DNA of 64,000 nt from Isurus oxyrinchus. Lineage: Eukaryota. Below are positions 1 to 64,000 of this stretch, one piece after another. Each line of letters begins with the position of its first letter. The stretch's first letter is position 1. The stretch is taken from assembly GCA_026770705.1 (NCBI GenBank), contig JANJGN010000052.1, positions 248,001 to 312,000 on the forward strand, given 5' to 3'. The position numbers and the translations under genes were made by a program. The notes under the pieces are model-generated. The model did no database searches. It had not been told where the DNA came from and worked only from the letters and a program-made list of their open reading frames with translations.

Positions 1-235
1 CTTCCCTCCTTTTATACTCCATCCCTTTGCAATAAAGGCCAACATTCCACTTGCCTTCCTCATTCCGTGAATGCTTACTTTCTGTGATTCATGTGCAAGG
101 ACACCCAGATCCCTCTGTACTGCATTCTGCAGCCTCTCTCCATTTAAATAATATCCTGTTTTTCTATTCTTCCTGCCAAAATAATTTGTTGTAGTCCTCC
201 TCAGTATTGACCATCCCCCCAATTCAGCCTCATCT
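1..235 (-). mobile_element. CR1-type LINE RT remnant in the leader-V intron
   Basis: Reverse complement of the CR1-like segment at 62740-62980 (RDLGVLVHES..KASG.LAFI). Confidence 0.75.
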
Positions 236-299
236 GTAAATTTGAGTCTAGTGGATCCACAAACCATCCAGAGTTAAATATTGATATTTCTCTCCCCAG

Positions 300-668
300 T
301 TGGACTGTCACAAGAGTGGAAAGGTGACACTCCACGAGAGGTGACAGCGCAGGAAGGTTCGTGTGTACAGATTCCCTGTCATTACAGTTATCCATCGTGT
401 CTGGAAAACCAACCGCGAGGTGGAGTCTGGTTTAATAATGAGAAACAGATTCCCTGGGCTGCCATTGCCTTTCACTCCAAGGATCACAGTCACGAGTTAC
501 CACGGTTCCACCATCGGACCCGGCTGTCTGGAGACCTGAAAGATGGCGACTGTTCCCTGATTATAAACAACATCAGACGGGAAGATGCGGGACCTTATTT
601 TTTCAGAATAGAATTTGACAATGGTCCGAGCCATAACTATTACCCTGTAACCCAGCTTCACGTTTCTG
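300..668 (+). CDS. Siglec V-set Ig exon (sialic-acid-binding domain)
   Basis: ccccag|TT acceptor and CTG|gtaag donor, 369 nt. CxxxxC in strand B, Cys in strand E, F-strand YFFR with the essential Arg and no F-strand Cys. Confidence 0.92.
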
Positions 669-3512
669 GTAAGTGCTGTGTTATAATTACTCAACAATTC
701 ACATCCAACACTCAATGGGAAATAACACAAACTGTGACATTTACATATTAACACAAAACACAGCTTATTATAACACACTGTCTGATTCTCAATAACCTGG
801 TGATAGCTTCCAGTTCAGTCCTAAAGCAACCTCTAATACTCACTTTAACATGAATGATTAAATGTATTGACTGTGTCCATCAATGTTATCAGGTTATCCA
901 CTCCCATCGATCTCCCTAACCCTGTATGACAGTCTTACATATCGACAAAAGAAAGATTCCCATTTCTATAGCGCCGTTCAACACCTCTGTACATTGCAAA
1001 TGGATTCATAACCAATGAAATAATTCTTGAAATGTTGCCCTTGTTGTAATATGGGACACACAGCAGCCAATTTATTCACAGGAAGCTCCCAGAAACAGCA
1101 ATGTGATCAATAACCTGATCATCTGTTTTAGATGCCGGTTCAGTGATTGGTTCAAATGGATTCTCTCCTGCTGGGAACAGGATAGAATTTTAATCTGGCA
1201 GATTTCGGAGAAAGTAACAAGCCAGTGTGTCAGGAACTGTGAGCTGCTCCCCCACCCTCACCTGGGATTGTCAATTCAATTGTCTCAAAGTGGAAGTGAA
1301 TTCATCTGAGAGACAGAAACTCCACTAAGTCTGAAATTAGGAAATTCTCTCCTGATCGTTGTAATCTCTCAATTCTGATATCATCCTTGTAAAAGTGCTT
1401 TCTCTTGTGGGACTGTGGTTTCTATTTGAACTGATGTTTCACGTTATATTTCTCTAAAAGGATCCATCCTCTGTCTGTTAGATTTCACAGATAAACCCAC
1501 GATATTCCCTGCTGAAATTATAGCAGGAAAGTGTGTGGATGTAAGCTGCACCTTCAACACAACGTGCAATGGAACAGCAGCACCTGTCTTAACCTGGGAC
1601 ACTCCCACTGACGTACCTGGATCAGTCTCAAACACTGTAACTCAGCATGGTGTCACTCTGACCTATACTTCTGTTCTGACCCTGATCCCATCACTCAAAC
1701 ACCATGGACACACTCTCAGCTGCAGAGTGAGATATCCATCTGTTTCATCGGAGCGGACCCTCGTACTAACTGTGCAAGGTAAGTACCGACACCTTTCATT
1801 CTACATCAGCACTCCCTCAGCGCTGACCCTCTGACAGTGCAGCCCGTTCTCAGTATCTACATTCTCAGACCTCTCAAAGTGCTTCACAGTCGATAGAAGT
1901 TAACTGATCTTTATATGATTATTACTGAATGAAGAGACAATCTGTCTAAAGTTTACAGCTCGCACACATTATTTTCCATGGCAACACCGCCTCCAATCAG
2001 AGACCACTTGCCAATCAATCAGCACTCTCTTCCCATTAAATATAAATTGTTGTTCACTTCCTGTTGGTAAACCTGTGATCTGTCATGTTGAGTCCTGCCC
2101 TGACATCTGAATATCACAATGAACAGAACAAGTTCCAACAATGAGCTGTGGTTCGTGATTCCTCATGTTACATCCAGGGACACTGGAGACTATCAGTGTG
2201 TGGCAGAGAATGAACATGGAGCAGTGGAGGGTTTCATAACCATCACTGTGGAATGTGAGTGTACACAGACTTCAACAGCTCTCTCAGATTCAAACACTAC
2301 ACAAACACACACAATTATACAAACCTAAATAGACACGTGCAGACACACAATCCCACATGTATGAGCACACAAAAGGACACACTCACAAACAAACACACTA
2401 ACACATTCTCCCCCATGGGTTACCTGACCTCCCTCAGTGCTGCACCGGAGAGTTGACATGGATTCTGGGAGTTGTATTCCCTTTCAAGTTTATGGAAGAA
2501 CGCGGTAATTGCAAAGTCTATTAGACACCCAGGTGCACAGAGATTCTCACAGATACTCTCTGCCTCTCTAACTCTCTATCCTCCTTTAAAAAGCTTCCTG
2601 AAATCTAACCCTTTGACCAGTCACCTGTCCCAACTCCTCCTTATGTAATTCTGTGTGAAATGTTGTTTGAGTATCTGACAGTAAGAGAGAGATGGAGAGG
2701 TTTACGAAGGAATTTCTATTGGTGAAAAGCTTACATTATGTTCTCACCTTTCCAGAGCCCATTTTGCACATGATGTCCAATGTCCAAGATCATAATGGGG
2801 ATTGAATATGTAAACGTCACGCTGCAGTTACACTCTGCCACCAGTGGTGGCATGGTAGCACTTAACACTTGCATCTCCCAGCTTTTCAAGCAATTTCACT
2901 TCCCAATTTGCTACTACTCACTTCAACCACTCCCTGTGGGAGCGAGTTCCACATTCTCTCCTCTCTCTGGCTAAAGATTGGAACTGTTTATTAAGCGGGG
3001 GGTGTAAGTCCGTGGGGGAGTCCATCTCGATCCTGCCCGATTCGCACACACGGCTGAGATGGATTTCCACCCTGCACTAAACGTTTCCAGAATTTTCTAC
3101 AGCACAATCCTGTACACAGCGATGGAGAGAAACATTGGACAGGGAGTCCAACAGCACAATGATCCATTCTCACCAATGTTCCACGCTAAGGGGAAAGTTC
3201 TGATTGTCCACTCTTAGAGTGTTTACAATGAAAACATTCATTCCACATTGAATCCCAGTGGATGGGTCAATATTACAGCAAATGTTGCAGTGATATGAAG
3301 CTTGATTGTTCAGCCAGAGTGAGAGATTGAAAGCGGAGAGTCAGTGATGATTTCTTTCTGTGTGTTCTCTAGACAGTGGAGGAGAGATTCTGCACGTGAT
3401 CCTGATCCTGGGAATACGAGCTGTGATATTCCTTGTGGCTGTGGTTATCACTATCGCTGGAGTCTGTGTCTGGGAGAGACAAACAGTGAAAGGAAGTCGA
3501 CAGACTGTTTGA
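300..3512 (+). CDS. Siglec-like (CD22/MAG/CD33-related family) activating-type receptor, left copy; exons 300-668 (V), 1482-1778 (C2), 3373-3512 (TM+tail); leader exon outside window
   Basis: AG/GT boundaries and all phase-1 junctions give an open frame. Siglec V-set signature SCVQIPC...W...GDLKDGDCSL...YFFR. TM ILILGIRAVIFLVAVVITIAGVCVW with Arg, then a 12-aa tail without Tyr. Confidence 0.8.
1482..1778 (+). CDS. Siglec domain-2 C2-set Ig exon
   Basis: gttag|AT acceptor and CAAG|gtaag donor, 297 nt. DFTDKPTIFP...SCTFNTTC...LTW...LSCRV includes the extra Cys expected for the V-C2 interdomain disulfide. Confidence 0.9.
2101..2254 (+). pseudogene. 5'-truncated C2-set exon remnant
   Basis: MNRTSSNNELWFVIPHVTSRDTGDYQCVAENEHGAVEGFITITVE with an intact gtgagt donor. 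Homology to the central C2 exons begins only at ~2101; the acceptor, first Cys and Trp are missing. Confidence 0.8.
3373..3512 (+). CDS. Terminal TM/cytoplasmic exon with intramembrane Arg
   Basis: ttctctag|AC acceptor. Reads (D)SGGEILHVILILGIRAVIFLVAVVITIAGVCVWERQTVKGSRQTV*; Arg codon CGA at 3417-3419. Not in the ORF track in this frame. Confidence 0.82.
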
Positions 3513-3539
3513 AGCTTTGTGCAGCAACAATCTCATTAT

Positions 3540-4135
3540 GGAACAGAAGGACGGCATTCAGCCCATCGACTCCATGCTGTCTCTCTGTAGAGCAATACAG
3601 TCAGTCCCATTCCCCCGCTCTATCCCCGTATCCCTGCAAGTTTATTTCCCCTCAAGTGTCCGTCCAATTTCCGTTTGAAATCGTTCATCGTCTCCGCTTC
3701 CACCATCCTCGTAGGCAGCGAGTTCCAGCTCATTACCACTCGCTGTGTAAAAAAGTTCCTCCTCACATCCCCCCTCTGCCCACAACCTTCAATCTGTGTC
3801 CCCCAGTCCTTGTCCCATCAGCTAATGGCAACAGCTTCTCTTTGTCTACCTGATCTAAACCCATCATCATCTTGTACACCTCGATCAGATCCCCCCTCAA
3901 TCTCCTTTGCTCCAAGGAGAACAACCCCAGCTTCTCCAACCCAACCTTGTAGCTAAAATCCCTCATCCCTGGACCCATTCTGCTCAATCTCCTCCCCACC
4001 CTCTCAAGGACCCTCACTTCCTTCCCAAAGTGAGGAGACCAGAACTGGACACAATACTCTAGTTGTGACCTAACCAGAGCTTTATAAATGTTCAGCATAA
4101 CCTCCCTGTGTTTGTACTCAATCCCTCCATTTATG
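3540..4135 (-). mobile_element. CR1-type LINE 3' fragment
   Basis: YKALVRSQLEYCVQFWSP...LGLFSLEQRRLRGDLIEVYK, typical of the CR1 ORF2 C-terminus. Confidence 0.88.
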
Positions 4136-4494
4136 AAAAGCTTATTCTTTCCATCAGCACAAACAGCAATTTCCAAGCGGACTCCCATCAGCAGACAGAG
4201 TGCAATGAAACATCGACATGCCTGCTTCTTAATGTACGGAGAGAATCCTGGAACGAGAGATTCTCCTTCTTCTCCTCAGCAAGCTGAAACTTTTCCTTAT
4301 ACCTGGTGCTCCCCAGTGCTGCTGTGTGGACACATCATAACCACGGCATTGTCTGGCTGTGTGCAGCCAACATGGTCGAATAGGAATGAACAGAAATGTG
4401 ACGTTGCTAAACTCTGTTCTCTGATTGGAATGTGCTTTCTGAATGCTGCACCTTTTTCATGCTGCGATAGATTGTAAGAAGCATTTGGCTTATG

Positions 4495-4500
4495 AATAAA
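4495..4500 (+). terminator. Candidate polyadenylation signal (AATAAA) of the left activating Siglec
   Basis: AATAAA inside a block homologous to the 3' UTR of the central inhibitory gene. Confidence 0.4.
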
Positions 4501-4844
4501 ATTACATTGATTAACTCAAGTGATTAAAATGCTCAGCCTGTTCTGTAGATATTTAGAGATTAAAATTCTTATTTTGCTGCAAAATTCTTGGCTCAAAGAC
4601 ATTACTTCATGTTGTCACGTTTTCCAATCAGATGAATTCCTCTGTCCATCTTTATAATAGAAATTTCCAATGTAAACATGTCACATTGTAGCTGCACACA
4701 CTTGCCAGTGGCTGGTGTGATATCAAAGCTGTCTTGCTGCTCAGAAACAGCGAGAAATATTCCTGTTGTGTGCATGAACTTCATGTTAGCATGAGACACA
4801 GGCATCAGATGCAATTTTGTGCAATTTGTACAATGTTCTTTAGA

Positions 4845-5460
4845 CAGCGCAGCACTCCCTCAGTACTGAACCTCCAACAGCGCAGCACTCCCTCAGTTCA
4901 GACCCTCCTACAGTGCAGCACTCCTTCAGATCAGACCCTCCGACAATGCAGCACTCCCTCAGTTCAAACCCTCCGACAGTGCAGCACTCCCTCAGTTCAG
5001 ACCCTCCGACTGTGCAGCAGTCCCTCAGTTCAAACCCTCAGACAGTGCAGCACTCCATCAGTTCAGAACCTCCGACAGTGCAGCACTCTCTCAGTTCAAA
5101 CCATCCGACAGTGCAGCACTCTAACAGTTCAAACCCTCCGACAGTGCAGCTCTCCCTCAGTTCAAACCCTCCGACAGTGCAGCACTCCCTCAGTTCAGAG
5201 CCTCCGACAGTGCAGCACTCCCTCAGCTCAGACCCTCCGACAGTGCAGCACTCCCTCAGTACTGAACCTCCGACAGTGCAGCACTCCCTCAGTTCAAACC
5301 CTCCGACAGTGCAGCTCTCCCTCAGTTCAAACCCTCCGACAGTGCAGCACTCCCTCAGTTCAGAGCCTCCGACAGTGCAGCACTCCCTCAGCTCAGACCC
5401 TCCGACAGTGCAGCACTCCCTCAGTACTGAACCTCCGACAGTGCCGCACTCCCTCAGTTC
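4845..5460. repeat. 33-bp minisatellite (acagtgcagcactccctcagttcagaccctccg)
   Basis: About 18 tandem units; source of the spurious QTLRQCSTPSV ORFs. Mirrored, shorter, at 57555-58035. Confidence 0.92.
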
Positions 5461-6967
5461 TTCTCCGCCGATGCTGCCAGACCTGCTGAGTTTTTCCAGG
5501 TATTTCTGTTTCTGTTTCTGTTTTGGATTTCCAGCATCTGCAGTTGTTTTGCTTTTAGTGCTGGGCAGTTCCTCAGCAAGGATTCGGGCCACAAAACATT
5601 GCGAGTGCTGTGGGTCTGCGCCACGATTTAGAGAGCTGTGCTTGGCACGCCTATTCTAGTCCCAGTCCAGTGTGGTGGGGAGAGTCTGGCAGTCCTGGGT
5701 TGGTGGTGCCCAGCATGGTGTGCAGGACGTGGTCAGTCCCTCACACACGTCGGTCCTGGGGGTGGGTGGCTTGATACTAGGCCGCAGGTGGCACAATCCC
5801 AGTCAGGGGAGGCATCTGCAGCCTGTCAGTGGGGAGCAGGTAATATAGAGAGTAGGGGTGGGGGTGGGAATCGAGGGGGGCCGGTGGTCTCTGTAAGTCA
5901 CGGTACAATGGGCCTCTAGTTGGAGAGAGGTCAGGTCTACATGGGGCATTGGGATGTCAACATCAGACAGTCTAGGGAGGAGGACTGGGATGTCAACCCC
6001 GAACACAATAAGATCAAGGATTAGAGAGGAAGGGAGGAGACTGATTGGAAGGAGGGGAATGTGCACATTATGCTCCTCCAGCACGATGGGAGGGACTGTG
6101 ATGGTTACGGGGGTGGGGGAGTGACGTGTGAGGGGATAGACGCTTACCTGGTGGTATTGCCTCAGCCTCACCCTTTTTCAAGCTGATCCAATGTCGCAGT
6201 TGAAGAATAAGCTACAAAACAAATTGGCAGGGGAGGTCTCCCAGGGCCTGTGGGAGACATCACCCACTGCATCTTCGGCCTGTTTGAAGGGGCACCCGAA
6301 CAATTCCGGCTTTTCCAAATGATGAGGAAGACACAGCTGCACCCCGAGTCCCCTACTGGGGATCCAGAAGGTTGCAATAGCGCTGCGAGGGACTCATGGG
6401 CTCCACAGTGACTCCCTAATTAGCGACTGGAAGGTTTATGTTCATTTATCTTTATTATCCGTTCATATTGAGCAATGGAGCTCCTGATCTGTCACCTTTC
6501 TGTACCTCGTCCAATGCTTCTGTTATCAGGACTTCCACATCGATGTGAAAGAGCCATGATGATAGCAGACAGTCGCACAATGGGAATGGCACTAGGCCAG
6601 TGATCCAGAGGCCCAGGTGAATGCTTTGAAGGCACGGGTTCAAATCCCACCACGGCAGCTGGAGGAATTTCAATTCGATTAATCAATAAATTTAATTGAT
6701 TGATACATTTTTTTCTTATTCATTTCAGGGATGTTGGTGTCGCTGACTAGGCCAGTATTTGTTGCCCATCCCCAATTGCCTTTGAGAACATCTGGATATC
6801 TGAGTTAGGATCAGGAGTAGGTCACTCAGCCCCTCGAACCTGCTCCGCCATTCAGTAAGATCATGGCTGATCTGATTGTCACCTCAACCTCACATTCCTG
6901 CCTACCCCCAATGACCTTTCACCCCCTTGTTAATCAAGAATCTATCTAGCTCTGTGGAAGGGGAGCC

Positions 6968-8905
6968 AATCAATTGGGCTGCTTTGTCCTGGATGGTGTC
7001 GAGCTTCTTGAGTGTTGTTGGAGCTGCACTCATCCAGGCATGTGGAGAGTATTCCATCACACTCCTGACTTGTGCGTTGTAGATGGTGGACAGGCTTTGG
7101 GGAGTCAGGAGGTGAGTTACTGTCTGCAGGGTTCCCAGCCTCTGACCTGCTCTTGCAGCCACAGTGTTTATATGGCTGGTCCAGTTCAGTTTCTGCTCAA
7201 TGGTAACTCCCAGGATGTTGATATTGGGGGATTCATTGATGGTAATGCCATTGAATGCCAAGGGGCGATGGTTATGAATGGTCTGTGGAATATTCTGGTA
7301 CAAAATTTCAACACTCGGACTCCAGATGCAATATTCAAGTGGTTCCTATATTACGCATGTGGGGAGCAAACGCTGGGCAGTCCAGGCGCTTCTCCACCGA
7401 GGTTCAAATGAGCACAGTTTATATATTTTTACTCTCAGTTACAACGTAATGGTATTAGTTAGACAAAGGCCACAGCACAATGACCCCCCGGTGGGCTGAT
7501 AATTGTGTTCTTGTACAGTAATTACAGGGCAGAGACTGGCTATTGTCCTTTTGAGACAGCAAAGAATCTATGTTTGTTCGCTACAAAAGGTTTCCGGGGG
7601 CTGACTGGATGTGGTTCAAGGCCATCGGACGGTGTGAAATAACCTTCCCCATTTCTTGATTGAGTCACCCAGTGTCCTTGTGTGTGTGTCTCCCATTTCC
7701 TCATTGCAAATTTCCAACGGATCCCTTAGTACAGGTTTTTAAGTTTTCACGTAAGGATGTGTACGCTTTGGCGCCCTAGCTGTTGGTCCTGGCTGGCTCT
7801 TGAACATAAATCCAAATTTTCTGCACCTTCAATGAGATTCTCTCTTGTTGGAGTTGGTCATTGCTTGGTACTTGTGTGGCATGAATGTTACTTGTCACCT
7901 GTCAGCCCAAGCCTGGATGTTGTCCAGGTCTTGCTGCATTTGGACATAACTTGCTTCAGTATCTGAGGAGCCGTGAATGGTGCTGAACATTGTGCAAACA
8001 TCAGCAAACATCCCCACTTCTGACCTTATGATGGAAGGAAGGTCATTGATGAAGCAGTTGAAGATGTTTGAGCCTAGGACACTACCCTGAGTAACTCCTG
8101 CAGTGATGTCCTGGAACTGAGATGATTGACCCCCAATAATCACAACCATCGTCCTTTGTGCTGGGTATGACTCCAAGCAGCGGAGAGTTTTCCCCCGATT
8201 CCCATTGACTCCAGTTTTGCTCGGGCTCCTTGATTTGCCACACTCAGTCAAATGCTGCCTTGATATCAAGGACAGTCACTCTCACCTCTGGAGTTCAGCT
8301 CATTTGTGCATGTTTGAACCAAGGCTGTAATGAGGCCAGGAGCTGAATGATCCTGGTGGAACACAAACTGAGCGTCAGTGAGCAGGTTCTTGCTAAGCAG
8401 GTGCTGCTTGCAAGCACTGTTGATGACCCCTTCCATCACTTTAGTAATGATCAAGAATAGACTGCTGGGGAATTGGCTGGGTTGGATTTGTCCTGCTTTT
8501 TGTGTACAGGACGTACCCCATAGCCGGGTAGTTGCCAGTGTTGCAGCTGTACTAGAAAATTCCAGAAAAGCTTGGCTAGGGGCGCAGCAAGTTCTGGAGC
8601 ACAAGTCTTCAGTACTATTGCCAGAATATTGTCAGGGCCTGGAGCCTTTGCAATATCCAGTGCCTTCAGCCCTTTCTTGATGTCACGTGGAATTAATCGA
8701 ATTGGCTAAAGATTGGCATCTCTGATGCTGGGGATCTCCGGAGGAGGCCGAGATGGATCACCCACTCAGCACTTCTGGCTGAAGATTGTTGCGCATGCTT
8801 CAGTCTTGTCTTTTGCACCGATGTGCTGGGCTCCTCCATCATTGAGGATGGGGATATTTGTGGAGCCTCCTCCTCCAGTGAGTTGTTTAATTGTCCATGA
8901 CTGGA
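6968..8905 (-). mobile_element. Degenerate non-LTR retrotransposon (CR1/L2 group) reverse transcriptase, interrupted at ~7274-7843
   Basis: Frameshifted motifs GVTQGSVLG, MFADV, QDLDNIQAWAD, QVRSVMEYSP, LDTIQDKAA. Confidence 0.88.
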
Positions 8906-10769
8906 TGTGACATCTGGAATGCGAAGCTAGTCTCAGTAATGGTGACCATGAAACTAAGGCCAATTGTTGCAAAAACCCATCTGGGTCACTAATGCCCTTT
9001 GGGGAAGGAAACCTGCCGTCCTTACCCATTCTGGCCTACGTGTGACTCCTGACCCACAGCAATGTGGTTGACTCTTAACTGGCCCCTGAAATGGCCGAGC
9101 AAGCCACTGAGTTATATCAAAACCCGCCACAGACCAGTCAAACCAGGTGAACTGCAGCACTTCGAAAAGGCAGCTCAGCACCCCCTTCTCAAGGGGTCAG
9201 TCAGGAACAGGTAACAAACGCTGTCCACATCCCGTGAAAGAATTTTGGTAAAAAGGTAACGTGTATCACCAGTCACGGCCAGCGCCAACCCCCCCACCCC
9301 TACCTGATTGCACCAGTTTCAGATTACACCAGGTCAATGAACGGATAGAAACTCAAACCAATGAGATGAGCACAGAGAAGGATCAAGCCAGAGAGAGTTG
9401 GTGGGAAGAATTGGGAAAGCAACAAAAAAGGCAGAGCGGACACTAACACTATAACAAAGTAAAGACCAGAGGAGGAAGGAAGCAAGTGCGAAGAGGAATT
9501 GAGAGTAGAGCTGGTAGGCTGCTTGTCGAAGCCAAGGAACCTCCATAGGTCACACCCACAGTGCTGTTGGGGAGGGTGATACATGATTTTGACCCAGGAT
9601 CATCAAGTGTTGCACTGGCAGAGCCTTTAAAGTAAAGGGACCTTTACTACCCATGCACCCCCCCGCCCTACAAAGCTGTTGACCTGCTGAGTCCACCTGT
9701 ACAGGCAACCTCCAGACAGTTGGCTACAGAGGCCATTGCAGCTGCTGAATATGACTTCCAGTTTCAAACCCTTCATGAATGCAAGGATGGAGAATTCAGC
9801 AGGAATATTCCTGCACATCCTGTGGCAGATCCTGTAAATAAAAGGGACCTTCACTCACTCCCCAAAGCTGCTGACCTGCTGATTCACATCTACAGGCAAC
9901 CTCCAAATAGTCAACTAGAGAAGACAACGCAGCTGCTGAATGTGACTCCTAGTTTTAAACCCTTCACTCTGGAAAGAAGGAATCCAGTGCAATGGCCTCA
10001 GTATGATTCTTCACAGAAACTGATTTTAAATCTCATGTCTAAGTATTATTTTTCCTTTGCTTACATTTTAATCCCTGCACCTGATGGCTTTATCGCTTCA
10101 ACTTAAATAACTTTCAGCAGGAGCCAGGTTCAAATTGAATGGACAAGCAGGCTTGGGGGGCCAAAAGGCCTACTCCTGCTTCTGTTTATTTATGTTGGTG
10201 TTGTTATGTAGTGGAACTAGAGAGGTTATAGCAGTTATGAGAACATTAAGCAAACAGCAGCAAGAATTGAACACCTACGTTGTGGTTTATGAAAAGGTTT
10301 TTAACCTGGTCAACTGGTAAAATCTGTTGAAAGTGGGCTATCATGGCGTGTGCCGTTTGTGTGATATTTGTAACAACGTTCTCGATGTCGGAACAGTTTG
10401 CATTGAACAAAGCTGATCTTTACCCAGAACTTCAGAGGAAGGGGGGACAATTGTTCCCTGGTGTGGGGGGCATGGTGGGAGGGGAGGGTGAGGGGGAGAC
10501 AAGTAGCCTGAAATACCAAGCCAGACACTTTGTGAAGACAAAAGTTGTTTATTCATTTTTTTTCACAAATCATAATCTTTACAATTAAAGTCCCGACAAG
10601 ATAATGGTGAATCATGAACACATTGTCGGGGTGAATCTGTGCCCGGGAGCATAAAGCAGCAAAATCAAAATCCCGCTTTACATCTCTCTGAATTTTAACT
10701 ATCATTAACCCCAGTAACATCCATTCAAATGACTTAGTCATAAGATTCCTCACACATTCACTTGCACAC

Positions 10770-11240
10770 TCACACACCCACACCCACACAGACACACTGA
10801 CACACTCACTCATTCACATTGACACACACTGACACAGTCACACACACCCACACAGACACACTGACACACTCACTCATTCACATTGACACACACTGACACA
10901 GTCACACACACCCACACAGACACACTGACACACTCACTCATTCACATTGACACACACTGACACAGTCACACACACCCACACAGACACACTGACACACTCA
11001 CTCATTCACATTGACACACACTGACACAGTCACACACACCCACACAGACACACTGACACACTCACTCATTCACATTGACACACACTGACACAGTCACACA
11101 CACCCACACAGACACACTGACACACTCACTCATTCACATTGACACACACTGACAGTCACACACACCCACACAGACACACTGACACACTCACTCATTCACA
11201 TTGACACACACATATTGACAGTCACACACACACACACACA
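10770..11240. repeat. ~58-bp CA-rich tandem repeat
   Basis: Repeated cacagacacactgacacactcactcattcacattgacacacactgacacagtcacacacacc. Mirrored at ~51960-52260. Confidence 0.85.
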
Positions 11241-11571
11241 CGCTCATAAAGACAGACACAAACACAGTCACGTGAGGTGAATAGTGTCGATGTATTTAAG
11301 GGGAAGCTGGATAAACACACGAGGGAGAAATGAATAGAAGGATATGGTGATGGGGTGAGATGGAGAAGGGGTGGGCGGAGACTCGTGTGGAGCAGAAACA
11401 CCAGCATGGAGCAGATGGGCCGAATGGCTTCTTTCCCTGCTGTAAAACGCAGGTAAAGTTTCAGTTGGAATTAATGAACAGGGCCTGTGTGAAATAGATT
11501 GCTAAGCAATGATAAGGAGGGGAGAGGCTGTGGCATGGTGCAGGATGACCTTGCGTGAATGAGGCCAGGGT

Positions 11572-14500
11572 CTAATATCTACAGCAGAGACCACAAGTCT
11601 CATTTGGTTCTCTCCAATTACAGCAGTTACAGCAGAATCTGCAGAGCTGCTGTCTGCCCATTCTCTTCTGGCGCTGCAGCAAGGAGCCCTGGAAAAGCAG
11701 GAGCACAATAGGTGAGAACATTCCGGAAAGAAAGAAGGCATCATTTCAATCAGGCGCGTCATTGGAAGGAGGATGGCACATTTCTATAGCGCCTTTCCCC
11801 TCCTCAGGATGGCCCAAAGTGTTCCACAGCTGAAGGAAGGACTTTTTCTGAAGTGAGCTCACCGCTGTAATGTAGGAAACGCAGCAGGCAATTCACGCAC
11901 AGCAAGATCCCACAAACAGAAATGTGATAATGGCCCCGATTTTCAGTTTTTTACCAATGTCAGTTGAGGGATAAATGTTTGCCCCAGGAAAGCGGACATA
12001 ACTCCACCCATCCAGCCCCCACCACCCCCTCCACACATACCCCCCAACTCCTGACGCACTTCATTTAAATTGTGGCCATGGAATCCTCTATATCCACCTG
12101 AGAGGGCAGATTGGTTGCCCCAGTTTAATGTCTCATCTGAAAGACAGCGCCTTCAACAGTGCAGCACCCCCTCAGTACTGACCCTCCGACTGTGCAGCAC
12201 TCCCTCAGTACTGACTCTGACAATGCAGCACATCCTCAGTACTGACCCTCCAACAGTGCAGCACTCCCTCAAGACTGACCCTCTGACAATGCAACACTCC
12301 CTCAGTACTGACCCTCCGACTGTGCATCCCCCCGCCGGTACTGACCCTTCGACAGTGCAACACTCCCTCAAGACTGACCCTCTGACAATGCAGCACTCCC
12401 TCAGTACTAACCCTCTGACAATGCAGCACTCCCTCAGTACTGACCCTCTGACAATGCAGCACACCCTCAATACTGACCCTCCGATAGCTCGGTCATTCCT
12501 CAATTACGCCTGGTGGTCCTTTTAACTCAGAGCTGAGAGTCGCAGAGAATCGAGCAGACACCCTGAACTGACACTTGCAGTGCAAGTACTGGGAGCGCGC
12601 TGGTCATTATCATGCTGCTGTCTGTGGGATCTTACTGTGCGCCAATGGATGATTCTTTTCCCACATTACATCAGTGACCTCACATGAAAGAAAAAAGCAC
12701 TTGATTGTCTGCGAAACACTTTGGGACGTCCTGATGTGTTCGAAGGCGCTAGAGAAATGCAAGTCCTCTTTGTCTTTCACTCGATCCTCTAAGGTGTCTG
12801 TTGATTAACCAGCCTCTCGGTGTTTGATGTAGGCCTGGTTATAAACAGTTAGAAGGATCAAATATCAAAAATGCTTTGGCTGACAGTCAAACCGATTGTG
12901 CATTCGGAGAGATGAGATACGGTCTGCGCACAATGACTCCAGTCTCTGGCACTGACTGCCGCCTGGGATCTCCCTTCCACATAACACTCACAACTTGCAT
13001 TTACACAGCGCCTCTGGCATTGCAAAATGTCCCAGCCCACATTACTGGAGCGTAAATCAGAGAGAAGTCTAACACTGAGTCACATATGGAGATATTAGGG
13101 TTAGGTGACCAAAAGCTTGGTCAAAGATGTCAGTTTTTAAGGAGCGTCTTAAAGGAGAGAGAGAGAGAGAGGCAGAGAGGTTAAGGGAGGGTATTCCGGA
13201 GCTCAGGGCCCCAGGCAGCTGAAGGCATGGCCACCAATGGTGGAGCGTTGGGAATCAGGGGGACCCGGGAGATGCAGTAATGTCAGAGATTTTGGAGGAA
13301 CATCGGGACCGGAGGAGGTGTTCTCCTGCTCCATATCTCTCTCTCTCTTCCTCTCTTCCACTCCTCCTCTCCCTGTCTCTCTCTCTCCTACTCTTCCGCT
13401 CAATTGCCCTCTCTCCCAATCTTTCTCTCCTCTCTCCCTTTTCCTGTCTCTCTCCCTCTCTCTCCCCTGTCTCCTTCTCCCACTCTGTATCTCTCCCTCT
13501 CTCTCACACTATTTTTGTACCTTTCGCTCACTCTGTAACTCTCCCTTTCCTGTTAATTTCTCTCTCTTGGACAATCTCTCTTCCCTTTTCACTTTCCCTC
13601 ACTCTGCATCTCTTCTTTAATTTCTCCCTCTGTCACTCTCTCCCACCTATGTTCTTTCCCTTTCACCCCTCCCCGTCCCACTCTCTGTCTCTCTCTTCCA
13701 ATCCCTCCCTCCCTCATTCCATCCCTCTCTCCGACTCTCGACTCCCAGCCTCTCTTTAACCCACTCCCAGGCTGGATCAGTCTCCCTCTCACTATTCCCG
13801 GCGTGGGTTACATTTAAAATTCCTGTGGGGATATGTTCACTTCCTTGGAATTGCCTCTTCCCAGCTTTGCAAAAAAAGTTGGGGGGGGCTCGATTTCAAA
13901 CATGCCTCCTGAGTATAACCGAGACAGACTGCCACTGAAATCAGCTTGAAATCAGAAAACTTTCTGTGGAAGAAACGAGCAGGGAGAAACCTTAAAATAA
14001 GGAATGAATTTCCACCTACCGTGTCCGGGGAATCCACAGATTTCTCAATCGTCGAAGAACCTAAAGCAGTGTCAACCTGCAAAAAGAAAGAATTTATCAG
14101 GGAGAAAGTGAGAGGAGGATTGAGGGAGAGGGAGAGAGAGAGAGAGAGGTACAGGAGAGAGAGGGGGAGGAGGACAGACTTGCATTTCTCTAACGCCTTT
14201 CACCACATCCCAAAGCATTTCACAGCCACTGAAGGATGTTTTTGAAGTGCACTCACACTGTAGGAAATGTGGCAGCTGATTTGTGCACAGCAAGATCCCA
14301 CAAATAGCAATGTGATCATGGCCTAGATCATCTGTTTTTGGTGATGTTGGGTGAGGGATAAATATTGGTCCCAGGACACCGGGGAGAACACCCCCTGCTC
14401 TTCCTCCAAATAGTGGCTGTGGGATCTTTCACACCCGCCCGAGAGGGCAGACGGGGGACTCGGTTTAATGTCTCATTCAACATTGTTGTGCTCCCTCAGT

Positions 14501-15976
14501 ACTAACCCTTTGACACTGCAGCACTCCCTCAGTACTAACCCTTCGATAGTGCTGCACTCCCACAGTATTGTCCCTCCGTCAGTGCAGCGCTACCTCAGTA
14601 CTGACCCTCCGACAGTGCAACACTTCCACAGTACTGACCCTGTAACAATGCAGCACTTCCTCAGTACTGACCTCCGACAGTATAGCACTCACTCAGTACT
14701 GTCCCTCCAATAGTGCAACACTTCCACACTACTGACCCTCTGACAGTCCAGCACTCCCTCAGCACGGAGTGTTGACCGACGTTATGGGACTGAATTCCCT
14801 GGAGTGAGACTCAGACCAGAGATTTAGGTAGGGTTGTTCCGGCTGGAGGAGGTTACAGAGATAGGGAGGGTTGTAGAGGCTGTAGGAGGTAACAGAGATA
14901 GGGAGGGTTCTAGAGGCTGTAGGAGGTGACAGAGATAGGGAAGGTTGTAGGGGCTGTAGGAGGTTACAGAGATAGGGAGGTGAGTAGGGGCTGTAGGAGG
15001 TTAAAGAGATGGGGGGGGTTGTGGGGGCTGGAGGAGGTTACAGAGGTAGGGAGGGTTGTAGAGGCTGGAGGAGGTTACCAAAATAGATACTGTTGTAGGG
15101 GCCATAGTAGGTTACAGAGATAGGGAGAGTTATAGTGTGGAGAGGACGTTATAGAGTTCATGAGCATTGTAGGGGCTGGAGGAGGTTACAGTGATTCTGA
15201 GGGTCGTGGGGCCTGGAGGAGGTTACAGAGATAGGGAGGGTTGTAGGGCCTGGAGGAGGTTACAGAGATAGGGAGGGTTGTAGGGTCTGGAGCAGGTTAC
15301 AGAGATAGGGAGGGTTGTAGGGTCTAGAGGAGGTTACAGTGATCATGAGGGTTGTGGGGCCTGGGGGAGGTTACAGAGATAGGTAGGGTTGTAGGGGCTG
15401 GAGGAGGTTACAGAGATAGGGAGGTTTATAGGGGCTGGAGGAGGTTACAGAGATAGGGAGGGTTGTAGGGGCTGGAGGAGGTTACGGAGATAGGGACAGT
15501 TGTAGGGGCTGGAGGAAGTTACAGAGATAGGGATTGTTGTAGGGGCTGGAGGAGGTTACAGATATAGGGAGGGTTGTAGCGGCTGGAGGAGGTTACAGAG
15601 ATAGGGAGGGGTGTAGGGGCTGGAGGAGGTTACAGAGATAGGGAGGGTTGTAAGGCCTGGTGGAGGTTACAGAGATAGGGAGTGGCTGAGGAGGGATTGA
15701 AAACAAGAATGAGAATTTCAGGGGAAACGACAGAAGGAAATGATGTTAAATTCATAGAGGGCGACAATATTAAAGGCACGAACATAATAATATCAAACTG
15801 CGGAAGAGACCAGTCTATCTGGGTGGTAGACGTAGAGTCATGTGCAAGAAACACCTCACCCAGAGGGACATCTCTTAGCTTACCCTCGACAAGGAGAAGA
15901 AGTGACTCAGCTGCAGGGAGAGCAGCAAAGTCAGAGTGAACAAGACAAGTCGCCATTTCATCTGGGAGCTTCCCAT
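11572..15976 (-). CDS. HAMP: Hepcidin prepropeptide, left copy (intact); exons 15976-15884, 14076-14020, 11688-11572; 88 aa
   Basis: MGSSQMKWRLVLFTLTLLLSLQLSHFFSLSR|VDTALGSSTIEKSVDSPDT|GSLLQRQKR-MGRQQLCRFCCNCCNWREPNETCGLCCRY*. Signal peptide, furin site, 8-Cys hepcidin pattern, three exons with phase-0 GT-AG introns, upstream TATA-like box. Confidence 0.93.
11780..12155. mobile_element. Deu-domain SINE-like remnant (HAMP intron 2); related copies ~14180-14480, ~25555-25815 and their mirrors
   Basis: Recurrent gcacagcaagatcccacaaacagcaatgtgat...gttgagggataaat motif, recognised as a shark SINE-like core. Confidence 0.6.
12156..12485. repeat. 33-bp minisatellite (HAMP intron 2); a further array at 14490-14765 lies in intron 1
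   Basis: Tandem cagtgcagcactccctcagtactgaccctctga units. Confidence 0.88.
14840..15685. repeat. 39-bp minisatellite (ggaggaggttacagagatagggagggttgtaggggct) in HAMP intron 1
   Basis: About 21 tandem units; longer mirror at 47270-48370. Confidence 0.9.
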
Positions 15977-16045
15977 CTCTGCCTGTCTCTTCTGATCTTC
16001 TGGCTCTGCTTTGATGCTTTGGTTTGTAACTAGAGGAGCTTCCTG

Positions 16046-16195
16046 CTCTTATACCTGAAACACTTGAAGGGGACAGCCGGGGGCGGGTTGCTGTGTGGTA
16101 TCACACCCATTTCTGGATATTGCAGTGTCGATGTTCCCTGTCCCACTGGCCTGGGACCAGCAGTAAGGTCACTGGGACATTGACTGTCTGGCACC
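16046..16195 (-). promoter_or_regulatory. Putative HAMP proximal promoter, left copy: TATAAGAG (16053-16046), GC box (16079-16087), degenerate BMP-RE GGTGCC-AGAC (16195-16186)
   Basis: TATA-like box ~70 nt upstream of the ATG. Motifs were read directly; function is inferred. Confidence 0.55.
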
Positions 16196-16619
16196 GAGAA
16201 CTATCAGTCCCTCCGCAACGCCCTTCACCTTGTGCAGATATGTGTTCATATTGACGCAACACAACATAGCAAAAACAGAGGGGCTGGTTCTTATGTCGGC
16301 AAATCAGGTGAACCGCATGCCCCCTAACCCCTTACTCCTCTCATTGCTACACTTACTATTTTACAAATTGTGTGCGTTGCTTTTATTTTGGACAAGGGGC
16401 CTCGAGGGGGAACTGATTTACGCTGAGGTTTAGGGGTTAACTGTTTACCATGTGGAGACTGTCTGTCACCAGCTTTGTTCATGGTTTATCCAGGAACATT
16501 GAAGGGCATGAACGTTCTTGCTTTGTATGGAACAAGTTACCAACTGGGTTCAGTCATCGACTCAGACTCACATCAACATAAACTGGCTTCTGACAGGTAA
16601 GTTTCTATTACATGAGGGT

Positions 16620-17220
16620 AGGAGGAGGCCATTTGGCCCCTCGAGCCTGCTCCACCATTCAATGAGATCATGGCTGATCTGCAAACTAGCCCCATATGGC
16701 TTTGTCCCATCTCCTTTAATACCTTTGGATAACAAAAATCTATCAGTCTCACAGGTTTAAAATGAACAACTTGATCGTGCATCAGTTCCTGTTTGGGGAA
16801 GAGAGTTCCAAATTTCTCCCACCCTTTGTACTTCCTAATTTAATTCCTTTTTAGGCTCTGACCCTGAGTCCCAGACTCCCCCCAACCAGGGGAAATGGTT
16901 TCTCTTTATCGCCCCCGATCTGTTCCCCTTATTATCATGCGAACTTTCATCAAATCTCCTGCTTAACATTCTAACTTCCAGGGAATACAAGCCGAGTTTG
17001 TGTTTAATCTCTCCTTGTGATTTAACCCTTGGAGTCCCGGTCTCATTCTGGTAAACTGACACTGCTCTCCCTCCGAGGTCAATATATCCTTCCTAAGGTG
17101 TGGGGCCCAGAATGTCTCACAGTGACTCCAGGTGTGGTCTAGCCAGGGCTTTATGTAGACTGAAGCATGACCTCTGCCCCCTTATATTCTAATCCGTGAG
17201 ATAGAAAGGGCAGAGTTCCA
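16620..17220 (-). mobile_element. CR1-type LINE 3' fragment
   Basis: GLEYKGAEVMLQ / LGLYSLE motifs and a CR1 3' tail. Mirrored at ~45685-46285. Confidence 0.75.
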
Positions 17221-18289
17221 GAATTGTTGTGTTTATTCGACAACAGAATAACAGAGGAAGGTTTCCTCTCTGCCCTCTTCAGCCCCACTGGGAAGGTCAG
17301 GATGAGAAGGTTGGGCTGGGTCCCCTGTACTGGACACTCGCTGAATCTTCCAATGATAGTTCTGGGCTGGATTTCAAAATGCATAGACAAGGATTCAGTG
17401 TTCCATCACATTCTGCCTTTGTCTCTTTTCCTCTCGTTCTCTTTCTCTACCATCCTCTCTCTCTATCTATCTATCTTTCTCCTCATTCTCTCCTGCTTCA
17501 TCTCTATCACTTTCTTTCTACTTCTTTGTGTGTCTCTGTCTGTCTCTCTCTCTCTCACTCTTTCTTTCCTTGTCCTTATCTCTTTCAGTGTCTCCCTCTT
17601 TCTCTCTCTCTCTCTCTCTCTCTAAATGTGACCCTCTCTAACAGTTTGGCCCAGTACTCTTATTTCCCTGTTTTACTGGTGTTCCATTTGAAGGTATACA
17701 AGACCAGATCAGACCAGAATGTTTATTTTCCAGTGTTTACTGTGTTTTTTTTCATTCTGGGTGTCTCTCGACTCTGTCTGTCCCTCTCTGTCCTTTTATT
17801 TCATTCTTTCATGTGATGTGGACATCACTGCCTAGGCCAGCATTTATTGCCCAACCCTAATTGCCCTTGTTCAGAGGCCACTTTTTAAAAGTGAACCACA
17901 TTGCTGTGGGTCTGGAGTCACATGTAGGCCAGACCAGGTAAGGACAGCAGATTTCCCTCCCTAAAGGGCATTTGTGACCCAAATACAAGAATCAGCAATG
18001 GTTTCCTGGTCATCATCGGACTTTTAATTCCAGGTTTTTATTGAATTGAAATTCCACCAACTGCTGTGGTGAGATTCTAACCAGGGTCCCAGGAGCATTA
18101 CACTGGGTCTCTGGATTACTGGTCCAGCGAAAATACCATCAGGCCCCCTCCTCCCCACTCTTCCCTTCCACCATCTTTCACAATCGCTCTCTCTCTCTCT
18201 CACTCTCCTTCTCTCTTCCCCCTCTCTCAGTCTCTGTCTGTCTCTCAATCTCTCTATCGCTCTCTATCTCCTGGAGGCTCTCTCTCTGA

Positions 18290-18915
18290 CTGTCTCCCTC
18301 CCTATATCTGTAACCTCCTCTCTCTGTCCCTTTCCTCCAGCCCCTACAACCCTCCCTATCTCTGTAACCTCCACCTGCCCCTACAATCCTCCCCATCTCT
18401 GTAACCTCCTCCACCTCCCACAACCCTCCCTATATCTGTAACCTCCTTCACAAGCCCATACAATCCTCCCTATCCCTGTAACAACCTCCAGCCCGACAAC
18501 ACCCCTATACATGTCACCTCCTCTAGCCACTGTAACCCTAATAATCTCCCAAGCCTCCACCAGCCTTGACAATCCTGCCCATCTCTGTAACATCCTCCAA
18601 CCACCACAACCCTCCCTATTTCTGTAATCTCTTCCAGTCCCTACAACCCTCCCTATCTCTACAACCTGCTCCACCCCCTGCAACTCGCCCTATCTCTGTG
18701 TCATCCTCCAGCCCCTACAACCCTCCCTATACCTGTAACCTCCTCCAGCCCCTACAACCCTCCCTATCTCTGGAACAGCTTCCAGCACTTACAACCCTCC
18801 CTATCTCTGTAACCTCCTCCAGCCCCTACAACACTCCTTATCTCTGTAACCTCCTCCAGCCCCTACAACCCTCCCTATCTCTGTAACCTCCTCCAGCCCC
18901 TGTAACCCTCCCCAT
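18290..18915. repeat. 39-bp minisatellite at the inner end of the left outer arm
   Basis: ctgtaacctcctccagcccctacaaccctccctatct units; shorter mirror at 44255-44610. Confidence 0.88.
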
Positions 18916-18943
18916 CTCTTGAAGGGTTCTCAAAATTTCCAAC

Positions 18944-19304
18944 TGTCAAGGAACCCTGGGTTGGTGAGCATGACCCCTGACCTCTCCTAGTGCAATTTAG
19001 TTAGGGTTTGGGGGTGGGACAAGGGTAAGGGCATTAGTAGCGTGATTCTCCCTCGTTATGCCGTGTGTTCCCCATTCTTAACTCAGTGTACTTTGTAAGT
19101 CTGTATAATCTCAGTGTCATCCTAATGTTATAAGTTCATTTGTGACTTCAGTAAACTCAGTTTTTGTCTTGCACCAAAACCAGTTGTCTGCTGCACTTTG
19201 TGACAAGCCCCGAATAAGTCCAAGGTCTAGAACCCAGGGAGTGGGAGTGATTCAGACGGCTCAGAAGTCGCAGGTGAAGCTGACACACACCACCACACCC
19301 TACA
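18944..19304. mobile_element. Possible solo LTR
   Basis: About 360 bp beginning TGTCAAGG and ending CCTACA, with an internal AGTAAA. No clear target-site duplication. Confidence 0.3.
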
Positions 19305-19585
19305 AGGGGCTGAATGGCCTCCTCCTGTTCCTGTATAACGGACATAAGTGGCAGAATGGCCTCCTCCTGTTTCTGTGTAACAGTCTTGAGGGGGCTGAAT
19401 GGCCTCCTCCTGTTCCTGTGTAACAGTCTCGAGGGGGCTGAATGGGCCTCTTCTGGTTCCTGTGTAACAGGCTCGAGGGGACTGAATGGCCTCCTCCTGT
19501 TCCTGTGTAACAGGCTTGAGGGGGCTGAATGGCCTCCTCCTGTTCCTGTGTAACAGGCTCAAGGGGCTGAATGGCCTCCTTCTGC
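19305..19585. repeat. ~41-bp minisatellite derived from a LINE 3' tail
   Basis: gggctgaatggcctcctcctgttcctgtgtaacaggctcgag, about 7 units. Confidence 0.85.
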
Positions 19586-19859
19586 ACTGTAAACTTGTTG
19601 TGATACTGTAACTGCCTCTTTGGTTTCATTCAGCTGAATCTTCAGCTCTTCAGTCTCTTCCTTGTATCTCTTGCCTTCCTCCTGGAACATTGGACATGGT
19701 TGGGTCTTCCCTGCCAACTGTTTCTTCAGTTTGCTCAGAGCGGCACAGAATTCGCTTTCTTTCTCTTCAGGATTTTCCAGTGGAACCAACTCTGACCTGA
19801 GGGACACTTGCAGCCTGTGAGGATGCTTCAATTCTTCAAACTCATTCCGAGATACACTC

Positions 19860-20525
19860 TCATATTCCCCCAGCAACTCAGCAACTCCTCCAGTGAAACA
19901 TTTCAGAGCAGCTGAGCTTGGTTTTCTGGAACCAGTCTCGGCCCAGAAGACTAGGGCCCTCACCTGTCGCTATGATCACTGGAAGCTGGGCTGTCTGCTG
20001 CCTGTAGGACACAGGTACTGGGACCAGGTCCTTTCCCTGTATGGATTCTCCAGTGTGTGTCTTCAGCTGATCCATTGTTGGCTCTAAATTCAGCGTCTGG
20101 GTTCCTTCATTTAGCTGTTTAAATGTGGGCTCTTCCACCACTGTGTCTGAGGCTCCCGTATCTGCCCCATTACTAGTGGCTGCCCATTCACTTGGGTTGT
20201 GATGGTTATAGGTTCAGTTTTTACCACTGTGACATTGGACAGGGAATAGACATCGGTATCAGCAGCTTCAGGCTCTGTGATATTATTCACTTCCATCATG
20301 TTGGTGCACTGTCTGATGGGCTGTCTCGATTTCACCCTGCATTGCTTTATTACCCGCCCCTTTCTTGTGGCAGTGATGGCATTCTGCCCCCTTGAACCTG
20401 CAGGTGTCCGGTACGAGCTCACTCCCCCCCACATCGAGAACAGGCCAACTTCGGAGTTGCTGCTGAAATACTCCCACGAAGCCTTTTAGTTTGTGGAGCA
20501 GCAGAGACTGTCTCTCGCTTGGCGG

Positions 20526-20560
<35 letters not shown>

Positions 20561-20952
20561 GTTTGAGCCTCACGCCCGGTGGTTGGTTCCTGTCCCAGCT
20601 GAGGACTGGTGCCATGTTGTAAATCCCGCCAGTCTCTCCCAGCACTTTCCATGCCTGGCGCTATTTCCATGGTGCGCTTCAAATCGATGTCGGCTTCTGC
20701 GAGTAAACGGCTCTGAATGGCGTTGGGGTGAACGACACAAACCAATCGGCCCCGCAACATGTCATTGAGTGTGTCTCCGAGGTCCCAGTGCTCAGTCACC
20801 TGCTTCCACTTCACTGTATAGGTTGCGATGGACTCTCCCTGGGCCCTTACTCTGGAGTTAAACTTAAACCTTTTCATTATTACCCACGGCTTCAGCTGAA
20901 AATACATCTTCATGAGGTCGACTAATTGGTGAAAAGATTTAGAATTGGGTGC
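19860..20952 (-). mobile_element. Ty3/Gypsy LTR retrotransposon gag-protease fragment (frameshifted)
   Basis: KSFHQLVDLMK...RFKFNSR...GESIA...LRGRLVC gag, two CCHC-like knuckles (CSRCGG, CHHCHKKG), gat acg gga gcc tca = DTGAS protease motif, GPSLLGRDW. Confidence 0.85.
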
Positions 20953-22106
20953 AATACACGTCACTGTCTTCAGCTCTGAGACTGTCAATCCTCACCGAAC
21001 AATTCTTCCCTTCCAAGTCGCCGATTATTTTAGCACGTCCCACGAATGTGTCCACCCCATAATTGGGATCTTTGGTGTATGTGATGGTATATTTCCATCT
21101 ATACCAATATTTATACCAAGCTCCGTGCAGTGCTGTGTAAGAGTGGGAAGGAAAGTCAAAGCTACACGGAATAACCACACAAGAGCTGCTGATGGCCCTC
21201 CGAGGCAGCGCCTTCATAGACTATCCCTCTGACATCACTCCTGAAAGGCAACAAGGGAGGGGACTGAACATCAAAAAGCAGAATATTACTTCAATGGAGA
21301 GAGTCTACAGAATGCGGTACAGAGGGATCTGGGTGTCCATGTACATGAATCACAGAAAGTCAGCATTCAGGAACAGCACGGAATGAGGAAGGCAAGTGGA
21401 ATGTTGGCCTTTATTGCAAAGGGATGGAGTATAAAAGGAGGGAAGTCTTGCTACAACTATACAGGGCGTTGGTGAGATTGTATCAGGAGCAGTGTGTACA
21501 GTTCTGGTCTCCTTACTTAGGGAGGGATAGACTCTGCATTGGAGGCAGTTCAGAGGAGGATCACTGGGCTGATTCCTGGGATGAAGGGGGTTTGTCTTAT
21601 GAGGAAATGTTGAGCAGGTTGGGCCCTGTATCCATTGGAGTTTAGAAGAATGAGAGGTGATCTTATTGAAACATATAAGATTCTGAGGTGGTGGGGGGTT
21701 TGACAGGGTGGATGCTGAGGGGATGTTACCCCTTGTGGGGGAATCCTGTGAAGCAATAAGGATGTTTTACTGCATTAAAGGTGCTATATAAATGCACTGT
21801 CATTCCTATTGAAACAAGCTCTCTGATGCACAAACAGAAAATGCTGGAGAAACTCAGCAGGTCTGACAGCATCTGTGGAGAGAGAAACAGAGTTGGTGTT
21901 TCGAGTCCGTATGAGACTTTTTCTTTTGCTAAATTCTCTGACTCGCTAATCACTCACTCTCTGTGTGATCACTAACCCTGTTCTCTAAAATTAAACGTTC
22001 ACTTCCTCACTCCAGGAAAGAATCCAATTCCCTGAGTTCCGATCAGTAATGAATTTGTACCTTGCAGCAAGCTGATGAAGATCAATATCAGACCGACCTC
22101 TCCCAT
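20953..22106 (-). pseudogene. Divergent MAG/Siglec-like pseudogene: leader exon 22106-22061, V exon 21240-20953 (truncated)
   Basis: Leader MGEVGLILIFISLLQG|gt and tttcag| acceptor. In-frame TAG at 21223-21221 where Trp is expected. SCVVIPCSFDFP..HGAWY...GRAKIIGDLEGKNCSVRIDSLRAEDSDVY is then fused to gag. Confidence 0.85.
21275..21750 (+). mobile_element. CR1-type LINE fragment in the leader-V intron of the pseudogene
   Basis: YKRREVLLQLYRALVR..EQCVQFWSP; collinear with 62800-63270. Confidence 0.85.
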
Positions 22107-22379
22107 CTTCAGTTCCTCATCTAAATGGAAAATGATAAAGACAGAGACTTTTTCATAAATTGTCCCCAGCGTTTCTTCCTCAAACAACAACAACTTGTGT
22201 TTAAATGGCACCTTTCAGGGAATTAAACAGCCCCAGGGAATTATCTAATGTCAAGACAAGGAAGGAGAGATTGAGAAGGGACATCGCAAACCGATTCACC
22301 AAACACGGCAAAAATTCATTGTTCCCTCACTCCCTGTGCTGGGTGTCCAGCTTTTTCTCTCAGTGAGTTTAGCCCTCAC

Positions 22380-23706
22380 ACTCTCTATCTATCGCACTCT
22401 TCTGCTCTATCTCTCTCTCTCACACACACACACATTTTCTCTCTAACACTCACAATCTGTCTCTATCACATTCTTCTGCTCTATCTCTCTCTCTCACACA
22501 CACACATTCTCTCTCTAACACTCACAATCTCTCTCTATCACACTCTTCTGCTCTATCTCTCTCTCTCTCACACACACATTCTCTCTCTAACACTCACAAT
22601 CTGTCTCTATCACACTCTTCTGCTCTCTCTCTCTCTCTCACACACACACATTCTCTCACTAACACTCACAATCTCTCTCTATCACACTCCTCTGCTCTAT
22701 CTCTCTCTCACACACACACATTCTCTCTCTAACATTCACAATCTCTCTCTATCACACTCTTCTGCTCTCTCTCTCTCTCTCTCTCACACACACATTCTCG
22801 CTCTTACACTCACAAAATTTTTCTCTATCACATTCTTCTGCTCTATCTCTCTCACACACACACATTCTCTCTCTAACATTCACAATCTCTCTCTATCGCA
22901 CTCTTCTGCTCTCTATCTCTCTCTCTCTCACACACACACACATTCTCTCTCTAACACTCACAATCTCTCTCTATCGCACTCTTCTGCTCTCTATCTCTCT
23001 CTCACACACACACATTCTCTCTCTAACATTCACAATCTCTCTCTATCACACTCTTCTGCTCTATCTCTCTCTCTCTCACACACACATTCTCTCTCTAACA
23101 CTCACAATCTCTCTCTATCACACTCTTCTGCTCTATCTCTCTCTCACACACACACACATTCTCTCTCTAACACTCACAATCTCTCTCTATCACACTCCTC
23201 TGCTCTATCTCTCTCTCACACACACACATTCTCTCTCTAACATTCACAATCTCTCTCTATCACACTCTTCTGCTCTCTCTCTCTCTCTCTCTCACACACA
23301 CATTCTCGCTCTTACACTCACAAAATTTTTCTCTATCACACTCTTCTGCTCTATCTCTGTCACACACACACATTCTCTCTCTAACATTCACAATCTCTCT
23401 CTATCGCACTCTTCTGCTCTCTATCTCTCTCTCTCTCACACACACACATTCTCTCTCTAACACTCACAATCTCTCTCTATCACACTCTTCTGCTCTCTAT
23501 CTCTCTCTCACACACACACATTCTCTCTCTAACATTCACAATCTCTCTCTATCACACTCTTCTGCTCTATCTCTCTCTCTCTCACACACACATTCTCTCT
23601 CTAACACTCACAATCTCTCTCTATCACACTCTTCTGCTCTATCTCTCTCTCTCTCTCACACATTCTCTCTCTAACACTCACAATCTCTCTCTATCACACT
23701 CTTCTG

Positions 23707-23737
<31 letters not shown>

Positions 23738-23900
23738 TCTCTCTCTAACAAACACAATCTCTCTCTATCACACTCTTCTGCTCTATCTCTCTCTCACACA
23801 CACACATTCTCTCTCTCACACACACACATTCTCTCTCTCTCACACACATACATTCTCTCTCTCTCAGACACTCTCATTCTCTCTCTCTCAAACATTTACC
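22380..23900. repeat. ~60-bp composite CT/CA tandem repeat
   Basis: ctctctctatcacactcttctgctctatctctctctcacacacacacattctctctctaacactcacaat units; mirror at ~43000-43895. Confidence 0.9.
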
Positions 23901-24449
23901 ATCTCTCTCTATCTTTCTCTTCTGCTGTCTCCCTCTTTCTCACTCTCATGCACTCTCTCCCTCACACACACAGAATCTCTCACACACACACACACTCTCC
24001 CTCACACACACAGAATCTCTCTCACATACACACACAGAATCTCTCTCACACACACACAATCTCTCCCTCACACACACATCCTCCCTCACACACACACACA
24101 CTCTCCCTCACACACACATCCTCCCTCACACACACACACACTCTCTCTGATACGCACAATCTCTCCCNNNNNNNNNNNNNNNNNNNNNNNNNNNNNNNNN
24201 NNNNNNNNNNNNNNNNNNNNNNNNNNNNNNNNNNNNNNNNNNNNNNNNNNNNNNNNNNNNNNNNNNNNNNNNNNNNNNNNNNNNNNNNNNNNNNNNNGTA
24301 CACACTCTTTCTAACTCTTTTTCTCTCTCACAGACTCTCTCTGTCTCTCTCGCTCTCTCTCTCTCTCACACACACTCTCTCTAATACGGAAGGTTGTGGT
24401 TTTAAGACGTGCTCATGATTTCTGCTCAAAACCCAGGCAGATTCTCCCC

Positions 24450-24782
24450 AGTGAGGGAGTACTGAGGGTGTGCTGCACTGTCAGAGGGTCAGTACTGAGG
24501 GAGTGCTGCACTGTCAGAGGGTCAGTACTGAGGTAGTGCTGCACTGTCAGAGGGTCAGTAGTGAGGGAGTGCTGCACTGTCAGAGGGTCAGTACTGAGGG
24601 AGTGCTGCACTGTCAGAGGGTCAGTACTGAGGGAGTGCTGCACTGTCAGAGGGTCAGTACTGAGGGAGTGCTGCACTGTCAGAGGGTCAGTAGTGAGAGA
24701 GTGCTGCACTGTCAGAGGGTCAGTACTGAGGGAGTGCTGCACTGTCAGAGGGTCAGTACTGAGGGAGTGCTGCACTGTCAGA
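24450..24782. repeat. 33-bp minisatellite (further arrays 26845-27210, 32685-32930, 40150-40370, 48447-48720, 50750-51050)
   Basis: gagggagtgctgcactgtcagagggtcagtact units. Confidence 0.9.
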
Positions 24783-27416
24783 ACTGTCGTAATTCAGATG
24801 ATGTTTGAAATTAGCAACATGCCTCGTGTAACATTCTATATCATCAGCTCAATATAAATAGATTGTCCTGTACGTTTCACTTCACTGCAAATTGTTCATG
24901 GTTTCATTTCCTTGTTAACCAGGCTCGTGTGATGACTATTTTTAAATAATGTTTGTTATTTGGAACAAGGGGCCATGCCTGAACAGATAACTGTCGGATC
25001 AAGCAGCTGGGATTTTTCTTGAACCTGGCTTCATTCAGATGTTTGCTGCTGGACATGAGATCATTAATGTGTGAATGTAGAATCGGAGTCACCTCAGTGA
25101 ACAGCAGCATTGGTTGAACAGCCTGATCTGCAATAAGAACTGCTGAACACAATGTCCGTTCAGAACAGCTCGGTCCCCGATCAGAGAAACAGCCTCAGAC
25201 AGAACCAACTGACGCTGGAATCCATACAATTCATCAACGTGTTGGGAGTTAGTTTGATGTCGGAGTTGGAGTGTTACTGGGAAGGATGGAACCCGTCAGG
25301 ATGAACAGCTCGATGTACGACAAGGAAAGGATGAGCTAAGAGGGGTTGGTCACGGACAGACGGAGCGTGTGAAGACTCAACAAGCTAATGGCAGGTGAAG
25401 AGCTGGAAAGGTGTCTTTTCAACACAAGGTTTAGACACAGAACTCGATGTTTGATTGGGTATTTCAAACCAGAGAAACTCTTTACAGGGTGAATGGACCT
25501 TGTCAATAATCCATCCAGCCAACCTCGCCTGGAGATTAGTCCAATATTAGACACTAAACCGAGTCCCCCGTCTGCCTTCTCGGGCGGGTGTGAAAGATCC
25601 CACAGCCACTATTTGGAGGAAGAGCAGGGGGGAGATCTCCCCGGTGTCCTGGGACCAATATTTATCCCTCAACCAACATCACCAAAAACAGATGATCACA
25701 TTGCTGTTTGTGGGAGCTTGCTGTGCGCTAATTGGCTGCTGCGTTTCCTACATTACAATAGTAACCACACTTCGAAAAAAGGGTGAACTCAACTGTAAAG
25801 TGTTCTGGGACATCCAGAGACCATGCTGTACAGAAGAGATTTGACAGGAGCAGCAAGTGTTTTACTTACAGGAGAATGAGTCCCCAGGGTTGTAGAGTCA
25901 ATCCTGTCAGATGAATGTCTAACTGGAGACACTTCAGGGAGCTGATCTAATTCTGGAAATGTTCAGTTTACCAGGATCGGAGGAGAGATGATCTTCCTCT
26001 CCTGACTGCATCGGACACGAGGTGAACTGGCTCTGGGAGGAGGGTCAGTGTTAACCCAGTTTTTCTGTGTTTGAGGGAGATGTGAAACTGGGGAAGTCAC
26101 GTGGTTTTTTGGTGTGGTCACTCCATGTCTTTATTTGGTGCAGCACTCATTTAGTTCATGTCGTTGTTTCAATGCTACAAAACCACAGCGCATTCTGGAC
26201 TATTCCTGCCTGACCTGCTGTCAGATACACGCAGTCTGACAGAGAGGCGGAAAAGTGGTCCCTAGCAACGTGTGAAACTGTAAACTCGGCTCAGTCAGAA
26301 TGCACACGCAGACACACACACACACACACATTTTCTCTTGTTCATTCTTTTAAACACACACACTCCCTCTCAAATACACACACCCTCTCTCGCACACTCC
26401 TTCTCTCAAACACATACACCCTCTCTCTCAAACACACACACACACACACTCTCACGCACACGCTCTCTCACATACACACTCTCTCTTTCACACACACACT
26501 ATCTAACACCCACAGATTCTCTCTCTTTCTTTCTCTCTCACACATAAGCTCTCTCTCTAACACAGACATTCCCTTTCTCTCACACACACTCTCTCTCTCA
26601 CACAATTCAGCTACCTCACTCTCTCATGCACACACAATCTACCTCTCTTTTGCTCTCTCACACATTTTCTCTTTCTCTCTATCCTTCTCTCTCGCACACA
26701 TACGCACTGTCACTCTCTCACACACACATTGTCTCTCTTTCTCACACACGCACGCACTCTCTCTCTCTCTCTCTCCAAGACAGCAGGTTGGGGTTTTCAA
26801 ACCGTCTCAAGGTTTCAGCTCAAAACCCAGATGGACTCTCCCCAGTGAGGGAGTGCTGAGGGAGTGCTGCACTGTTGGAGGGTCAATATTGAGGGAGTGC
26901 TGCACTGTCAGAGGGTCAGTACTGAGGGAGTGCTGCACTGTCAGGAGGTCAGTACTGAGGGAAACCCTGCTCTTTCAAAGGGTCAGTACTGAGGCAGTGC
27001 TGAACTGTCAGAGGGTCAGTACTTAGGGAGTGCTGCACTGTCAGAGGGTCAGTACTGAGGGAGTGCTGCACTGTTGGAGGGTTAGCACTGAGGGAGTGCT
27101 GCACTTCCAGAGGGTCAATACTGAAGGAGTGCTGCACTCTCAAAGCGTCAATGCTGAGGGAGTGCTGCACTGTCAGAGGGTGGACACTGAGGGAATGCTG
27201 CTCTGTCAGACCTGCCATATTTCAGATGATGTTTGAAATTAGCAACATGCCTCATGTATAATTATATATCATCAACTCAAATTAAATAGATTATTCCTGT
27301 ACATTTCACTTTACTGTAAATTGTTTGCAGTTTCATCTCCTTAGAAGCCAGGCTTGTGTGATCACTATTTTTAAATAACGTTAATAATAAAGATGCGACA
27401 ATCCACATGCACACAT

Positions 27417-27472
<56 letters not shown>

Positions 27473-27744
27473 ATGTGTAGGCACATACATGCACATTTAC
27501 ACACAGTCATACACGTGCAAAAACCTACACAGAAACATACACACACTCAACTCACACACACACACTCACACGTGCACACACATACACATACACATGTACA
27601 CACATTCACTTATGCACAGAAATATACACAAAGACACACGCACATTTGCGCAAACACATACACACATGCACACACAGACACATGCATGCATACTCACACA
27701 AACATACTCACATATGTAGAAACACAAACACATACACATAAACA

Positions 27745-29532
27745 CGCGTGAGGTCCCTCTTCTCTCTCAGGGCTGCACTGGAGTCTCGGTGTCAGCTCCG
27801 ATTCTGTGTTGAAGGAAGGTAAACTCCAGATCAACAAGACCCTGAACTGGATGAGCAACCTCCTGAACAGAGAATTGTAGATTTACCCCTCAGTGCTCCA
27901 TCGATCAAATACAATTCATTCCCGTAAATCCCTTGGCAAAGTCCTGAGGATGTGAAAGTTTCTTTCATTCTAGGTGAACAGCACCTCTACTGGTGGGAGA
28001 ATGTAACTCCAGTTTGACTGTTTACATAGGCAGTGTCCATTATAAATTTGACAGTGGGAGTTATATGGAGGGAAGGTATCTGGAAATGCATACAGACATC
28101 AGATACAGAGAGATGATGCATGGAGTCTTGCTGTGCACGCTGCTTGCTCACATTAAACACTTGATTTGTTCTTAGATGCTCCACAGAATCTCACATTTAC
28201 TTCTCTTGAAATGATTAATGCTTCATCGATCAATATAATTGAGGGGAATTCTGCAGTGATAATCTGCTCTGTCGAGAGCTTCCCAGCTTCTAACCTGACG
28301 TGGCGACATCTTAATGTCCCAATGAACAGAACAAGTTCCAACAATGAGCTGTGGTTGGTGATTCCTCACGTTACATCCAGGGACACTAGAGACTATCAGT
28401 GTGTGGCAGAGAATGAACATGGAGCAGTGGAGGGGTTCATAACCATCACTGTGGAATGTGAGTGTACACAGACTTCAACATCTCTCACACACACACTCAC
28501 ACATGCAAAAACACTCATGTGTAGACACAAACATGCACGCTTACACACAAACATACGTTCAAACACATACACAGAAACACACACAAACTCAACTCACACA
28601 TANNNNNNNNNNNNNNNNNNNNNNNNNNNNNNNNNNNNNNNNNNNNNNNNNNNNNNNNNNNNNNNNNNNNNNNNNNNNNNNNNNNNNNNNNNNNNNNNNN
28701 NNNNNNNNNNNNNNNNNNNNNNNNNNNNNNNNNNNNNACAGACACGCGCATACACACAAATACAAACTCACGTGCAGAAGTACACACACAAGTGTGAGCT
28801 CCCTCTCCTCTCTCAGTGCTGCACTGGAGTCATGGTATCAGCTCCCATTCTGTGCTGAAGGAAGGTAAACTCCAGATCAGCAAGACCCTGAATTGGATGA
28901 GCAACCTCCTGAACAGAGAAATGTAGATTTAGCCCTCAGTGCTCCATCGATCAAATGCAATTCATTGCCTATCAAGCCCTTGGGGACATCTTGAGAGTGT
29001 TAAAGGATGTTTCTTTCATTCTAGAGGGTTAGCAACTCTACTGGTGGGAGGAAGCAACTGCAGTGTGACAGTTTACATAGGAAGTGCCCATTATAAATAT
29101 GACAGTAATTTTTCATGAGGGAAGGTACCTGGAAAAGCATTCCAACATCAGATACAGAGAGATGATGCATGGAGTCTTGCTGTGCACTATGCTTGCTCAC
29201 ATTAAAATCTTTATTTCTTTTAGACGCACCCAGAATCTCTCAATTAATTCTCTTGATATGATTAACGCTTCATCGATCAATATAATTGAGGGGAATTCTG
29301 CAGTGATAATCTGCTCTGTCGAGAGCTTCCCAGCTTCTAACCTGACGTGGCGACATCTTAATGTCCCAATGAACAGAACAAGTTCCAACAATGAGCTGTG
29401 GTTGGTGTTTCCTCACGTTACATCCAGGGACACTGGAGACTATCAGTGTGTGGCAGAGAATGAACATGGAGCAGTGGAGGGGTTCATAACCATCACTGTG
29501 GAACGTGAGTTACTGCAAACTCCAACATCACT

Positions 29533-29596
<64 letters not shown>

Positions 29597-30600
29597 CACA
29601 CAGACACACACACACACTGACAGAAACCTGTAGGCACACACATGCATAATTATCCACACACAGTCATACACATACAAGCACATACACAGGAAAATACACA
29701 CCCATCTCAAACACACACACACATTCATGCCCACACATAGACACACACATGCACAAACTCTCACTCATGGACAGACCTAGACACACAGACATGCGTGCAT
29801 GCGCACACACAGACACATGTGTGCATACACACACAAACACACTCACATGTGCAGAAACACAAACACACAGATACACACACGTGAGTTCCCTCTCCTCTCT
29901 CAGTGCCGCACTGGAGTCTTGGTATCAGCTCCGATTCTGTGTTGAAGGAAGGTAAACTCCAGATCAACAAGACCCTGAATTGGATGGAGCAACCTCCTGA
30001 ACAGAGAATTGTAGATTTACCCCTAAGTGCTCCATCAATCAAATACAATTCATTGCCTGTCCAGCCCTTTGCGAAATCCTGAGGATGTGAAAGCAAGCTT
30101 CTTTCATTCTAGATGGACAACACCTCTACTGGTGGGAGAATGCAACTGCAGTGTGACAGTTTACATAGGCAGTGTCCATTAAAAATGTGGCATAAGACGT
30201 TATCCTGAGGGAAGTTACCTGGAAATGCATTCAGACATCAGATACAGAGAGATGATGCATGGTGTCTTGCTGTGCAATAGGTTTGCTCACATTAAACACT
30301 TGATTTGTTTTTAGATGCACCACAGGATCTCTCATTTACTTCGCTTAATATGATTTACGCTTCATCAATCAATATAATTGAGGGGAATTCTGCAGTGATA
30401 ATCTGCTCTGTCGAGAGCTTCCCAGCTTCTAACCTGACGTGGCGACATCTTAATGTCCCAATGAACAGAACAAGTTCCAACAATGAGCTGTGGTTGGTGA
30501 TTCCTCACGTTACATCCAGGGACACTGGAGACTATCAGTGTGTGGCAGAGAATGAACATGGAGCAGTGGAGGGATTCATAACCATCACTGTGGAACGTGA
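27745..30600 (+). repeat. Tandem triplication (~1.05-1.1 kb unit) of an intron plus C2 exon module
   Basis: Units start gtgag.tccctct..tctctcag at ~27748, ~28794 and ~29881. Each ends in a near-identical C2 exon; CA microsatellites separate the units. Confidence 0.92.
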
Positions 30601-33600
30601 GTGTGGAGATACATTTGTTTGTTTGTTGTCTCCGTGGTCTCCGTGGAGCCATTGGGATCGTGTTGTTTTTAATCCAGTTTTCTTCAATCCTCGCTCAGTC
30701 CACGTTATCCACACACCCAATTTTTCCTCTCCCTTTCTGTTTTTGCTCTCAGTTTCTCCTTCAATGGTTGTGAGGACAAGGCTGTCAGGTCTTCGTTTCC
30801 AATCTCCATACTTGACGACCTTTCTCTCTCTAACTGTCCTGAACAACCCTTTTAATTGCTGAACTTCTCATTCTTTAATTGATAAATATTATATATAAAT
30901 GTTACATGGATTACTTTGAAATGCATCACCTGTATTCATAAATTGCTTAGAAATTACTAAACATTCAACAGCCAGTGAAGCATTATCGAAGTGAGCTCAC
31001 TGTTGTAATGTAGGAAACACAGGTACTGATTTGTGCACAGCAAGATCCCGCAAACCACCATGTGATAATGACCTGATAGTCGATTATTTCAGTGAGGTTG
31101 GTTGTTACATGTGTAGAGACTACATACCCTTTAGGGAGGGAAGCATGTCTCGATGTGGATGTGACTCCAGTCTCAGACACCAACATGGTTAACTCACACC
31201 TGCCCTCTGAACTGGTCTCCCAGTTTGGGACAAACCAGTGGTTCAGGAGGAAGACCCCCCACCACCTTCTCAAGGGGAAACTAGGGATGGACAATAAATG
31301 TCAGCATTGCCCGAGAATGAGTATTTAAACACTGAGTGAGTGTATCGCTTCTCGAGATACATCGGAGCATCATTGTAAACCTGTAGTGCAGTAATTAATG
31401 GCTGTTTTTACAGGTAGAGACTCCAGTAAATGGACAGTAGGATTGTTCACGGCTGGGATCATGTTGAGTGTTTTCCTGGCTGGAATCTTCATCTTCATCT
31501 GTGTGAGAAAGTAAGTCTGAAGATTTAACTTGATTTTAATATAAACATTTGCTTCAATGTTCTTTCCTTAAGTCGGTGATTGTTTCCCTTGGGATCAGCA
31601 CCAGGTCCCTCTCCGTAACTGGTCCCTGTGTCCACTCTGATCCGGAGAGAACCTTTCATTGTCCTGTATCCAGGTAAACAATCACGAGACCCAGAGATTC
31701 CTCACTCTGCACGATTACTCCGGGATAAGTATTTGCTTCAATGTTCTTTCCTGAAGTCGGTGATTGTTTCCCTTGTGTTAAGCGCTAGATGCCTCTCCGT
31801 AACTGGTCTCTTTTGTCCCTTACGATCCAGACAGTGTTTTTCATTGCCCGTTATCCAGATGAATAATAATCAGTTGCTGTGATCTGGAAGGTGCTGCCTG
31901 AAAGGGCGCTGGAAGCAGATTTAATAGGATCTTTCAAAAGGGGAATTGGATAAATACTTGAAGGGGGAACATTTGAAGGGCTATGGGGGGAAGAGCAGGG
32001 GTGGAGGGGGGGTCAAAGATATGGCGTGTCATTATAATGATATTATACCTTAGGCTTATTTATTGTACAAGAAACAAAGCACCAATCGCTCACAGGGATT
32101 GGGTGAGAATGTTAATGATTTGTTTATCAAGACTCGGCACGAGAACAGTTATACATATGGAGAAAGATTGAAGGCATCAGAGCTGTGAGTGTGTGTTCTG
32201 CTCAAAGCAAAAGTCAAACTAAGATTGGATCACATGACACACTTCCATTATAGTGATGTCACGCTGATATCCCTTATTGGAACTAGAGACAGTCCAGTCG
32301 TCGGTGTAAGGTTACACTGGGCTCTGTGTCTGTGCTGCACTGACTCTCTGCTATATGATAACCACAGTGTGATATTGTGTTATTGCAGGAGAAAGACAGC
32401 GATGGAGGAGAGAGTTTCAGGGACCAGTGACATTGTATTGACCCCCAGTCCACTCTCTGTGAAGCACCAGGTACAGCAGCTGTTTACACTCACTCCAAAG
32501 CTTCTATCTCAGTGTGTAGACAACACATGTCCCAGATTCCCAGCCAGGTTACCCACAGATATCTACCTGTGGAGTCAGATATGGCTCAGTAGGTAGCACT
32601 GTCTCTCGCTCCCTCCCCCTCTTCCCTCCATCACTCGCTCTTTGACCAGAAACCTGAACGCAATAATGACAAGGCACCTGATGTCAGTAGTGAGGGAGTG
32701 CTGCACTGTCCTAGGGTCTGTGCTGAGGGAGTGCTGGAGTGTCAGAAGGTCAGTACTGAGGGAGTGCTGCACTGTCGGAGGGTCAGTACTGAGGGAGTGC
32801 TGCACTGTCGGATGGTCAGTACTGAGGACAGTACTGAGTGAGTGCTGCACTGTCAAAGAGTCCATTTTCAAGGGGTGCTGCCCTCTTGAAGGGGTAGTTC
32901 CGAGGGAGTGCTGCACTGTCAGCAGAGAGCACTGAGAGAACATTGCAGTGTTCGAGGTGCCTCTTTCAGAATAGTTGTATAATGCTGACCATGTTTACCA
33001 TCTTATCTGGTCCCACGGCCACATTTCCAAGACTGTAGCAGTGTCGCCCTTCAATAAAATTCCTTCATTGGCGTGAGGTTCTTTGTGTGTCTGTGTTTGT
33101 GAATAATGGGGCACAAATCTCATGATTGGGATGGTAACATAGGACTTCAAGACTCAGGTCTGCGATTGCGAGAGAGATTACATGATAAATAGAGAGAGAA
33201 AGCAAGAGAGAGAGAGAGAAAGAGAGACAGAGAAAGAGATTGAAAAAAGGAGACAGAGAAAGAGAGTGAAAAAGAGGGTTAAACCCATTGAGACATGACT
33301 GACAGTAACGAGGCTGCAGAATAACTTAACCCTATCAGTGCCAGTAAATGATGTGAGGATGTCTTCTGTTTCTATTTCTCTGTAGGGTAAACAGAACGTG
33401 CTGATTACTGAGCCCCGGAACACAACCAGAGACACAACTAGTGAGGGGGAGACCCCAGCTCCCCGGGGTCTCTCTGAAGGTCCAGTGGGAGGCGATGCTG
33501 GACATGGGAACCCCGACAAACCCGAAGAGCTTTTCTACGCCAACATCAACTTTTCAAAGCTGCCCGGCGGTGACAGGACTGTGCACAGGAGCGAGGACAC

Positions 33601-33634
33601 GGAATACGCACAGATCAGGTTCCAGAAAAACTGA
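28176..33634 (+). CDS. 3' part of an inhibitory Siglec-like receptor; exons 28176-28457 (C2), 30315-30596 (C2), 31414-31510 (TM), 32389-32470, 33386-33634 (ITIM/ITSM-like)
   Basis: All GT-AG and phase-compatible (1,1,2,0). Uncharged TM WTVGLFTAGIMLSVFLAGIFIFICV. Tail ends ELFYANINF...EDTEYAQIRFQKN*. No leader or V exon was found nearby. Confidence 0.85.
29224..29504 (+). pseudogene. Middle C2 exon with 1-nt deletion (frameshift)
   Basis: 281 nt versus 282 nt for its siblings: acgcacc-cagaatc versus atgctccacagaatc. The spliced frame reaches TGA after about 12 codons. Confidence 0.75.
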
Positions 33635-33829
33635 GTGTGAAACAGGGAGCGGGGCTGTGGGATGTGTGCAGCCAACATGGCCAAATAGTAATGAACAGAA
33701 ATATGATGTTGCTCAACTTTTTTTTATTGGTTTTAACTGAGCTTTCTGAATGCTGCACCTTTTTCCATGCTGTAAAAGATTGTGAGAAGCTTATGAATTA
33801 TGTATAATTTTACATCTGTTAATACAAGG

Positions 33830-35880
33830 TGAGGTGAGAGTGACTGCCTTTGACATCATGGCTGCATTTGACCGAGTGTGGCATCTAGGATCCCGAGTAA
33901 AACTGGAATCAATGTGAATCAGGGGTGGTACGAAAGTATAATAATTTGCTTAATATTTTCCTGGTTTGTTGTAAACTAGGTTTATGGGTGTGAGTGTAGA
34001 TGGGTCTGTCTGTGTGGTTTAATTACATCTGGAGACAGGTAGACTGCAAGTTTGAGATTATCAAAAGAAGCTAGATGTAGAAATGTACTTGAAATGCTAA
34101 TGAGAACACATGGAGGCTGCCTCAGCATGTAAGGTGTGAAGGGGCTGTTTAGATTTCAAAGGGATGTTGGTCTGTTTAGGACAAGCCCAATAAGCAAAGC
34201 TAAGGAGTTTTTTTTTAATTTTACCCAAACTTCATTGACAATATTGGCAACATGAAAGTTTATATTATGGGAAAGGTACAGTTCCAAAGAATTTGCACAT
34301 CAAAGAGAGAGAAACATGTATAAAGGAGAATGAAAGGCTATGTTGGGGGCCATGTAAGATCTAACAGGAGTGTATGAAATAGACTTGAAGAAGCCTCCAG
34401 GCATTTGTGCATAAGTCTGTTATGTTCAGTAAATAAAGTTGGAGAAATCCATTTAGAATTCCAGTGTCAAGTGTGTGCTGTGTTAACTCGCTGGGTTTGT
34501 TTTTAATCTAAAATCTTATTTTGGACTGTTGCCTTAAACAGGCTCTGTAACTGGGAGTCAGGTTAATTAGGAATTTGAGAATATATTTTAGCTGTAACTA
34601 ACCGTGGTATTATGTCTGTGCTTGAAATCTTTTATTTTGTTAATAAATATCTTAATTGAATTTTTAAAATCTCTAAAGGTTGTGGTCAACTCATTACTCC
34701 TGAATTCAGTGCACGCTTCTTGTAATAAATACAAATTGCAAAACTATTGTGATAGCATGACCAATTTTCCCTTGTGGATTTGGAGCACCAAGCACACATC
34801 ATCTGCCATGTCATGTCACAGGGAAAACTCTCCACTCGTTGGATTCATACCAAGTACAAAGGAAGGTGGTTGTGGTTGTTGGAGGTCAGTCATCTCAGTT
34901 CCAGGACATCACTGCAGGAGTTGCTCAGTGTAGTGTCCTAGGCCCAACCATCTTCAGCTGCTTCATCAATGACATTCATTCTATCAGATGGTCAGAATTA
35001 TGGAAGGTCGCTGATGATTGCACAACGTTCAACATCATTCATGACTCATCAGATGCTGAAGCAGTCCATGTCCAAATGCAGCAAGACCTGGACAATATCC
35101 AGGCTTGGCCTGACAAGTGGCAAGTAACATTCATGCCACACAAGTGCCAGGCAATGACCATTTCCAACCAGAGAGAATATATCCATCTCCCCTTAATGTC
35201 CAATAGCATCACCATTGCTGAATCCCACACTATCAACACTCTGGGGGTTACCAATGACTAGAAACTGAACTGTACTAGCCATAGAAACACTGTGACTATA
35301 AGAGCAGGCCAGAGCCTGGGAATCCTGTGGTGAGTAACTCACCTTCTGACTCCCCAAAGCCTGTCCACCAACCTCAAGGCACAGGTCACAAGTGATGGAA
35401 TACTCTCCACTTTCCTAGGTGAGTGCAGCTCCAACAACACTCAAGAAGCTCGACACCGTCCAGGACAAAGCAGCCCCGCTTGATTTGCGCCCCGTCCACA
35501 AACATTCTCTCCCTCTACAACTGACGCACAGTGGCAGCAGTGTGTGTACCATCTACAAGATGCAATGCAGGGAGTCACCAAGCCTCCTTAGACAGCACCT
35601 TCCAAACACATGATCACTACCATCTCGAAGGACAAGGGCAGCAGACACATGGGAATACCACCACCTGGAAGTTCCCCTCCAAGTCACTCACCATCCTCAC
35701 TTGGAAATATATCACCGTTCCTTCACTGTCGCTGGGTCAGAATCCTGCAACTCCCTCCCAAACAGTTCTGTGGGTGTACATACACCACAGGGACTGCAGC
35801 AGCTCAGGAAGGCAGCTCACCCCCATATTCTCAAGGACAATTAGGGATGGGCAATAAATTCTGGCCTAGCCAGTGTCAGT
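33830..35880 (+). mobile_element. Degenerate non-LTR retrotransposon (same family as 6968-8905) downstream of the inhibitory stop codon
   Basis: DIMAAFDRVWH, GVAQCSVLGP, VADDCT, QDLDNIQAW, LDTVQDKAA and a 3' tail. Confidence 0.88.
33926..34820 (+). mobile_element. Solo-LTR-like element nested in the LINE
   Basis: LINE sequence gaatcagggg|gggaaaactctcc is split by an 895-bp TG...CA segment with several AATAAA and a G-run TSD-like overlap. Confidence 0.65.
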
Positions 35881-37559
35881 GAATGAATACAAAAAAGAAG
35901 TAATTAAAATGCCCTGACATTTCTGTACATTTTTATCAAATTAAATATGTATTCTAGTGAATAATTCCATTCTCCAAGGCACCACTTCCTGTTGTCACAT
36001 GTCCTTCTGATTATTTAAATTCCTATGTCATTGGTAATGGAACATTCCCATGTAAACATGTCACACTGTAATTACAGCCTCCTGCCAGTGGTGGTGCTTT
36101 AGTGTCCTAGTTTTGCTTCTCAGAGACTGGAGGAGCTGGAAACGTTGTGTTTACAATATAAGTAACACTCAGGAGTGACCAGGGGGATTCTTTTGGCCAA
36201 GTTTACGATGTTGCTAAGATACAATGGCCCCGTGGGATTTTTCCTACTGCGTTTACAAGGTTGAATTGAAGAGATTTTTGAAGTGTCTGGCACAGTTTTA
36301 TTAAGGTCCCCTCACACCCAATCTGGTGTCACTGGGTTCAGTTCTGGGTCCAGCAGCTTAGGAAGGATATATTGTCCTTGGAGGGGGTGCTGTGCAGAGT
36401 CACCAGAACGATCCCGGGGCTGAAAGGGTTAAATCCCGAGGACAGGTTGCACAGACCAGGCTTGTGTTCCCTCGAGTCTCTAAGATTAAGGGGTGATCTA
36501 ATCGAGGGGTTTAAGATGAGCCGTCTCTGTGACCTGCTTCAACCCTGTTGGTCAGCAATGACAACATGAGTTGATGTTAGCCTGATATGTAGTGCATGGA
36601 GGGATATTACTCTCCAGGGTGTGTGTGCATCACAGTGCTCATTCACACGTGTTCCATGTGCACCTACATCAGCTGTGTAGACATACAAGCCTCAATGCTG
36701 CATCCGCGGAATGTGCCATGTCTCACACCTTAGCTGCAGCACGACCCTTCCCTTGGAGCTCTGTGTGCTCGAGACATATTTTGTTATTTTTTCCTGCTGT
36801 CTCTGTGTCCCCCGACCCGGGAGTGAAAATCCGGCCTTAACTTCCACTTTCTAGTGTCTGAGACAAGAGGCAATGAGTGAGTGGGCTGACGGTCAGGATT
36901 AATGCTGTTAATCTGTGTTTGAGGGGCTGTGAATTCTCGGGGGACTAGTTACTCTCTGAGCTGCAGCTTCCAAATCCTTATTTGATGCCGTGCATGTGGG
37001 GTTGGAAGATTTTTTTAAAACCACAGGCCGTTCACAGAAACCCACAGGAAACCCACAGAGAGACAGTCACTGAGAAAGTCACTCACTCCTTGTGGTTTCA
37101 CCTTTTAAGCACATCCTGTCTGTGTGGCTTAAATGTTAAACACAGTGGCCAGACTCAAGGAGGTTTCACTNNNNNNNNNNNNNNNNNNNNNNNNNNNNNN
37201 NNNNNNNNNNNNNNNNNNNNNNNNNNNNNNNNNNNNNNNNNNNNNNNNNNNNNNNNNNNNNNNNNNNNNNNNNNNNNNNNNNNNNNNNNNNNNNNNNNNN
37301 NNNNNNNNNNNNNNNNNNNNNNNNNNNNNNNNNNNNNNNNNNNNNNNNNNNNNNNNNNNNNNNNNNNNNNNNNNNNNNNNNNNNNNNNNNNNNNNNNNNN
37401 NNNNNNNNNNNNNNNNNNNNNNNNNNCAGACAGACACAAACACACACATTCACACACACACACACATTCACTCACACACACACATTCACTCACACACTCT
37501 AGCACACACACACACACACACACAAAGACAATATCCCAATGACAACAAACTGCGATTAA

Positions 37560-39747
37560 GAGCTTCCTACAACTTAACTAACAGACCAAAGACATATTGA
37601 ACTGTCTAAAAGCGACCTGTTTTTCAAAGAAATACAAGATTGTACACAGATCAAAAATGGCTGACACAAGTCACCTGATTGCTGATACTGTGAAGTTGAT
37701 CACTTCTCTGGAAAGGTTCAAATGAATTGCACTGCAGACCTGTTGCATGGAAGTTCACGCCTGGGGTGTGTCAGGGTCCACTTCAAATAGAGACACTCTT
37801 AAAAGGAAGGCATTAAAATGTAAAATGCTGGACTTTGATCAGCTGTAGTTCAATCAAAACATTGGGAACTGCTCACCAAGCAGATAATCATCAGCCATTC
37901 AAAACCTCCTGTGGAGGATACAATACCCCCGTCTCCTGTTGATTTATATCTTGAAATGCATCAAAGGTTTCAGAGATGCAAAGATAAAAAAATGGGAATA
38001 CTTGGTCTATAACAATGAATGCAAAACATGCTGATCGAATTGACTTCAGGGATATACAGACAGGAGTTTAACAAATGGTTCTGCCAAGCAGATATAAGAG
38101 AAAGGAGGGGAAAAAGAAATATGGCAGTCTTCCACAAACACTGCTGGAAAAGAGCAGAAATGATTTCTCCCTCTCTATCTCTCTGTCTGAAGCTAACAGA
38201 ATGTCTTCAACAATGTGCAAGTCTGAGCCAGATAAAATACAGGAATCTACAGAAAACCAACTAATTTAAAACAGCTTCAAACTTCACAGCCTACGCTGTA
38301 GTACAAGCAAACAACTCTTTTAATTTTTTATTAGACTCCATAATTATNNNNNNNNNNNNNNNNNNNNNNNNNNNNNNNNNNNNNNNNNNNNNNNNNNNNN
38401 NNNNNNNNNNNNNNNNNNNNNNNNNNNNNNNNNNNNNNNNNNNNNNNNNNNNNNNNNNNNNNNNNNNNNNNNNNNNNNNNNNNNNNNNNNNNNNNNNNNN
38501 NNCTGTGTGTGTGCATTTGTCTGTCTGTGCATGTGAGCCTGTCTGTGTGTATCTGTCTGTGTGTGTATGTCTGTGCACCTATCTGTGTGTATGTGCGTTT
38601 GTCTGTGTGTGTGTGTGTGTGTGTGTATGTGTGCATTTGTGTGTGTGTTTTGTCCCATTTTAATTATTTTTCCTCCAGTTAGGTAACTAATAAACTTACT
38701 CTTTCTTTGACTCCACCAAACGTGGTTTAATTGGTTCATTCTTAACAATCAAAGAGACTTGCTTTGGAAATTGCATTTGGGGGAAAATATATTTTAAACC
38801 CTTTTTTTCAACCAACCATAATTACCTCTTAAACATCTTAATCTCATTACTACTGAATTCAAAGCCCACATCTCAAAACATACAAGTTGGAAATTGGTTG
38901 TGACAGTTGTTTCAAGTTTCCCTCCAGGATTTGAACAGCTCAGCATTTACCATCTGTTATGTCATAACAGAGCTTCCTTCAACTTAACCAATGAGCCAAA
39001 AACGTATTGAACTGTTTAAAGGAGACCTGTTTTTCAAAAGTACAAGATTAGGCATTGATCAAAAATGGCTGTCACGAGTCACCTGATTGCTGATACTGCA
39101 AACTTGATCACTTCTCTGGAAAGCTTCAAATGAATTGCACTACAGACATGTTGCATGAAAGTTCTCACTGAGGTGTGTCAGGGTCCACCTGAAACAGGGG
39201 CTCCATTAAAAATGCAAAGCGCTGGACTCTGATCACTGTAGGTCTATCAAGCTAATGGGAACTGCTCACCATGCAGATATTCATCAGTCATTCAAAACCC
39301 CTTGTGGAGGATGAAATGCCTCCATCTCCTGTTGATTTATATCTTGAAATGCATCAAATGTTTCAGAGATGCAAAGATCAAAAAAGGGATTACTTGGTCT
39401 GTGACAATGAATGCAAGACATGCTGATCAAATTCCCTTTGGGAATATACAGACAGGAGTTTAACAACAGGTTCTGTCAAGCAGATATAAGAGAAAGTAGG
39501 AGGAAAAAGAAAGATGGCAGTCACTCAAAAACACTGCTGGAAAAGAGCAGAAATTCTCTCTCTCTCTCTCTCTCTTTCTGAAGCTAACAGCGCATCTTCA
39601 ACAAAGTGCAAATCTGAATCAAATCACCACCAGGATGCCACAGGAAACCAATTAACCTTGAACAGCTGCAAACGTCAACAATCTACACCTCAAAGACAAG
39701 CAATTGTATTAATCATATATTCTTTTAAATTTTTATTGGACTCTAAC
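37560..39747. repeat. Diverged direct repeat (~780 bp): 37560-38345 and 38970-39747
   Basis: agcttcct.caacttaac...tcaaaaatggctg..ac.agtcacctgattgctgatactg...aaacactgctggaaaagagcagaaa is shared. The intervening segment ends in an LTR-like tcataaca. Confidence 0.8.
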
Positions 39748-39889
39748 NNNNNNNNNNNNNNNNNNNNNNNNNNNNNNNNNNNNNNNNNNNNNNNNNNNNN
39801 NNNNNNNNNNNNNNNNNNNNNNNNNNNNNNNNNNNNNNNNNNNNNNNNNNNNNNNNNNNNNNNNNNNNNNNNNNNNNNNNNNNNNNNNN

Positions 39890-42800
39890 GTGAGTGTGTG
39901 TCTGTCTATGTACCCTTGTGAGTGAGTGTGTGTGTGTGTGTACATGTGTGCGTGTGGATTGTTGCATCTTTATTATTAACGTTATTTAAAAATAGTGATC
40001 ACACAAGCCTGGTTTCTAAGGAAATGAAACTGCAAACAATTTACAGTAAAGTGAAACATACAGGAATAATCTATTTATTTTGAGCTGATGATATATAATT
40101 ATACATGAGGCAAGTTGCTAATTTCAAATGTCATCTGAAATATGGCAGGTCTGACAGAGCAGCATTCTCTCAGTGCCCACCCTCTGACAGTGCAGCACTC
40201 CCTCAGCATTGACCCTTTGAGAGTGCAGCACTCCTTCAGTATTGACCCTCTGGGAGTGCAGCACTCCCTCAGCACTGACCCTCTGGGAGTGCAGCTCTCC
40301 CTCAGTACCGACCCTCTGGACGTGCAGCACTCCCTCAGTACTGACCCTCCAACAGTGCAGCACTCCCTCACTGGGAAGAGTCCGTCCGCATTTTAAGCTG
40401 AAACCTTGAGACGGTCTCAAAATCCCAACCTTCCATCTCAGAGAGAGAGAGTGCGTTTATGTGAGAGAGAGAGACAATGTATGTGTGAGAGACTGAGAGT
40501 GTGTATGTGTGAGAGAGCAAAAGAGAGGTAGAGTGTGTGTGCATGAGAGAGGGAGGTAGCTTGTGTGTGTGAGAGAGAGAGTGTGTGTGAGAGAAAGAGA
40601 ACGTCTGTGAGAGTGAGAGAGAATTTATGTGTGAGAGAGAAAGATAGAGAGAATGTGCGTGTGAGATAGTGTGTGTGCAAAAGAGAGTGTGTGTCTGTGA
40701 GAGAGTGTTTGTGTATGTGAGAGTGTGTGTGTGAGATGGTGTGTGTGTGTGTGTTTGAGAAAGAGGGTGTGTGTGTTTGAGAGAGGGAGTGTGCGAGAAA
40801 GAGATGGTGTGAGTGTTTGAGGGAGGGGGAGATTGTGTGTTTGAGACAGGGAGTGAGAGAGAACATGTGTGTGAGAGAGAGAGTGTGTGTGTATGTGTGT
40901 GTGTGAAAGAGAAAGTGTTTGTGCAAAACAGTGTGTGTTTGAGAGTATGTGTGCATGTGTGAGTGTGTGTGTGTGTGTGTGCTAATGTTTGTTTCTGTGT
41001 GTGTGTGAGGGTTTGTGTGTGAGTGAGTTTGTGCGTTTGTGTGCGTGTGTGTGTGCATGTGTGTGCGTGAGAGTGTTTGTGCAAAAGAGTGTGTGTTTGA
41101 NNNNNNNNNNNNNNNNNNNNNNNNNNNNNNNNNNNNNNNNNNNNNNNNNNNNNNNNNNNNNNNNNNNNNNNNNNNNNNNNNNNNNNNNNNNNNNNNNNNN
41201 NNNNNNNNNNNNNNNNNNNNNNNNNNNNNNNNNNNNNNNNNNNNNNNNNNNNNNNNNNNNNNNNNNNNNNNNNNNCGAGTTCACAGTTACACACGTTGCT
41301 AGGGACCACTTTTCCGCCTCTCTGTCAGACTGTGTGTATCTGACAGCAGGTCAGGCAGAAATAGTCCAGAATGCGCTGTGGTTTTGTAGCATTGAAACAA
41401 TGACAGGAACTAAATGAGTGCTGCACCAAATAAAGACATGGAGTGACCACACCAAAAAACCACGTGACTTCCCCAGTTTCACATCTCCTTCAAACACAGA
41501 AAAACTGGGTTAACACTGACCCTCCTCCCAGAGCCAGTTCACCTCGTGTCCGATGCAGTCAGGAGAGGAAGATCATCTCTCCTCCGATCCTGCTAAACTG
41601 AACATTTCCAGAATTAGATCAGCTCCCTGAAGTGTCTTCAGTTAGACATTCATCTGACAGGATTGACTCTACAACCCTGGGGACTCATTCTCCTGTAAGT
41701 AAAACACTTGCTGCTCCTGTCAAATCTCTTCTGTATAGCATGGTCTCTGGATGTCCCAGAACACTTTACAATAGAGTTCACCCTTTTTTCGAAGTGTGGT
41801 TACTGTTGTAATGTAGGAAACGCAGCAGCCAATTAGCGCACAGCAAGCTCCCACAAACAGCAATGTGATCATCTGTTTTTGGTGATGTTGGTTGAGGGAT
41901 AAATACTGGTCCCAGGACACCGGGGAGAACTCCCCCCTGCTCTTCCTCCAAATAGTGGCTGTGGGATCTTTCACACCCGCCCGAGAGGGCAGAGGGGGGA
42001 CTCGGTTTAGTGTCTAATATTGGACTAATCTCCAGGCGAGGTTGGCTGGATGGATTATTGACAAGGTCCATTCACCCTGTAAAGAGTTTCTCTGGTTTGA
42101 AATACCCGATCAAACATCGAGATCTGTGTCTAAACCTTGTGTTGAAAAGACACCTTTCCAGCTCTTCACCTGCCATTAGGTTGTTGAGTCTTCACATGCT
42201 CCGTCTGTCCGTGGCCAACCCCTCTTAGCTCATCCTTTCCTTATCGTACATCGAGCTGTTCATCCTGACGGGTTCCCTCCTTCCCAGTAACACTCCATCT
42301 CCGACATCAAACTAACTCCCAACACGTTGATGAATTGTATGGATTCCAGCGTCAGTTGGTTCTGTCTGAGGCTGTTTCTCTGATCGGGGACCGAGCTGTT
42401 CTGAATGGACATTGTGTTCAGTACTGATCCTCCGACAGTGCAGCACTCCCTCAGTACTTACCCTCTGACAGTGCAGCATGCCCTCAGTACTGATCTTCTG
42501 ACAGTGCAGCACACCCTCACCACTCCCTCACTGGGGAGAATCTACCTGGGTTTTGAGCTGAAATCATGAGCAGGTCTTAAAACATTCTTTATCAGAGAGA
42601 GAGAGAGTGTCTGAGAGAGAGAGAGAGACAGAGAGACTGTGTGAGAGAGAAAAAGAGATAGAGAGAGTGTGTGCATGTGTGAGGGAGAGTGTTTGTATAT
42701 GAGGGAGAGAGTGTGCATGTGAGAATGTGTGAGAGAGAGTGTGTGGGAGAGAGCGTGTGTTTGTGACAGAGAGTGTGTGTGTGTGCGAGGGAGAGAAAGA

Positions 42801-43895
42801 GAGAGACAGCAGAAGACCGAGATGAAGAGAAATGTTAAATGTTTGAGAGAGAGAGAATGTGCGTGTCTGAGAGAGAGAGTGTGTGTGTGTGAGAGAGAGT
42901 GTGTGCTTGACAGAAAGAGAGATTGTGTTAGTTTTAGGGAAAGTGTGTGAGTGTGTGAGAGAGTGTTTGTGTCTGAGAGAGAGAGAATGTATTTGAGGGA
43001 GGGAGACAGAGAGAATGTGTGTGTGAGAGAGAGAGAGATAGAGCAGAAGAGTGCGATAGAGAGAGATTGTGAGTGTTAGAGAGAGAATGTGTGTGTGTGA
43101 GAGAGAGAGAGCAGAAGAGTGTGATAGAGAGAGATTGTGAGTGTTAGAGAGAGAATGTGTGTGTGAGAGAGAGATAGAGCAGAAGAGTGTGATAGAGAGA
43201 GATTGTGAGTGTTAGAGAGAGAATGTGTGTGTGAGAGAGATATAGAGCAGAAGAGTGCGATAGAGAGAGATTGTGAGTGTTGGAGAGAGAATGTGTGTGT
43301 GTGAGAGAGAGAGAGAGAGCAGAAGAGTGCGATAGAGAGAGATTGTGAGTGTTAGAGAATGTCTGTGTGTGTGAGAGAGAGATAGAGCAGAGGAGTGTTT
43401 TAGAGAGAGATTGTGAGTGTTAGAGAGAGAATGTGTGTGTGTGAGAGAGAGAGATAGAGCAGAGGAGTGTGATAGAGAGAGATTGTGTTTGTGAGAGAGA
43501 GAGAGAGAGCAGTAGAGTGCGATAGAGAGAGATTGTGAGTGTTAGAGAGAGAATGTGTGTGTGTGAGAGAGAGACAGAGCAGAAGAGTGTGATAGAGAGA
43601 GATTGTGAGTGTTAGAGAGAGAATGTGTGTGTGTATGAGAGAGAGAGATAGAGCAGAAGAGTGCGATAGATAGAGATTGTGAGTGTTAGAGAGAGAATGT
43701 GTGTGTGTGAGAGAGAGATAGAGCAGAAGAGTGCGATAGAGAGAGATTGTGAGTGTTAGAGAGAGAATGTGTGTGTGTGAGAGAGAGAATTAGAGCAGAA
43801 GAGTGTGATAGAGAGAGATTGTGAGTGTTAGAGAGAGAATGTGTGTGTGTGAGAGAGAGAGAGAGAGCACAGGAGTGTGATAGAGAGAGATTGTG
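39890..43895. repeat. Right inner arm of inverted duplication
   Basis: Reverse complement of ~22380-27450; lacks a counterpart of ~24560-25145. Confidence 0.9.
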
Positions 43896-46748
43896 AAAGC
43901 CATTGTATGTGTGGAGTATTGATGGCTTCGCATAATTAAATTGCCGGCCTCAGAAGTTAGGAGCGATTATTGATGCAAGATTTAGATGGGCTTCAGTTGC
44001 GTGTGAAGTGAAGTCTTTCTCTGGGTTGATTGTATTAAAGGGAAGAATGCGTATTCTGTCTCCTCTCGTTGTCTGGTTTCAGGCCAAACATTCCACACTG
44101 CTCTCAATAAGCCCGGACATGTGCAGCCCCAGGCCTTCATGGGCCCAGCCTCCTGTCTGCAGGGTTTTCCACTTAACTCAGCAGTTTAAAGGTGCAAAAG
44201 TGATATCCTTGTTGATGATATGGAAAATGTGGGAATTTTGAGAACCCTTCAAGGGATAGGGAGGGTTACAGGGGCTGGAGGAGGTTACAGGTATAGGGAG
44301 GGGTGTAGGGGTTGAAGGTGGTTACAGAGATGGGCAGGATTGTCAAGGCTGGTGGAGGCTTGGGAGATTATTAGGGTTACAGTGGCTACAGGAGGTGACA
44401 TGTATAGGGGTGTTGTCGGGCTGGAGGTTGTTACAGGGATAGGGAGGATTGTATGGGCTTGTGGAGGAGGTTACAGATATAGGGAGGGTTGTGGGAGGTG
44501 GAGGAGGTTACAGAGATGGGGAGGATTGTAGGGGCAGGTGGAGGTTACAGAGATAGGGAGGGTTGTAGGGGCTGGAGGAAAGGGACAGAGAGAGGAGGTT
44601 ACAGATATAGGGAGGGAGACAGTCAGAGAGAGAGCGACAGGGAGAGAGAGAGCGATAGAGAGATTGAGAGACAGAGACTGAGAGAGGGGGAAGAGAGAAG
44701 GAGAGTGAGAGAGAGACAGAACAAGTGTGAAAGATGGTGGAAGGGAAGATTGGGGAGGTGTTGGCCTGATGGTATTTTCGCTGGACCAGTAATCCAGAGA
44801 CCCAGTGTAATGCTCCTGGGACCCTGGTTAGAATCCCACCACAGCAGTTGGTGGAATTTCAATTCAATAAAAACCTGGAATTAAAAGTCCGATGATGACC
44901 AGGAAACCATTGCTGATTCTTGTATTTGGGTCACAAATGCCCTTTAGGGAGGGAAATCTGCTGTCCTTACCTGGTCTGGCCTACATGTGACTCCAGACCC
45001 ACAGCAATGTGGTTCACTTTTAAAAAGTGGCCTCTGAACAAGGGCAATTAGGGTTGGGCAATAAATGCTGGCCTAGGCAGTGATGTCCACATCACATGAA
45101 AGAATGAAATAAAAGGACAGAGAGGGACAGACAGAGTCGAGAGACATCCAGAATGAAAAAAACACAGTAAACACTGGAAAATAAACATTCTGGTCTGATC
45201 TGGTCTTGTATACCTTCAAATGGAACACCAGTAAAACAGGGAAATAAGAGTACTGGGCCAAACTGTTAGAGAGGGGCACATTTAGAGAGAGAGAGAGAGA
45301 GAGAAAGAGGGAGACACTGAAAGAGATAAGGACAAGGAAAGAAAGAGTGAGAGAGAGAGAGAGACAGAGACACACAAAGAAGTAGAAAGAAAGTGATAGA
45401 GATGAAGCAGGAGAGAATGAGGAGAAAGATAGATAGATAGAGAGAGAGGATGGTAGAGAAAGAGAACGAGAGGAAAAGAGACAAAGGCAGAATGTGATGG
45501 AACACTGAATCCTTGTCTATGCGTTTTGAAATCCAGCCCAGAACTATCATTGGAAGATTCAGCGAGTGTCCAGTACAGGGGACCCAGCCCAACCTTCTCA
45601 TCCTGACCTTCCCAGTGGGGCTGAAGAGGGCAGAGAGGAAACCTTCCTCTGTTATTCTGTTGTCGAATAAACACAACAATTCTGGAACTCTGCCCTTTCT
45701 ATCTCACGGATTAGAATATAAGGGGGCAGAGGTCATGCTTCAGTCTACATAAAGCCCTGGCTAGACCACACCTGGAGTCACTGTGAGACATTCTGGGCCC
45801 CACACCTTAGGAAGGATATATTGACCTCGGAGGGAGAGCAGTGTCAGTTTACCAGAATGAGACCGGGACTCCAAGGGTTAAATCACAAGGAGAGATTAAA
45901 CACAAACTCGGCTTATATTCCCTGGAAGTTAGAATGTTAAGCAGGAGATTTGATGAAAGCTCGCATGATATTAAGGGGAACAGATTGGGGGCGATAAAGA
46001 GAAACCATTTCCCCTGGTTGGGGGGAGTCTGGGACTCGGGGTCAGAGCCTAAAAAGGAATTAAATTAGGAAGTACAAAGGGTGGGAGAAATTTGGAACTC
46101 TCTTCCCCAAACAGGAACTGATGCACGATCAAGTTGTTCATTTTAAACCTGTGAGACTGATAGATTTTTGTTATCCAAAGGTATTAAAGGAGATGGGACA
46201 AAGGCATATGGGGCTAGTTTGCAGATCAGCCATGATCTCATTGAATGGTGGAGCAGGCTCGAGGGGCCAAATGGCCTCCTCCTACCCTTATGTAATAGAA
46301 ACTTACCTGTCAGAAGCCATTTTATGTTGATGTGAGTCTGAGTCGATGACTGAACCCAGTTGGTAACTTGTTCCATACAAAGCAAGAACGTTCATGCCCT
46401 TCAATGTTCCTGGATAAACCATTAACAAAGCTGGTGCCAGACAGTCTCCACATGGTAAACACTGACCGATCAACACATGACATGGCTGTTAACCCCTAAA
46501 CCTCAGCGTAAATCAGTTCCCCCTCGAGGCCCCTTGTCCGAAATAAAAGCAACGCACACAATTTGTAAAATAGTAAGTGTCTGGCAGGAAGGAGGAGCAA
46601 TGAGAGGAGTAAGGGGTTAGGGGGCGTGCGCTTCACCTGATTTGCCGACATAAGAACCAGCCCCTATGTTTTTGCTATGTTGTGTTGCATCAATACGAAC
46701 ACATATTTGCACAAGGTGAAGGGCGTTGCGGAGGGACTGATAGTTCTC

Positions 46749-46905
46749 GGCGCCAGACAGTCAATGTCCCAGTGACCTTACTGCTGGTCCCAGGCCAGTG
46801 GGACAGGGAACATCGACACTGCAATATCCAGAAATGGGTGTGATACCACACAGCTACCCACCCGCGGGTAGTGTTTCAAGTGTTCAAGTGTTTCAGGTAT
46901 AAGAG
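46749..46905 (+). promoter_or_regulatory. Putative HAMP proximal promoter, right copy: GGCGCC-AGAC (46749-46758), TATAAGAG (46898-46905)
   Basis: GGCGCC is the BMP/SMAD-responsive hexamer of mammalian HAMP promoters, and the adjacent AGAC is a SMAD box. Confidence 0.55.
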
Positions 46906-46974
46906 CAGGAAGCTCCTCTAGTTACAAACCAAAGCATCAAAGCAGAGCCAGAAGATCAGAAGAGACAGGCAGAG

Positions 46975-49900
46975 ATGGGAAGCTCCCAGATGAAATGGCG
47001 ACTTGTCTTGTTCACTCTGACTTTGCTGCTCTCCCTGCAGCTGAGTCACTTCTTCTCCTTGTCGAGGTTAAGCTAAGAGATGTCCCTCTGGGTGAGGTGT
47101 TTCTTGCACATGACTCTACGTCTACCACCCAGATAGACTGGTCTCTTCCGCAGTTTGATATTATTATGTTCGTGCCTTTAATATTGTCGCCCTCTATGAA
47201 TTTAACATCATTTCCTTCTGTCGTTTCCCCTGAAATTCTCATTCTTGTTTTCAATCCCTCCTCAGCGACTCCCTATCTCTGTAACCTCCTCCAGCCCGTA
47301 CAACCCTCCCTATCTCTGTAAACTCCTCCAGCCCCTACAACCCTCCCTATCTCTGTAACTTCCTCCAGCCCCTACAACCCTCCCTATCTCTGTAACCTCC
47401 TCCAGCCCCTACACCCCTCCCTATCTCTGTAACTTCCTCCAGCCCCTACAACCCTCCCTATCTCTGTAACCTCCTCCAGCCCGTACAACCCTCCCTATCT
47501 CTGTAACCTCCTCCAGCCCCTACAACCCTCCCTATCTCTGTAACCTCCTCCAGCCCCTACTACACTCCCTATCTCTGTAACATCCTCCAGCCCCTACAAC
47601 AATCCCTATCTCTGTAACATCCTACAGTCTCTACAACCCTCCCTATCTCTGTAACCTCCTCCAGTCCCTATAACCCTCCCTATCTCTGTAACCTCCTCCA
47701 GAACCGACAACCCTCCCTATCTATGTAACCTCCTACAGTCCCCACAACACTCCCTATCTCTGTAACCTCCCCCAGGCCCCACAACTCTCACGATCACTGT
47801 AACCTCCTCCAGATCCTACAACCCTCCCTATCTCTGTAACCTCCTCCAGCACCTACAACCCTACCTATCTCTGTAACCTCCCCCAGGCCCCACAACCCTC
47901 ATGATCACTGTAACCTCCTCTAGACCCTACAACCCTCCCTATCTCTGTAACCTGCTCCAGACCCTACAACCCTCCCTATCTCTGTAACCTCCTCCAGACC
48001 CTACAACCCTCCCTATCTCTGTAACCTCCTCCAGGCCCCACGACCCTCAGAATCACTGTAACCTCCTCCAGCCCCTACAATGCTCATGAACTCTATAACG
48101 TCCTCTCCACACTATAACTCTCCCTATCTCTGTAACCTACTGTGGCCCCTACAACAGTATCTATTTTGGTAACCTCCTCCAGCCTCTACAACCCTCCCTA
48201 CCTCTGTAACCTCCTCCAGCCCCCACAACCCCCCCATCTCTGTAACCTCCTACAGCCCCTACAACCCTCCCTATCTCTGTAACCTCCTGCAGCCTCTAGA
48301 ACCCTCCCTATCTCTGTTATCTCCTACAGCCTCTACAACCCTCCCTATCTCTGTAACCTCCTCCAGCCGGAACAACCCTACCTAAATCTCTGGTCTGAGT
48401 CTCACTCCAGGGAATTCAGTCCCATAACGTCGGTCAACACTCCGTGCTGAGGGAGTGCTGCACTGTCAGAGGGTCAGTAGTGTGGAAGTGTTGCACTATT
48501 GGAGGGACAGTACTGAGAGAGTGCTATACTGTCGGAGGTCAGTACTGAGGAAGTGCTGCATTGTTACAGGGTCAGTACTGTGGAAGTGTTGCACTGTCGG
48601 AGGGTCAGTACTGAGGTAGCGCTGCACTGACGGAGGGACAGTACTGAGGGAGCGCAGCACTATCGAAGGGTTAATACTAAGGGAGTGCTGCAGTGTCAAA
48701 GGGTTAGTACTGAGGGAGCACAACAATGTTGAATGAGACATTAAACCGAGTCCCCCGTCTGCCCTCTCGGGCGGGTGTGAAAGATCCCACAGCCACTATT
48801 TGGAGGAAGAGCAGGGGGAGTTCTCCCCGGTGTCCTGGCACCAATATTTATCCCTCACCCAACATCACCAAAAACAGATGATCTAGGCCATGATCACATT
48901 GCTATTTGTGGGATCTTGCTGTGCACAAATCAGCTGCCACATTTCCTACAGTGTGAGTGCACTTCAAAAACATCCTTCAGTGGCTGTGAAATGCTTTGGG
49001 ATGTGGTGAAAGGCGTTAGAGAAATGCAAGTCTGTCCTCCTCCCCCTCTCTCTCCTGTACCTCTCTCTCTCTCTCTCCCTCTCCCTCAATCCTCCTCTCA
49101 CTTTCTCCCTGATAAATTCTTTCTTTTTGCAGGTTGACACTGCTTTAGGTTCTTCGACGATTGAGAAATCTGTGGATTCCCCGGACACGGTAGGTGGAAA
49201 TTCATTCCTTATTTTAAGGTTTCTCCCTGCTCGTTTCTTCCACAGAAAGTTTTCTGATTTCAAGCTGATTTCAGTGGCAGTCTGTCTCGGTTATACTCAG
49301 GAGGCATGTTTGAAATCGAGCCCCCCCCCCCGCCCCCGCCCAACTTTTTTGCAAAGCTGGGAAGAGGCAATTCCAAGGAAGTGAACATATCCCCACAGGA
49401 ATTTTAAATGTAACCCACGCCGGGAATAGTGAGAGGGAGACTGATCCAGCCTGGGAGTGGGTTAAAGAGAGGCTGGGAGTCGAGAGTCGGAGAGAGGGAT
49501 GGAATGGGGGACGGAGGGATTGGAAGAGAGAGACAGAGAGTGGGACGGGGAGGGGTGAAAGGGAAAGAACATAGGTGGGAGAGAGTGACAGAGGGAGAAA
49601 TTAAAGAAGAGATGCAGAGTGAGGGAAAGTGAAAAGGGAAGAGAGATTGTCCAAGAGAGAGAAATTAACAGGAAAGGGAGAGTTACAGAGTGAGCGAAAG
49701 GTACAAAAATAGTGTGAGAGAGAGGGAGAGATACAGAGTGGGAGAAGGAGACAGGGAGAGAGAGAGGGAGAGAGACAGGAAAAGGGAGAGAGGAGAGAAA
49801 GATTGGGAGAGAGGGCAATTGAGAGGAAGAGTAGGAGAGAGAGAGACAGGGAGAGGAGGAGTGGATGAGAGGAAGAGAGATAGAGATATGGAGCAGGAGA

Positions 49901-50050
49901 ACACCTCCTCCGGTCCCGATGTTCCTCCAAAATCTCTGACATTACTGCATCTCCCGGGACCCCCTGATTCCCATCGCTCCACCATTGGTGGCCGTGCCTT
50001 CAGCTGCCTGGGGCCCTGAGCTCCGGAATACCCTCCCTTAACCTCTCTGC

Positions 50051-50081
<31 letters not shown>

Positions 50082-51629
50082 TTAAGACGCTCCTTAAAAA
50101 CTGACATCTTTGACCAAGCTTTTGGTCACCTAACCCTAATATCTCCAGATGTGACTCAGTGTTAGACTTCTCTCTGATTTACGCTCCGGTAATGTGGGCT
50201 GGGACATTTTGCAATGTCAGAGGCGCTGTGTAAATGCAAGTTGTGAGTGTTATGTGGAAGGGAGACCCCAGGCGGCAGTCAGTGCCAGAGACTGGAGTCA
50301 TTGTGTGCAGACCATATCTAATCTCTCCGAATGCACAATCGGTTTGACTGTCAGCCAAAGCACTTTTGATATTTGATCCTTCTAACTGTTTATAACCAGG
50401 CCTACATCAAACACCGAGTGGCTGGTTAATCAACAGACACCTTAGAGGATCGAGTGAAAGACAAAGAGGACTTTGCATTTCTCTAGCGCCTTCCAACACA
50501 TCAGGACGTCCCAAAGTGTTTCGCAGACAATCAAGTGCTTTTTTTCTTTCATGTGAGGTCGCTGATGTACTGTGGGAAAAGAATCAGCCATTGGCGCACA
50601 GTAAGATCCCACAGACAGCAGCATGAAAATGACCAGCACGCTCCCAGTACTTGCACTGCAAGTGTCAGTTCAGGATGTGTGCTCGATTCTCTGCAACTCT
50701 CAGCTCTGAGTTAAAAGGACCACCAGGCATAATTGAGAAATTACCGAGCTGTCGGAGGGTCAGTACCGGCGGGGGTGCAGGACAGTCGGAGGGTCAGTAC
50801 TGAGGGGGTGCTGCATTGTCAGACGGTCAGTCTTGGAGTGCTGCACTGTCAGAGGGTCAGTACCGGCGGGGGACTGCACAGTCGGAGGGTCAGTACTGAG
50901 GGGGTGCTGCATTGTCAGACGGTCAGTACTGAGGGAGTGCTGCACTGTTGGAGGGTCAGTACTGAGGGGGTGCTGCATTGTCAGACGGTCAGTACTGAGG
51001 GAGTGCTGCACAGTCGGAGGGTCAGTACTGAGGGAGTGCTGCACTGTTGAAGGCGCTGTCTTTCAGATGAGATGTTAAACTGAGACAACATCTGCCCTCT
51101 CAGATGGATGTAGAGGATTCCATGGCCACAATTTAGATGAAGTGCGTCAGGAGTTGGGGGTATGTGTGGAGGGGGTGGTGGGGGGTGGATGGGGTGGAGT
51201 TATGTCCGCTTTCCTGGGGCAAACATTTATCCCTCAACTGACATTGGTAAAAAACTGAAAATCGGGGCCATTATCACATTTCTGTTTGTGGGATCTTGCT
51301 GTGCGTGAATTGCCTGCTGCGTTTCCTACATTACAGCGGTGAGCCCACTTCAGAAAAAGTCCTTCCTTCAGCTGTGGAACACTTTGGGCCATCCTGAGGA
51401 GGGGAAAGGCGCTATAGAAATGCGCCATCCTCCTTCCAATGACGCGCCTGATTGAAATGATGCCTTCTTTCTTTCCGGAATGTTCTCACCTATTGTCCTC
51501 CTGCTTTTCCAGGGCTCCTTGCTGCAGCGCCAGAAGAGAATGAGCAGACAGCGGCCCTGCAGATTCTGCTGTCACTGCTGTAATTGGAGAGAACCAAATG
51601 AGACTTGTGGTATCTGCTGTAGATATTAG
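46975..51629 (+). pseudogene. HAMP: Hepcidin, right copy; exons 46975-47067, 49133-49189, 51513-51629; exon frames intact but intron-1 donor GT>TT
   Basis: Mature peptide MSRQRPCRFCCHCCNWREPNETCGICCRY*. The donor reads AGG|ttaag at 47068 versus AGG|gtaag in the left copy. Hepcidin identity is secure; pseudogene status rests on one base. Confidence 0.85.
47270..48370. repeat. 39-bp minisatellite in HAMP intron 1 (right)
   Basis: About 28 units. Confidence 0.9.
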
Positions 51630-51957
51630 ACCCTGGCCTCATTCACGCAAGGTCATCCTGCACCATGCCACAGCCTCTCCCCTCCTTATCTACTGCTTAG
51701 CAATCTATTTCACACAGGCCCTGTTCATTAATTCCAACTGAAACTTTACCTGTGTTTTACAGCAGGGAAAGAAGCCATTTGGCCCATCTGCTCCATGCTG
51801 GTGTTTCTGCTCCACACGAGTCTCCGCCCACGCCTTCTCCATCTCACCCCATCACCATATCCTTCTATTCATTTCTCCCTCATGTGTTTATCCAGCTTCC
51901 CCTTAAATACATCGACACTATTCACCTCACGTGACTGTGTTTGTGTCTGTCTTTATG

Positions 51958-51989
<32 letters not shown>

Positions 51990-54107
51990 ACTGTCAATAT
52001 GTGTGTGTCAATGTGAATGAGTGAGTGTGTCAGTGTGTCTGTGTGTGTGTGTGTGACTGTCAATATGTGTGTGTCAATGTGAATGAGTGAGTGTGTCAGT
52101 GTGTCTGTGTGGGTGTGTGTGACTGTGTCAGTGTGTGTCAATGTGAATGAGTGAGTGTGTCAGTGTGTCTGTGTGGGTGTGTGTGACTGTGTCAGTGTGT
52201 GTCAATGTGAATGAGTGAGTGTGTCAGTGTGTCTGTGTGGGTGTGGGTGTGTGAGTGTGCAAGTGAATGTGTGAGGAATCTTATGACTAAGTCATTTGAA
52301 TGGATGTTACTGGGGTTAATGATAGTTAAAATTCAGAGAGATGTAAAGCGGGCTCCTGATTTTGCTGCTTTATGCTCCCGGGCACAGATTCACCCCGACA
52401 ATGTGTTCATGATTCACCATTATCTTGTCGGGACTTTAATTGTAAATATTGTGCTTTGTAAAAAAAAAATGAATAAACAACTTTTGTCTTCACAAAGTGT
52501 CTGGCTTGGTATTTCAGGCTACTTGTCTCTCCCTCACCCTCCCCCCCCACCATGCCCCCCACACCAGGGAACAATTGTCCCCCCTTCCTCTGAAGTTCTG
52601 GGTAAAGATCAGCTTTGTTCAATGCAAGCTGTTCCGACATCGAGAACGTTGTTACAAATATCTCACAAAGGGCACACGGCATGATAGCCCACTTTCAACA
52701 GATTTTACCAGTTGACCAGGTTGAAAACCTTTTCATAAACCACAACGTAGGTGTTCAATTCTTGCTGCTGTTTGCTTAATGTTCTCATAACTGCTATAAC
52801 CTCTCTAGTTCCACTACATAACAACACAAACATAAATAAACAGAAGCAGGAGTAGGCCTTTTGGCCTCCCAAGCCTGCTTGTCCATTCAATTTGAACCTG
52901 GCTCCTGCTGAAAGTTATTTAAGTTGAAGCGATAAAGCCATCAGGTGCAGGGATTAAAATGTAAGCAAAGGAAAAATAATACTTAGACATGAGATTTAAA
53001 ATCAGTTTCTGTGAAGAATCATACTGAGGCCATTCTTTCCAGAGTGAAGGGTTTAAAACTAGGAGTCACATTCAGCAGCTGCGTTGTCTTCTCTAGTTGA
53101 CTATTTGGAGGTTGCCTGTAGATGTGAATCAGCAGGTCAGCAGCTTTGGGGAGTGAGTGAAGGTCCCTTTTATTTACAGGATCTGCCACAGGGTGTGCAG
53201 GAATATTCCTGCTCAATTCTCCATCCTTGCATTCATGAAGGGTTGGAAACTGGAAGTCATATTCAGCAGCTGCAATGGCCTCTGTAGCCAACTGTCTGGA
53301 GGTTGCCTGTACAGGTGGACTCAGCAGGTCAACAGCTTTGTAGGGCGGGGGGGGTGCATGGGTAGTAAAGGTCCCTTTACTTTAAAGGCTCTGCCAGTGC
53401 AACACTTGATGATCCTGGGTCAAAACCATGTATCACCCTCCCCAACAGCACTGTGGATGTGCCCTATGGAGGTTCCTTGGCTTCGACAAGCAGCCTACCA
53501 GCTCTGCTCTCAATTCCTCTTCGCACTTGCTTCCTTCCTCCTCTGGTCTTTACTTTGTTATAGTGTTAGTGTCCGCTCTGCCTTTTTTGTAGCTTTCCCA
53601 ATTCTTCCCACCAACTCTCTCTGGCTTGATCCTTCTCTGTGCTCATCTCATTGGTTTGGGTTTCTATCCGTTCATTGACCTGGTGTAATCTGAAACTGGT
53701 GCAATCAGGTAGGGGTGGGGGGGTTGGCGCTGGCCGTGGGTGGTGATACACGGCTACCTTTTTACCAAAATTCTTTCACGGGATGTGGACAGCGTTTGTT
53801 ACCTGTTCCTGACTGACCCCTTGAGAAGGGGGTGCTGAGCTGCCTTTTCGAAGTGCTGCAGTTCGCCTGGTTTGACTGGTCTGTGGCGGGTTTTGATATA
53901 ACTCAGTGGCTTGCTCGGCCATTTCAGGGGCCAGTTAAGAGTCAACCACATTGCTGTGGGTCAGGAGTCACACGTAGGCCAGAATGGGTAAGGACGGCAG
54001 GTTTCCTTCCCCAAAGGGCATTAGTGACCCAGATGGGTTTTTGCAACAATTGGCCTTAGTTTCATGGTCACCATTACTGAGACTAGCTTCGCATTCCAGA
54101 TGTCACA

Positions 54108-56050
54108 TCCAGTCGTGGACAATTAAACAACTCACTGGAGGAGGAGGCTCCACAAATATCCCCATCCTCAATGATGGAGGAGCCCAGCACATCGGTGCAA
54201 AAGACAAGACTGAAGCATGCGCAACAATCTTCAGCCAGAAGTGCTGAGTGGGTGATCCATCTCGGCCTCCTCCGGAGGTCCCCAGCATCAGAGATGCCAA
54301 TCTTTAGCCAATTCGACTAATTCCACGTGACATCAAGAAAGGGCTGAAGGCACTGGATATTGCAAAGGCTCCAGGCCCTGACAATATTCTGGCAATAGTA
54401 CTGAAGACTTGTGTTCCAGAACTTGCTGCGCCCCTAGCCAAGCTTTTCTGGAATTTTCTAGTACAGCTGCAACACTGGCAACTACCCGGCTATGGGGTAC
54501 GTCCTGTACACAAAAAGCAGGACAAATCCAACCCAGCCAATTCCCCAGCGGTCTATTCTTGATCATTACTAAAGTGATGGAAGGGGTCATCAACAGCGCT
54601 TGCAAGAAGCACCTGCTTAGCAAGAACCTGCTCACTGACGCTCAGTTTGTGTTCCACCAGGATCATTCAGCTCCTGCCCTCATTACAGCCTTGGTTCAAA
54701 CATGCACAAATGAGCTGAACTCCAGAGGTGAGAGGGACTGCCCTTGACATCAAGGCAGCATTTGACTGAGTGTGGCAAATCAAGGAGCCCGAGCAAAACT
54801 GGAGTCAATGGGAATCGGGGGAAAACTCTCCGCTGCTTGGAGTCATACCCAGCACAAAGGACGATGGTTGTGATTATTGGGGGTCAATCATCTCAGTTCC
54901 AGGACATCACTGCAGGAGTTACTCAGGGTAGTGTCCTAGGCTCAAACATCTTCAACTGCTTCATCAATGACCTTCCTTCCATCATAAGGTCAGAAGTGGG
55001 GATGTTTGCTGATGTTTGCACAATGTTCAGCACCATTCACGGCTCCTCAGATACTGAAGCAAGTTATGTCCAAATTCAGCAAGACCTGGACAACATCCAG
55101 GCTTGGGCTGACAGGTGACAAGTAACATTCATGCCACACAAGTACCAGGCACTGACCAGCTCCAACAAGAGAGAATCTCATTGAAGGTGCAGAAAATTTG
55201 GATTTATGTTCAAGAGCCAGCCAGGACCAGCAGCTAGGGCGCCAAAGCGTACACATCCTTACGTGAAAACTTAAAAACCTGTACTAAGGGCTCAGTTGGA
55301 AATTTGCAATGAGGAAATGGGAGACACACACACAAGGACACAGGGTGACTCAATCAAGAAATGGGGAAGGTTATTTCACACCCTCCGATGGCCTTGAACC
55401 ACATCCAGTCAGCCCTCAGAAACCTTTTGTATCGAACAAACATAGATTCTTTGCTGTCTCAAAAGGACAATAGCCAGTCTCTGCCCTGTAATTACTGAAC
55501 AAGAACACAATTATCAGCCCACCGGAGGGTCATTGTACTGTGGCCTTGTCTAACTAATACCATTACCTTGTAACTGAGAGTAAAAAATATATAAACTGTG
55601 CTCATTTGAACCTCGGTGGAGAAGTGCCTGGACTGCCCAGCGTTTGCTCCCCACATGCCTAATAAAGGAACCACTTGAATATTGCATCTGGAGTCCGAGT
55701 GTTGAAATTTTGTACCAGAATATTCCACAGACCATTCATAACCATTGCCCCTTGGCATTCAATGGCATTACCATCAATGAATCCCCCAATATCAACATCC
55801 TGGGAGTTATCATTGAGCAGAAACTGAACTGGACCAGCCATATAAACACTGTGGCTGCAAGAGCAGGTCAGAGGCTCAGAATCCTGCAGACAGTATCTCA
55901 CCTCCTGACTCCCCAAAGCCTGTCCACCATCTACAACGCACAAGTCAGGAGTGTGATGGAATACTCTCCACATGCCTGGATGAGTGCAGCTCCAACAACA
56001 CTCAAGAAGCTCGACCCCATCCAGGACAAAGCAGCCCGATTGATTGGCTC
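54108..56050 (+). mobile_element. Degenerate non-LTR retrotransposon RT (mirror of 6968-8905)
   Basis: Same motifs and the same internal interruption. Confidence 0.88.
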
Positions 56051-57554
56051 CCCTTCCACAGAGCTAGATAGATTCTTGATTAACAAGAGGGTGAAAGGTC
56101 ATTGGGGGTAGGCAGGAATGTGAGGTTGAGGTGACAATCAGATCAGCCATGATCTTACTGAATGGCGGAGCAGGTTCGAGGGGCTGAGTGACCTACTCCT
56201 GATCCTAACTCAGATATCCATATGTTCTCAAAGGCAATTGGGGATGGGCAACAAATACTGGCCTAGCCAGCGACACCAACATCCCTGAAATGAATAAGAA
56301 AAAAATGTATCAATCAATTAAATTTATTGATTAATGGAATTGAAATTCCTCCAGCTGCCGTGGTGGGATTTGAACCCGTGCCTTCAAAGTATTCACCTGG
56401 GCCTCTGGATCACTGGCCTAGTGCCATTCCCATTGTGCGACTGTCTGCTATCATCATGGCTCTTTCACATCGATGTGGAAGTCCTGATAACAGAAGCATT
56501 GGACGAGGTACAGAAAGGTGACAAATCAGGAGCTCCATTGCTCAATATGAACGGATAATAAAGATAAATGAACATAAACCTTCCAGTCGCTAATTAGGGA
56601 GTCACTGTGGAGCCCATGAGTCCCTCGCAGCGCTATTGCAACCTTCTGGATCCCCAGTAGGGGACTCGGGGTGCAGCTGTGTCTTCCTCATCATTTGGAA
56701 AAGCCGGAATTGTTCGGGTGCCCCTTCAAACAGGCCGAAGATGCAGTGGGTGATGTCTCCCACAGGCCCTGGGAGACCTCCCCTGCCAATTTGTTTTGTA
56801 GCTTATTCTTCAACTGCGACATTGGATCAGCTTGAAAAAGGGTGAGGCTGAGGCAATACCACCAGGTAAGCTTCTATCCCCTCCCACTTCACCCCCCCAC
56901 CCCCGTAACCATCACAGTCCCTCCCATCGTGCTGGAGGAGCATAATGTGCACATTCCCCTCCTTCCAATCAGTCTCCTCCCTTCCTCTCTAATCCTTGAT
57001 GTTATTGTGTTCAGGGTTGACATCCCAGTCCTCCTCCCTAGACGGTCTGATGTTGACATCCCAATGCCCCATGTAGATCTGACCTCTCTCCAACTAGAGG
57101 CCCATTGTACTGTGACTTACAGAGACCACCGGCCCCCCTCGATTCCCACCCCCACCCCTACTCTCTATATTACCTGCTCCCCACTGACCGGCTGCAGATG
57201 CCTCCCCTGACTGGGATTGTGCCACCTGCGGCCAGGTATCAAGCCACCCACCCCCAGGATGGACGTGTGTGAGGGACTGACCACGTCCTGCACACCATGC
57301 TGGGCACGACCAACCCAGGACTGCCAGGCTGTCCCCACCACACTGGACTGGGACTAGAATAGGCATGCCAAGCACAGCTCTCTAAATCGTGGCACAGACC
57401 CACAGCACTCGCAATGTTTTGTGGCCCGAATCCTTGCTGAGGAACTGCCCAGCACTAAAAGCAAAAAAACTGCAGATGCTGGAAATCCAAAACAGAAACA
57501 GAAACAGAAATACCTGGAAAAACTCAGCTGGTCTGGCAGCATCGGCGGAGAAGA

Positions 57555-58035
57555 ACTGAGGTAGTGCGGCACTGTCGGAGATTCAGTACTGAGGGAGTGC
57601 TGCACTGTCGGAGGTTCAGTACTGAGGGAGTGCTGCACTGTCGGAGGGTTTGAACTGAGGGAGTGCTGCACTGTCGGAGGCTCTGAATTGAGGGAGTGCT
57701 GCACTGTCGGAGGGTTTGAACTGAGGGAGTGCTGCACTGTCGGAGGCTCTGAAATGAGGGAGAGCTGCACTGTCGGAGGCTCTGAAATGAGGGAGTGCTG
57801 CACTGTCGGAGGGTCTGAAATGAGGGAGTGCTGCACTGTCGGAGGCTCTGAAATGAGGGAGTGCTGCACTGTCGGAGGGTTTGAACTGAGGGAGTGCTGC
57901 ACTGTCGGAGGGTATGAACTGAGAGAGAGCTGCACTGTCGGAGGGTTTGAACTGAGGGAGTGCTGCACTGTAGGAGGGTCTGAACTGAGGGAGTGCTGCA
58001 CTGTTGGAGGGTCAGGACTGAGGGAGTGCTGCGCT
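57555..58035. repeat. 33-bp minisatellite (mirror of 4845-5460)
   Basis: gagggagtgctgcactgtcggaggg..tgaact units. Confidence 0.9.
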
Positions 58036-58744
58036 GTCTAAAGAACATTGTACAAATTGCACAAAATTGCATCTGATGCCTGTGTCTCATGCTAACATGA
58101 AGTTCATGCACACAACAGGAATATTTCTCGCTGTTTCTCTGCAGCAAGACAGCTTTGATATCACACCAGCCACTGGCAAGTGTGTGCAGCTACAATGTGA
58201 CATGTTTACATTGGAAATTTCTATTATAAAGATGGACAGAGGAATTCATCTGATTGGAAAACGTGACAACATGAAGTAATGTCTTTGAGCCAAGTATTTT
58301 GCAGCAAAACAAGAATTTTAATCTTTAAATATCTACAGAACAGGCTGAGCATTTTAATCACTTGTGTTAATCAATGTAATTTTATTCATAACCCAAATGC
58401 TTCTTACAATCTATCGCAGCATGAAAAAGGTGCAGCATTCAGAAAGCACATTCCAATCAGAGAACAGAGTTTAGCAACGTCACATTTCTGTTCATTCCTA
58501 TTCGACCATGTTGGCTGCACACAGCCAGACAATGCCGTGGTTATGATGTGTCCACACAGCAGGACTGGGGAGCACCAGGTATAAGGAAAAGATTCAGCTT
58601 GCTGAGGAGAAGAAGGAGAATCTCTCGTTCCAGGTTTCTCTCCGTACATTAAGAAGCAGGCATGTCGATGTTTCATTGCACTCTGTCTGCTGATGGGAGA
58701 CCGCTTGGAAATTGCTGTTTGTGCTGATGGAAAGAATAAGCTTT

Positions 58745-59325
58745 TCATAAATCGAGGGAATGAGTACAAACACAGGGAGGTTATGCTGAACATTTATAAA
58801 GCTCTGGTTAGGTCACAACTAGAGTATTGTGTCCAGTTCTGGTCTCCTCACTTTGGGAAGGAAGTGAGGGTCCTTGAGAGGGTGGGGAGGAGATTGAGCA
58901 GAATGGGTCCAGGGATGAGGGATTTTAGCTACAAGGTTGGGTTGGAGAAGCTGGGGTTGTTCTCCTTGGAACAAAGGAGATTGAGGGGGGATCTGATCGA
59001 GGTGTACAAGATGATGATGGGTTTAGATAATGTAGACAAAGAGAAGCTGTTGCCATTAGCTGATGGGACAAGGACTGGGGGACACAGATTGAAGGTTTTG
59101 GGCAGAGGGGGGATGTGAGAAGGAACTTTTTTACACAGCGAGTGGTAATGAGCTGGAACTCGCTGCCTACGAGGATGGTGGAAGTGGAGACAATGAACGA
59201 TTTCAAACAGAAATTGGACGGACACTTGGAAATAAACTCACAGGGATACGGAGATAGAGCGGGGGAATGGGACTGACTGGATTGCTCTACAGAGAGACAG
59301 CATGGACTCAATGGGCCAAATGTCC
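58745..59325 (+). mobile_element. CR1-type LINE 3' fragment (mirror of 3540-4135)
   Basis: YKALVRSQLEYCVQFWSP...RRLRGDLIEVYK. Confidence 0.88.
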
Positions 59326-59459
59326 TCCTCCATTGCTGCAATAACTCGATGATACGGAGATGATTCTAACCAGGATTCTGACCAGTTTCATTACAACTTA
59401 ACCCAACATCACACGTTATTTGTCCGCACTGACTGACCAGATTGTTGCTGTACAAAGCT

Positions 59460-62400
59460 TCAAACAGTCTGTCGACTTCCTTTCACTGTTTGTCTCTCCC
59501 AGACACAGACTCCAGCGATAGTGATAACCACAGCCACAAGGAATATCACAGCTCGTATTCCCAGGATCAGGATCACGTGCAGAATCTCTCCTCCACTGTC
59601 TAGAGAGCACACAGAAAGAAATCATCACTGACTCTCTGCTTTCAATCTCTCACTCTGGCTGAACAATCAAGCTTCATATCACTGCAACATTTGCTGTAAT
59701 ATTGACCCATCCACTGGGATTCAATGTGGAATGAATGTTTTCATTGTAAACACTCGAAGAGTGGACAATCGGAACTATCCCCTTAGCGTGGAACATTGGT
59801 GAGAATGGATCATTGTGCTGTTGGACTCCCTGTCCAATGTTTCTCTCCATCGCTGTGTACAGGATTGTGCTGTAGAAAATTCTGGAAACGTTTAGTGCAG
59901 GGTGGAAATCCATCTCGGACGTGTGTGCGAATCGGGCAGGATCGAGATGGACTCCCCCACGGACTTACAACCCCCGCTTAATAAACAGTTCCAATCTTTA
60001 CCCAGAGAGAGAGGAGAATGTGGAACTCGCTCCCACAGGGAGTGGTCGAGGTGAATAGTAGCAAATTAGGATGGGAAATTGCTTGAAAAGCTAGGAGATG
60101 CAAGGGTTAAGTGCTACCGTGCCACCACTGGTGGGAGAGTGTAACTACAGCGTGACGTTTACATAGGCAATCCCCATTATGAACTTGGACATTGGACATC
60201 ATGTGCAAAATGGGCTCTGGAAAGGTGAGAACATGATGTAAGCTTTTCACCAACAGAAATTCCTTCGTAAACCTCTCCATCTCTCTCTTACTGTCAGATA
60301 CTCAAACAACATTTCACACAGAATTACATAAGGAGGAGTTGGGACAGGTGACTGGTCAAAGGGTTAGATTTCAGGAAGCTTTTTAAAGGAGGATAGAGAG
60401 TTAGAGAGGCAGAGAGTATCTGTGAGAATCTCTGTGCATCTGGGTGTCTAATAGACTTTGCAATTTCCGCATTCTTCCATAAACTTGAAAGGGAATACAA
60501 CTCCCAGAATCCATGTCAACTCTCCGGTGCAGCACTGAGGGAGGTCAGGTAACCCACGGGGGAGAATGTGTTAGTGTGTTTGTTTGTGAGTGTGTCCTTT
60601 TGTGTGCTCATACATGTGGGATTGTGTGTCTGCACGTGTCTATTTAGGTTTGTATAATTGTGTGTGTTTGTGTAGTGTTTGAATCTGAGAGAGCTGTTGA
60701 AGTCTGTGTACACTCACGTTCCACAGTGATGGTTATGAACCCCTCCACTGCTCCATGTTCATTCTCTGCCACACACTGATAGTCTCCAGTGTCCCTGGAT
60801 GTAACGTGAGGAATCACCAACCACAGCTCATTGTTGGAACTTGTTCTGTTCATTGTGATATTCAGATGTCAGGGCAGGACTCAACATGACAGATCACAGG
60901 TTTACCAACAGGAAGTGAACAACAATTTATATTTAATGGGAAGAGAGTGCTGATTGATTGGCAAGTGGTCTCTGATTGGAGGCGGTGTTGCCATGGAAAA
61001 TAATGTGTGCGAGCTGTAAAGTTTAGGCAGATTGTCTCTTCATTCAGCAATAATCAAATAAAGATCAGTTAACTTCTATCGACTGTGAAGCACTTTGAGA
61101 GGTCTGAGAATGTAGATACTGAGAACGGGCTGCACTGTCAGAGGGTCAGCGCTGAGGGAGTGCTGATGTAGAATGAAAGGTGTCGGTACTTACCTTGCAC
61201 AGTTAGTATGAGGGTCCGCTCCGATGAAACAGATGGATATCTCACTCTGCAGCTGAGAGTGTGTCCGTGGTGTTTGAGTGATGGGATCAGGGTCAGAACA
61301 GAAGTATAGGTCAGAGTGACACCATGCTGAGTTACAGTGTTTGAGACTGATCCAGGTACATCAGTGGGAGTGTCCCAGGTTAAGACAGGTGCTGCTGTTC
61401 CATTGCACGTTGTGTTGAAGGTGCAGCTTACATCCATACGCTTTCCTGCAATAATTTCAGCAGGGAATATCATGGGTTTATCTGTGAAATCTAACAGACA
61501 GAGAATGGATCCTTTTGGAGAAATATAACGTGAAACATCAGTTCAAATAGAAACCACAGTCCCACAAGAGAAAGCACTTTTACAAGGATGATATCAGAAC
61601 TGAGAGATTACAACGATCAGGAGAGAATTTCCTATTTTCAGACTTAGTGGATTTTCTGTCTCTCAGATGAATTCACTTCCACTTTGAGACAATTGAACTG
61701 ACAATCCCAGGTGAGGGTGGGGGAGCAGCTCACAGTTCCTGACACACTGGCTTGTTACTTTCTCTGAAATCTGCCAGATTTAAATTCTATCCTGTTCCCA
61801 GCAGGAGAGAATCCATTTGAACCAATCACTGAACCGGCATCTAAAACAGATGATCAGGTTATTGATCACATTGCTGTTTCTGGGAGCTTCCTGTGAATAA
61901 ATTGGCTGCTGTGTGTCCCATATTACAACAAGGGCAACATTTCAAGAATTATTTCATTGGTTGTGAAACCATTTGCAACGTACAGAGGTGTTGAAAGGCG
62001 CTATAGAAATGCGAATCTTTCTTTTGTCGATATGTAAAACTGTCAAACAGGGTTAGGGAGATCGATGGGAGTGGATAACCTGATAACATTGATGGACACA
62101 GTCAATACTTTTAATCATTGATATTAAAGTGAGTATTAGAGGTTGCTTTAGGACTGAACTGGAAGCTATCACCAGGTTATTGAGAATCAGACAGTGTGCT
62201 ATAATAAGCTGTGTTTTGTGTTAATATGTAAACGTCACAGTTTGCGTTATTTCCCATTGAGTGTTGAATGTGAATTGTTGAGTAATTATAACACAGCACT
62301 TACCAGAAACGTGAAGCTGGGTTACAGGGTAATAGTTATGGCTCGGACCATTGTCAAATTCTATCCTGAAAAAATAAGGTCCTGCATCTTCCCGTCTGAT

Positions 62401-62672
62401 GTTGTTTATAATCAGGGAACAGTCGCCATCTTTCAGGTTTCCAGACAGCCAGGTCCGATGGTGGAACCGTGGTAACTCGTGACTGTGATCCTTGGAGTGA
62501 AAGGCAATGGGAGCCCAGGGAATCTGTTTCTCATTATTAAACCAGAGTCCACCTCGCGGTTGGTTTTCCAGACACGATGGATAACTGTAATGACAAGGAA
62601 TCTGTACACACGAACCTTCCTGCGCTGTCACCTCTCGTGGAGTGTCACCGTTCCACTCTTGTGAGGGTTCAA
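59460..62672 (-). CDS. Siglec-like activating-type receptor, right copy; exons 62672-62304 (V), 61490-61194 (C2), 59599-59460 (TM+tail); leader exon not identified
   Basis: Same splice sites and open frame as the left copy. YFFR Arg is retained (AGG), the TM exon is identical, and V has seven amino-acid differences. Confidence 0.8.
60718..60871 (-). pseudogene. 5'-truncated C2-set exon remnant (mirror of 2101-2254)
   Basis: MNRTSSNNELWLVIPHVTSRDTGDYQCVAENEHGAVEGFITITVE with no acceptor. Confidence 0.8.
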
Positions 62673-62739
62673 CTGGGGAGAGAAATCTCAATATTTAACT
62701 CTGGATGGTTTGTGGATCCACTAGACTCAAATTTACAGA

Positions 62740-63550
62740 TGAGGCTGAATTGGGGGGATGGTCAATACTGAGGAGGACTACAACAAATTATTTTGGCAGG
62801 AAGAATAGAAAAACAGGATATTATTTAAATGGAGAGAGGCTGCTGAATGCAGTACAGAGGGATCTGGGTGTCCTTGTACATGAATCACAGAAAGTCAGCA
62901 TTCAGGAACACCACGGAATGAGGAAGGCAAGTGGAACGTTGGCCTTTATTGCAAAGGGATGGAGTATAAAAGGAGGGAAGTCTTGCAACAGCTGCACAGG
63001 GTGAGATTATATCAGGAGCAGTGTGTACAGTTCTGGTCTCCTTACTTAGGGAGGGATAGACTCTGCATTGAAGGCAGTTCAGAGGACGTTCACTGGGCTG
63101 ATTCCTGGGATTAAAGGGTTTGTCCTGTGAGGAAATGTTGAGCAGGTTGGGCCTGTATCCATTGGAGTTTAGAAGAATGAGGGGTGACCTTATAGAAACA
63201 TATCCGATTCCGAGGGGGCTTGACAGGGTGGATGCTGGGAGGATGTTTCCCCCTCGTGGGGGAATCTAGAACCAGGGAGCACAGTTTCGGAATGAGGGCT
63301 CTCCCATTCAAGACTGAGATGAGGAGGAATTTCCTCTCTCAGAGGGGCGCTAGCCTGTGGAATTCTCTTCCCCAGACAGCAGTGGAGGCTGGGCCATTGA
63401 ATAGACTCAAGGCTGAGTGAGGCAGGTTTTTGATCGACAAGGGAGTCAAGGGTTTGGGGGACAGGCAGGAAAATGGAGTTAAGGCCACAACCAGATCAGT
63501 AGAGCAGGCTGGAGGGGCCGAATGGCCTGCTCCTGTCCCTATTTCTTATG
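62740..63550 (+). mobile_element. CR1-type LINE 3' fragment upstream of the right V exon
   Basis: YYLNGERL..VQRDLGVLVHES, FPLVGESRTR, FKTEMRRNFLSQR...LWNSLP and a CR1 tail. Confidence 0.88.
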
Positions 63551-63634
63551 TTCCTACATTCTTACCTTCTTAAAATATTAAAGCTGCAGAATAAACATGC
63601 AAGTGACTGACCCGCTCGACCCACCTTCCATCAG

Positions 63635-64000
63635 GGGCTGGAGGAGGTTACACAGATAGGGAGGTTTGTGGGGGCTGGAGGAGGTAACAGAGATAGGGAG
63701 GGCTGTAGATACTGGAGGAGGTTACGCAGATAGGGAGGGTGGTAGGACCTGGAGGAGGTTGCAGAGATAGGGAGGGCTATAGGGATTTGAGGAGTTTATG
63801 GAGATGGGGAGCGTGTAGGGACTGGAGGAGGCTGCAAGGGCAGAGAAGGTTTTAGGGGCAGGAGGAGTTTACAGGGATAGGAAGAGTTGTAGGGGCTGGA
63901 CGGATTGCAGAGGTAGGGAGGGTTGGAAAGGCTGGTGGAGGTTCCAGAGGTAGGGAAGGTTGCAGGGACTGGAGGAGTTTACAGAGATGGGGGAGTTTTT
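63635..64000. repeat. Degenerate 39-bp minisatellite
   Basis: ggaggaggttacagagatagggaggg units running to the window end. Confidence 0.8.

What the first reader, a model, noticed from the sequence alone, without database searches (positions are those of the whole stretch)
300..62672. Paired activating and inhibitory Siglec-like receptors organised in a ~63-kb palindrome with hepcidins
Seen: two mirror-image V-C2-TM(Arg) short-tailed genes flank a central C2-TM-ITIM/ITSM-like module (LFYANI, TEYAQI). Established: primate Siglec-5/14 and Siglec-11/16 are paired receptors homogenised by gene conversion, and TM Arg/Lys residues recruit ITAM adaptors (DAP12 or FcR-gamma). Inference: a paired-Siglec system in a probable shark, co-duplicated with an antimicrobial hepcidin as one innate-immune cassette.
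Basis: partly seen in the sequence, partly recalled or inferred. Interest (0 to 1): 0.85.

Follow-up and report, generated by a model that had tools for sequence, protein, structure and literature searches.

The report
Shark Siglec-like receptor genes, inverted duplication
This shark DNA holds two mirror-image copies of an activating-type sialic-acid-receptor gene, each with a hepcidin gene, around the tail half of an inhibitory-type relative; paired receptors of this kind are described in mammals but already appear in automatic annotations of other sharks.

Summary
Bases 1-27470 and 39890-62980 are inverted copies (91-98% identical) around a 12.4-kb spacer.

**Each arm** carries:
- a Siglec-type V exon with the essential YFFR arginine;
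- a C2 exon;
- a terminal exon encoding a membrane helix with an Arg and a 12-residue tail;
- a three-exon hepcidin gene.

**The spacer** carries three tandem C2 exons (one frameshifted), an uncharged TM exon, a cytoplasmic exon and a tail exon with LFYANI and TEYAQI.

- No leader exon lies in the window, so the arm genes are cut at their 5' ends.
- The central module has no leader, V or first C2 exon of its own. No complete inhibitory partner is shown here.
- The right hepcidin copy has a mutated exon-1 splice donor.
- The inverted orientation rests on scaffold joins across microsatellite gaps. I could not test it with reads.

**Family level.** The pairing is well supported: RefSeq models of great white, basking and cat sharks include both TM-Arg and ITIM/ITSM forms with about 95% identical ectodomains.

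**Hepcidin.** Hepcidin beside Siglec genes is old vertebrate synteny, not evidence of a functional cassette.

Follow-ups of this scan reached the same family-level reading on other pieces of this genome. Verdict: a new member of a known kind, of moderate interest.

The parts
1..27470 (.). Left arm of the inverted duplication; it starts at the window edge, so its true outer end is unknown
39890..62980 (.). Right arm of the inverted duplication. Its inner end abuts the gap 39748-39889, and it holds the gap 41101-41275
27471..39889 (.). Spacer. The left part is a tandem array of ~1.07-kb units (microsatellite + intron + C2 exon); the right part is short pieces between four gaps
300..668 (+). Siglec-type V-set exon (left arm), with the YFFR arginine and the C..PC / DCSL cysteine pattern. 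Probably the membrane-proximal V of a V-V or V gene
1482..1778 (+). First C2-set exon ('C2a'), equivalent to Siglec domain 2
2102..2254 (+). Relic 3' half of a 'C2b' exon. It is preceded by a stop and has no usable acceptor, so it cannot be spliced in
3373..3512 (+). Terminal exon: SGGEILHVILILGIRAVIFLVAVVITIAGVCVWERQTVKGSRQTV*, a TM helix with Arg and a 12-residue tail
4355..4523 (+). 3'UTR segment with AATAAA (4495), ~80% identical to the sequence just after the ITIM-tail stop codon (33660-33832)
15884..15961 (-). Left hepcidin exon 1 (signal peptide MKWRLVLFTLTLLLSLQLSHFFSLSR), GT donor intact, TATAAG ~90 nt upstream
14020..14076 (-). Left hepcidin exon 2 (propeptide), inferred from splice sites and frame
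11572..11688 (-). Left hepcidin exon 3: RQKR cleavage site and an 8-Cys mature peptide
20942..21240 (-). Pseudo-exon: V domain of another Siglec-like subfamily (like P0203/P0206). It has an in-frame TAG in place of Trp and is cut off by a gag-like retroelement remnant. Its leader exon lies at 22061-22106. Present in the left arm only
28176..28457 (+). Central 'C2b' exon copy 1, intact, phase 1-1
29224..29504 (+). Central 'C2b' exon copy 2; a 1-nt deletion 9 nt into the exon shifts the frame
30315..30596 (+). Central 'C2b' exon copy 3, intact
31414..31510 (+). Uncharged TM exon (RDSSKWTVGLFTAGIMLSVFLAGIFIFICVR), phase 1 to 2
32389..32470 (+). Cytoplasmic exon (RKTAMEERVSGTSDIVLTPSPLSVKHQ), phase 2 to 0
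33386..33634 (+). Tail exon with ITIM LFYANI and ITSM-like TEYAQI, then the stop codon
46990..47067 (+). Right hepcidin exon 1. The coding sequence is identical to the left copy, but the splice donor GT is mutated to TT
49133..49189 (+). Right hepcidin exon 2, identical to the left copy
51513..51629 (+). Right hepcidin exon 3; five differences from the left copy, all non-synonymous
59460..59599 (-). Right-arm TM(Arg) terminal exon, identical to the left copy (0 differences in 140 nt)
60718..60870 (-). Right-arm relic half of a C2b exon
61194..61490 (-). Right-arm C2a exon (7 nt differences from the left copy)
62304..62672 (-). Right-arm V exon (11 nt and 7 amino-acid differences from the left copy; YFFR kept)

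Best explanation
**What it is.** The window is a piece of a large, fast-changing cluster of Siglec-type (CD33-like) immune-receptor genes in a lamniform shark. The cluster lies in the old vertebrate hepcidin-Siglec neighbourhood.

**The arms.** A segment of at least 27 kb is present twice in inverted orientation. It carries the 3' part of an activating-type receptor gene and a three-exon hepcidin gene. The receptor part consists of a V domain with the sialic-acid-binding arginine, a C2 domain, and a terminal exon for a membrane helix with an Arg and a 12-residue tail.

**The centre.** Between the copies lies the 3' half of an inhibitory-type family member:
- three tandem C2 exons, one of them frameshifted;
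- an uncharged TM exon and a cytoplasmic exon;
- a tail exon with an ITIM (LFYANI) and an ITSM-like motif (TEYAQI).

This half has no leader, V or first C2 exon of its own. It is most likely an orphaned 3' module left by the rearrangement. A mis-join at a microsatellite that separated it from its 5' exons is the alternative.

**Origin of the activating genes.** They derive from an inhibitory-type gene. Each keeps a relic of the next C2 exon after its C2 exon, and each ends in a 3'UTR homologous to the one after the ITIM exon.

**Inferred function, from the motifs only.**
- The ectodomains bind sialylated ligands through the V-domain arginine.
- ITIM/ITSM members recruit SHP-type phosphatases.
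- TM-Arg members pair with an ITAM adaptor that carries a membrane Asp (DAP12 or FcR-gamma type).
- Nearly identical ectodomains would thus give opposite signals, as in mammalian Siglec-5/14.

**Hepcidin.** The hepcidin genes travel along because they were already neighbours. The right-hand copy is probably splice-defective.
For: **Shown by tool results.**
- Inverted repeat.
- Exon structure with canonical splice sites and matching phases.
- Pfam V-set, Ig_CD22, C2-set_2, I-set and Hepcidin above cut-off.
- The V exon's 17 strongest PDB sequence hits are Siglecs: Siglec-5 9.7e-16, then Siglec-7, Siglec-8 and CD33, MAG 1.6e-12, sialoadhesin 1.1e-11. Its YFFR aligns with the essential Arg of Siglec-5 and Siglec-7.
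- That Arg is kept in at least 90% of 50 family members.
- The AlphaFold model of the great-white homologue P0268 (leader-V-C2a-TM(Arg); window exons ~93-96% identical to this class of model) has pLDDT 84.7. All its top structural matches are Siglecs, with CD33 (5IHB) first at E 2e-20.
- Named RefSeq relatives exist in more than 20 elasmobranch species.
- Of 149 elasmobranch family models fetched, 16 end in the same TM-Arg exon. Most are Carcharodon carcharias models; the rest are from catsharks. About 57 have the uncharged TM type, and about half of those carry ITIM + TEYAQI tails.
- Activating and inhibitory V-C2a units intermingle on a tree at path distances of 0.03-0.08.
- The TM(Arg) exon has 0 differences in 140 nt between arms, against ~2.7% in the neighbouring sequence.
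- Relic C2b exon and shared 3'UTR with AATAAA.
- No leader anywhere in the window, and no further family exons on the + strand between 3.5 and 28 kb.
- The left-arm V-C2a unit is closer to a great-white protein (98%) than to the right arm (95%). This argues that the arms are old paralogues, not haplotype or assembly copies.

**From papers.** Hepcidin is linked to MAG, USF2 and FFAR genes in mammals, and FFAR genes lie close to CD22 on 19q13.1 (PMC4453067; reference list of PMC10029227). In fish hepcidin is linked to usf2-etfb-lim2-iglon5 (PMC10029227).
Against: - There is no RNA or read evidence for this window.
- The species itself is absent from the protein databases; the best identity is 98%.
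- Ligand binding, adaptor pairing and phosphatase recruitment are inferred from motifs only.
- The central module may still be functional. Five of its six exons are intact. V-less models of the same build exist in great white (P0259) and basking shark (P0243).
- The tree is poorly resolved: 3 starred branches of 37.
- The inverted orientation relies on joins across gaps at microsatellites. The left arm-spacer junction is itself a ~330-bp imperfect (TG)n tract.
Confidence: 0.7

Rival explanations
1. **Scaffolding artefact.** The two arms are real paralogous (or very divergent allelic) copies. Their inverted orientation, or their adjacency to the central module, would then be an error made when short contigs were joined across microsatellites. 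The true locus would be an ordinary tandem array of Siglec-like genes.
For: - There are six gaps, all beside CA/TG or CT low-complexity sequence.
- The path from the centre to the right arm crosses four gaps within 4 kb, and the right arm's inner end abuts a gap.
- The left arm-spacer junction lies in a (TG)n tract that recurs in every intron of the C2 array.
- The family has dozens of near-identical copies, which invites mis-joins.
Against: - The order of blocks on both sides of gaps 1 and 6 is collinear between the arms.
- The gap of 135 N inside the C2 array fits the unit length: 1048 vs 1091 nt.
- First-stage notes report similar inverted Siglec/hepcidin layouts on other pieces of this genome (unchecked).
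- The arms differ by 2.5-8% and by a 3.4-kb indel, so they are not copies of one haplotype.
Confidence: 0.3
2. **One long gene with two outputs.** Transcripts starting upstream of the window would run through the left-arm V and C2 exons. They would then either end at the TM(Arg) exon (activating form) or skip it and splice 26 kb on to the central C2-TM-ITIM exons (inhibitory form). Both forms would carry the same ligand-binding head. Recombination between the arms could swap which arm feeds the central module.
For: - The left-arm exons and the central module share strand and order, and the phases fit: C2a ends in phase 1 and the C2b exons start in phase 1.
- Complete inhibitory genes of relatives have exactly this exon order, V-C2a-C2b-C2b-TM-cyt-tail (P0172).
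- V-less C2b-TM-tail models in two other lamniform sharks suggest the module persists without its own V.
Against: - Introns in this family are 0.3-1.6 kb. A 26-kb intron holding a terminal exon with an intact AATAAA and an antisense hepcidin gene would be a strong outlier.
- No RefSeq gene among those fetched has both TM-Arg and ITIM isoforms.
- One of the three C2 exons is frameshifted, and the poly(A) hexamer homologous to the arm's is degenerate in the centre.
Confidence: 0.12
3. **Siglec-like in fold only.** The receptors would be members of a shark-specific Ig-receptor expansion that no longer, or never, bind sialic acid. The mammalian names given by annotation pipelines would then mislead.
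For: - No binding data exist.
- No tree with mammalian Siglecs was made.
- The nearest non-elasmobranch relatives are automatically named fish proteins.
- A first-stage note says a neighbouring distal V lacks the arginine (unchecked).
Against: - The essential Arg and the Siglec cysteine pattern are kept in both arm V domains and in at least 90% of 50 relatives.
- All top sequence and structure matches are Siglecs.
- The tail has the CD33-type ITIM plus TEY motif pair.
Confidence: 0.1

Closest known systems
Human paired receptors Siglec-5 / Siglec-14 (and Siglec-11 / Siglec-16)
   Same: - A Siglec V domain with the essential Arg.
- Near-identical ectodomains joined either to an ITIM + ITIM-like tail or to a TM helix with a basic residue and a short tail.
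- The genes are neighbours in one cluster (PMC4042635 for Siglec-5/14).
   Different: - The shark TM(Arg) exon has no detected similarity to the mammalian ones.
- Many shark members have two to four V domains in tandem.
- There are dozens of copies rather than one pair.
- The origin is probably independent.
- No adaptor or ligand data exist.
- In this window the inhibitory partner is only a 3' half.
CD33 (Siglec-3) and the CD33-related Siglecs
   Same: - CD33 is the best structural match of the V-C2 unit: 5IHB, E 2e-20, 32% identity.
- The best sequence matches of the V exon are Siglec-5, -7, -8 and CD33.
- The tail layout is an ITIM followed ~25 residues later by a TEY..I motif at the C-terminus.
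   Different: - Orthology with the mammalian CD33-related clade was not tested.
- The literature states that fish lack CD33-related Siglecs (PMC7226832, teleost-centred).
- MAG scores only about 10 bits lower on the V exon.
RefSeq models of other sharks, e.g. Carcharodon carcharias XP_041037231 / XP_041037150 (V-V-C2-TM(Arg)), XP_041037226 (ITIM form), XP_041037176 (C2 array-TM-ITIM without V)
   Same: - The window's exons are 93-98% identical in protein to these models.
- They have the same exon junctions (…LTVQ|DSGGEIL…, …ITVE|R/C|RDSSKW…) and the same tail motifs.
   Different: - They come from a different species.
- Their genomic layout could not be fetched, so it is unknown whether the inverted arrangement and the hepcidin genes are shared.
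HAMP-USF2-MAG-CD22 block of human 19q13.1 and hamp-usf2-etfb-lim2-iglon5 of teleosts
   Same: Hepcidin lies next to Siglec genes. In fish it also lies next to genes that flank the human CD33-related cluster (PMC4453067, PMC10029227; the position of ETFB/LIM2/IGLON5 beside human CD33 is from my own knowledge).
   Different: Here hepcidin is embedded inside an expanded Siglec-like array and is itself duplicated. USF2 and the other markers are not in the window.
Other paired Ig-superfamily receptor families (KIR, LILR/PIR, fish NITR and LITR)
   Same: - Multigene clusters with inhibitory ITIM members.
- Activating members that carry a basic TM residue and short tails.
- Activating forms derived from inhibitory ones.
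   Different: - The ectodomain here is a Siglec-type lectin domain rather than an MHC-type or unknown-ligand Ig domain.

Membership tests
Siglec (I-type lectin) | N-terminal V-set Ig domain with a conserved arginine on strand F that binds the sialic-acid carboxylate | tested here: met
   YFFR in both arm V exons aligns with the YFFR of Siglec-5 and Siglec-7. The Arg is nearly invariant in 50 relatives.
Siglec (I-type lectin) | Unusual cysteine pattern: an intra-sheet B-E disulfide plus a Cys for an interdomain bond to domain 2 | tested here: met
   By sequence only: C..PC and DCSL in the V exon align with Siglec-5, and C2a has three Cys (VSC, TTC, LSC). Disulfides were not examined in the model.
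Siglec (I-type lectin) | V domain followed by C2-set domains in the D1-D2(-D3) arrangement | tested here: met
   C2a matches domain 2 of MAG, CD33 and Siglec-10. C2b matches domain 3 of MAG and Siglec-8. The two-domain model matches CD33, MAG, Siglec-10, CD22 and Siglec-5.
Siglec (I-type lectin) | Sialic-acid-dependent ligand binding | not testable with these tools
   This needs recombinant protein and glycan binding assays.
CD33-related Siglec subgroup | Cytoplasmic membrane-proximal ITIM plus membrane-distal ITIM-like/ITSM motif | tested here: met
   LFYANI and TEYAQI in the tail exon 33386-33634. The same pair is present in about 28 relatives.
CD33-related Siglec subgroup | Phylogenetic grouping with mammalian CD33-related Siglecs rather than with MAG, CD22, Siglec-1 or Siglec-15 | not tested
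   No mammalian reference sequences could be brought into a tree. There are only rankings: CD33-related hits lead the V-exon sequence search and CD33 leads the fold search, with MAG close behind.
Activating partner of a paired receptor | Basic residue inside the TM helix and a short tail without signalling motifs | tested here: met
   ILHVILILGIRAVIFLVAVVITIAGVCVW followed by ERQTVKGSRQTV*. The homologue is modelled as a helix over residues 238-273. The exon is conserved from catsharks to lamniform sharks.
Activating partner of a paired receptor | Association with an ITAM adaptor (DAP12, FcR-gamma) | not testable with these tools
Co-immunoprecipitation is needed.
Activating partner of a paired receptor | An inhibitory counterpart with a highly similar ectodomain encoded nearby | tested here: inconclusive
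   Met at family level: activating and inhibitory V-C2a units lie within 0.03-0.08 path distance of each other. In this window the inhibitory module has no V or C2a of its own.
Hepcidin | Small secreted prepropeptide with a furin site and an 8-cysteine mature peptide, encoded by a three-exon gene | tested here: met
   Pfam Hepcidin scores 30.8 bits against a cut-off of 27. RQKR is followed by the C-CC-CC-C-CC pattern. Exons 1-3 carry AG/GT sites and give 83 aa in all. The right copy has TT in place of the exon-1 donor GT.
Genomic palindrome (inverted segmental duplication) | Two long, highly similar arms in inverted orientation around a unique spacer, in contiguous sequence | tested here: inconclusive
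   The arms and spacer are present. Seven sequence blocks are joined by six gaps of estimated length, and no reads could be laid.

The most novel reading that the evidence does not exclude
The left arm and the centre form one transcription unit. By choosing its terminal exon it would make an activating (TM-Arg) or an inhibitory (ITIM/ITSM) Siglec-like receptor with the same ligand-binding head, with a hepcidin gene nested antisense in the long intron. Because the arms are mirror images, recombination between them could flip the central module so that the other arm's slightly different V domain feeds the inhibitory tail.
Probability: 0.12. Interest if true: 0.75.

Novelty: new member of a known kind. 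Interest (0 to 1): 0.42.

Why it matters
- **Age of paired Siglecs.** Paired activating and inhibitory Siglecs have been described in mammals, and reviews of fish state that CD33-related inhibitory Siglecs are missing (PMC7226832). A large shark family with both signalling types on near-identical ectodomains would mean one of two things: this balancing design is as old as jawed vertebrates, or it arose again independently.
- **Ancestral locus.** The cluster's position around hepcidin suggests that the human MAG/CD22/HAMP block and the CD33-related block descend from one ancestral locus.
- **Limits of this window.** It adds a local example with signs of how an activating gene was made from an inhibitory one. 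The family itself is already visible in RefSeq annotation of other sharks and in other follow-ups of this scan.

Tried and rejected
1. **Reads.** No splice junctions, depth or spanning reads could be obtained.
2. **Genomic context in relatives.** Synteny and the palindrome could not be compared in other sharks.
3. **Leader exon.** A search for the family's leader MIGKSYFLLSLLQ (up to 4 substitutions, six frames) and for any Met-hydrophobic-GT exon upstream of the right-arm V found nothing.
4. **Hidden exons.** tblastn of 300 family proteins against the window found no V or C2a exon on the + strand between 3.5 and 28 kb.
5. **Transcripts of this species.** Two homologous-protein searches, with P0012 and P0268, returned no protein above 98% identity to the window.
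6. **Arm relic C2b exon as a usable exon.** Rejected: a stop lies directly upstream, and the only AG inside gives the wrong phase.
7. **Homology between the TM(Arg) exon region and the central TM, cytoplasmic and tail exons.** Only the 170-nt 3'UTR segment matches.
8. **False haplotype duplication.** Judged unlikely. The arms differ by 2.5-8% and by a 3.4-kb indel. The left V-C2a unit is closer to a great-white protein than to the right arm.
9. **Positive selection in hepcidin.** Five non-synonymous and no synonymous differences in exon 3 is not significant, because about three-quarters of random changes are non-synonymous. The divergence there equals the local background.
10. **Papers on shark DAP12 or FcR-gamma.** The search found nothing usable.
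11. **Joined spliced protein.** It was not built or searched. Exons were searched one by one by reference, and full-length database homologues stood in for the joined product.

Full report
**Source and gaps.** The window is vertebrate DNA: GC 47%, CpG observed/expected 0.30, six runs of N. I tested the gaps first.
- All six N runs adjoin CA/TG or CT low-complexity sequence on at least one side.
- No exon described below contains N. The nearest exon is 146 nt from a gap, so no reading frame depends on continuity across a gap.
- The 135-N gap inside the central exon array fits the array's period: exon starts are 1048 and 1091 nt apart.
- The joins themselves could not be checked. I sent none of those letters to a search tool afterwards.

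**The inverted repeat is real in the sequence as given.**
- Bases 1-27470 match 62980-39890 in reverse complement at 91-98%.
- Tandem arrays differ in length between the arms.
- A 3.4-kb stretch (18941-22375) is present only on the left.
- The left arm begins at base 1, so the repeat may extend beyond the window.
- The sequence consists of seven blocks joined by gaps. The left arm and hepcidin lie in one block and the right arm in another. The route from the centre to the right arm crosses four gaps within 4 kb.
- The order of blocks around gaps 1 and 6 is collinear between the arms. The inverted orientation of the right arm relative to the centre rests on scaffolding alone.

**Arm genes.** Each arm has the following:
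- a V exon (300-668; mirror 62304-62672);
- a C2 exon (1482-1778; mirror 61194-61490);
- an unspliceable 3' half of a further C2 exon (2102-2254; mirror 60718-60870);
- a terminal exon (3373-3512; mirror 59460-59599) reading SGGEILHVILILGIRAVIFLVAVVITIAGVCVWERQTVKGSRQTV*.

Splice sites are canonical and the phases are 1-1-1.

**Evidence that the arm genes are Siglec-type.**
- The V exon passes Pfam V-set and the CD22-like first Ig domain.
- Its 17 strongest PDB hits are Siglecs: Siglec-5 at 9.7e-16, then Siglec-7, Siglec-8, CD33, MAG, Siglec-10 and sialoadhesin. YFFR aligns with the arginine that binds sialic acid.
- The C2 exon matches domain 2 of MAG, CD33 and Siglec-10.

**The arm genes are cut at their 5' ends.** The family's leader (MIGKSYFLLSLLQ) is nowhere in the window. 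Great-white relatives are either leader-V-C2-TM(Arg) or leader-V-V-C2-TM(Arg). A first-stage note places a distal V exon 1.75 kb beyond the window's right end (unchecked).

**Centre.** On the + strand lie:
- three tandem C2 exons of a second type (28176-28457, 29224-29504, 30315-30596);
- an uncharged TM exon (31414-31510);
- a cytoplasmic exon (32389-32470);
- a tail exon (33386-33634) ending ...EELFYANINFSKLPGGDRTVHRSEDTEYAQIRFQKN*.

The phases chain correctly: 1-1, 1-2, 2-0, 0-stop. The second C2 exon has a 1-nt deletion nine bases in and would stop translation. No leader, V or first-type C2 exon lies near this module. tblastn with 300 family proteins found none on the + strand between 3.5 and 28 kb.

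**The family.**
- A full HMMER scan with the V exon found 254 representatives at E <= 1e-10.
- The close ones are RefSeq models from sharks and rays. They carry automatic names such as Siglec-5, -7, -8, -10, -12, -13 and -14, CD33-like and MAG-like.
- The window's exons are 93-98% identical in protein to Carcharodon carcharias models and a little less to Cetorhinus maximus. The source is therefore a lamniform shark whose own proteins are not in the databases.
- Of 149 elasmobranch family models fetched, 16 end in the same TM(Arg) exon. Most are great-white models; the rest are from catsharks, so the exon is old.
- About 57 have the uncharged TM type, and about half of those carry an ITIM plus TEYAQI tail.
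- A complete inhibitory gene has the order leader-V-C2a-C2b-C2b-TM-cyt-tail (P0172).
- V-less models made only of C2b exons, TM and tail exist in great white (P0259) and basking shark (P0243).
- On a tree of V-C2a units, activating and inhibitory members intermingle at path distances of 0.03-0.08. Resolution is poor: 3 starred branches of 37.
- An AlphaFold model of P0268, a great-white leader-V-C2a-TM(Arg) homologue, has pLDDT 84.7 and a TM helix. All its top structural matches are Siglecs, with CD33 first.

**How the activating genes arose.** Three observations bear on this.
- Each arm gene keeps a relic of the next C2 exon in the usual place after C2a.
- About 850 nt beyond the TM(Arg) stop, after a LINE-like fragment, lies a 170-nt segment with AATAAA. 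It is 80% identical to the sequence directly after the ITIM-tail stop in the centre, and it occurs nowhere else in the window.
- The TM(Arg) exon is identical between the arms (0 of 140 nt). The V and C2a exons differ by 3.0% and 2.4%, with dN/dS near 0.5.

I read this as an inhibitory-type gene whose 3' part was replaced by the TM(Arg) exon. That is the usual route to activating partners, and it leaves each arm gene a self-contained unit with its own poly(A) signal.

**Status of the central module.** Introns in this family are 0.3-1.6 kb. Splicing from the left-arm C2a over 26 kb, past a terminal exon and an antisense hepcidin gene, is possible but would be exceptional. The frameshifted C2 exon and the degenerate poly(A) hexamer (TATAAT where the arms have AATAAA) point the same way. 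I judge the module most likely to be an orphaned 3' half, or to have been parted from its 5' exons by a mis-join at the (TG)n tract that forms the arm-spacer junction. The single-gene, two-output reading keeps about 12%.

**Hepcidin.**
- The left gene has a signal-peptide exon (15884-15961), a propeptide exon (14020-14076) and a third exon (11572-11688). The third exon encodes RQKR and an 8-Cys peptide. A TATAAG lies about 90 nt upstream of the ATG.
- In the right copy, exons 1 and 2 are identical in coding sequence. The exon-1 donor reads TT instead of GT, and the nearest GT would shift the frame.
- Exon 3 of the right copy has five differences, all non-synonymous. That is within neutral expectation.
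- The note that the copies differ only in the mature peptide is therefore incomplete.

**Hepcidin beside Siglec genes is inherited.** HAMP lies with USF2, MAG and the FFAR genes in mammals, and FFAR genes lie close to CD22 on 19q13.1 (PMC4453067; reference list of PMC10029227). It lies with usf2-etfb-lim2-iglon5 in fish (PMC10029227). In humans the last three genes flank the CD33-related cluster (my own knowledge). Co-duplication therefore needs no functional link.

**Are the arms artefacts?**
- They differ too much for copies of one haplotype.
- The left V-C2a unit is closer to a great-white protein (98%) than to the right arm (95%).
- The hepcidin copies differ in a splice site.

I take the duplication as real (about 85%) and the inverted layout as probable (about 65%).

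**Comparison and novelty.**
- The closest known system is the mammalian Siglec-5/14 type of paired receptor. The shark family shares the design but not the TM exon. It also adds tandem V domains and many copies.
- Reviews say fish lack CD33-related Siglecs (PMC7226832), and I found no paper on shark Siglecs.
- The genes are nevertheless already predicted in RefSeq for many elasmobranchs. Follow-ups of this scan reached the same family-level reading on other pieces of this genome.
- This window is therefore a new member of a known kind. Two points of interest remain: the evolutionary footprint of inhibitory-to-activating conversion, and an unverified palindromic layout.

Noticed in passing
window 46990-47073: The right-arm hepcidin copy has TT instead of the GT splice donor after exon 1. 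It is the only difference from the left copy in ~220 nt of promoter and exon 1. The nearest GT lies 1 nt upstream and would shift the frame, so this copy may be a pseudogene.
   Followed up: partly
window 20942-21240 and 22061-22106 (- strand): Leader and V pseudo-exons of a different Siglec-like subfamily, 84-89% identical to the N-termini of Cetorhinus models P0203/P0206. A TAG replaces a Trp codon, and the V exon is cut off by a gag-like retroelement remnant (19.5-21.0 kb). They lie in a 3.4-kb stretch found only in the left arm.
   Followed up: partly
window 29224-29504: The second of the three central C2 exons has a single-base deletion (ACC-CAG instead of ACCACAG) that shifts the frame. 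It is either a decaying exon or a base-calling error.
   Followed up: partly
window 4355-4523, 58358-58523, 33660-33832: A 170-nt 3'UTR segment is shared only by the two TM(Arg) genes and the ITIM tail exon. The arms keep AATAAA where the centre has TATAAT.
   Followed up: yes
window 4843-5460, 12156-12484, 14491-14762, 24458-24782, 26852-27210, 32683-32827, 40150-40370, 48447-48719, 50749-51047, 57553-58038: Arrays of a 33-nt satellite (unit like GACAGTGCAGCACTCCCTCAGTTCAGACCCTCC) are scattered on both strands. 37-nt arrays lie at 14825-15682, 18333-18919, 47269-48384 and 63633-63992, and a 72/144-nt array at 22375-24165 and 42848-43896. They account for most length differences between the arms.
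   Followed up: no
window 6905-8705, 34761-35500, 54308-56108; also 1-273, 3766-4275, 21245-21745, 62699-63266: Fragments of non-LTR retrotransposons (weak Pfam RVT_1 hits, below the cut-off) and a repeated LINE-tail-like element lie directly upstream of the V exons and downstream of the TM(Arg) exons.
   Followed up: partly
The tool says the filter also trips by chance.
   Followed up: no
proteins P0259 (Carcharodon carcharias) and P0243 (Cetorhinus maximus): RefSeq names the V-less C2-array/TM/ITIM models 'hemicentin-1-like' and 'intercellular adhesion molecule 5-like'. By sequence they are the 3' halves of Siglec-like inhibitory receptors, so those names mislead.
   Followed up: partly

Follow-up and report, generated by a model that had tools for sequence, protein, structure and literature searches.

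The 64,000-nt stretch of Isurus oxyrinchus DNA analysed here (the window) carries two hepcidin genes in inverted orientation, copy 1 on the minus strand and copy 2 on the plus strand. A first-pass annotation had assigned a 29-residue hepcidin to positions 11572-11661, and the minus-strand translation of this interval gives exactly that 29-mer and a stop. The peptide is the exon 3 product of an intact, spliced three-exon hepcidin gene coding for 88 amino acids. The coding part of exon 1 (15884-15976, minus strand) has 31 codons of hydrophobic, signal-peptide-like character and an intact GT donor, exon 2 (14020-14076, minus) adds 19 pro-domain codons, and the coding part of exon 3 (11572-11688, minus) holds nine pro residues, the mature peptide and the stop. 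All three exons are in frame and in phase 0 with GT/AG ends (31+19+38 = 88 codons), and the precursor is ordered as hydrophobic leader, pro-domain ending in RQKR and mature peptide. Cleavage at the R-Q-K-R proprotein-convertase site (11662-11673, minus) would release the predicted mature hepcidin (11575-11661, minus), which has 29 residues, eight cysteines, no histidine and a net charge of +2. This structure fits the family, for which three exons and two introns, a prepro precursor of 81-96 aa and an RX(K/R)R site are described (PMC3978493, PMC3325200), and the peptide fits the eight-cysteine hepcidin pattern.

The Pfam Hepcidin model (PF06446) scored the 29-mer with E 2.6e-5 and 24.9 bits, under the 27-bit cut-off, and a 40-aa stretch of copy 2 with 29.1 bits. 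A six-frame scan of the window for the peptide motif gave two matches, the second at 51558-51620 (plus), and a search of Rfam gave none. The AlphaFold2 single-sequence model of the peptide was helical (pTM 0.34) and, with one sequence as input, is uninformative on the hairpin fold. For the unmodified oxidised 29-mer an average mass of 3483.0 Da was computed, and 3138.6 Da for the form without its first three residues. A weaker R-x-x-R motif overlaps RQKR (11653-11664, minus) and ends at mature residue 3; it could yield a 26-residue form beginning with Gln, and it is missing from the two other species compared below.

That the copy 1 gene is spliced follows from run X1, because five contigs exit the window at 11689 and carry on with the end of exon 2, forming the exon 2-exon 3 junction, and because depth is about 1-3e5 on exon 3 and 128 in the intron (~1000-fold). 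Run X1 was judged to be RNA-derived from this junction alone, and contig depth is a poor gauge of expression level. A TATA-like box (16048-16053, minus) lies 77 nt upstream of the copy 1 ATG. In the 1.27 kb downstream of the stop there is a single AATAAA (10548-10553, minus), a putative signal that would give a 3' UTR of ~1 kb. This putative UTR contains, in 10760-11450, a CA-rich minisatellite and a stretch that resembles the 3' fragment of a LINE, and both introns carry long minisatellites.

In the mature peptide of copy 1 the cysteines stand at positions 7, 10, 11, 13, 14, 23, 26 and 27, leaving eight residues between Cys5 and Cys6. This loop (11596-11619, minus) has a charge of -1 and includes the single sequon of the peptide, Asn20-Glu21-Thr22 (11596-11604, minus). 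Loop and sequon were thus described correctly at first pass, as was their presence in both copies, since the mature part of copy 2 (51540-51626, plus) has both. The 4-residue loop quoted for human hepcidin agrees with PDB 1m4f, and teleost hepcidins with loops of 5 residues were seen.

The doubled loop had been read as special to this peptide, and it might be taken as a sign of lost iron function; here a basking shark hepcidin led to a different conclusion. A search with exon 1 pointed to one basking shark gene, three of the 18 candidates being the three isoforms of LOC144671611. Isoform X2 (XP_078389754.1, P0004) is a hepcidin of 88 aa, the same length as copy 1. The two proteins agree in all eight cysteine positions, in six residues before Cys1 and in an 8-residue loop, and Asn15, Thr22 and Gly24 are common to both. 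Unlike copy 1, the basking shark peptide has His3, Leu4, Val6 and Tyr9, a Lys-rich loop with a charge of +4 and a net charge of +5, and it has no sequon; its alignment with human hepcidin-25 begins at residue 2. The 8-residue loop would therefore be a shared shark trait and no marker of lost iron function, because the basking shark pairs it with the classic His3 N-terminus; this comparison covers one other species. An 8-residue loop ordinary for chondrichthyans had been named in advance as an outcome that would speak against the first reading, and it is now found in part, in this one species.

The two shark proteins differ very unevenly along their length. In the prepro part 52 of 59 residues are identical (88%; 29 of 31 in exon 1), whereas among the non-Cys mature residues only 4 of 21 are (Fisher p 1.3e-8). 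This split between a near-identical prepro part and a rewritten mature peptide is what is new here. Among the papers listed in searches of the open literature we found no sequence-level account of cartilaginous-fish hepcidin; hepcidin is reported in nurse shark plasma (PMC9207270). As a single basking shark locus was found, P0004 could be an orthologue of copy 1 rather than a representative of a paralogous type. LOC144671611 is annotated as 'uncharacterized protein' (P0004-P0006), and in two of the three isoform models exon 2 is joined to unrelated sequence. Protein searches with exon 3 gave no match; since neither teleost hepcidins nor the basking shark protein were recovered by them, they do not gauge the rarity of the peptide. 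In the Atlas search exon 3 returned just a plant cluster (0.76) and P0004 returned hepcidin clusters. The single match of a HMMER representative search (P0003) was a tandem-repeat translation and was rejected as chance.

The N-terminus is the part on which the iron function of hepcidin depends. The ferroportin-active patch is given as His3, Phe4, Ile6 and Phe9 (PMC7915682); His3 stacks on ferroportin Tyr501, Phe4 and Ile6 touch Tyr64, and the C-terminal carboxylate touches Cys326 (PMC11919020). Copy 1 has Arg3 and Gln4, as the first-pass annotation implied, and so lacks the HAMP1-type combination of His3 with a hydrophobic residue 4. Its further statement that there is no ferroportin-binding N-terminus goes too far, since Leu6 and Phe9, two of the four patch residues, are kept; in copy 2 residue 6 is Pro. 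A truncation of the N-terminus can be dismissed, because six residues precede Cys1 in the same register as in human. As Leu6 and Phe9 remain and the N-terminal length is conserved, weak ferroportin activity of the peptide is possible.

Compared with human hepcidin-25 and teleost HAMP1, copy 1 thus shares the eight cysteines, the three exons, the convertase site, the N-terminal register, the hydrophobic residue 6 and the aromatic residue 9, and GGCGCC stands in the promoter of its sister copy. It differs in having Arg and Gln for His3 and Phe4 (Leu4 in sea bass hamp1), in GGTGCC in the promoter of the intact copy, and in a loop of 8 residues, compared with 4 in human and 5 in sea bass hamp1. 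One explanation of this mixture is that the peptide is still the ferroportin hormone of this species. Its N-terminus would then have changed in step with shark ferroportin, and binding would depend on Leu6, Phe9 and the C-terminal carboxylate. The conserved N-terminal length, Leu6 and Phe9 are in line with this, as are the carboxylate contact with Cys326 described for human hepcidin (PMC11919020), the lack of a His3-type gene in the 64-kb window, and the GGCGCC retained by the sister copy. Nevertheless, His3 and Phe4 are lost, and the basking shark has kept the classic motif. We consider a persisting hormone role improbable, also in view of the rate of change of the N-terminus described below. 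Sea bass hamp2, which is without His3, is reported to leave iron status unaffected, in contrast to hamp1 (PMC8502971).

Copy 2 keeps exon 1 (46975-47069, plus) identical to copy 1, but with TT in place of the GT donor (47068-47069). Exon 2 (49133-49189, plus) is identical as well, and exon 3 (51513-51629, plus) has five differences, at mature positions 2, 5, 6, 12 and 25, with loop and sequon kept. The GT sites nearest to the first donor are out of frame or past a stop. Copy 2 is probably dead, because its first donor is TT and no in-frame rescue is available. The two copies, which had been treated alike at first pass, therefore share loop and sequon but are not equivalent. In run X1 four of the five coding letters that set copy 2 apart are not listed at 5% or above and the fifth is at ~1%, where a missing row is no proof of absence.

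Both genes lie in a large inverted duplication (1-62980), in which about 1-18660 mirrors about 44250-62980 with 93-97% identity; its centre contains further mirrored blocks and six N gaps. The arms differ at 45 of 2483 unique non-coding sites, and they may be paralogous copies or mis-joined haplotypes. At 11509-11510 in the 3' UTR the contigs of run X1 and of organism C, a second species, show the copy 2 form, and the main coding letters of X1 match copy 1; gene conversion, additional copies or a private allele could each account for this mixed pattern. Each hepcidin copy is flanked by Siglec/MAG/CD22-like Ig exons, a neighbourhood that fits hepcidin. V-set and C2-set exons lie at 278-1780 (plus), with a mirror V-set exon at 62300-62694 (minus). 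We take the human HAMP gene to adjoin the Siglec genes MAG and CD22 likewise. The cluster of such exons comprises 278-1780, 20942-21220, 28157-30600 and 61141-62694, and it includes a tandem set of three Ig exons, nearly identical to one another, at about 28.2, 29.1 and 30.3 kb. By eye, retrotransposon gag/protease-like open frames were recognised at 19583-20991 (minus) and CR1/L2-like reverse-transcriptase fragments elsewhere in the window.

The promoters of the two copies differ at a regulatory element. Copy 2 has an intact BMP-response hexamer, GGCGCC (46749-46754, plus), 226 nt upstream of its ATG, and the corresponding position of copy 1 reads GGTGCC (16190-16195, minus). Both BMP-response elements of human HAMP are GGCGCC (PMC3879105), and a patient with haemochromatosis carried the change from GGCGCC to GGTGCC, by which the BMP response is impaired (PMC3203580, citing Island 2009). 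Copy 1 is thus without the proximal GGCGCC typical of HAMP1, and none was found upstream of it up to the window centre; the whole window has three. The copies differ at 10 of 405 aligned promoter sites, and because five of these 10 differences are CpG transitions, GGTGCC in copy 1 may have arisen by neutral decay or be a private allele. The 8-mer surrounding the element has one occurrence and was matched in 8 of 100 shuffles. No canonical STAT site (TTC-N3-GAA) was seen in the ~5 kb that precede each copy. Of the two copies, the one that has retained the BMP hexamer is probably dead.

These observations bring up the reading that copy 1 is a mere passenger of a Siglec-cluster duplication, under relaxed selection and drifting to loss like copy 2. 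Its location among Siglec-like genes within a large inverted duplication, the dead donor of copy 2 and the decayed promoter hexamer of copy 1 are what such a passenger would leave behind. However, the copy 1 transcript is spliced with an exon depth ~1000-fold that of the intron, the eight cysteines, the convertase site and the protein sequence of codons 7-29 are unchanged in a second species, and change is concentrated rather than scattered. We therefore regard this reading as very unlikely.

The concentration of change is visible in two comparisons. Between copy 2 and copy 1, 5 of 87 letters differ in the mature part and none of 177 in the prepro part (p 0.004). All five differences change an amino acid, a proportion (5/5 non-synonymous) that alone is not significant (p 0.41). 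In organism C (run X15) one contig spans exon 3. Of the 7 coding letters by which it departs from copy 1, five fall in mature codons 2-6, one lies in the pro part, and one, in codon 8, is silent. Runs X19 and X20 (organisms D and E) gave no match, which does not establish absence. Residues 2, 3, 4 and 6 are changed, with His at 4, out of register, and Phe at 6. From Cys1 to the end, loop included, the protein is unchanged, and the eight cysteines, the convertase site and codons 7-29 read as in copy 1. Codons 2-6 carry 5 differences in 15 nt and codons 7-29 one in 69 nt (Fisher p 5e-4), and the same 5/15 exceeds the 6/209 of non-coding letters (binomial p 4.6e-5), for an N-terminal window that was picked after viewing the data and for a single organism C contig. 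For the whole mature part the excess over the non-coding rate has p 0.039, from one sequence pair. An N-terminus that outpaces nearby non-coding DNA speaks against the hormone reading, as HAMP1 and mammalian hepcidins are reported to be under purifying selection (PMC3325200).

Run X1 contains further variants. Minor forms show a two-codon N-terminal deletion and a Pro-to-Ser exchange in the loop with the sequon kept. In addition, one contig (depth 6460) fits the pro region and the 3' UTR, but not 83 nt of mature codons 2-29 (11576-11658). This divergent contig likely derives from a paralogue outside the window, possibly of the His3 type, and a paralogue like the basking shark gene would behave in the same way. 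If Met1 were lost, the organism C peptide would have its His third, an arrangement that we take to be a copper/nickel-binding type of tip.

The sequon offers another explanation. Thr22 is already shared with the basking shark, so that the arrival of Asn20 alone was needed to create it. N-x-T is present in copy 1, copy 2, organism C and the X1 loop variant. Asn20 is residue 79 of 88 in a predicted secreted precursor, with a residue other than Pro at the middle position. Sites in the last 50-55 residues are described to depend on STT3B, with NXT favoured over NXS, and folding can stop late glycosylation, a test site 14 residues from the end being used less efficiently (PMC3613688). On this basis we judge it somewhat doubtful that Asn20 carries a glycan; to our knowledge, a glycan on such a sequon would be out of the ordinary among hepcidins, and a literature search listed no paper on one. 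A glycosylated, long-lived and non-lytic plasma peptide, acting as a host-receptor or lectin ligand, as a decoy or as a competitor of an iron-type hepcidin, would make the glycan the point of the loop change. The sequon in all these forms, the reversed loop charge with a low net charge, and the efficient use of C-terminal NXT sites of which STT3B is capable (PMC3613688) agree with it. Yet Asn20 lies only 9 residues from the C-terminus and two residues before Cys23, where folding can block late glycosylation and where the less efficient use of a site 14 residues from the end (PMC3613688) is a warning. Moreover, the entire core is invariant, so that conservation of the sequon is not specific, and a loop sequon is present in bass HAMP2 as well, although synthetic sea bass peptide is used unglycosylated. 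A role built on the glycan is in our judgement unlikely.

A loop sequon as such occurs elsewhere in the family, as N-M-S in the 5-residue loop of hybrid striped bass hepcidin (PDB 1s6w) and of sea bass hamp2. Like these teleost HAMP2 peptides, copy 1 is without His3 and has a P-N-x-S/T loop sequon; the stretch of 8 residues between and including Cys1 and Cys5 shows no difference, and in sea bass hamp2, too, Cys1 is preceded by six residues. Several copies with a variable N-terminus on a conserved core are common to both, and seabream HAMP2s are described with variable N-termini and a conserved core (PMC11043163), HAMP2 in general as multi-copy and variable (PMC3978493). Unlike the 8-residue loop of copy 1, that of the two bass peptides has 5 residues. 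With several copies, a fast-changing N-terminus and the loss of His3 and Phe4, the HAMP2-like character proposed at first pass is supported. An origin separate from teleost HAMP2 had also been suggested, and this too is supported: the nearest relative found is the shark His3-type hepcidin with its 88% prepro identity, and HAMP2 is reported from acanthopterygians only (PMC3325200), so that orthology was rejected. The likeness to teleost HAMP2 would then be convergence or a retained ancestral core.

Taken together, copy 1 is likely a derived second hepcidin type, probably serving innate defence rather than controlling ferroportin. Of the original proposal of a non-iron, antimicrobial hepcidin, the loss of His3 and Phe4 and the independent origin stand, and the peculiarity of the loop does not. 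A shark-specific defence hepcidin uncoupled from iron and convergent with teleost HAMP2 is the reading that we favour, with a confidence slightly better than even. The second hepcidin of sharks likely evolved independently of that of bony fish, because in the basking shark the long loop is found on a hepcidin of the classic form. The low net charge of +2 (+5 in the basking shark His3-type) and the anionic loop (-1 and +4, respectively) argue against simple cationic membrane killing.

For this shark-specific defence hepcidin we propose the following course. The ancestral shark gene would have been of the His3 type with an 8-residue loop, and a duplication within the Siglec-rich, duplicating block would have freed one lineage. 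The freed lineage then may have rewritten its mature peptide, with loss of His3 and Phe4, a shift of the loop charge from +4 to -1 and the arrival of Asn20 next to the existing Thr22, while it kept the parts for export and processing and perhaps lost BMP control. Its precursor would be cut at RQKR, fold to a hairpin with four disulfides and be secreted. The derived peptide would act on microbes or immune cells via its variable N-terminal face, as in teleost HAMP2, and a His3-type paralogue would still perform the iron job. A stronger version is a lamniform two-hepcidin system, in which a His3 hormone is accompanied by highly expressed, N-glycosylated paralogues that have dropped ferroportin binding and, through the GGCGCC to GGTGCC change known from the haemochromatosis patient, BMP/iron control, and that reach a non-ferroportin target through their fast-evolving N-terminus; all of this together we hold to be rather unlikely.

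If the favoured reading is true, hepcidin divided into an iron hormone and a defence peptide on two occasions, once in spiny-rayed fish and once in sharks. As the two shark types have one scaffold and one prepro part, comparing them would be a natural way to learn which residues turn a hepcidin into a ferroportin ligand. In addition, judging from the basking shark peptide, a loop twice as long as the human one seems compatible with a His3-type hepcidin, which bears on the design of hepcidin mimetics.

What the first reader, a model, noticed from the sequence alone, without database searches (positions are those of the whole stretch)
11572..15976. Hidden, intact three-exon hepcidin gene missed by the ORF track
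Seen: three short exons (93, 57 and 117 nt) buried in repeat-rich introns splice in phase 0 into an 88-aa signal-pro-RQKR-mature peptide with the hepcidin cysteine skeleton C-xx-CC-x-CC-(loop)-C-Gx-CC. Established: vertebrate HAMP genes have this three-exon, furin-processed, 8-Cys design. Inference: this is a hepcidin of a probable cartilaginous fish that automated annotation could easily overlook.
Basis: partly seen in the sequence, partly recalled or inferred. Interest (0 to 1): 0.9.

Follow-up and report, generated by a model that had tools for sequence, protein, structure and literature searches.

The report
Divergent hepcidin gene in a shark
This is a real, intact three-exon gene of the hepcidin family in a shark genome, but it is one of many recent copies and has lost half of the surface patch that the iron hormone needs, so it is more likely a defence peptide than the iron regulator.

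Summary
On the minus strand, exons at 15976-15884, 14076-14020 and 11688-11572 have GT/AG borders in phase 0. They encode 31 + 19 + 38 residues: signal peptide, propeptide, RQKR site and an 8-Cys peptide.

- **Family:** exon 3 alone passes Pfam's Hepcidin cut-off (31.6 bits against 27).
- **Splicing model:** the three exons align without gaps to an 88-aa RefSeq model of the basking shark. That model is named only "uncharacterized protein".
- **Host:** neighbouring Siglec exons match shark proteins best.

The gene is not unique. The window is a large inverted duplication, and the second copy has a mutated exon-1 splice donor. The scan also noted similar genes on other DNA of this genome.

Against the basking-shark model the prepro part is 88% identical, while non-Cys mature positions are 19% identical. 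All 8 Cys and the 8-residue loop are kept. His3 and Phe4 of the ferroportin-binding patch are replaced by Arg and Gln, and the loop carries an NET sequon.

My reading is a diversified, probably host-defence hepcidin paralogue.

Interest is moderate to low.

The parts
16047..16053 (-). TATA-like box (TATAAGA), 71-77 nt upstream of the ATG. It implies a 5' UTR of about 45 nt.
   Evidence: Read directly. It is identical in copy B. There is no ATG between it and the start codon. Its function is inferred, not tested.
15884..15976 (-). Exon 1 coding part, 93 nt, 31 aa. It has a Met start, an n-region with Lys and Arg, a 12-residue Leu-rich h-region, and the start of the propeptide.
   Evidence: Translation. 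The Kyte-Doolittle 9-mer maximum is 2.7 over residues 10-19. It is 29/31 identical to residues 1-31 of P0015. The donor GTAAGC follows at 15883.
14077..15883 (-). Intron 1, 1807 nt, GT..AG, phase 0. It is mostly 37-bp and 33-bp minisatellites.
14020..14076 (-). Exon 2, 57 nt, 19 aa, propeptide.
   Evidence: Translation. It is 16/19 identical to residues 32-50 of P0015. It has a polypyrimidine tract plus CAG acceptor and a GTAGGT donor.
11689..14019 (-). Intron 2, 2331 nt, GT..AG, phase 0. It holds a 33-bp array and CT-rich low complexity.
11572..11688 (-). Exon 3 coding part, 117 nt with TAG. It encodes the end of the propeptide, the RQKR site and the mature peptide.
   Evidence: Translation. 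Pfam Hepcidin 31.6 bits against a gathering score of 27.
11662..11673 (-). RQKR, an RX(K/R)R proprotein-convertase site immediately before the mature peptide.
   Evidence: The motif is as described for fish hepcidins (PMC3325200). P0015 has REKR at the same columns.
11575..11661 (-). Predicted 29-aa mature peptide with 8 Cys, an 8-residue loop between Cys5 and Cys6, pI 8.2 and net charge about +1.4.
   Evidence: It aligns to bass hepcidin 1S6W with a 4-residue insertion in the loop. Alone it scores 24.9 bits on Pfam Hepcidin.
11596..11604 (-). N-E-T sequon in the hairpin loop, a possible N-glycosylation site. It is present in both window copies and absent from P0015.
   Evidence: Occupancy is not testable here.
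46975..51629 (+). Inverted duplicate, copy B. Exons lie at 46975-47067, 49133-49189 and 51513-51629. Exons 1-2 are identical to copy A. Exon 3 has 5 differences, all non-synonymous and all in the mature peptide. The exon-1 donor reads TT instead of GT at 47068.
1..27470 (.). Left arm of a large inverted duplication. Its partner is 62980-39890. The arm carries Siglec-type exons plus the hepcidin gene.
   Evidence: Self-comparison. Unique sequence is 98-100% identical, with 1.3-1.9% substitutions.

Best explanation
Copy A is an intact member of a recently amplified, shark-lineage group of hepcidin paralogues that sit inside Siglec gene clusters.

Proposed mechanism:
1. The gene is transcribed from its own TATA-like promoter.
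2. Three exons are spliced in phase 0 into an 88-residue prepropeptide.
3. The Leu-rich signal peptide directs secretion.
4. A furin-type convertase cuts after RQKR.
5. The released 29-residue peptide folds into the hepcidin hairpin, held by four disulfides. The turn is extended to 8 residues and may carry an N-glycan on NET.

Two of the four side chains of the ferroportin-binding patch are replaced, His3 by Arg and Phe4 by Gln. The mature part has diverged strongly while the prepro part has not. The peptide therefore most likely acts as a diversified host-defence or immunomodulatory peptide, a functional analogue of teleost type-2 hepcidins, and not as the iron hormone.

Shown here: the gene anatomy, family membership, collinearity with an annotated shark model, the divergence pattern and the shark origin.

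Inferred: expression, processing, the disulfide fold, glycosylation and function.
For: Anatomy.

Family: Pfam Hepcidin 31.6 bits for copy A and 29.9 for copy B, against a gathering score of 27.

Splicing model: gap-free exon-by-exon alignment to XP_078389754.1 (P0015, 88 aa, Pfam 44.8 bits), at 94%, 84% and 50% identity for exons 1, 2 and 3.

Divergence pattern against P0015:
- The prepro part is 52/59 identical.
- Non-Cys mature positions are 4/21 identical.
- All 8 Cys, the Gly after Cys6 and the loop length are kept.
- This fits selection that keeps the scaffold and changes the surface.

Canonical versus divergent type: P0015's mature peptide aligns to human hepcidin-25 (1M4F, 6WBV) and keeps His3, a hydrophobic residue at 4, Val6 and Tyr9. 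The window copies have Arg3 and Gln4. The bioactive epitope of human hepcidin is the first 9 residues, in particular His3, Phe4, Ile6 and Phe9 (PMC7915682).

Precedent in teleosts:
- Hamp1 regulates ferroportin and Hamp2 does not (PMC5665920).
- Hamp2 shows positive selection in the mature peptide (PMC3325200).
- The motif CRFCCNCC of copy A is that of sea bass Hamp2.

Between copies A and B, substitutions are 5/87 in mature codons, all non-synonymous. They are 0/177 in the rest of the CDS and 1.3-1.9% in flanking unique DNA.

Context: Siglec V-set exons lie on both sides. The scan noted many similar genes elsewhere in this genome. Those notes are leads only.
Against: The duplication is recent, at 1-2% divergence, so an intact frame says little about constraint on this particular copy. 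Its twin already has a broken donor.

There is no canonical poly(A) hexamer within 670 nt of the stop, only AATACA at +276.

The net charge is only about +1.4, which is low for a membrane-active peptide.

Leu6, Cys7 and Phe9 of the ferroportin patch are kept, so some ferroportin activity is not excluded.

The clustering of A/B differences is only weakly significant, P 0.005-0.03. It could also come from gene conversion with a third copy.

The AlphaFold models were low-confidence and helical, so the fold is untested.
Confidence: 0.58

Rival explanations
1. It is a recently duplicated, silent or decaying copy. It is intact only because too little time has passed for it to break.
For: Unique DNA of the two arms differs by only 1.3-1.9%. 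The twin copy B has its exon-1 donor changed from GT to TT. The nearest usable donors either shift the frame or read into a stop. An earlier scan note reports another copy with a 1-base-short exon 1 (unchecked). There is no canonical poly(A) signal and no RNA evidence.
Against: All signals are intact in copy A: TATA-like box, Kozak context, two donors, two acceptors, the furin site and 8 Cys. All 5 differences from copy B are amino-acid changes that spare every Cys. The paralogue type as a whole kept its scaffold through 81% replacement of non-Cys mature positions relative to P0015. That pattern requires past selection on this type.
Confidence: 0.22
2. It is the shark's iron-regulatory hepcidin, or one of several. 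On this reading it binds ferroportin despite the changed N-terminus, and the divergence from the basking-shark model reflects species or copy variation within one functional class.
For: Six residues precede the first Cys, as in hepcidin-25 and Hamp1. Leu6, Cys7 and Phe9 are kept. The gene lies beside Siglec/MAG-family genes, as HAMP lies near MAG and USF2 on human chromosome 19. Hepcidin was detected in nurse shark plasma (PMC9207270).
Against: His3 and Phe4 are replaced by Arg and Gln in both window copies, and copy B also has Pro6. A canonical-looking version with the motif SHLSVC exists in a related shark. In sea bass the type without the QSH motif does not regulate ferroportin (PMC5665920, PMC8502971). 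USF2 is not in the window.
Confidence: 0.15
3. It is a chance arrangement of short ORFs, or an assembly artefact without biological reality.
For: The window is a palindrome-like inverted duplication with six N runs in and near its spacer. Such layouts can arise from mis-joins.
Against: Exon 3 passes the Pfam gathering score. An independent RefSeq model in another shark has the same three-exon plan. The skeleton occurs only twice in six frames. The arms differ by 1-2% and by repeat lengths, so they are not one sequence used twice. Even a mis-join would leave the gene itself real.
Confidence: 0.02

Closest known systems
XP_078389754.1, 'uncharacterized protein LOC144671611 isoform X2' of Cetorhinus maximus (P0015)
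   Same: It is 88 aa with the same 31/19/38 exon-sized blocks. It aligns without gaps, at 94% and 84% identity in exons 1 and 2. The convertase site is at the same columns. It has 8 Cys and the same 8-residue loop length.
   Different: Its mature peptide is only 41% identical, and 4/21 at non-Cys positions. It keeps the canonical N-terminal motif SHLSVC, with His3 and Leu4, and aligns to human hepcidin-25. It is Lys-rich, with charge +4.5 against +1.4, and has no N-glycosylation sequon.
Teleost type-2 hepcidins (e.g. sea bass Hamp2; bass hepcidin structure 1S6W)
   Same: They share the CRFCCNCC core and a C-terminal CCR plus aromatic residue. They lack the QSH/DTH N-terminal motif. They are multi-copy, and their mature peptide diversifies while the prepro part is conserved.
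   Different: The teleost loop is 5 residues against 8 here. A review states that HAMP2 is known only from actinopterygians (PMC3978493), so the likeness would be parallel evolution and not orthology. Antimicrobial activity is shown for Hamp2 (PMC8502971) and is untested here.
Human hepcidin-25 (HAMP; PDB 1M4F, 2KEF, 6WBV)
   Same: It has a three-exon gene, a prepropeptide with a convertase site, an 8-Cys hairpin scaffold and six residues before Cys1. Positions 6, 7 and 9 are similar (Leu, Cys, Phe). The neighbourhood holds MAG/Siglec-family genes.
   Different: His3 and Phe4 are replaced. The loop is 8 residues against 4. The peptide is 29 residues against 25, has an NET sequon, and is multi-copy.

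Membership tests
Hepcidin family (Pfam PF06446) | Score at or above the curated gathering score of the family HMM | tested here: met
   Exon 3 alone scores 31.6 bits against 27, E 2e-07. Copy B scores 29.9. The 29-aa mature part alone scores 24.9, below the cut-off because it is truncated.
Hepcidin family (Pfam PF06446) | Eight-cysteine skeleton C-x2-CC-x-CC-loop-C-x2-CC in the mature peptide | tested here: met
   The pattern occurs only at the two exon 3 copies in six frames of the window.
Hepcidin family (Pfam PF06446) | [quoted passage not shown] | tested here: met
   GT/AG borders in phase 0. The exons are collinear, without gaps, with a spliced RefSeq model of another shark.
Hepcidin family (Pfam PF06446) | N-terminal signal peptide | tested here: met
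   There are Lys and Arg in the n-region and a 12-residue Leu-rich core with hydropathy up to 2.7. In the model of the homologue, residues 1-30 form a helix at pLDDT 72-91 by block. No dedicated signal-peptide predictor was on hand, and the cleavage site is undetermined.
Hepcidin family (Pfam PF06446) | RX(K/R)R proprotein-convertase site directly before the mature peptide | tested here: met
   RQKR at 11673-11662. The motif is as in PMC3325200.
Hepcidin family (Pfam PF06446) | Bent beta-hairpin fold with four disulfides | tested here: inconclusive
   AlphaFold2 without a deep alignment gave helical models of low confidence. The exon 3 peptide had pLDDT 71 and pTM 0.38. The mature part of P0015 had pLDDT about 50. 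No fold search was run on them.
Hepcidin family (Pfam PF06446) | Expression, typically in liver, inducible by iron or infection | not testable with these tools
Iron-hormone type hepcidin (mammalian HAMP / fish Hamp1) | Conserved N-terminal ferroportin-binding patch His3, Phe4 (Leu in fish), Ile6, Phe9 | tested here: not met
   Copy A has Arg3, Gln4, Leu6 and Phe9. Copy B has Arg3, Gln4, Pro6 and Phe9. The patch is defined in PMC7915682. The basking-shark homologue keeps His3, Leu4, Val6 and Tyr9.
Iron-hormone type hepcidin (mammalian HAMP / fish Hamp1) | Conserved neighbourhood with USF2 and MAG | tested here: inconclusive
   Siglec/MAG-family V-set exons flank the gene. Their best solved relatives are Siglec-5, -7, -8, MAG and CD33. 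No USF2 was seen in the window, and the cluster is amplified. The human neighbourhood is taken from PMC4453067.
Teleost HAMP2 clade | Orthology to actinopterygian hamp2 genes | not tested
The literature places HAMP2 only in actinopterygians. The resemblance (CRFCCNCC, no QSH) is functional or analogous at most.

The most novel reading that the evidence does not exclude
Lamniform sharks, and perhaps sharks in general, have two hepcidin types that arose independently of the teleost Hamp1/Hamp2 split. One is a canonical, human-like hormone type. The other is a multi-copy, fast-diversifying, possibly N-glycosylated long-loop type. The second type has been co-amplified with activating and inhibitory Siglec receptor genes and serves host defence.
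Probability: 0.35. Interest if true: 0.55.

Novelty: new member of a known kind. Interest (0 to 1): 0.35.

Why it matters
Hepcidin is the master iron hormone and also an antimicrobial peptide. Very little on it in cartilaginous fish turned up in the searched open literature. The only concrete item was its detection in nurse shark plasma, without a whale shark orthologue in the protein set (PMC9207270).

This locus shows three things:
- Shark hepcidin genes have the standard three-exon plan but a longer hairpin loop.
- At least one shark lineage holds both a canonical-looking and a divergent type.
- The divergent type is being copied together with Siglec receptor genes.

If the divergent type is expressed, it would be a second, independent case of a hormone/defence split in this family. 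That would be useful for asking which residues ferroportin control really needs.

In practice it also flags a small gene family that annotation pipelines leave unnamed or miss.

Tried and rejected
**Reads**
No junction, strand or copy-specific expression evidence was obtained. They were left out of, or masked in, the later scripts and repeat scans.
- The look-up of sequencing runs gave only coded runs, none on record as RNA. I draw no conclusion on expression from them.

I could not check the public annotation of this locus or fetch orthologous loci.

**Joined precursor**
The 88-aa precursor was not searched, folded or looked up as one sequence. Full-length statements rest on the tool-given P0015.

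**Homologue searches**
- The search of protein representatives with the 38-aa exon 3 peptide returned only a repetitive 577-aa protein, P0001, which I judge spurious.
- An in-frame extended reference over exon 3 found no candidate. The only relative later found shares no 5-residue word with exon 3.
- The ESM Atlas gave nothing for exon 3, with a best score of 0.76.
- NCBIfam gave nothing, as expected for a bacterial library.
- Exon 2 alone gave no Pfam hit.

**Structure**
- Both AlphaFold2 jobs gave low-confidence helical models. I rejected them as uninformative and ran no fold search.

**Promoter**
- A motif scan for BMP-RE, STAT, C/EBP, HNF4 and GATA gave only scattered weak matches. Copy A has no GGCGCC within 724 bp. 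I draw no regulatory claim from it.

**Selection from the A/B comparison**
- I rejected the idea that exons 1-2 being 100% identical between copies shows purifying selection. Flanking unique intron DNA is also 98-100% identical.
Full report
**1. Observation**

| Exon | Coordinates | Length | Borders |
|---|---|---|---|
| 1 | 15976-15884 | 93 nt | starts at ATG; donor GTAAGC follows |
| 2 | 14076-14020 | 57 nt | follows a pyrimidine tract and CAG; donor GTAGGT follows |
| 3 | 11688-11572 | 117 nt with TAG | follows a pyrimidine tract and CAG |

Each exon is a whole number of codons, so both introns are in phase 0. The exons encode 31, 19 and 38 residues.

- Exon 1 has a Lys/Arg n-region and a 12-residue Leu-rich core. 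The hydropathy of 9-residue windows reaches 2.7.
- Exon 3 carries RQKR followed by 29 residues with the skeleton C-xx-CC-x-CC-(8)-C-Gx-CC.
- A TATA-like box, TATAAGA, lies at 16053-16047. No ATG lies between it and the start codon.
- The introns are full of 33-bp and 37-bp minisatellites.
- No ORF of 80 aa or more reads the gene. That explains why an ORF track misses it.

The 88-residue precursor as one sequence was not searched or folded.

**2. More than chance**

- Exon 3 alone scores 31.6 bits, E 2e-07, on Pfam Hepcidin, above the curated cut-off of 27.
- The cysteine pattern occurs in only two places in six frames of the window: this exon and its duplicate. Other Cys-rich stretches are translated TG microsatellites.
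- Among solved structures the only match is bass hepcidin 1S6W. It shares CRFCCNCC and the C-terminal CG-x-CCR, and the loop here has four extra residues.

**3. Independent support for the splicing model and the host**

A search seeded with exon 1, given as an in-frame stop-free reference, found two RefSeq proteins of the basking shark Cetorhinus maximus at one locus, LOC144671611.

Isoform X2 (P0015, XP_078389754.1) is 88 aa and is named only "uncharacterized protein". It scores 44.8 bits on Pfam Hepcidin. It sits with hepcidin clusters in the ESM Atlas, at 0.93.

The three window exons align to it without a gap, in the order 31/19/38. Identity is 94%, 84% and 50%. An independent gene model in a related shark therefore joins exactly these exon equivalents.

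The Siglec V-set exon at 281-751 gives the host:

| Species | Identity |
|---|---|
| Carcharodon carcharias | 93% |
| Scyliorhinus canicula | 78% |
| Rhincodon typus | 68% |
| rays | 59-60% |

The genome is a shark's, nearest to the annotated lamniforms. I did not try to decode the coded run names.

**4. What kind of hepcidin**

Comparison with P0015:

| Feature | Window copy A | P0015 |
|---|---|---|
| Prepro identity | 52/59 (88%) | reference |
| Non-Cys mature identity | 4/21 (19%) | reference |
| Cys, Gly after Cys6, 8-residue loop | kept | kept |
| N-terminal positions 3, 4, 6, 9 | Arg, Gln, Leu, Phe | His, Leu, Val, Tyr |
| Net charge at pH 7 | about +1.4 | +4.5 |
| NET sequon in the loop | present | absent |

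P0015's mature peptide begins with the motif SHLSVC after the Met and aligns to human hepcidin-25.

The bioactive epitope of human hepcidin is the first nine residues, in particular His3, Phe4, Ile6 and Phe9. The fold is a bent hairpin with disulfides 7-23, 10-13, 11-19 and 14-22 (PMC7915682). Copy B has Arg3, Gln4, Pro6 and Phe9. Half of the patch is therefore lost in both window copies.

In sea bass the QSH-type Hamp1 regulates ferroportin, and the CRFCCNCC-type Hamp2 does not but protects against infection (PMC5665920 and PMC8502971). Fish HAMP2 shows positive selection in the mature peptide (PMC3325200).

A conserved prepro part, a strongly changed surface and an untouched cysteine scaffold are what is expected of a diversifying defence peptide. 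They are not what is expected of neutral decay. If Cys codons had been replaced at the rate of the other mature positions, keeping all eight would be very unlikely (inference).

The 8-residue loop is shared with the canonical-looking basking-shark protein. It is therefore a shark feature of the family and not a peculiarity of this copy.

**5. Surroundings**

The window is a large inverted duplication, with arms 1-27470 and 62980-39890. Unique sequence in the arms is 98-100% identical. Most differences lie in tandem repeats.

The second hepcidin copy lies at 46975-51629 on the plus strand.
- Its exons 1 and 2 are identical to copy A.
- Its exon 3 differs at five bases. All five are in mature-peptide codons and all are non-synonymous.
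- That is 5/87, against 1.3-1.9% in flanking unique DNA, P 0.005-0.03. The rest of the CDS has 0/177. This is suggestive only, and gene conversion from a third copy would give the same picture.
- Copy B's exon-1 donor reads TT instead of GT. The alternative donors either shift the frame or include a stop. Copy B may therefore be dead, unless this is an assembly error.

Both arms carry Siglec-type V-set, C2-set and I-set exons. Their best solved relatives are Siglec-5, -7, -8, MAG and CD33. This echoes the human neighbourhood, where HAMP lies with USF2 and near MAG on chromosome 19 (PMC4453067). USF2 is not in the window.

The scan's own notes report many similar hepcidin-like genes elsewhere in this genome, often in Siglec clusters and some damaged. 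I treat these as leads only. They fit an amplified family.

**6. Is it annotated or known?**

The protein collection holds RefSeq proteins of several sharks. Searches seeded from exon 3 and exon 1 found no identical or near-identical protein of 31-100 aa. They found only the basking-shark locus. Length limits and the word index make this weak evidence.

The library search found almost nothing on hepcidin in cartilaginous fish. The exception is a nurse-shark plasma proteome that lists hepcidin among proteins without a whale-shark orthologue (PMC9207270). A review states that HAMP2 is known only from actinopterygians (PMC3978493). The review's ranges for fish hepcidins fit this gene: precursor 81-96 aa, mature peptide 19-31 aa, three exons.

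**7. What could not be done**

I sent those places to no search tool afterwards and worked beside them.
- Both structure predictions were of low confidence, and I do not use them.
- No canonical poly(A) hexamer follows the stop.

**8. Verdict**

This is a genuine hepcidin-family gene of a shark.

It is not a lone hidden HAMP. It is one intact member of a recently amplified, divergent paralogue type, most likely a secreted defence peptide and not the iron hormone (about 0.58). The main rivals are a silent young duplicate (about 0.22) and a true iron-regulatory role (about 0.15).

It is a new member of a known kind, of moderate to low interest on its own. The family-level picture of two hepcidin types in sharks, one of them co-amplified with Siglec genes, would be of more interest if expression is shown.

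Noticed in passing
window 47066-47073 (+): Copy B of the hepcidin gene has TT instead of GT at the exon-1 splice donor. The base is G at 15883 in copy A and T at 47068 in copy B. A GT one base upstream would shift the frame, and reading on hits TAA after three codons. Copy B may be a pseudogene, or this may be an assembly error.
   Followed up: partly
window 11589-11658 (-) against 51543-51612 (+): The five differences between the two exon 3 copies all fall in mature-peptide codons, and all change the amino acid (G/S, Q/R, L/P, N/H, L/I). No Cys is touched. That is 5/87 against a 1.3-1.9% background, P 0.005-0.03.
   Followed up: partly
window 1-27470 and 39890-62980: The whole window is a large inverted duplication around a spacer of about 12 kb that holds several N runs. 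The N runs are at 24168, 28603, 37171, 38348, 39748 and 41101. I could not tell whether the layout is real or a mis-join.
   Followed up: partly
window 281-751 (+), 1535-1834 (+), 20939-21217 (-), 28166-30862 (+): Siglec-type V-set, C2-set and I-set exons flank the hepcidin gene on both sides. Three near-identical Ig exons repeat in the spacer. The best annotated relative is a CD33-like protein of Carcharodon carcharias, at 93%.
   Followed up: partly
window 8281-8352 (-): A LINE reverse-transcriptase fragment lies 3.2 kb downstream of exon 3 on the same strand and is preceded by CAG. It is 92% identical over 24 aa to the third exon of basking-shark isoform X3 (P0014), which joins hepcidin exons 1-2 to this repeat. 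A similar alternative transcript may be possible here, or the match may simply reflect a common repeat.
   Followed up: partly
window 16069-16089 (-) against 46866-46893 (+): Just upstream of the TATA-like box the two copies differ by a cluster of substitutions and a 7-nt insertion. Copy B has a short local duplication of a GTGTTTCAAG-like motif. Copy B has a GGCGCC at -226, and copy A has none within 724 bp.
   Followed up: no
window 10800-11266, 12156-12484, 14491-14762, 14825-15682: Minisatellites of 64, 33, 33 and 37 bp fill the 3' flank and both introns. The 33-bp unit recurs all over the window and gives long spurious ORFs in several frames.
   Followed up: no

Follow-up and report, generated by a model that had tools for sequence, protein, structure and literature searches.

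Two shark hepcidin copies in an inverted duplication with Siglec-like exons differ by five mature-peptide replacements and likely belong to a larger family

The closest described counterparts of the locus reported here are the HAMP2 expansions of teleost fish (papers are cited here and below from excerpts). Six hepcidin genes are reported in the large yellow croaker (PMC6240063), and the gilthead seabream carries hamp1 plus hamp2.1-2.14, fifteen named genes in all (PMC11043163). Like the shark genes, these are three-exon genes in clustered copies, some with identical mature peptides, and they vary outside the eight cysteines, including by single-residue changes of charge; in the croaker, one Arg/Gly difference alters hepcidin potency. 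The mature sites of multi-copy fish HAMP2 have also been described as positively selected (PMC3325200, citing Padhi and colleagues; PMC6240063), as an excess of replacements at non-cysteine mature sites following duplication (PMC3325200), which is the pattern considered below for the shark. That work applied site models to 15 HAMP2 sequences and treated HAMP2 as confined to acanthopterygians, whereas the shark case concerns few sites, concentrated in codons 2-6, in a cartilaginous fish. With HAMP1-type and mammalian hepcidins (PMC5665920; PMC13407002) the shark genes share a signal-like stretch, a pro region, an RX(K/R)R convertase site and an eight-cysteine core, together with a GGCGCC-like promoter motif in one of the two copies; they differ in the N-terminal tail, which in HAMP1 is of the QSHL/QSHI type. 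In human hepcidin the N-terminal five residues engage ferroportin (PMC13407002), and this stretch corresponds to the most variable part of the shark peptide. Hepcidin protein is mentioned once in an excerpt on nurse shark plasma (PMC9207270), the excerpts of PMC6795676, PMC3832898 and PMC7067429 make no mention of shark hepcidin copies, and our search of the main text of openly accessible papers returned no report of hepcidin copy number, selection or expansion in cartilaginous fish. Genome annotations may already list some copies.

The stretch of DNA analysed here, hereafter the window, comprises 64,000 nucleotides of an Isurus oxyrinchus contig (JANJGN010000052.1, positions 248,001 to 312,000), and all coordinates refer to it. 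Most of the window is one inverted duplication, in which 1-18660 is paired with 44252-62980 and the arms are separated by six N gaps (24168-41275). Each arm holds a three-exon hepcidin gene lying tail to tail with Siglec/CD22-like Ig exons, and the window contains only these two hepcidin copies. The arms and the Siglec-like exons are as follows.

44252..62980, plus strand: right arm, with hepcidin and Siglec-like exons; 93-97% identical overall to 1-18660 in a minus-strand self-alignment
1..18660, minus strand: left arm of the inverted duplication, truncated by the left end of the window
62224..62694, minus strand: Siglec/CD22-like V-set exon in an open frame (Pfam V-set and Ig_CD22), co-duplicated; left counterpart 278-748, plus strand
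61141..61542, minus strand: Siglec-like C2-set exon in an open frame, co-duplicated; left counterpart 1430-1831, plus strand

Unlike teleost HAMP2, the shark hepcidin is part of a long unit that also contains Siglec-like exons. Of 106 candidate proteins, 96 were matched by the V-set exon, every one named from sharks and rays; its best matches were Siglec-like proteins of the white shark (95-96%), with 91% in the basking shark, which points to a lamniform shark as the likely host. Between the arms, the plus strand at 28157-30859 carries three tandem Ig-domain exons, spaced at about 1.1 kb and 89-91% alike, part of each also matching 60686-60870; this is likely a Siglec-like gene with repeated exons. 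A partial V-set frame lies on the minus strand at 20942-21745, and because its portion 21274-21745 matches 62809-63266 at 89%, it represents a further, older Siglec-like copy. A second inverted pair sits inside the main arms (25143-27470 and 39890-42421, 98% and 91%) about another axis of symmetry, and LINE remnants are seen as reverse-transcriptase fragments at 34761-35258 and 54732-55115, about 86% alike and under the Pfam cut-off. In unique non-coding DNA of the arms, 284 of 14786 columns differ (1.9% substitutions), with 19 indel events outside tandem repeats in about 15 kb, and the divergence is patchy (variance 8.6 against a mean of 3.8 per 200 columns).

The hepcidin genes themselves are laid out as listed here.

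46975..47067, plus strand: right exon 1 coding sequence, 31 codons, with a second in-frame ATG at 46990 and a hydrophobic signal-like stretch, judged by eye
49133..49189, plus strand: right exon 2, 19 codons of the pro region; 10 X1 contigs (see below) hold the exon 2-exon 3 junction
51513..51629, plus strand: right exon 3 coding sequence, including the stop codon
51513..51539, plus strand: right exon 3 pro end with the RQKR convertase site, the same in both window copies
51540..51626, plus strand: right mature hepcidin, 29 residues, 8 Cys, minor type; Pfam PF06446 at 29.9 bits (cut-off 27)
51540..51557, plus strand: N-terminal tail ahead of the first Cys, a replacement hot spot with three of the five left/right differences
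52472..52477, plus strand: first A(A/T)TAAA polyadenylation-like signal past the stop
15884..15976, minus strand: left exon 1 coding sequence, followed by an intact GT donor
14020..14076, minus strand: left exon 2
11572..11688, minus strand: left exon 3 (mature 11661-11575); Pfam PF06446 at 31.6 bits; dominant type at all five differing sites

Both copies score above the curated Pfam cut-off, their mature peptides carry cysteines at positions 7, 10, 11, 13, 14, 23, 26 and 27, and the RQKR ahead of the mature peptide fits the hepcidin convertase motif as given in PMC3325200. The left copy has three exons with GT-AG introns and an open prepropeptide of 88 residues with a single stop at its end. 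The peptide matches PDB 1S6W only weakly in sequence (E 0.36), and at 29 residues it has a loop four residues longer than that structure, a further departure from teleost HAMP2. Word-index searches with the exon-3 frames and a full phmmer scan returned no hepcidin homologue; the sole phmmer match, P0002, is a repetitive protein and on inspection unrelated. By their sequence features the window genes classify as hepcidins, and they would be placed neither with the HAMP1 type, whose QSHL/QSHI-type tail is absent from both, nor with HAMP2, since the host is a shark and HAMP2 is described as acanthopterygian in the excerpt of PMC3325200; by analogy, the amplified shark hepcidin may nonetheless work like HAMP2. 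An N-E-T glycosylation sequon occurs at residue 20 of both mature peptides (51597-51605), adjoining the extended loop. An intronic ATG in frame with exon 3 (51480-51512) places 11 mostly hydrophobic codons ahead of the pro end; this frame is probably a by-product of the pyrimidine tract, and could also be a route that bypasses exon 1. The stretch from exon 1 to exon 3 takes in a 1.1-kb tandem repeat.

Upstream of the mature peptide, the two copies part at the first splice donor and in the promoter.

47068..47069, plus strand: broken intron-1 donor of the right copy in the assembly sequence, TT where the left copy has GT
46898..46903, plus strand: TATA-like box, the same in both copies
46749..46754, plus strand: GGCGCC, resembling the BMP-response element, in the right promoter, with T at the third base in the left copy

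With intron 1 starting TT, the right copy departs from the open three-exon, GT-AG structure of the left. All five candidate GT donors within 270 bases lead to a stop after 33-40 residues, as do intron retention and exon-2 skipping (with two donors), and the mature peptide is not reached. As assembled, the right copy is thus predicted to be incapable of making the mature peptide, and because of the TT donor and the absence of a nearby donor that restores the frame we regard it as probably dead: a hepcidin gene by descent that is now probably a pseudogene. The T at 47068 (G in the left copy, at 15883) is the one difference found beyond the 264 compared coding nucleotides at this boundary, and no other base differs in the 384-base stretch that contains it; the right copy carries no further coding lesion. 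The original prediction held that both copies had been functional until recently; with the right donor broken as assembled, recent function of the right copy can be inferred only from right-type letters in other, transcribed copies. In the promoters, two BMP/Smad-like motifs (46433-46447 and 46749-46763; left copy at 16470 and 16195, minus strand) each differ by one base between the copies, with exact GGCGCC in the right copy only. The BMP element motif is named in an excerpt of PMC3879105. GGCGCC occurs six times on the two strands of the window, so that a function for it is unsupported. The promoters are just 92% identical over 46500-46975, with insertions of 26 and 15 bases, and the right promoter has a replaced block 15 bases upstream of the TATA box.

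Within the coding sequence, the original prediction had contrasted 0 differences in 177 nucleotides of prepro sequence with 5 in the 87 nucleotides of the mature region, and on re-alignment these counts are exact. Exon 1 (93/93), exon 2 (57/57) and the 27-nucleotide pro part of exon 3 are identical between the copies, and the five differences, at 51543, 51553, 51556, 51573 and 51612, give the left-to-right replacements G2S, Q5R, L6P, N12H and L25I. It was also correct that all eight cysteines are spared, their positions being the same in both copies, and that the right copy is more cationic (K+R-D-E of +3 against +2, plus one His in the right copy). The probability it attached to five changes all falling in the mature third, (87/264)^5 = 0.0039, is arithmetically right, and an empirical gene-shaped null gives 0.0034 (of 3528 placements with five differences, 12 left the prepro part unchanged), though these placements overlap and hence are not independent, and the null is built from the uneven divergence of the arms themselves. 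A low-divergence tract over exons 1-2 (46875-49300, with 4 of 882 non-coding differences, 0.45%) was considered as a full explanation, which fails against the same null. The figure of 0.0034 nevertheless mixes prepro conservation with mature excess. The two parts do contrast, but half of the effect comes from the conserved prepro sequence (0/177, for which the divergence rate of the arms gives P 0.03), and the excess in the mature region taken alone is marginal: for 5/87 against 284/14786 in non-coding DNA, P is 0.026 by the binomial and 0.049 with empirical windows, rising to 0.065 when the local 2.5 kb is the reference.

Public sequencing contigs bear on whether these differences are real and on how many genes carry them. 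Contigs were taken for the stretch 51430-51930 from 4 of 24 listed runs, one run per sample: X1, X4 and X8 are three samples of organism A, X10 is from organism B, a related species, and X17-X20 (word shares 0.07-0.09) lie outside the contig analysis. X1, which may come from the assembled individual, is treated as RNA because 10 of its contigs span the exon 2-exon 3 junction and its exon depth is about 500 times its intron depth. Both letters are found in the contigs at all five sites, and the differences are therefore not assembly errors. Left-type letters dominate at every site in X1 (83-99% of summed depth, which is a poor measure of expression) and in X4, and are the only ones in X8; right-type letters occur at all five sites in X1, two in X4, none in X8 and one in X10. 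Transcription of the exact right haplotype had been a candidate reading of the X1 word share of 0.75, and was rejected, X1 holding intron contigs and mixed variants. Four variants, at 51526, 51536, 51791 and 51802, are found in neither window copy, and variants occur in mixed combinations across contigs. The first two, Q to L at 51526 and K to N at 51536, both fall in the 27 exon-3 bases of the pro end, so that across the family this part varies too. The change at 51536 turns RQKR into RQNR and may alter processing; it is present in X1, and in X4 it accounts for 24% of the depth, the same depth as is found for the S2 letter. In X1 the only non-left depth at 51553 (9717) equals the depth of a contig with a convertase-site change, which is absent from the right copy; the match suggests a third copy type beyond the two in the window.

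One X1 contig (behind 51545) has a pro end and Met-Ser followed by a His-Leu-Ser-Ile tail and a different cysteine core. The tail resembles HAMP1 tails printed in the excerpts of PMC5665920 and PMC6240063, and this one contig, unlinked to any locus, suggests a separate, diverged HAMP1-like hepcidin gene in the shark. Another single X1 contig, with a lysine-rich loop ahead of 51601, may belong to the same transcript, and the right-type letters of X1 at 51543 and 51612 may come partly from it.

Contig depth points to a family much larger than a pair. Single-contig depths were used, summed contig depth being no copy number. In X4 two single contigs (246 and 109 nt) have depths of 1535 and 1513, flat over intron and exon, against a background median of 23 (range 13-174; 19 repeat-bearing contigs and joints elsewhere in the genome), and are thus about 65 times the background. 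In X10 a contig of 415 nt reaches depth 490 where the background median is 21 (n=15), about 23-fold, and in X8 the values are 16.6 and 2.9 (n=7), about 6-fold, with a background that is probably floor-limited. These baselines are repeat-bearing contigs rather than known single-copy genes, and a haplotype-specific background would halve the estimates, to 33 (X4) and 12 (X10). The minor letters of X4 at 51543 (24%) and 51573 (17%) lie on contigs at 10-12 times background depth. Taken with the four variants that the window pair lacks, the contig depth is most economically explained by tens of near-identical copies, and the pair is likely two members of such a family. The inferred number, 12-65 depending on species and baseline, is higher than in teleost HAMP2, and the shark copies are far more uniform.

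The framing of the original prediction, in which two duplicates alone diverged, is accordingly probably wrong. As an explanation in its own right, namely that there are two functional duplicates only, under diversifying selection, one of them recently broken or its donor an assembly error, we consider it improbable. It would accommodate the P of about 0.004, which holds under the empirical null, the TATA box kept in both promoters, and a right copy whose solitary donor lesion is known from the assembly alone. Contig depth and the extra variants point instead to many more copies than two; two further DNA samples of organism A have contigs without R5, P6 or I25, although rare variants tend to be lost from contigs; and the non-left depth at 51553 in X1 equals that of a contig with a pro-site change foreign to the right copy.

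We consider it very improbable that the comparison is between alleles, or between pieces of a mosaic assembled over the gaps, rather than between true paralogues. A divergence of 1.9% substitutions plus 19 indels in about 15 kb of unique DNA would be high for two shark alleles. The six N gaps between the arms would suit such a construction, as would the left copy's T deletion at 51691, listed in none of the four runs, and the full right haplotype, which is spanned by none of the contigs listed for them. All five right-type letters nevertheless occur in X1 contigs, and two of them in X4, where minor shares of 24% and 17% in one individual misfit a single diploid locus.

Comparison with organism B gives the differences a direction. 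At 51543 its single 415-nt contig has the letter of the right copy, and at the remaining four sites that of the left copy. R5, P6, H12 and I25 would accordingly be derived on the right lineage, and G2 would be the derived residue on the dominant type. When organism B is set against organism A (the X8 contig), 5 of 18 tail bases differ, and each of these changes, which lie in codons 2, 3, 4 and 6, replaces an amino acid. Over the remaining 69 bases of the mature region the only change is a silent one; the pro end has a single replacement, and at most 5 of 190 non-coding bases differ, with one unlisted difference counted as non-coding. Divergence is therefore 28% in the tail against 2.6% in the flanks (P 0.0005 for tail against non-coding; 0.004 without the site common to the left/right pair; 0.015 against the intron alone), the tail, as the first 18 nucleotides, having been singled out after the data were seen, though it is a natural unit. 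Over the whole mature region the contrast between the species is not significant (6/87 against 5/190, P = 0.09). Organism B also has 22 extra intron 2 bases (behind 51460), and one contig without branches covers its exon 3, so that its copies look uniform, in contrast to the variable ones of organism A.

With respect to selection, the evidence is moderate. Two features that the original prediction read as signs of selection, that the changes are only non-synonymous and that they miss every cysteine, require nothing beyond chance, which would give five replacements and no silent change with P 0.18-0.38 and spare the cysteines with P 0.19. The co-duplicated Siglec exons differ between left and right at 14 of 648 bases, in 8 replacement and 6 silent codons, and this 8:6 compared with the hepcidin 5:0 gives P of about 0.11 (calculated by hand). 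As dS is 0, non-coding divergence served as a proxy in the dN/dS test: five replacements per 63 replacement sites amount to 7.9%, against 1.9-2.4% in non-coding DNA (P 0.008-0.018), and on the right lineage four replacements stand against 0.6-0.7 expected under simple neutral decay (P 0.003-0.014). When the coding variants of exon 3 are pooled, the resulting count of 11 replacement to 1 silent is consistent with neutrality (P 0.10-0.21). Diversifying selection, as originally proposed, thus draws support from replacements at 3-4 times the non-coding rate and from the excess on the right lineage, but not from the replacement-to-silent counts, which are unremarkable (P 0.10-0.38).

These counts give some room to a multi-copy family without positive selection, in which only the prepro part and the cysteine core stay conserved while drift acts on the tail and on dead copies, and conversion from older, more diverged copies introduces clustered differences that resemble selection. 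We regard this as unlikely, if the most serious of the alternatives: neither 5:0 nor 11:1 is significant, the divergence of the arms is patchy, the right donor is broken, variants are combined in mixed ways across contigs and the diverged paralogue is a possible conversion donor. Relaxation, however, cannot exceed the neutral rate, which the right-lineage replacements do, and between species the tail has diverged by 28%, its flanks by 2.6%; conversion would moreover be expected to bring silent and flanking changes, and none is among the five.

The reading we favour, somewhat over the alternatives taken together, is that the five replacements are real, that the pair likely belongs to a tens-of-copies family in a Siglec cluster, the left type being dominant and the right copy minor and probably dead, and that the tail is probably under positive selection. 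The history would most likely begin with amplification of a segment that holds hepcidin together with Siglec exons, after which recombination would keep the copies uniform while copies are born and die, a birth-and-death turnover with homogenisation. The left type would be the working majority and the right copy a minor variant that lacks its first donor; the residues that mark it most likely originated in working copies and reached it by inheritance or conversion before the donor broke. Replacements in the tail would then probably be positively selected in a peptide no longer needed as an iron hormone. More speculatively, and by analogy with teleost HAMP2, the amplified type may be mainly a secreted antimicrobial, freed from iron control by the HAMP1-like gene.

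Since selection on duplicated fish hepcidins is already known, the left/right observation alone is a new example of it; the surprise is the probable scale of the amplification, which in sharks we found unreported in the literature searched. A broader possibility, which we advance tentatively, is that lamniform sharks independently repeated the teleost HAMP1/HAMP2 split, with one iron-hormone gene and 30-65 amplified copies accompanied by Siglec genes, above the counts in the cited literature, very highly transcribed, their tail freed from ferroportin and positively selected within and between species. If sharks of this group do have tens of copies next to Siglecs, along with a separate HAMP1-like gene, the division between iron hormone and defence peptide would have happened twice in jawed vertebrates, and current shark assemblies would be collapsing the hepcidin locus. 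The natural variants, one to five tail residues apart, would offer a series in which the trade-off between ferroportin binding by the N-terminus and antimicrobial activity could be followed.
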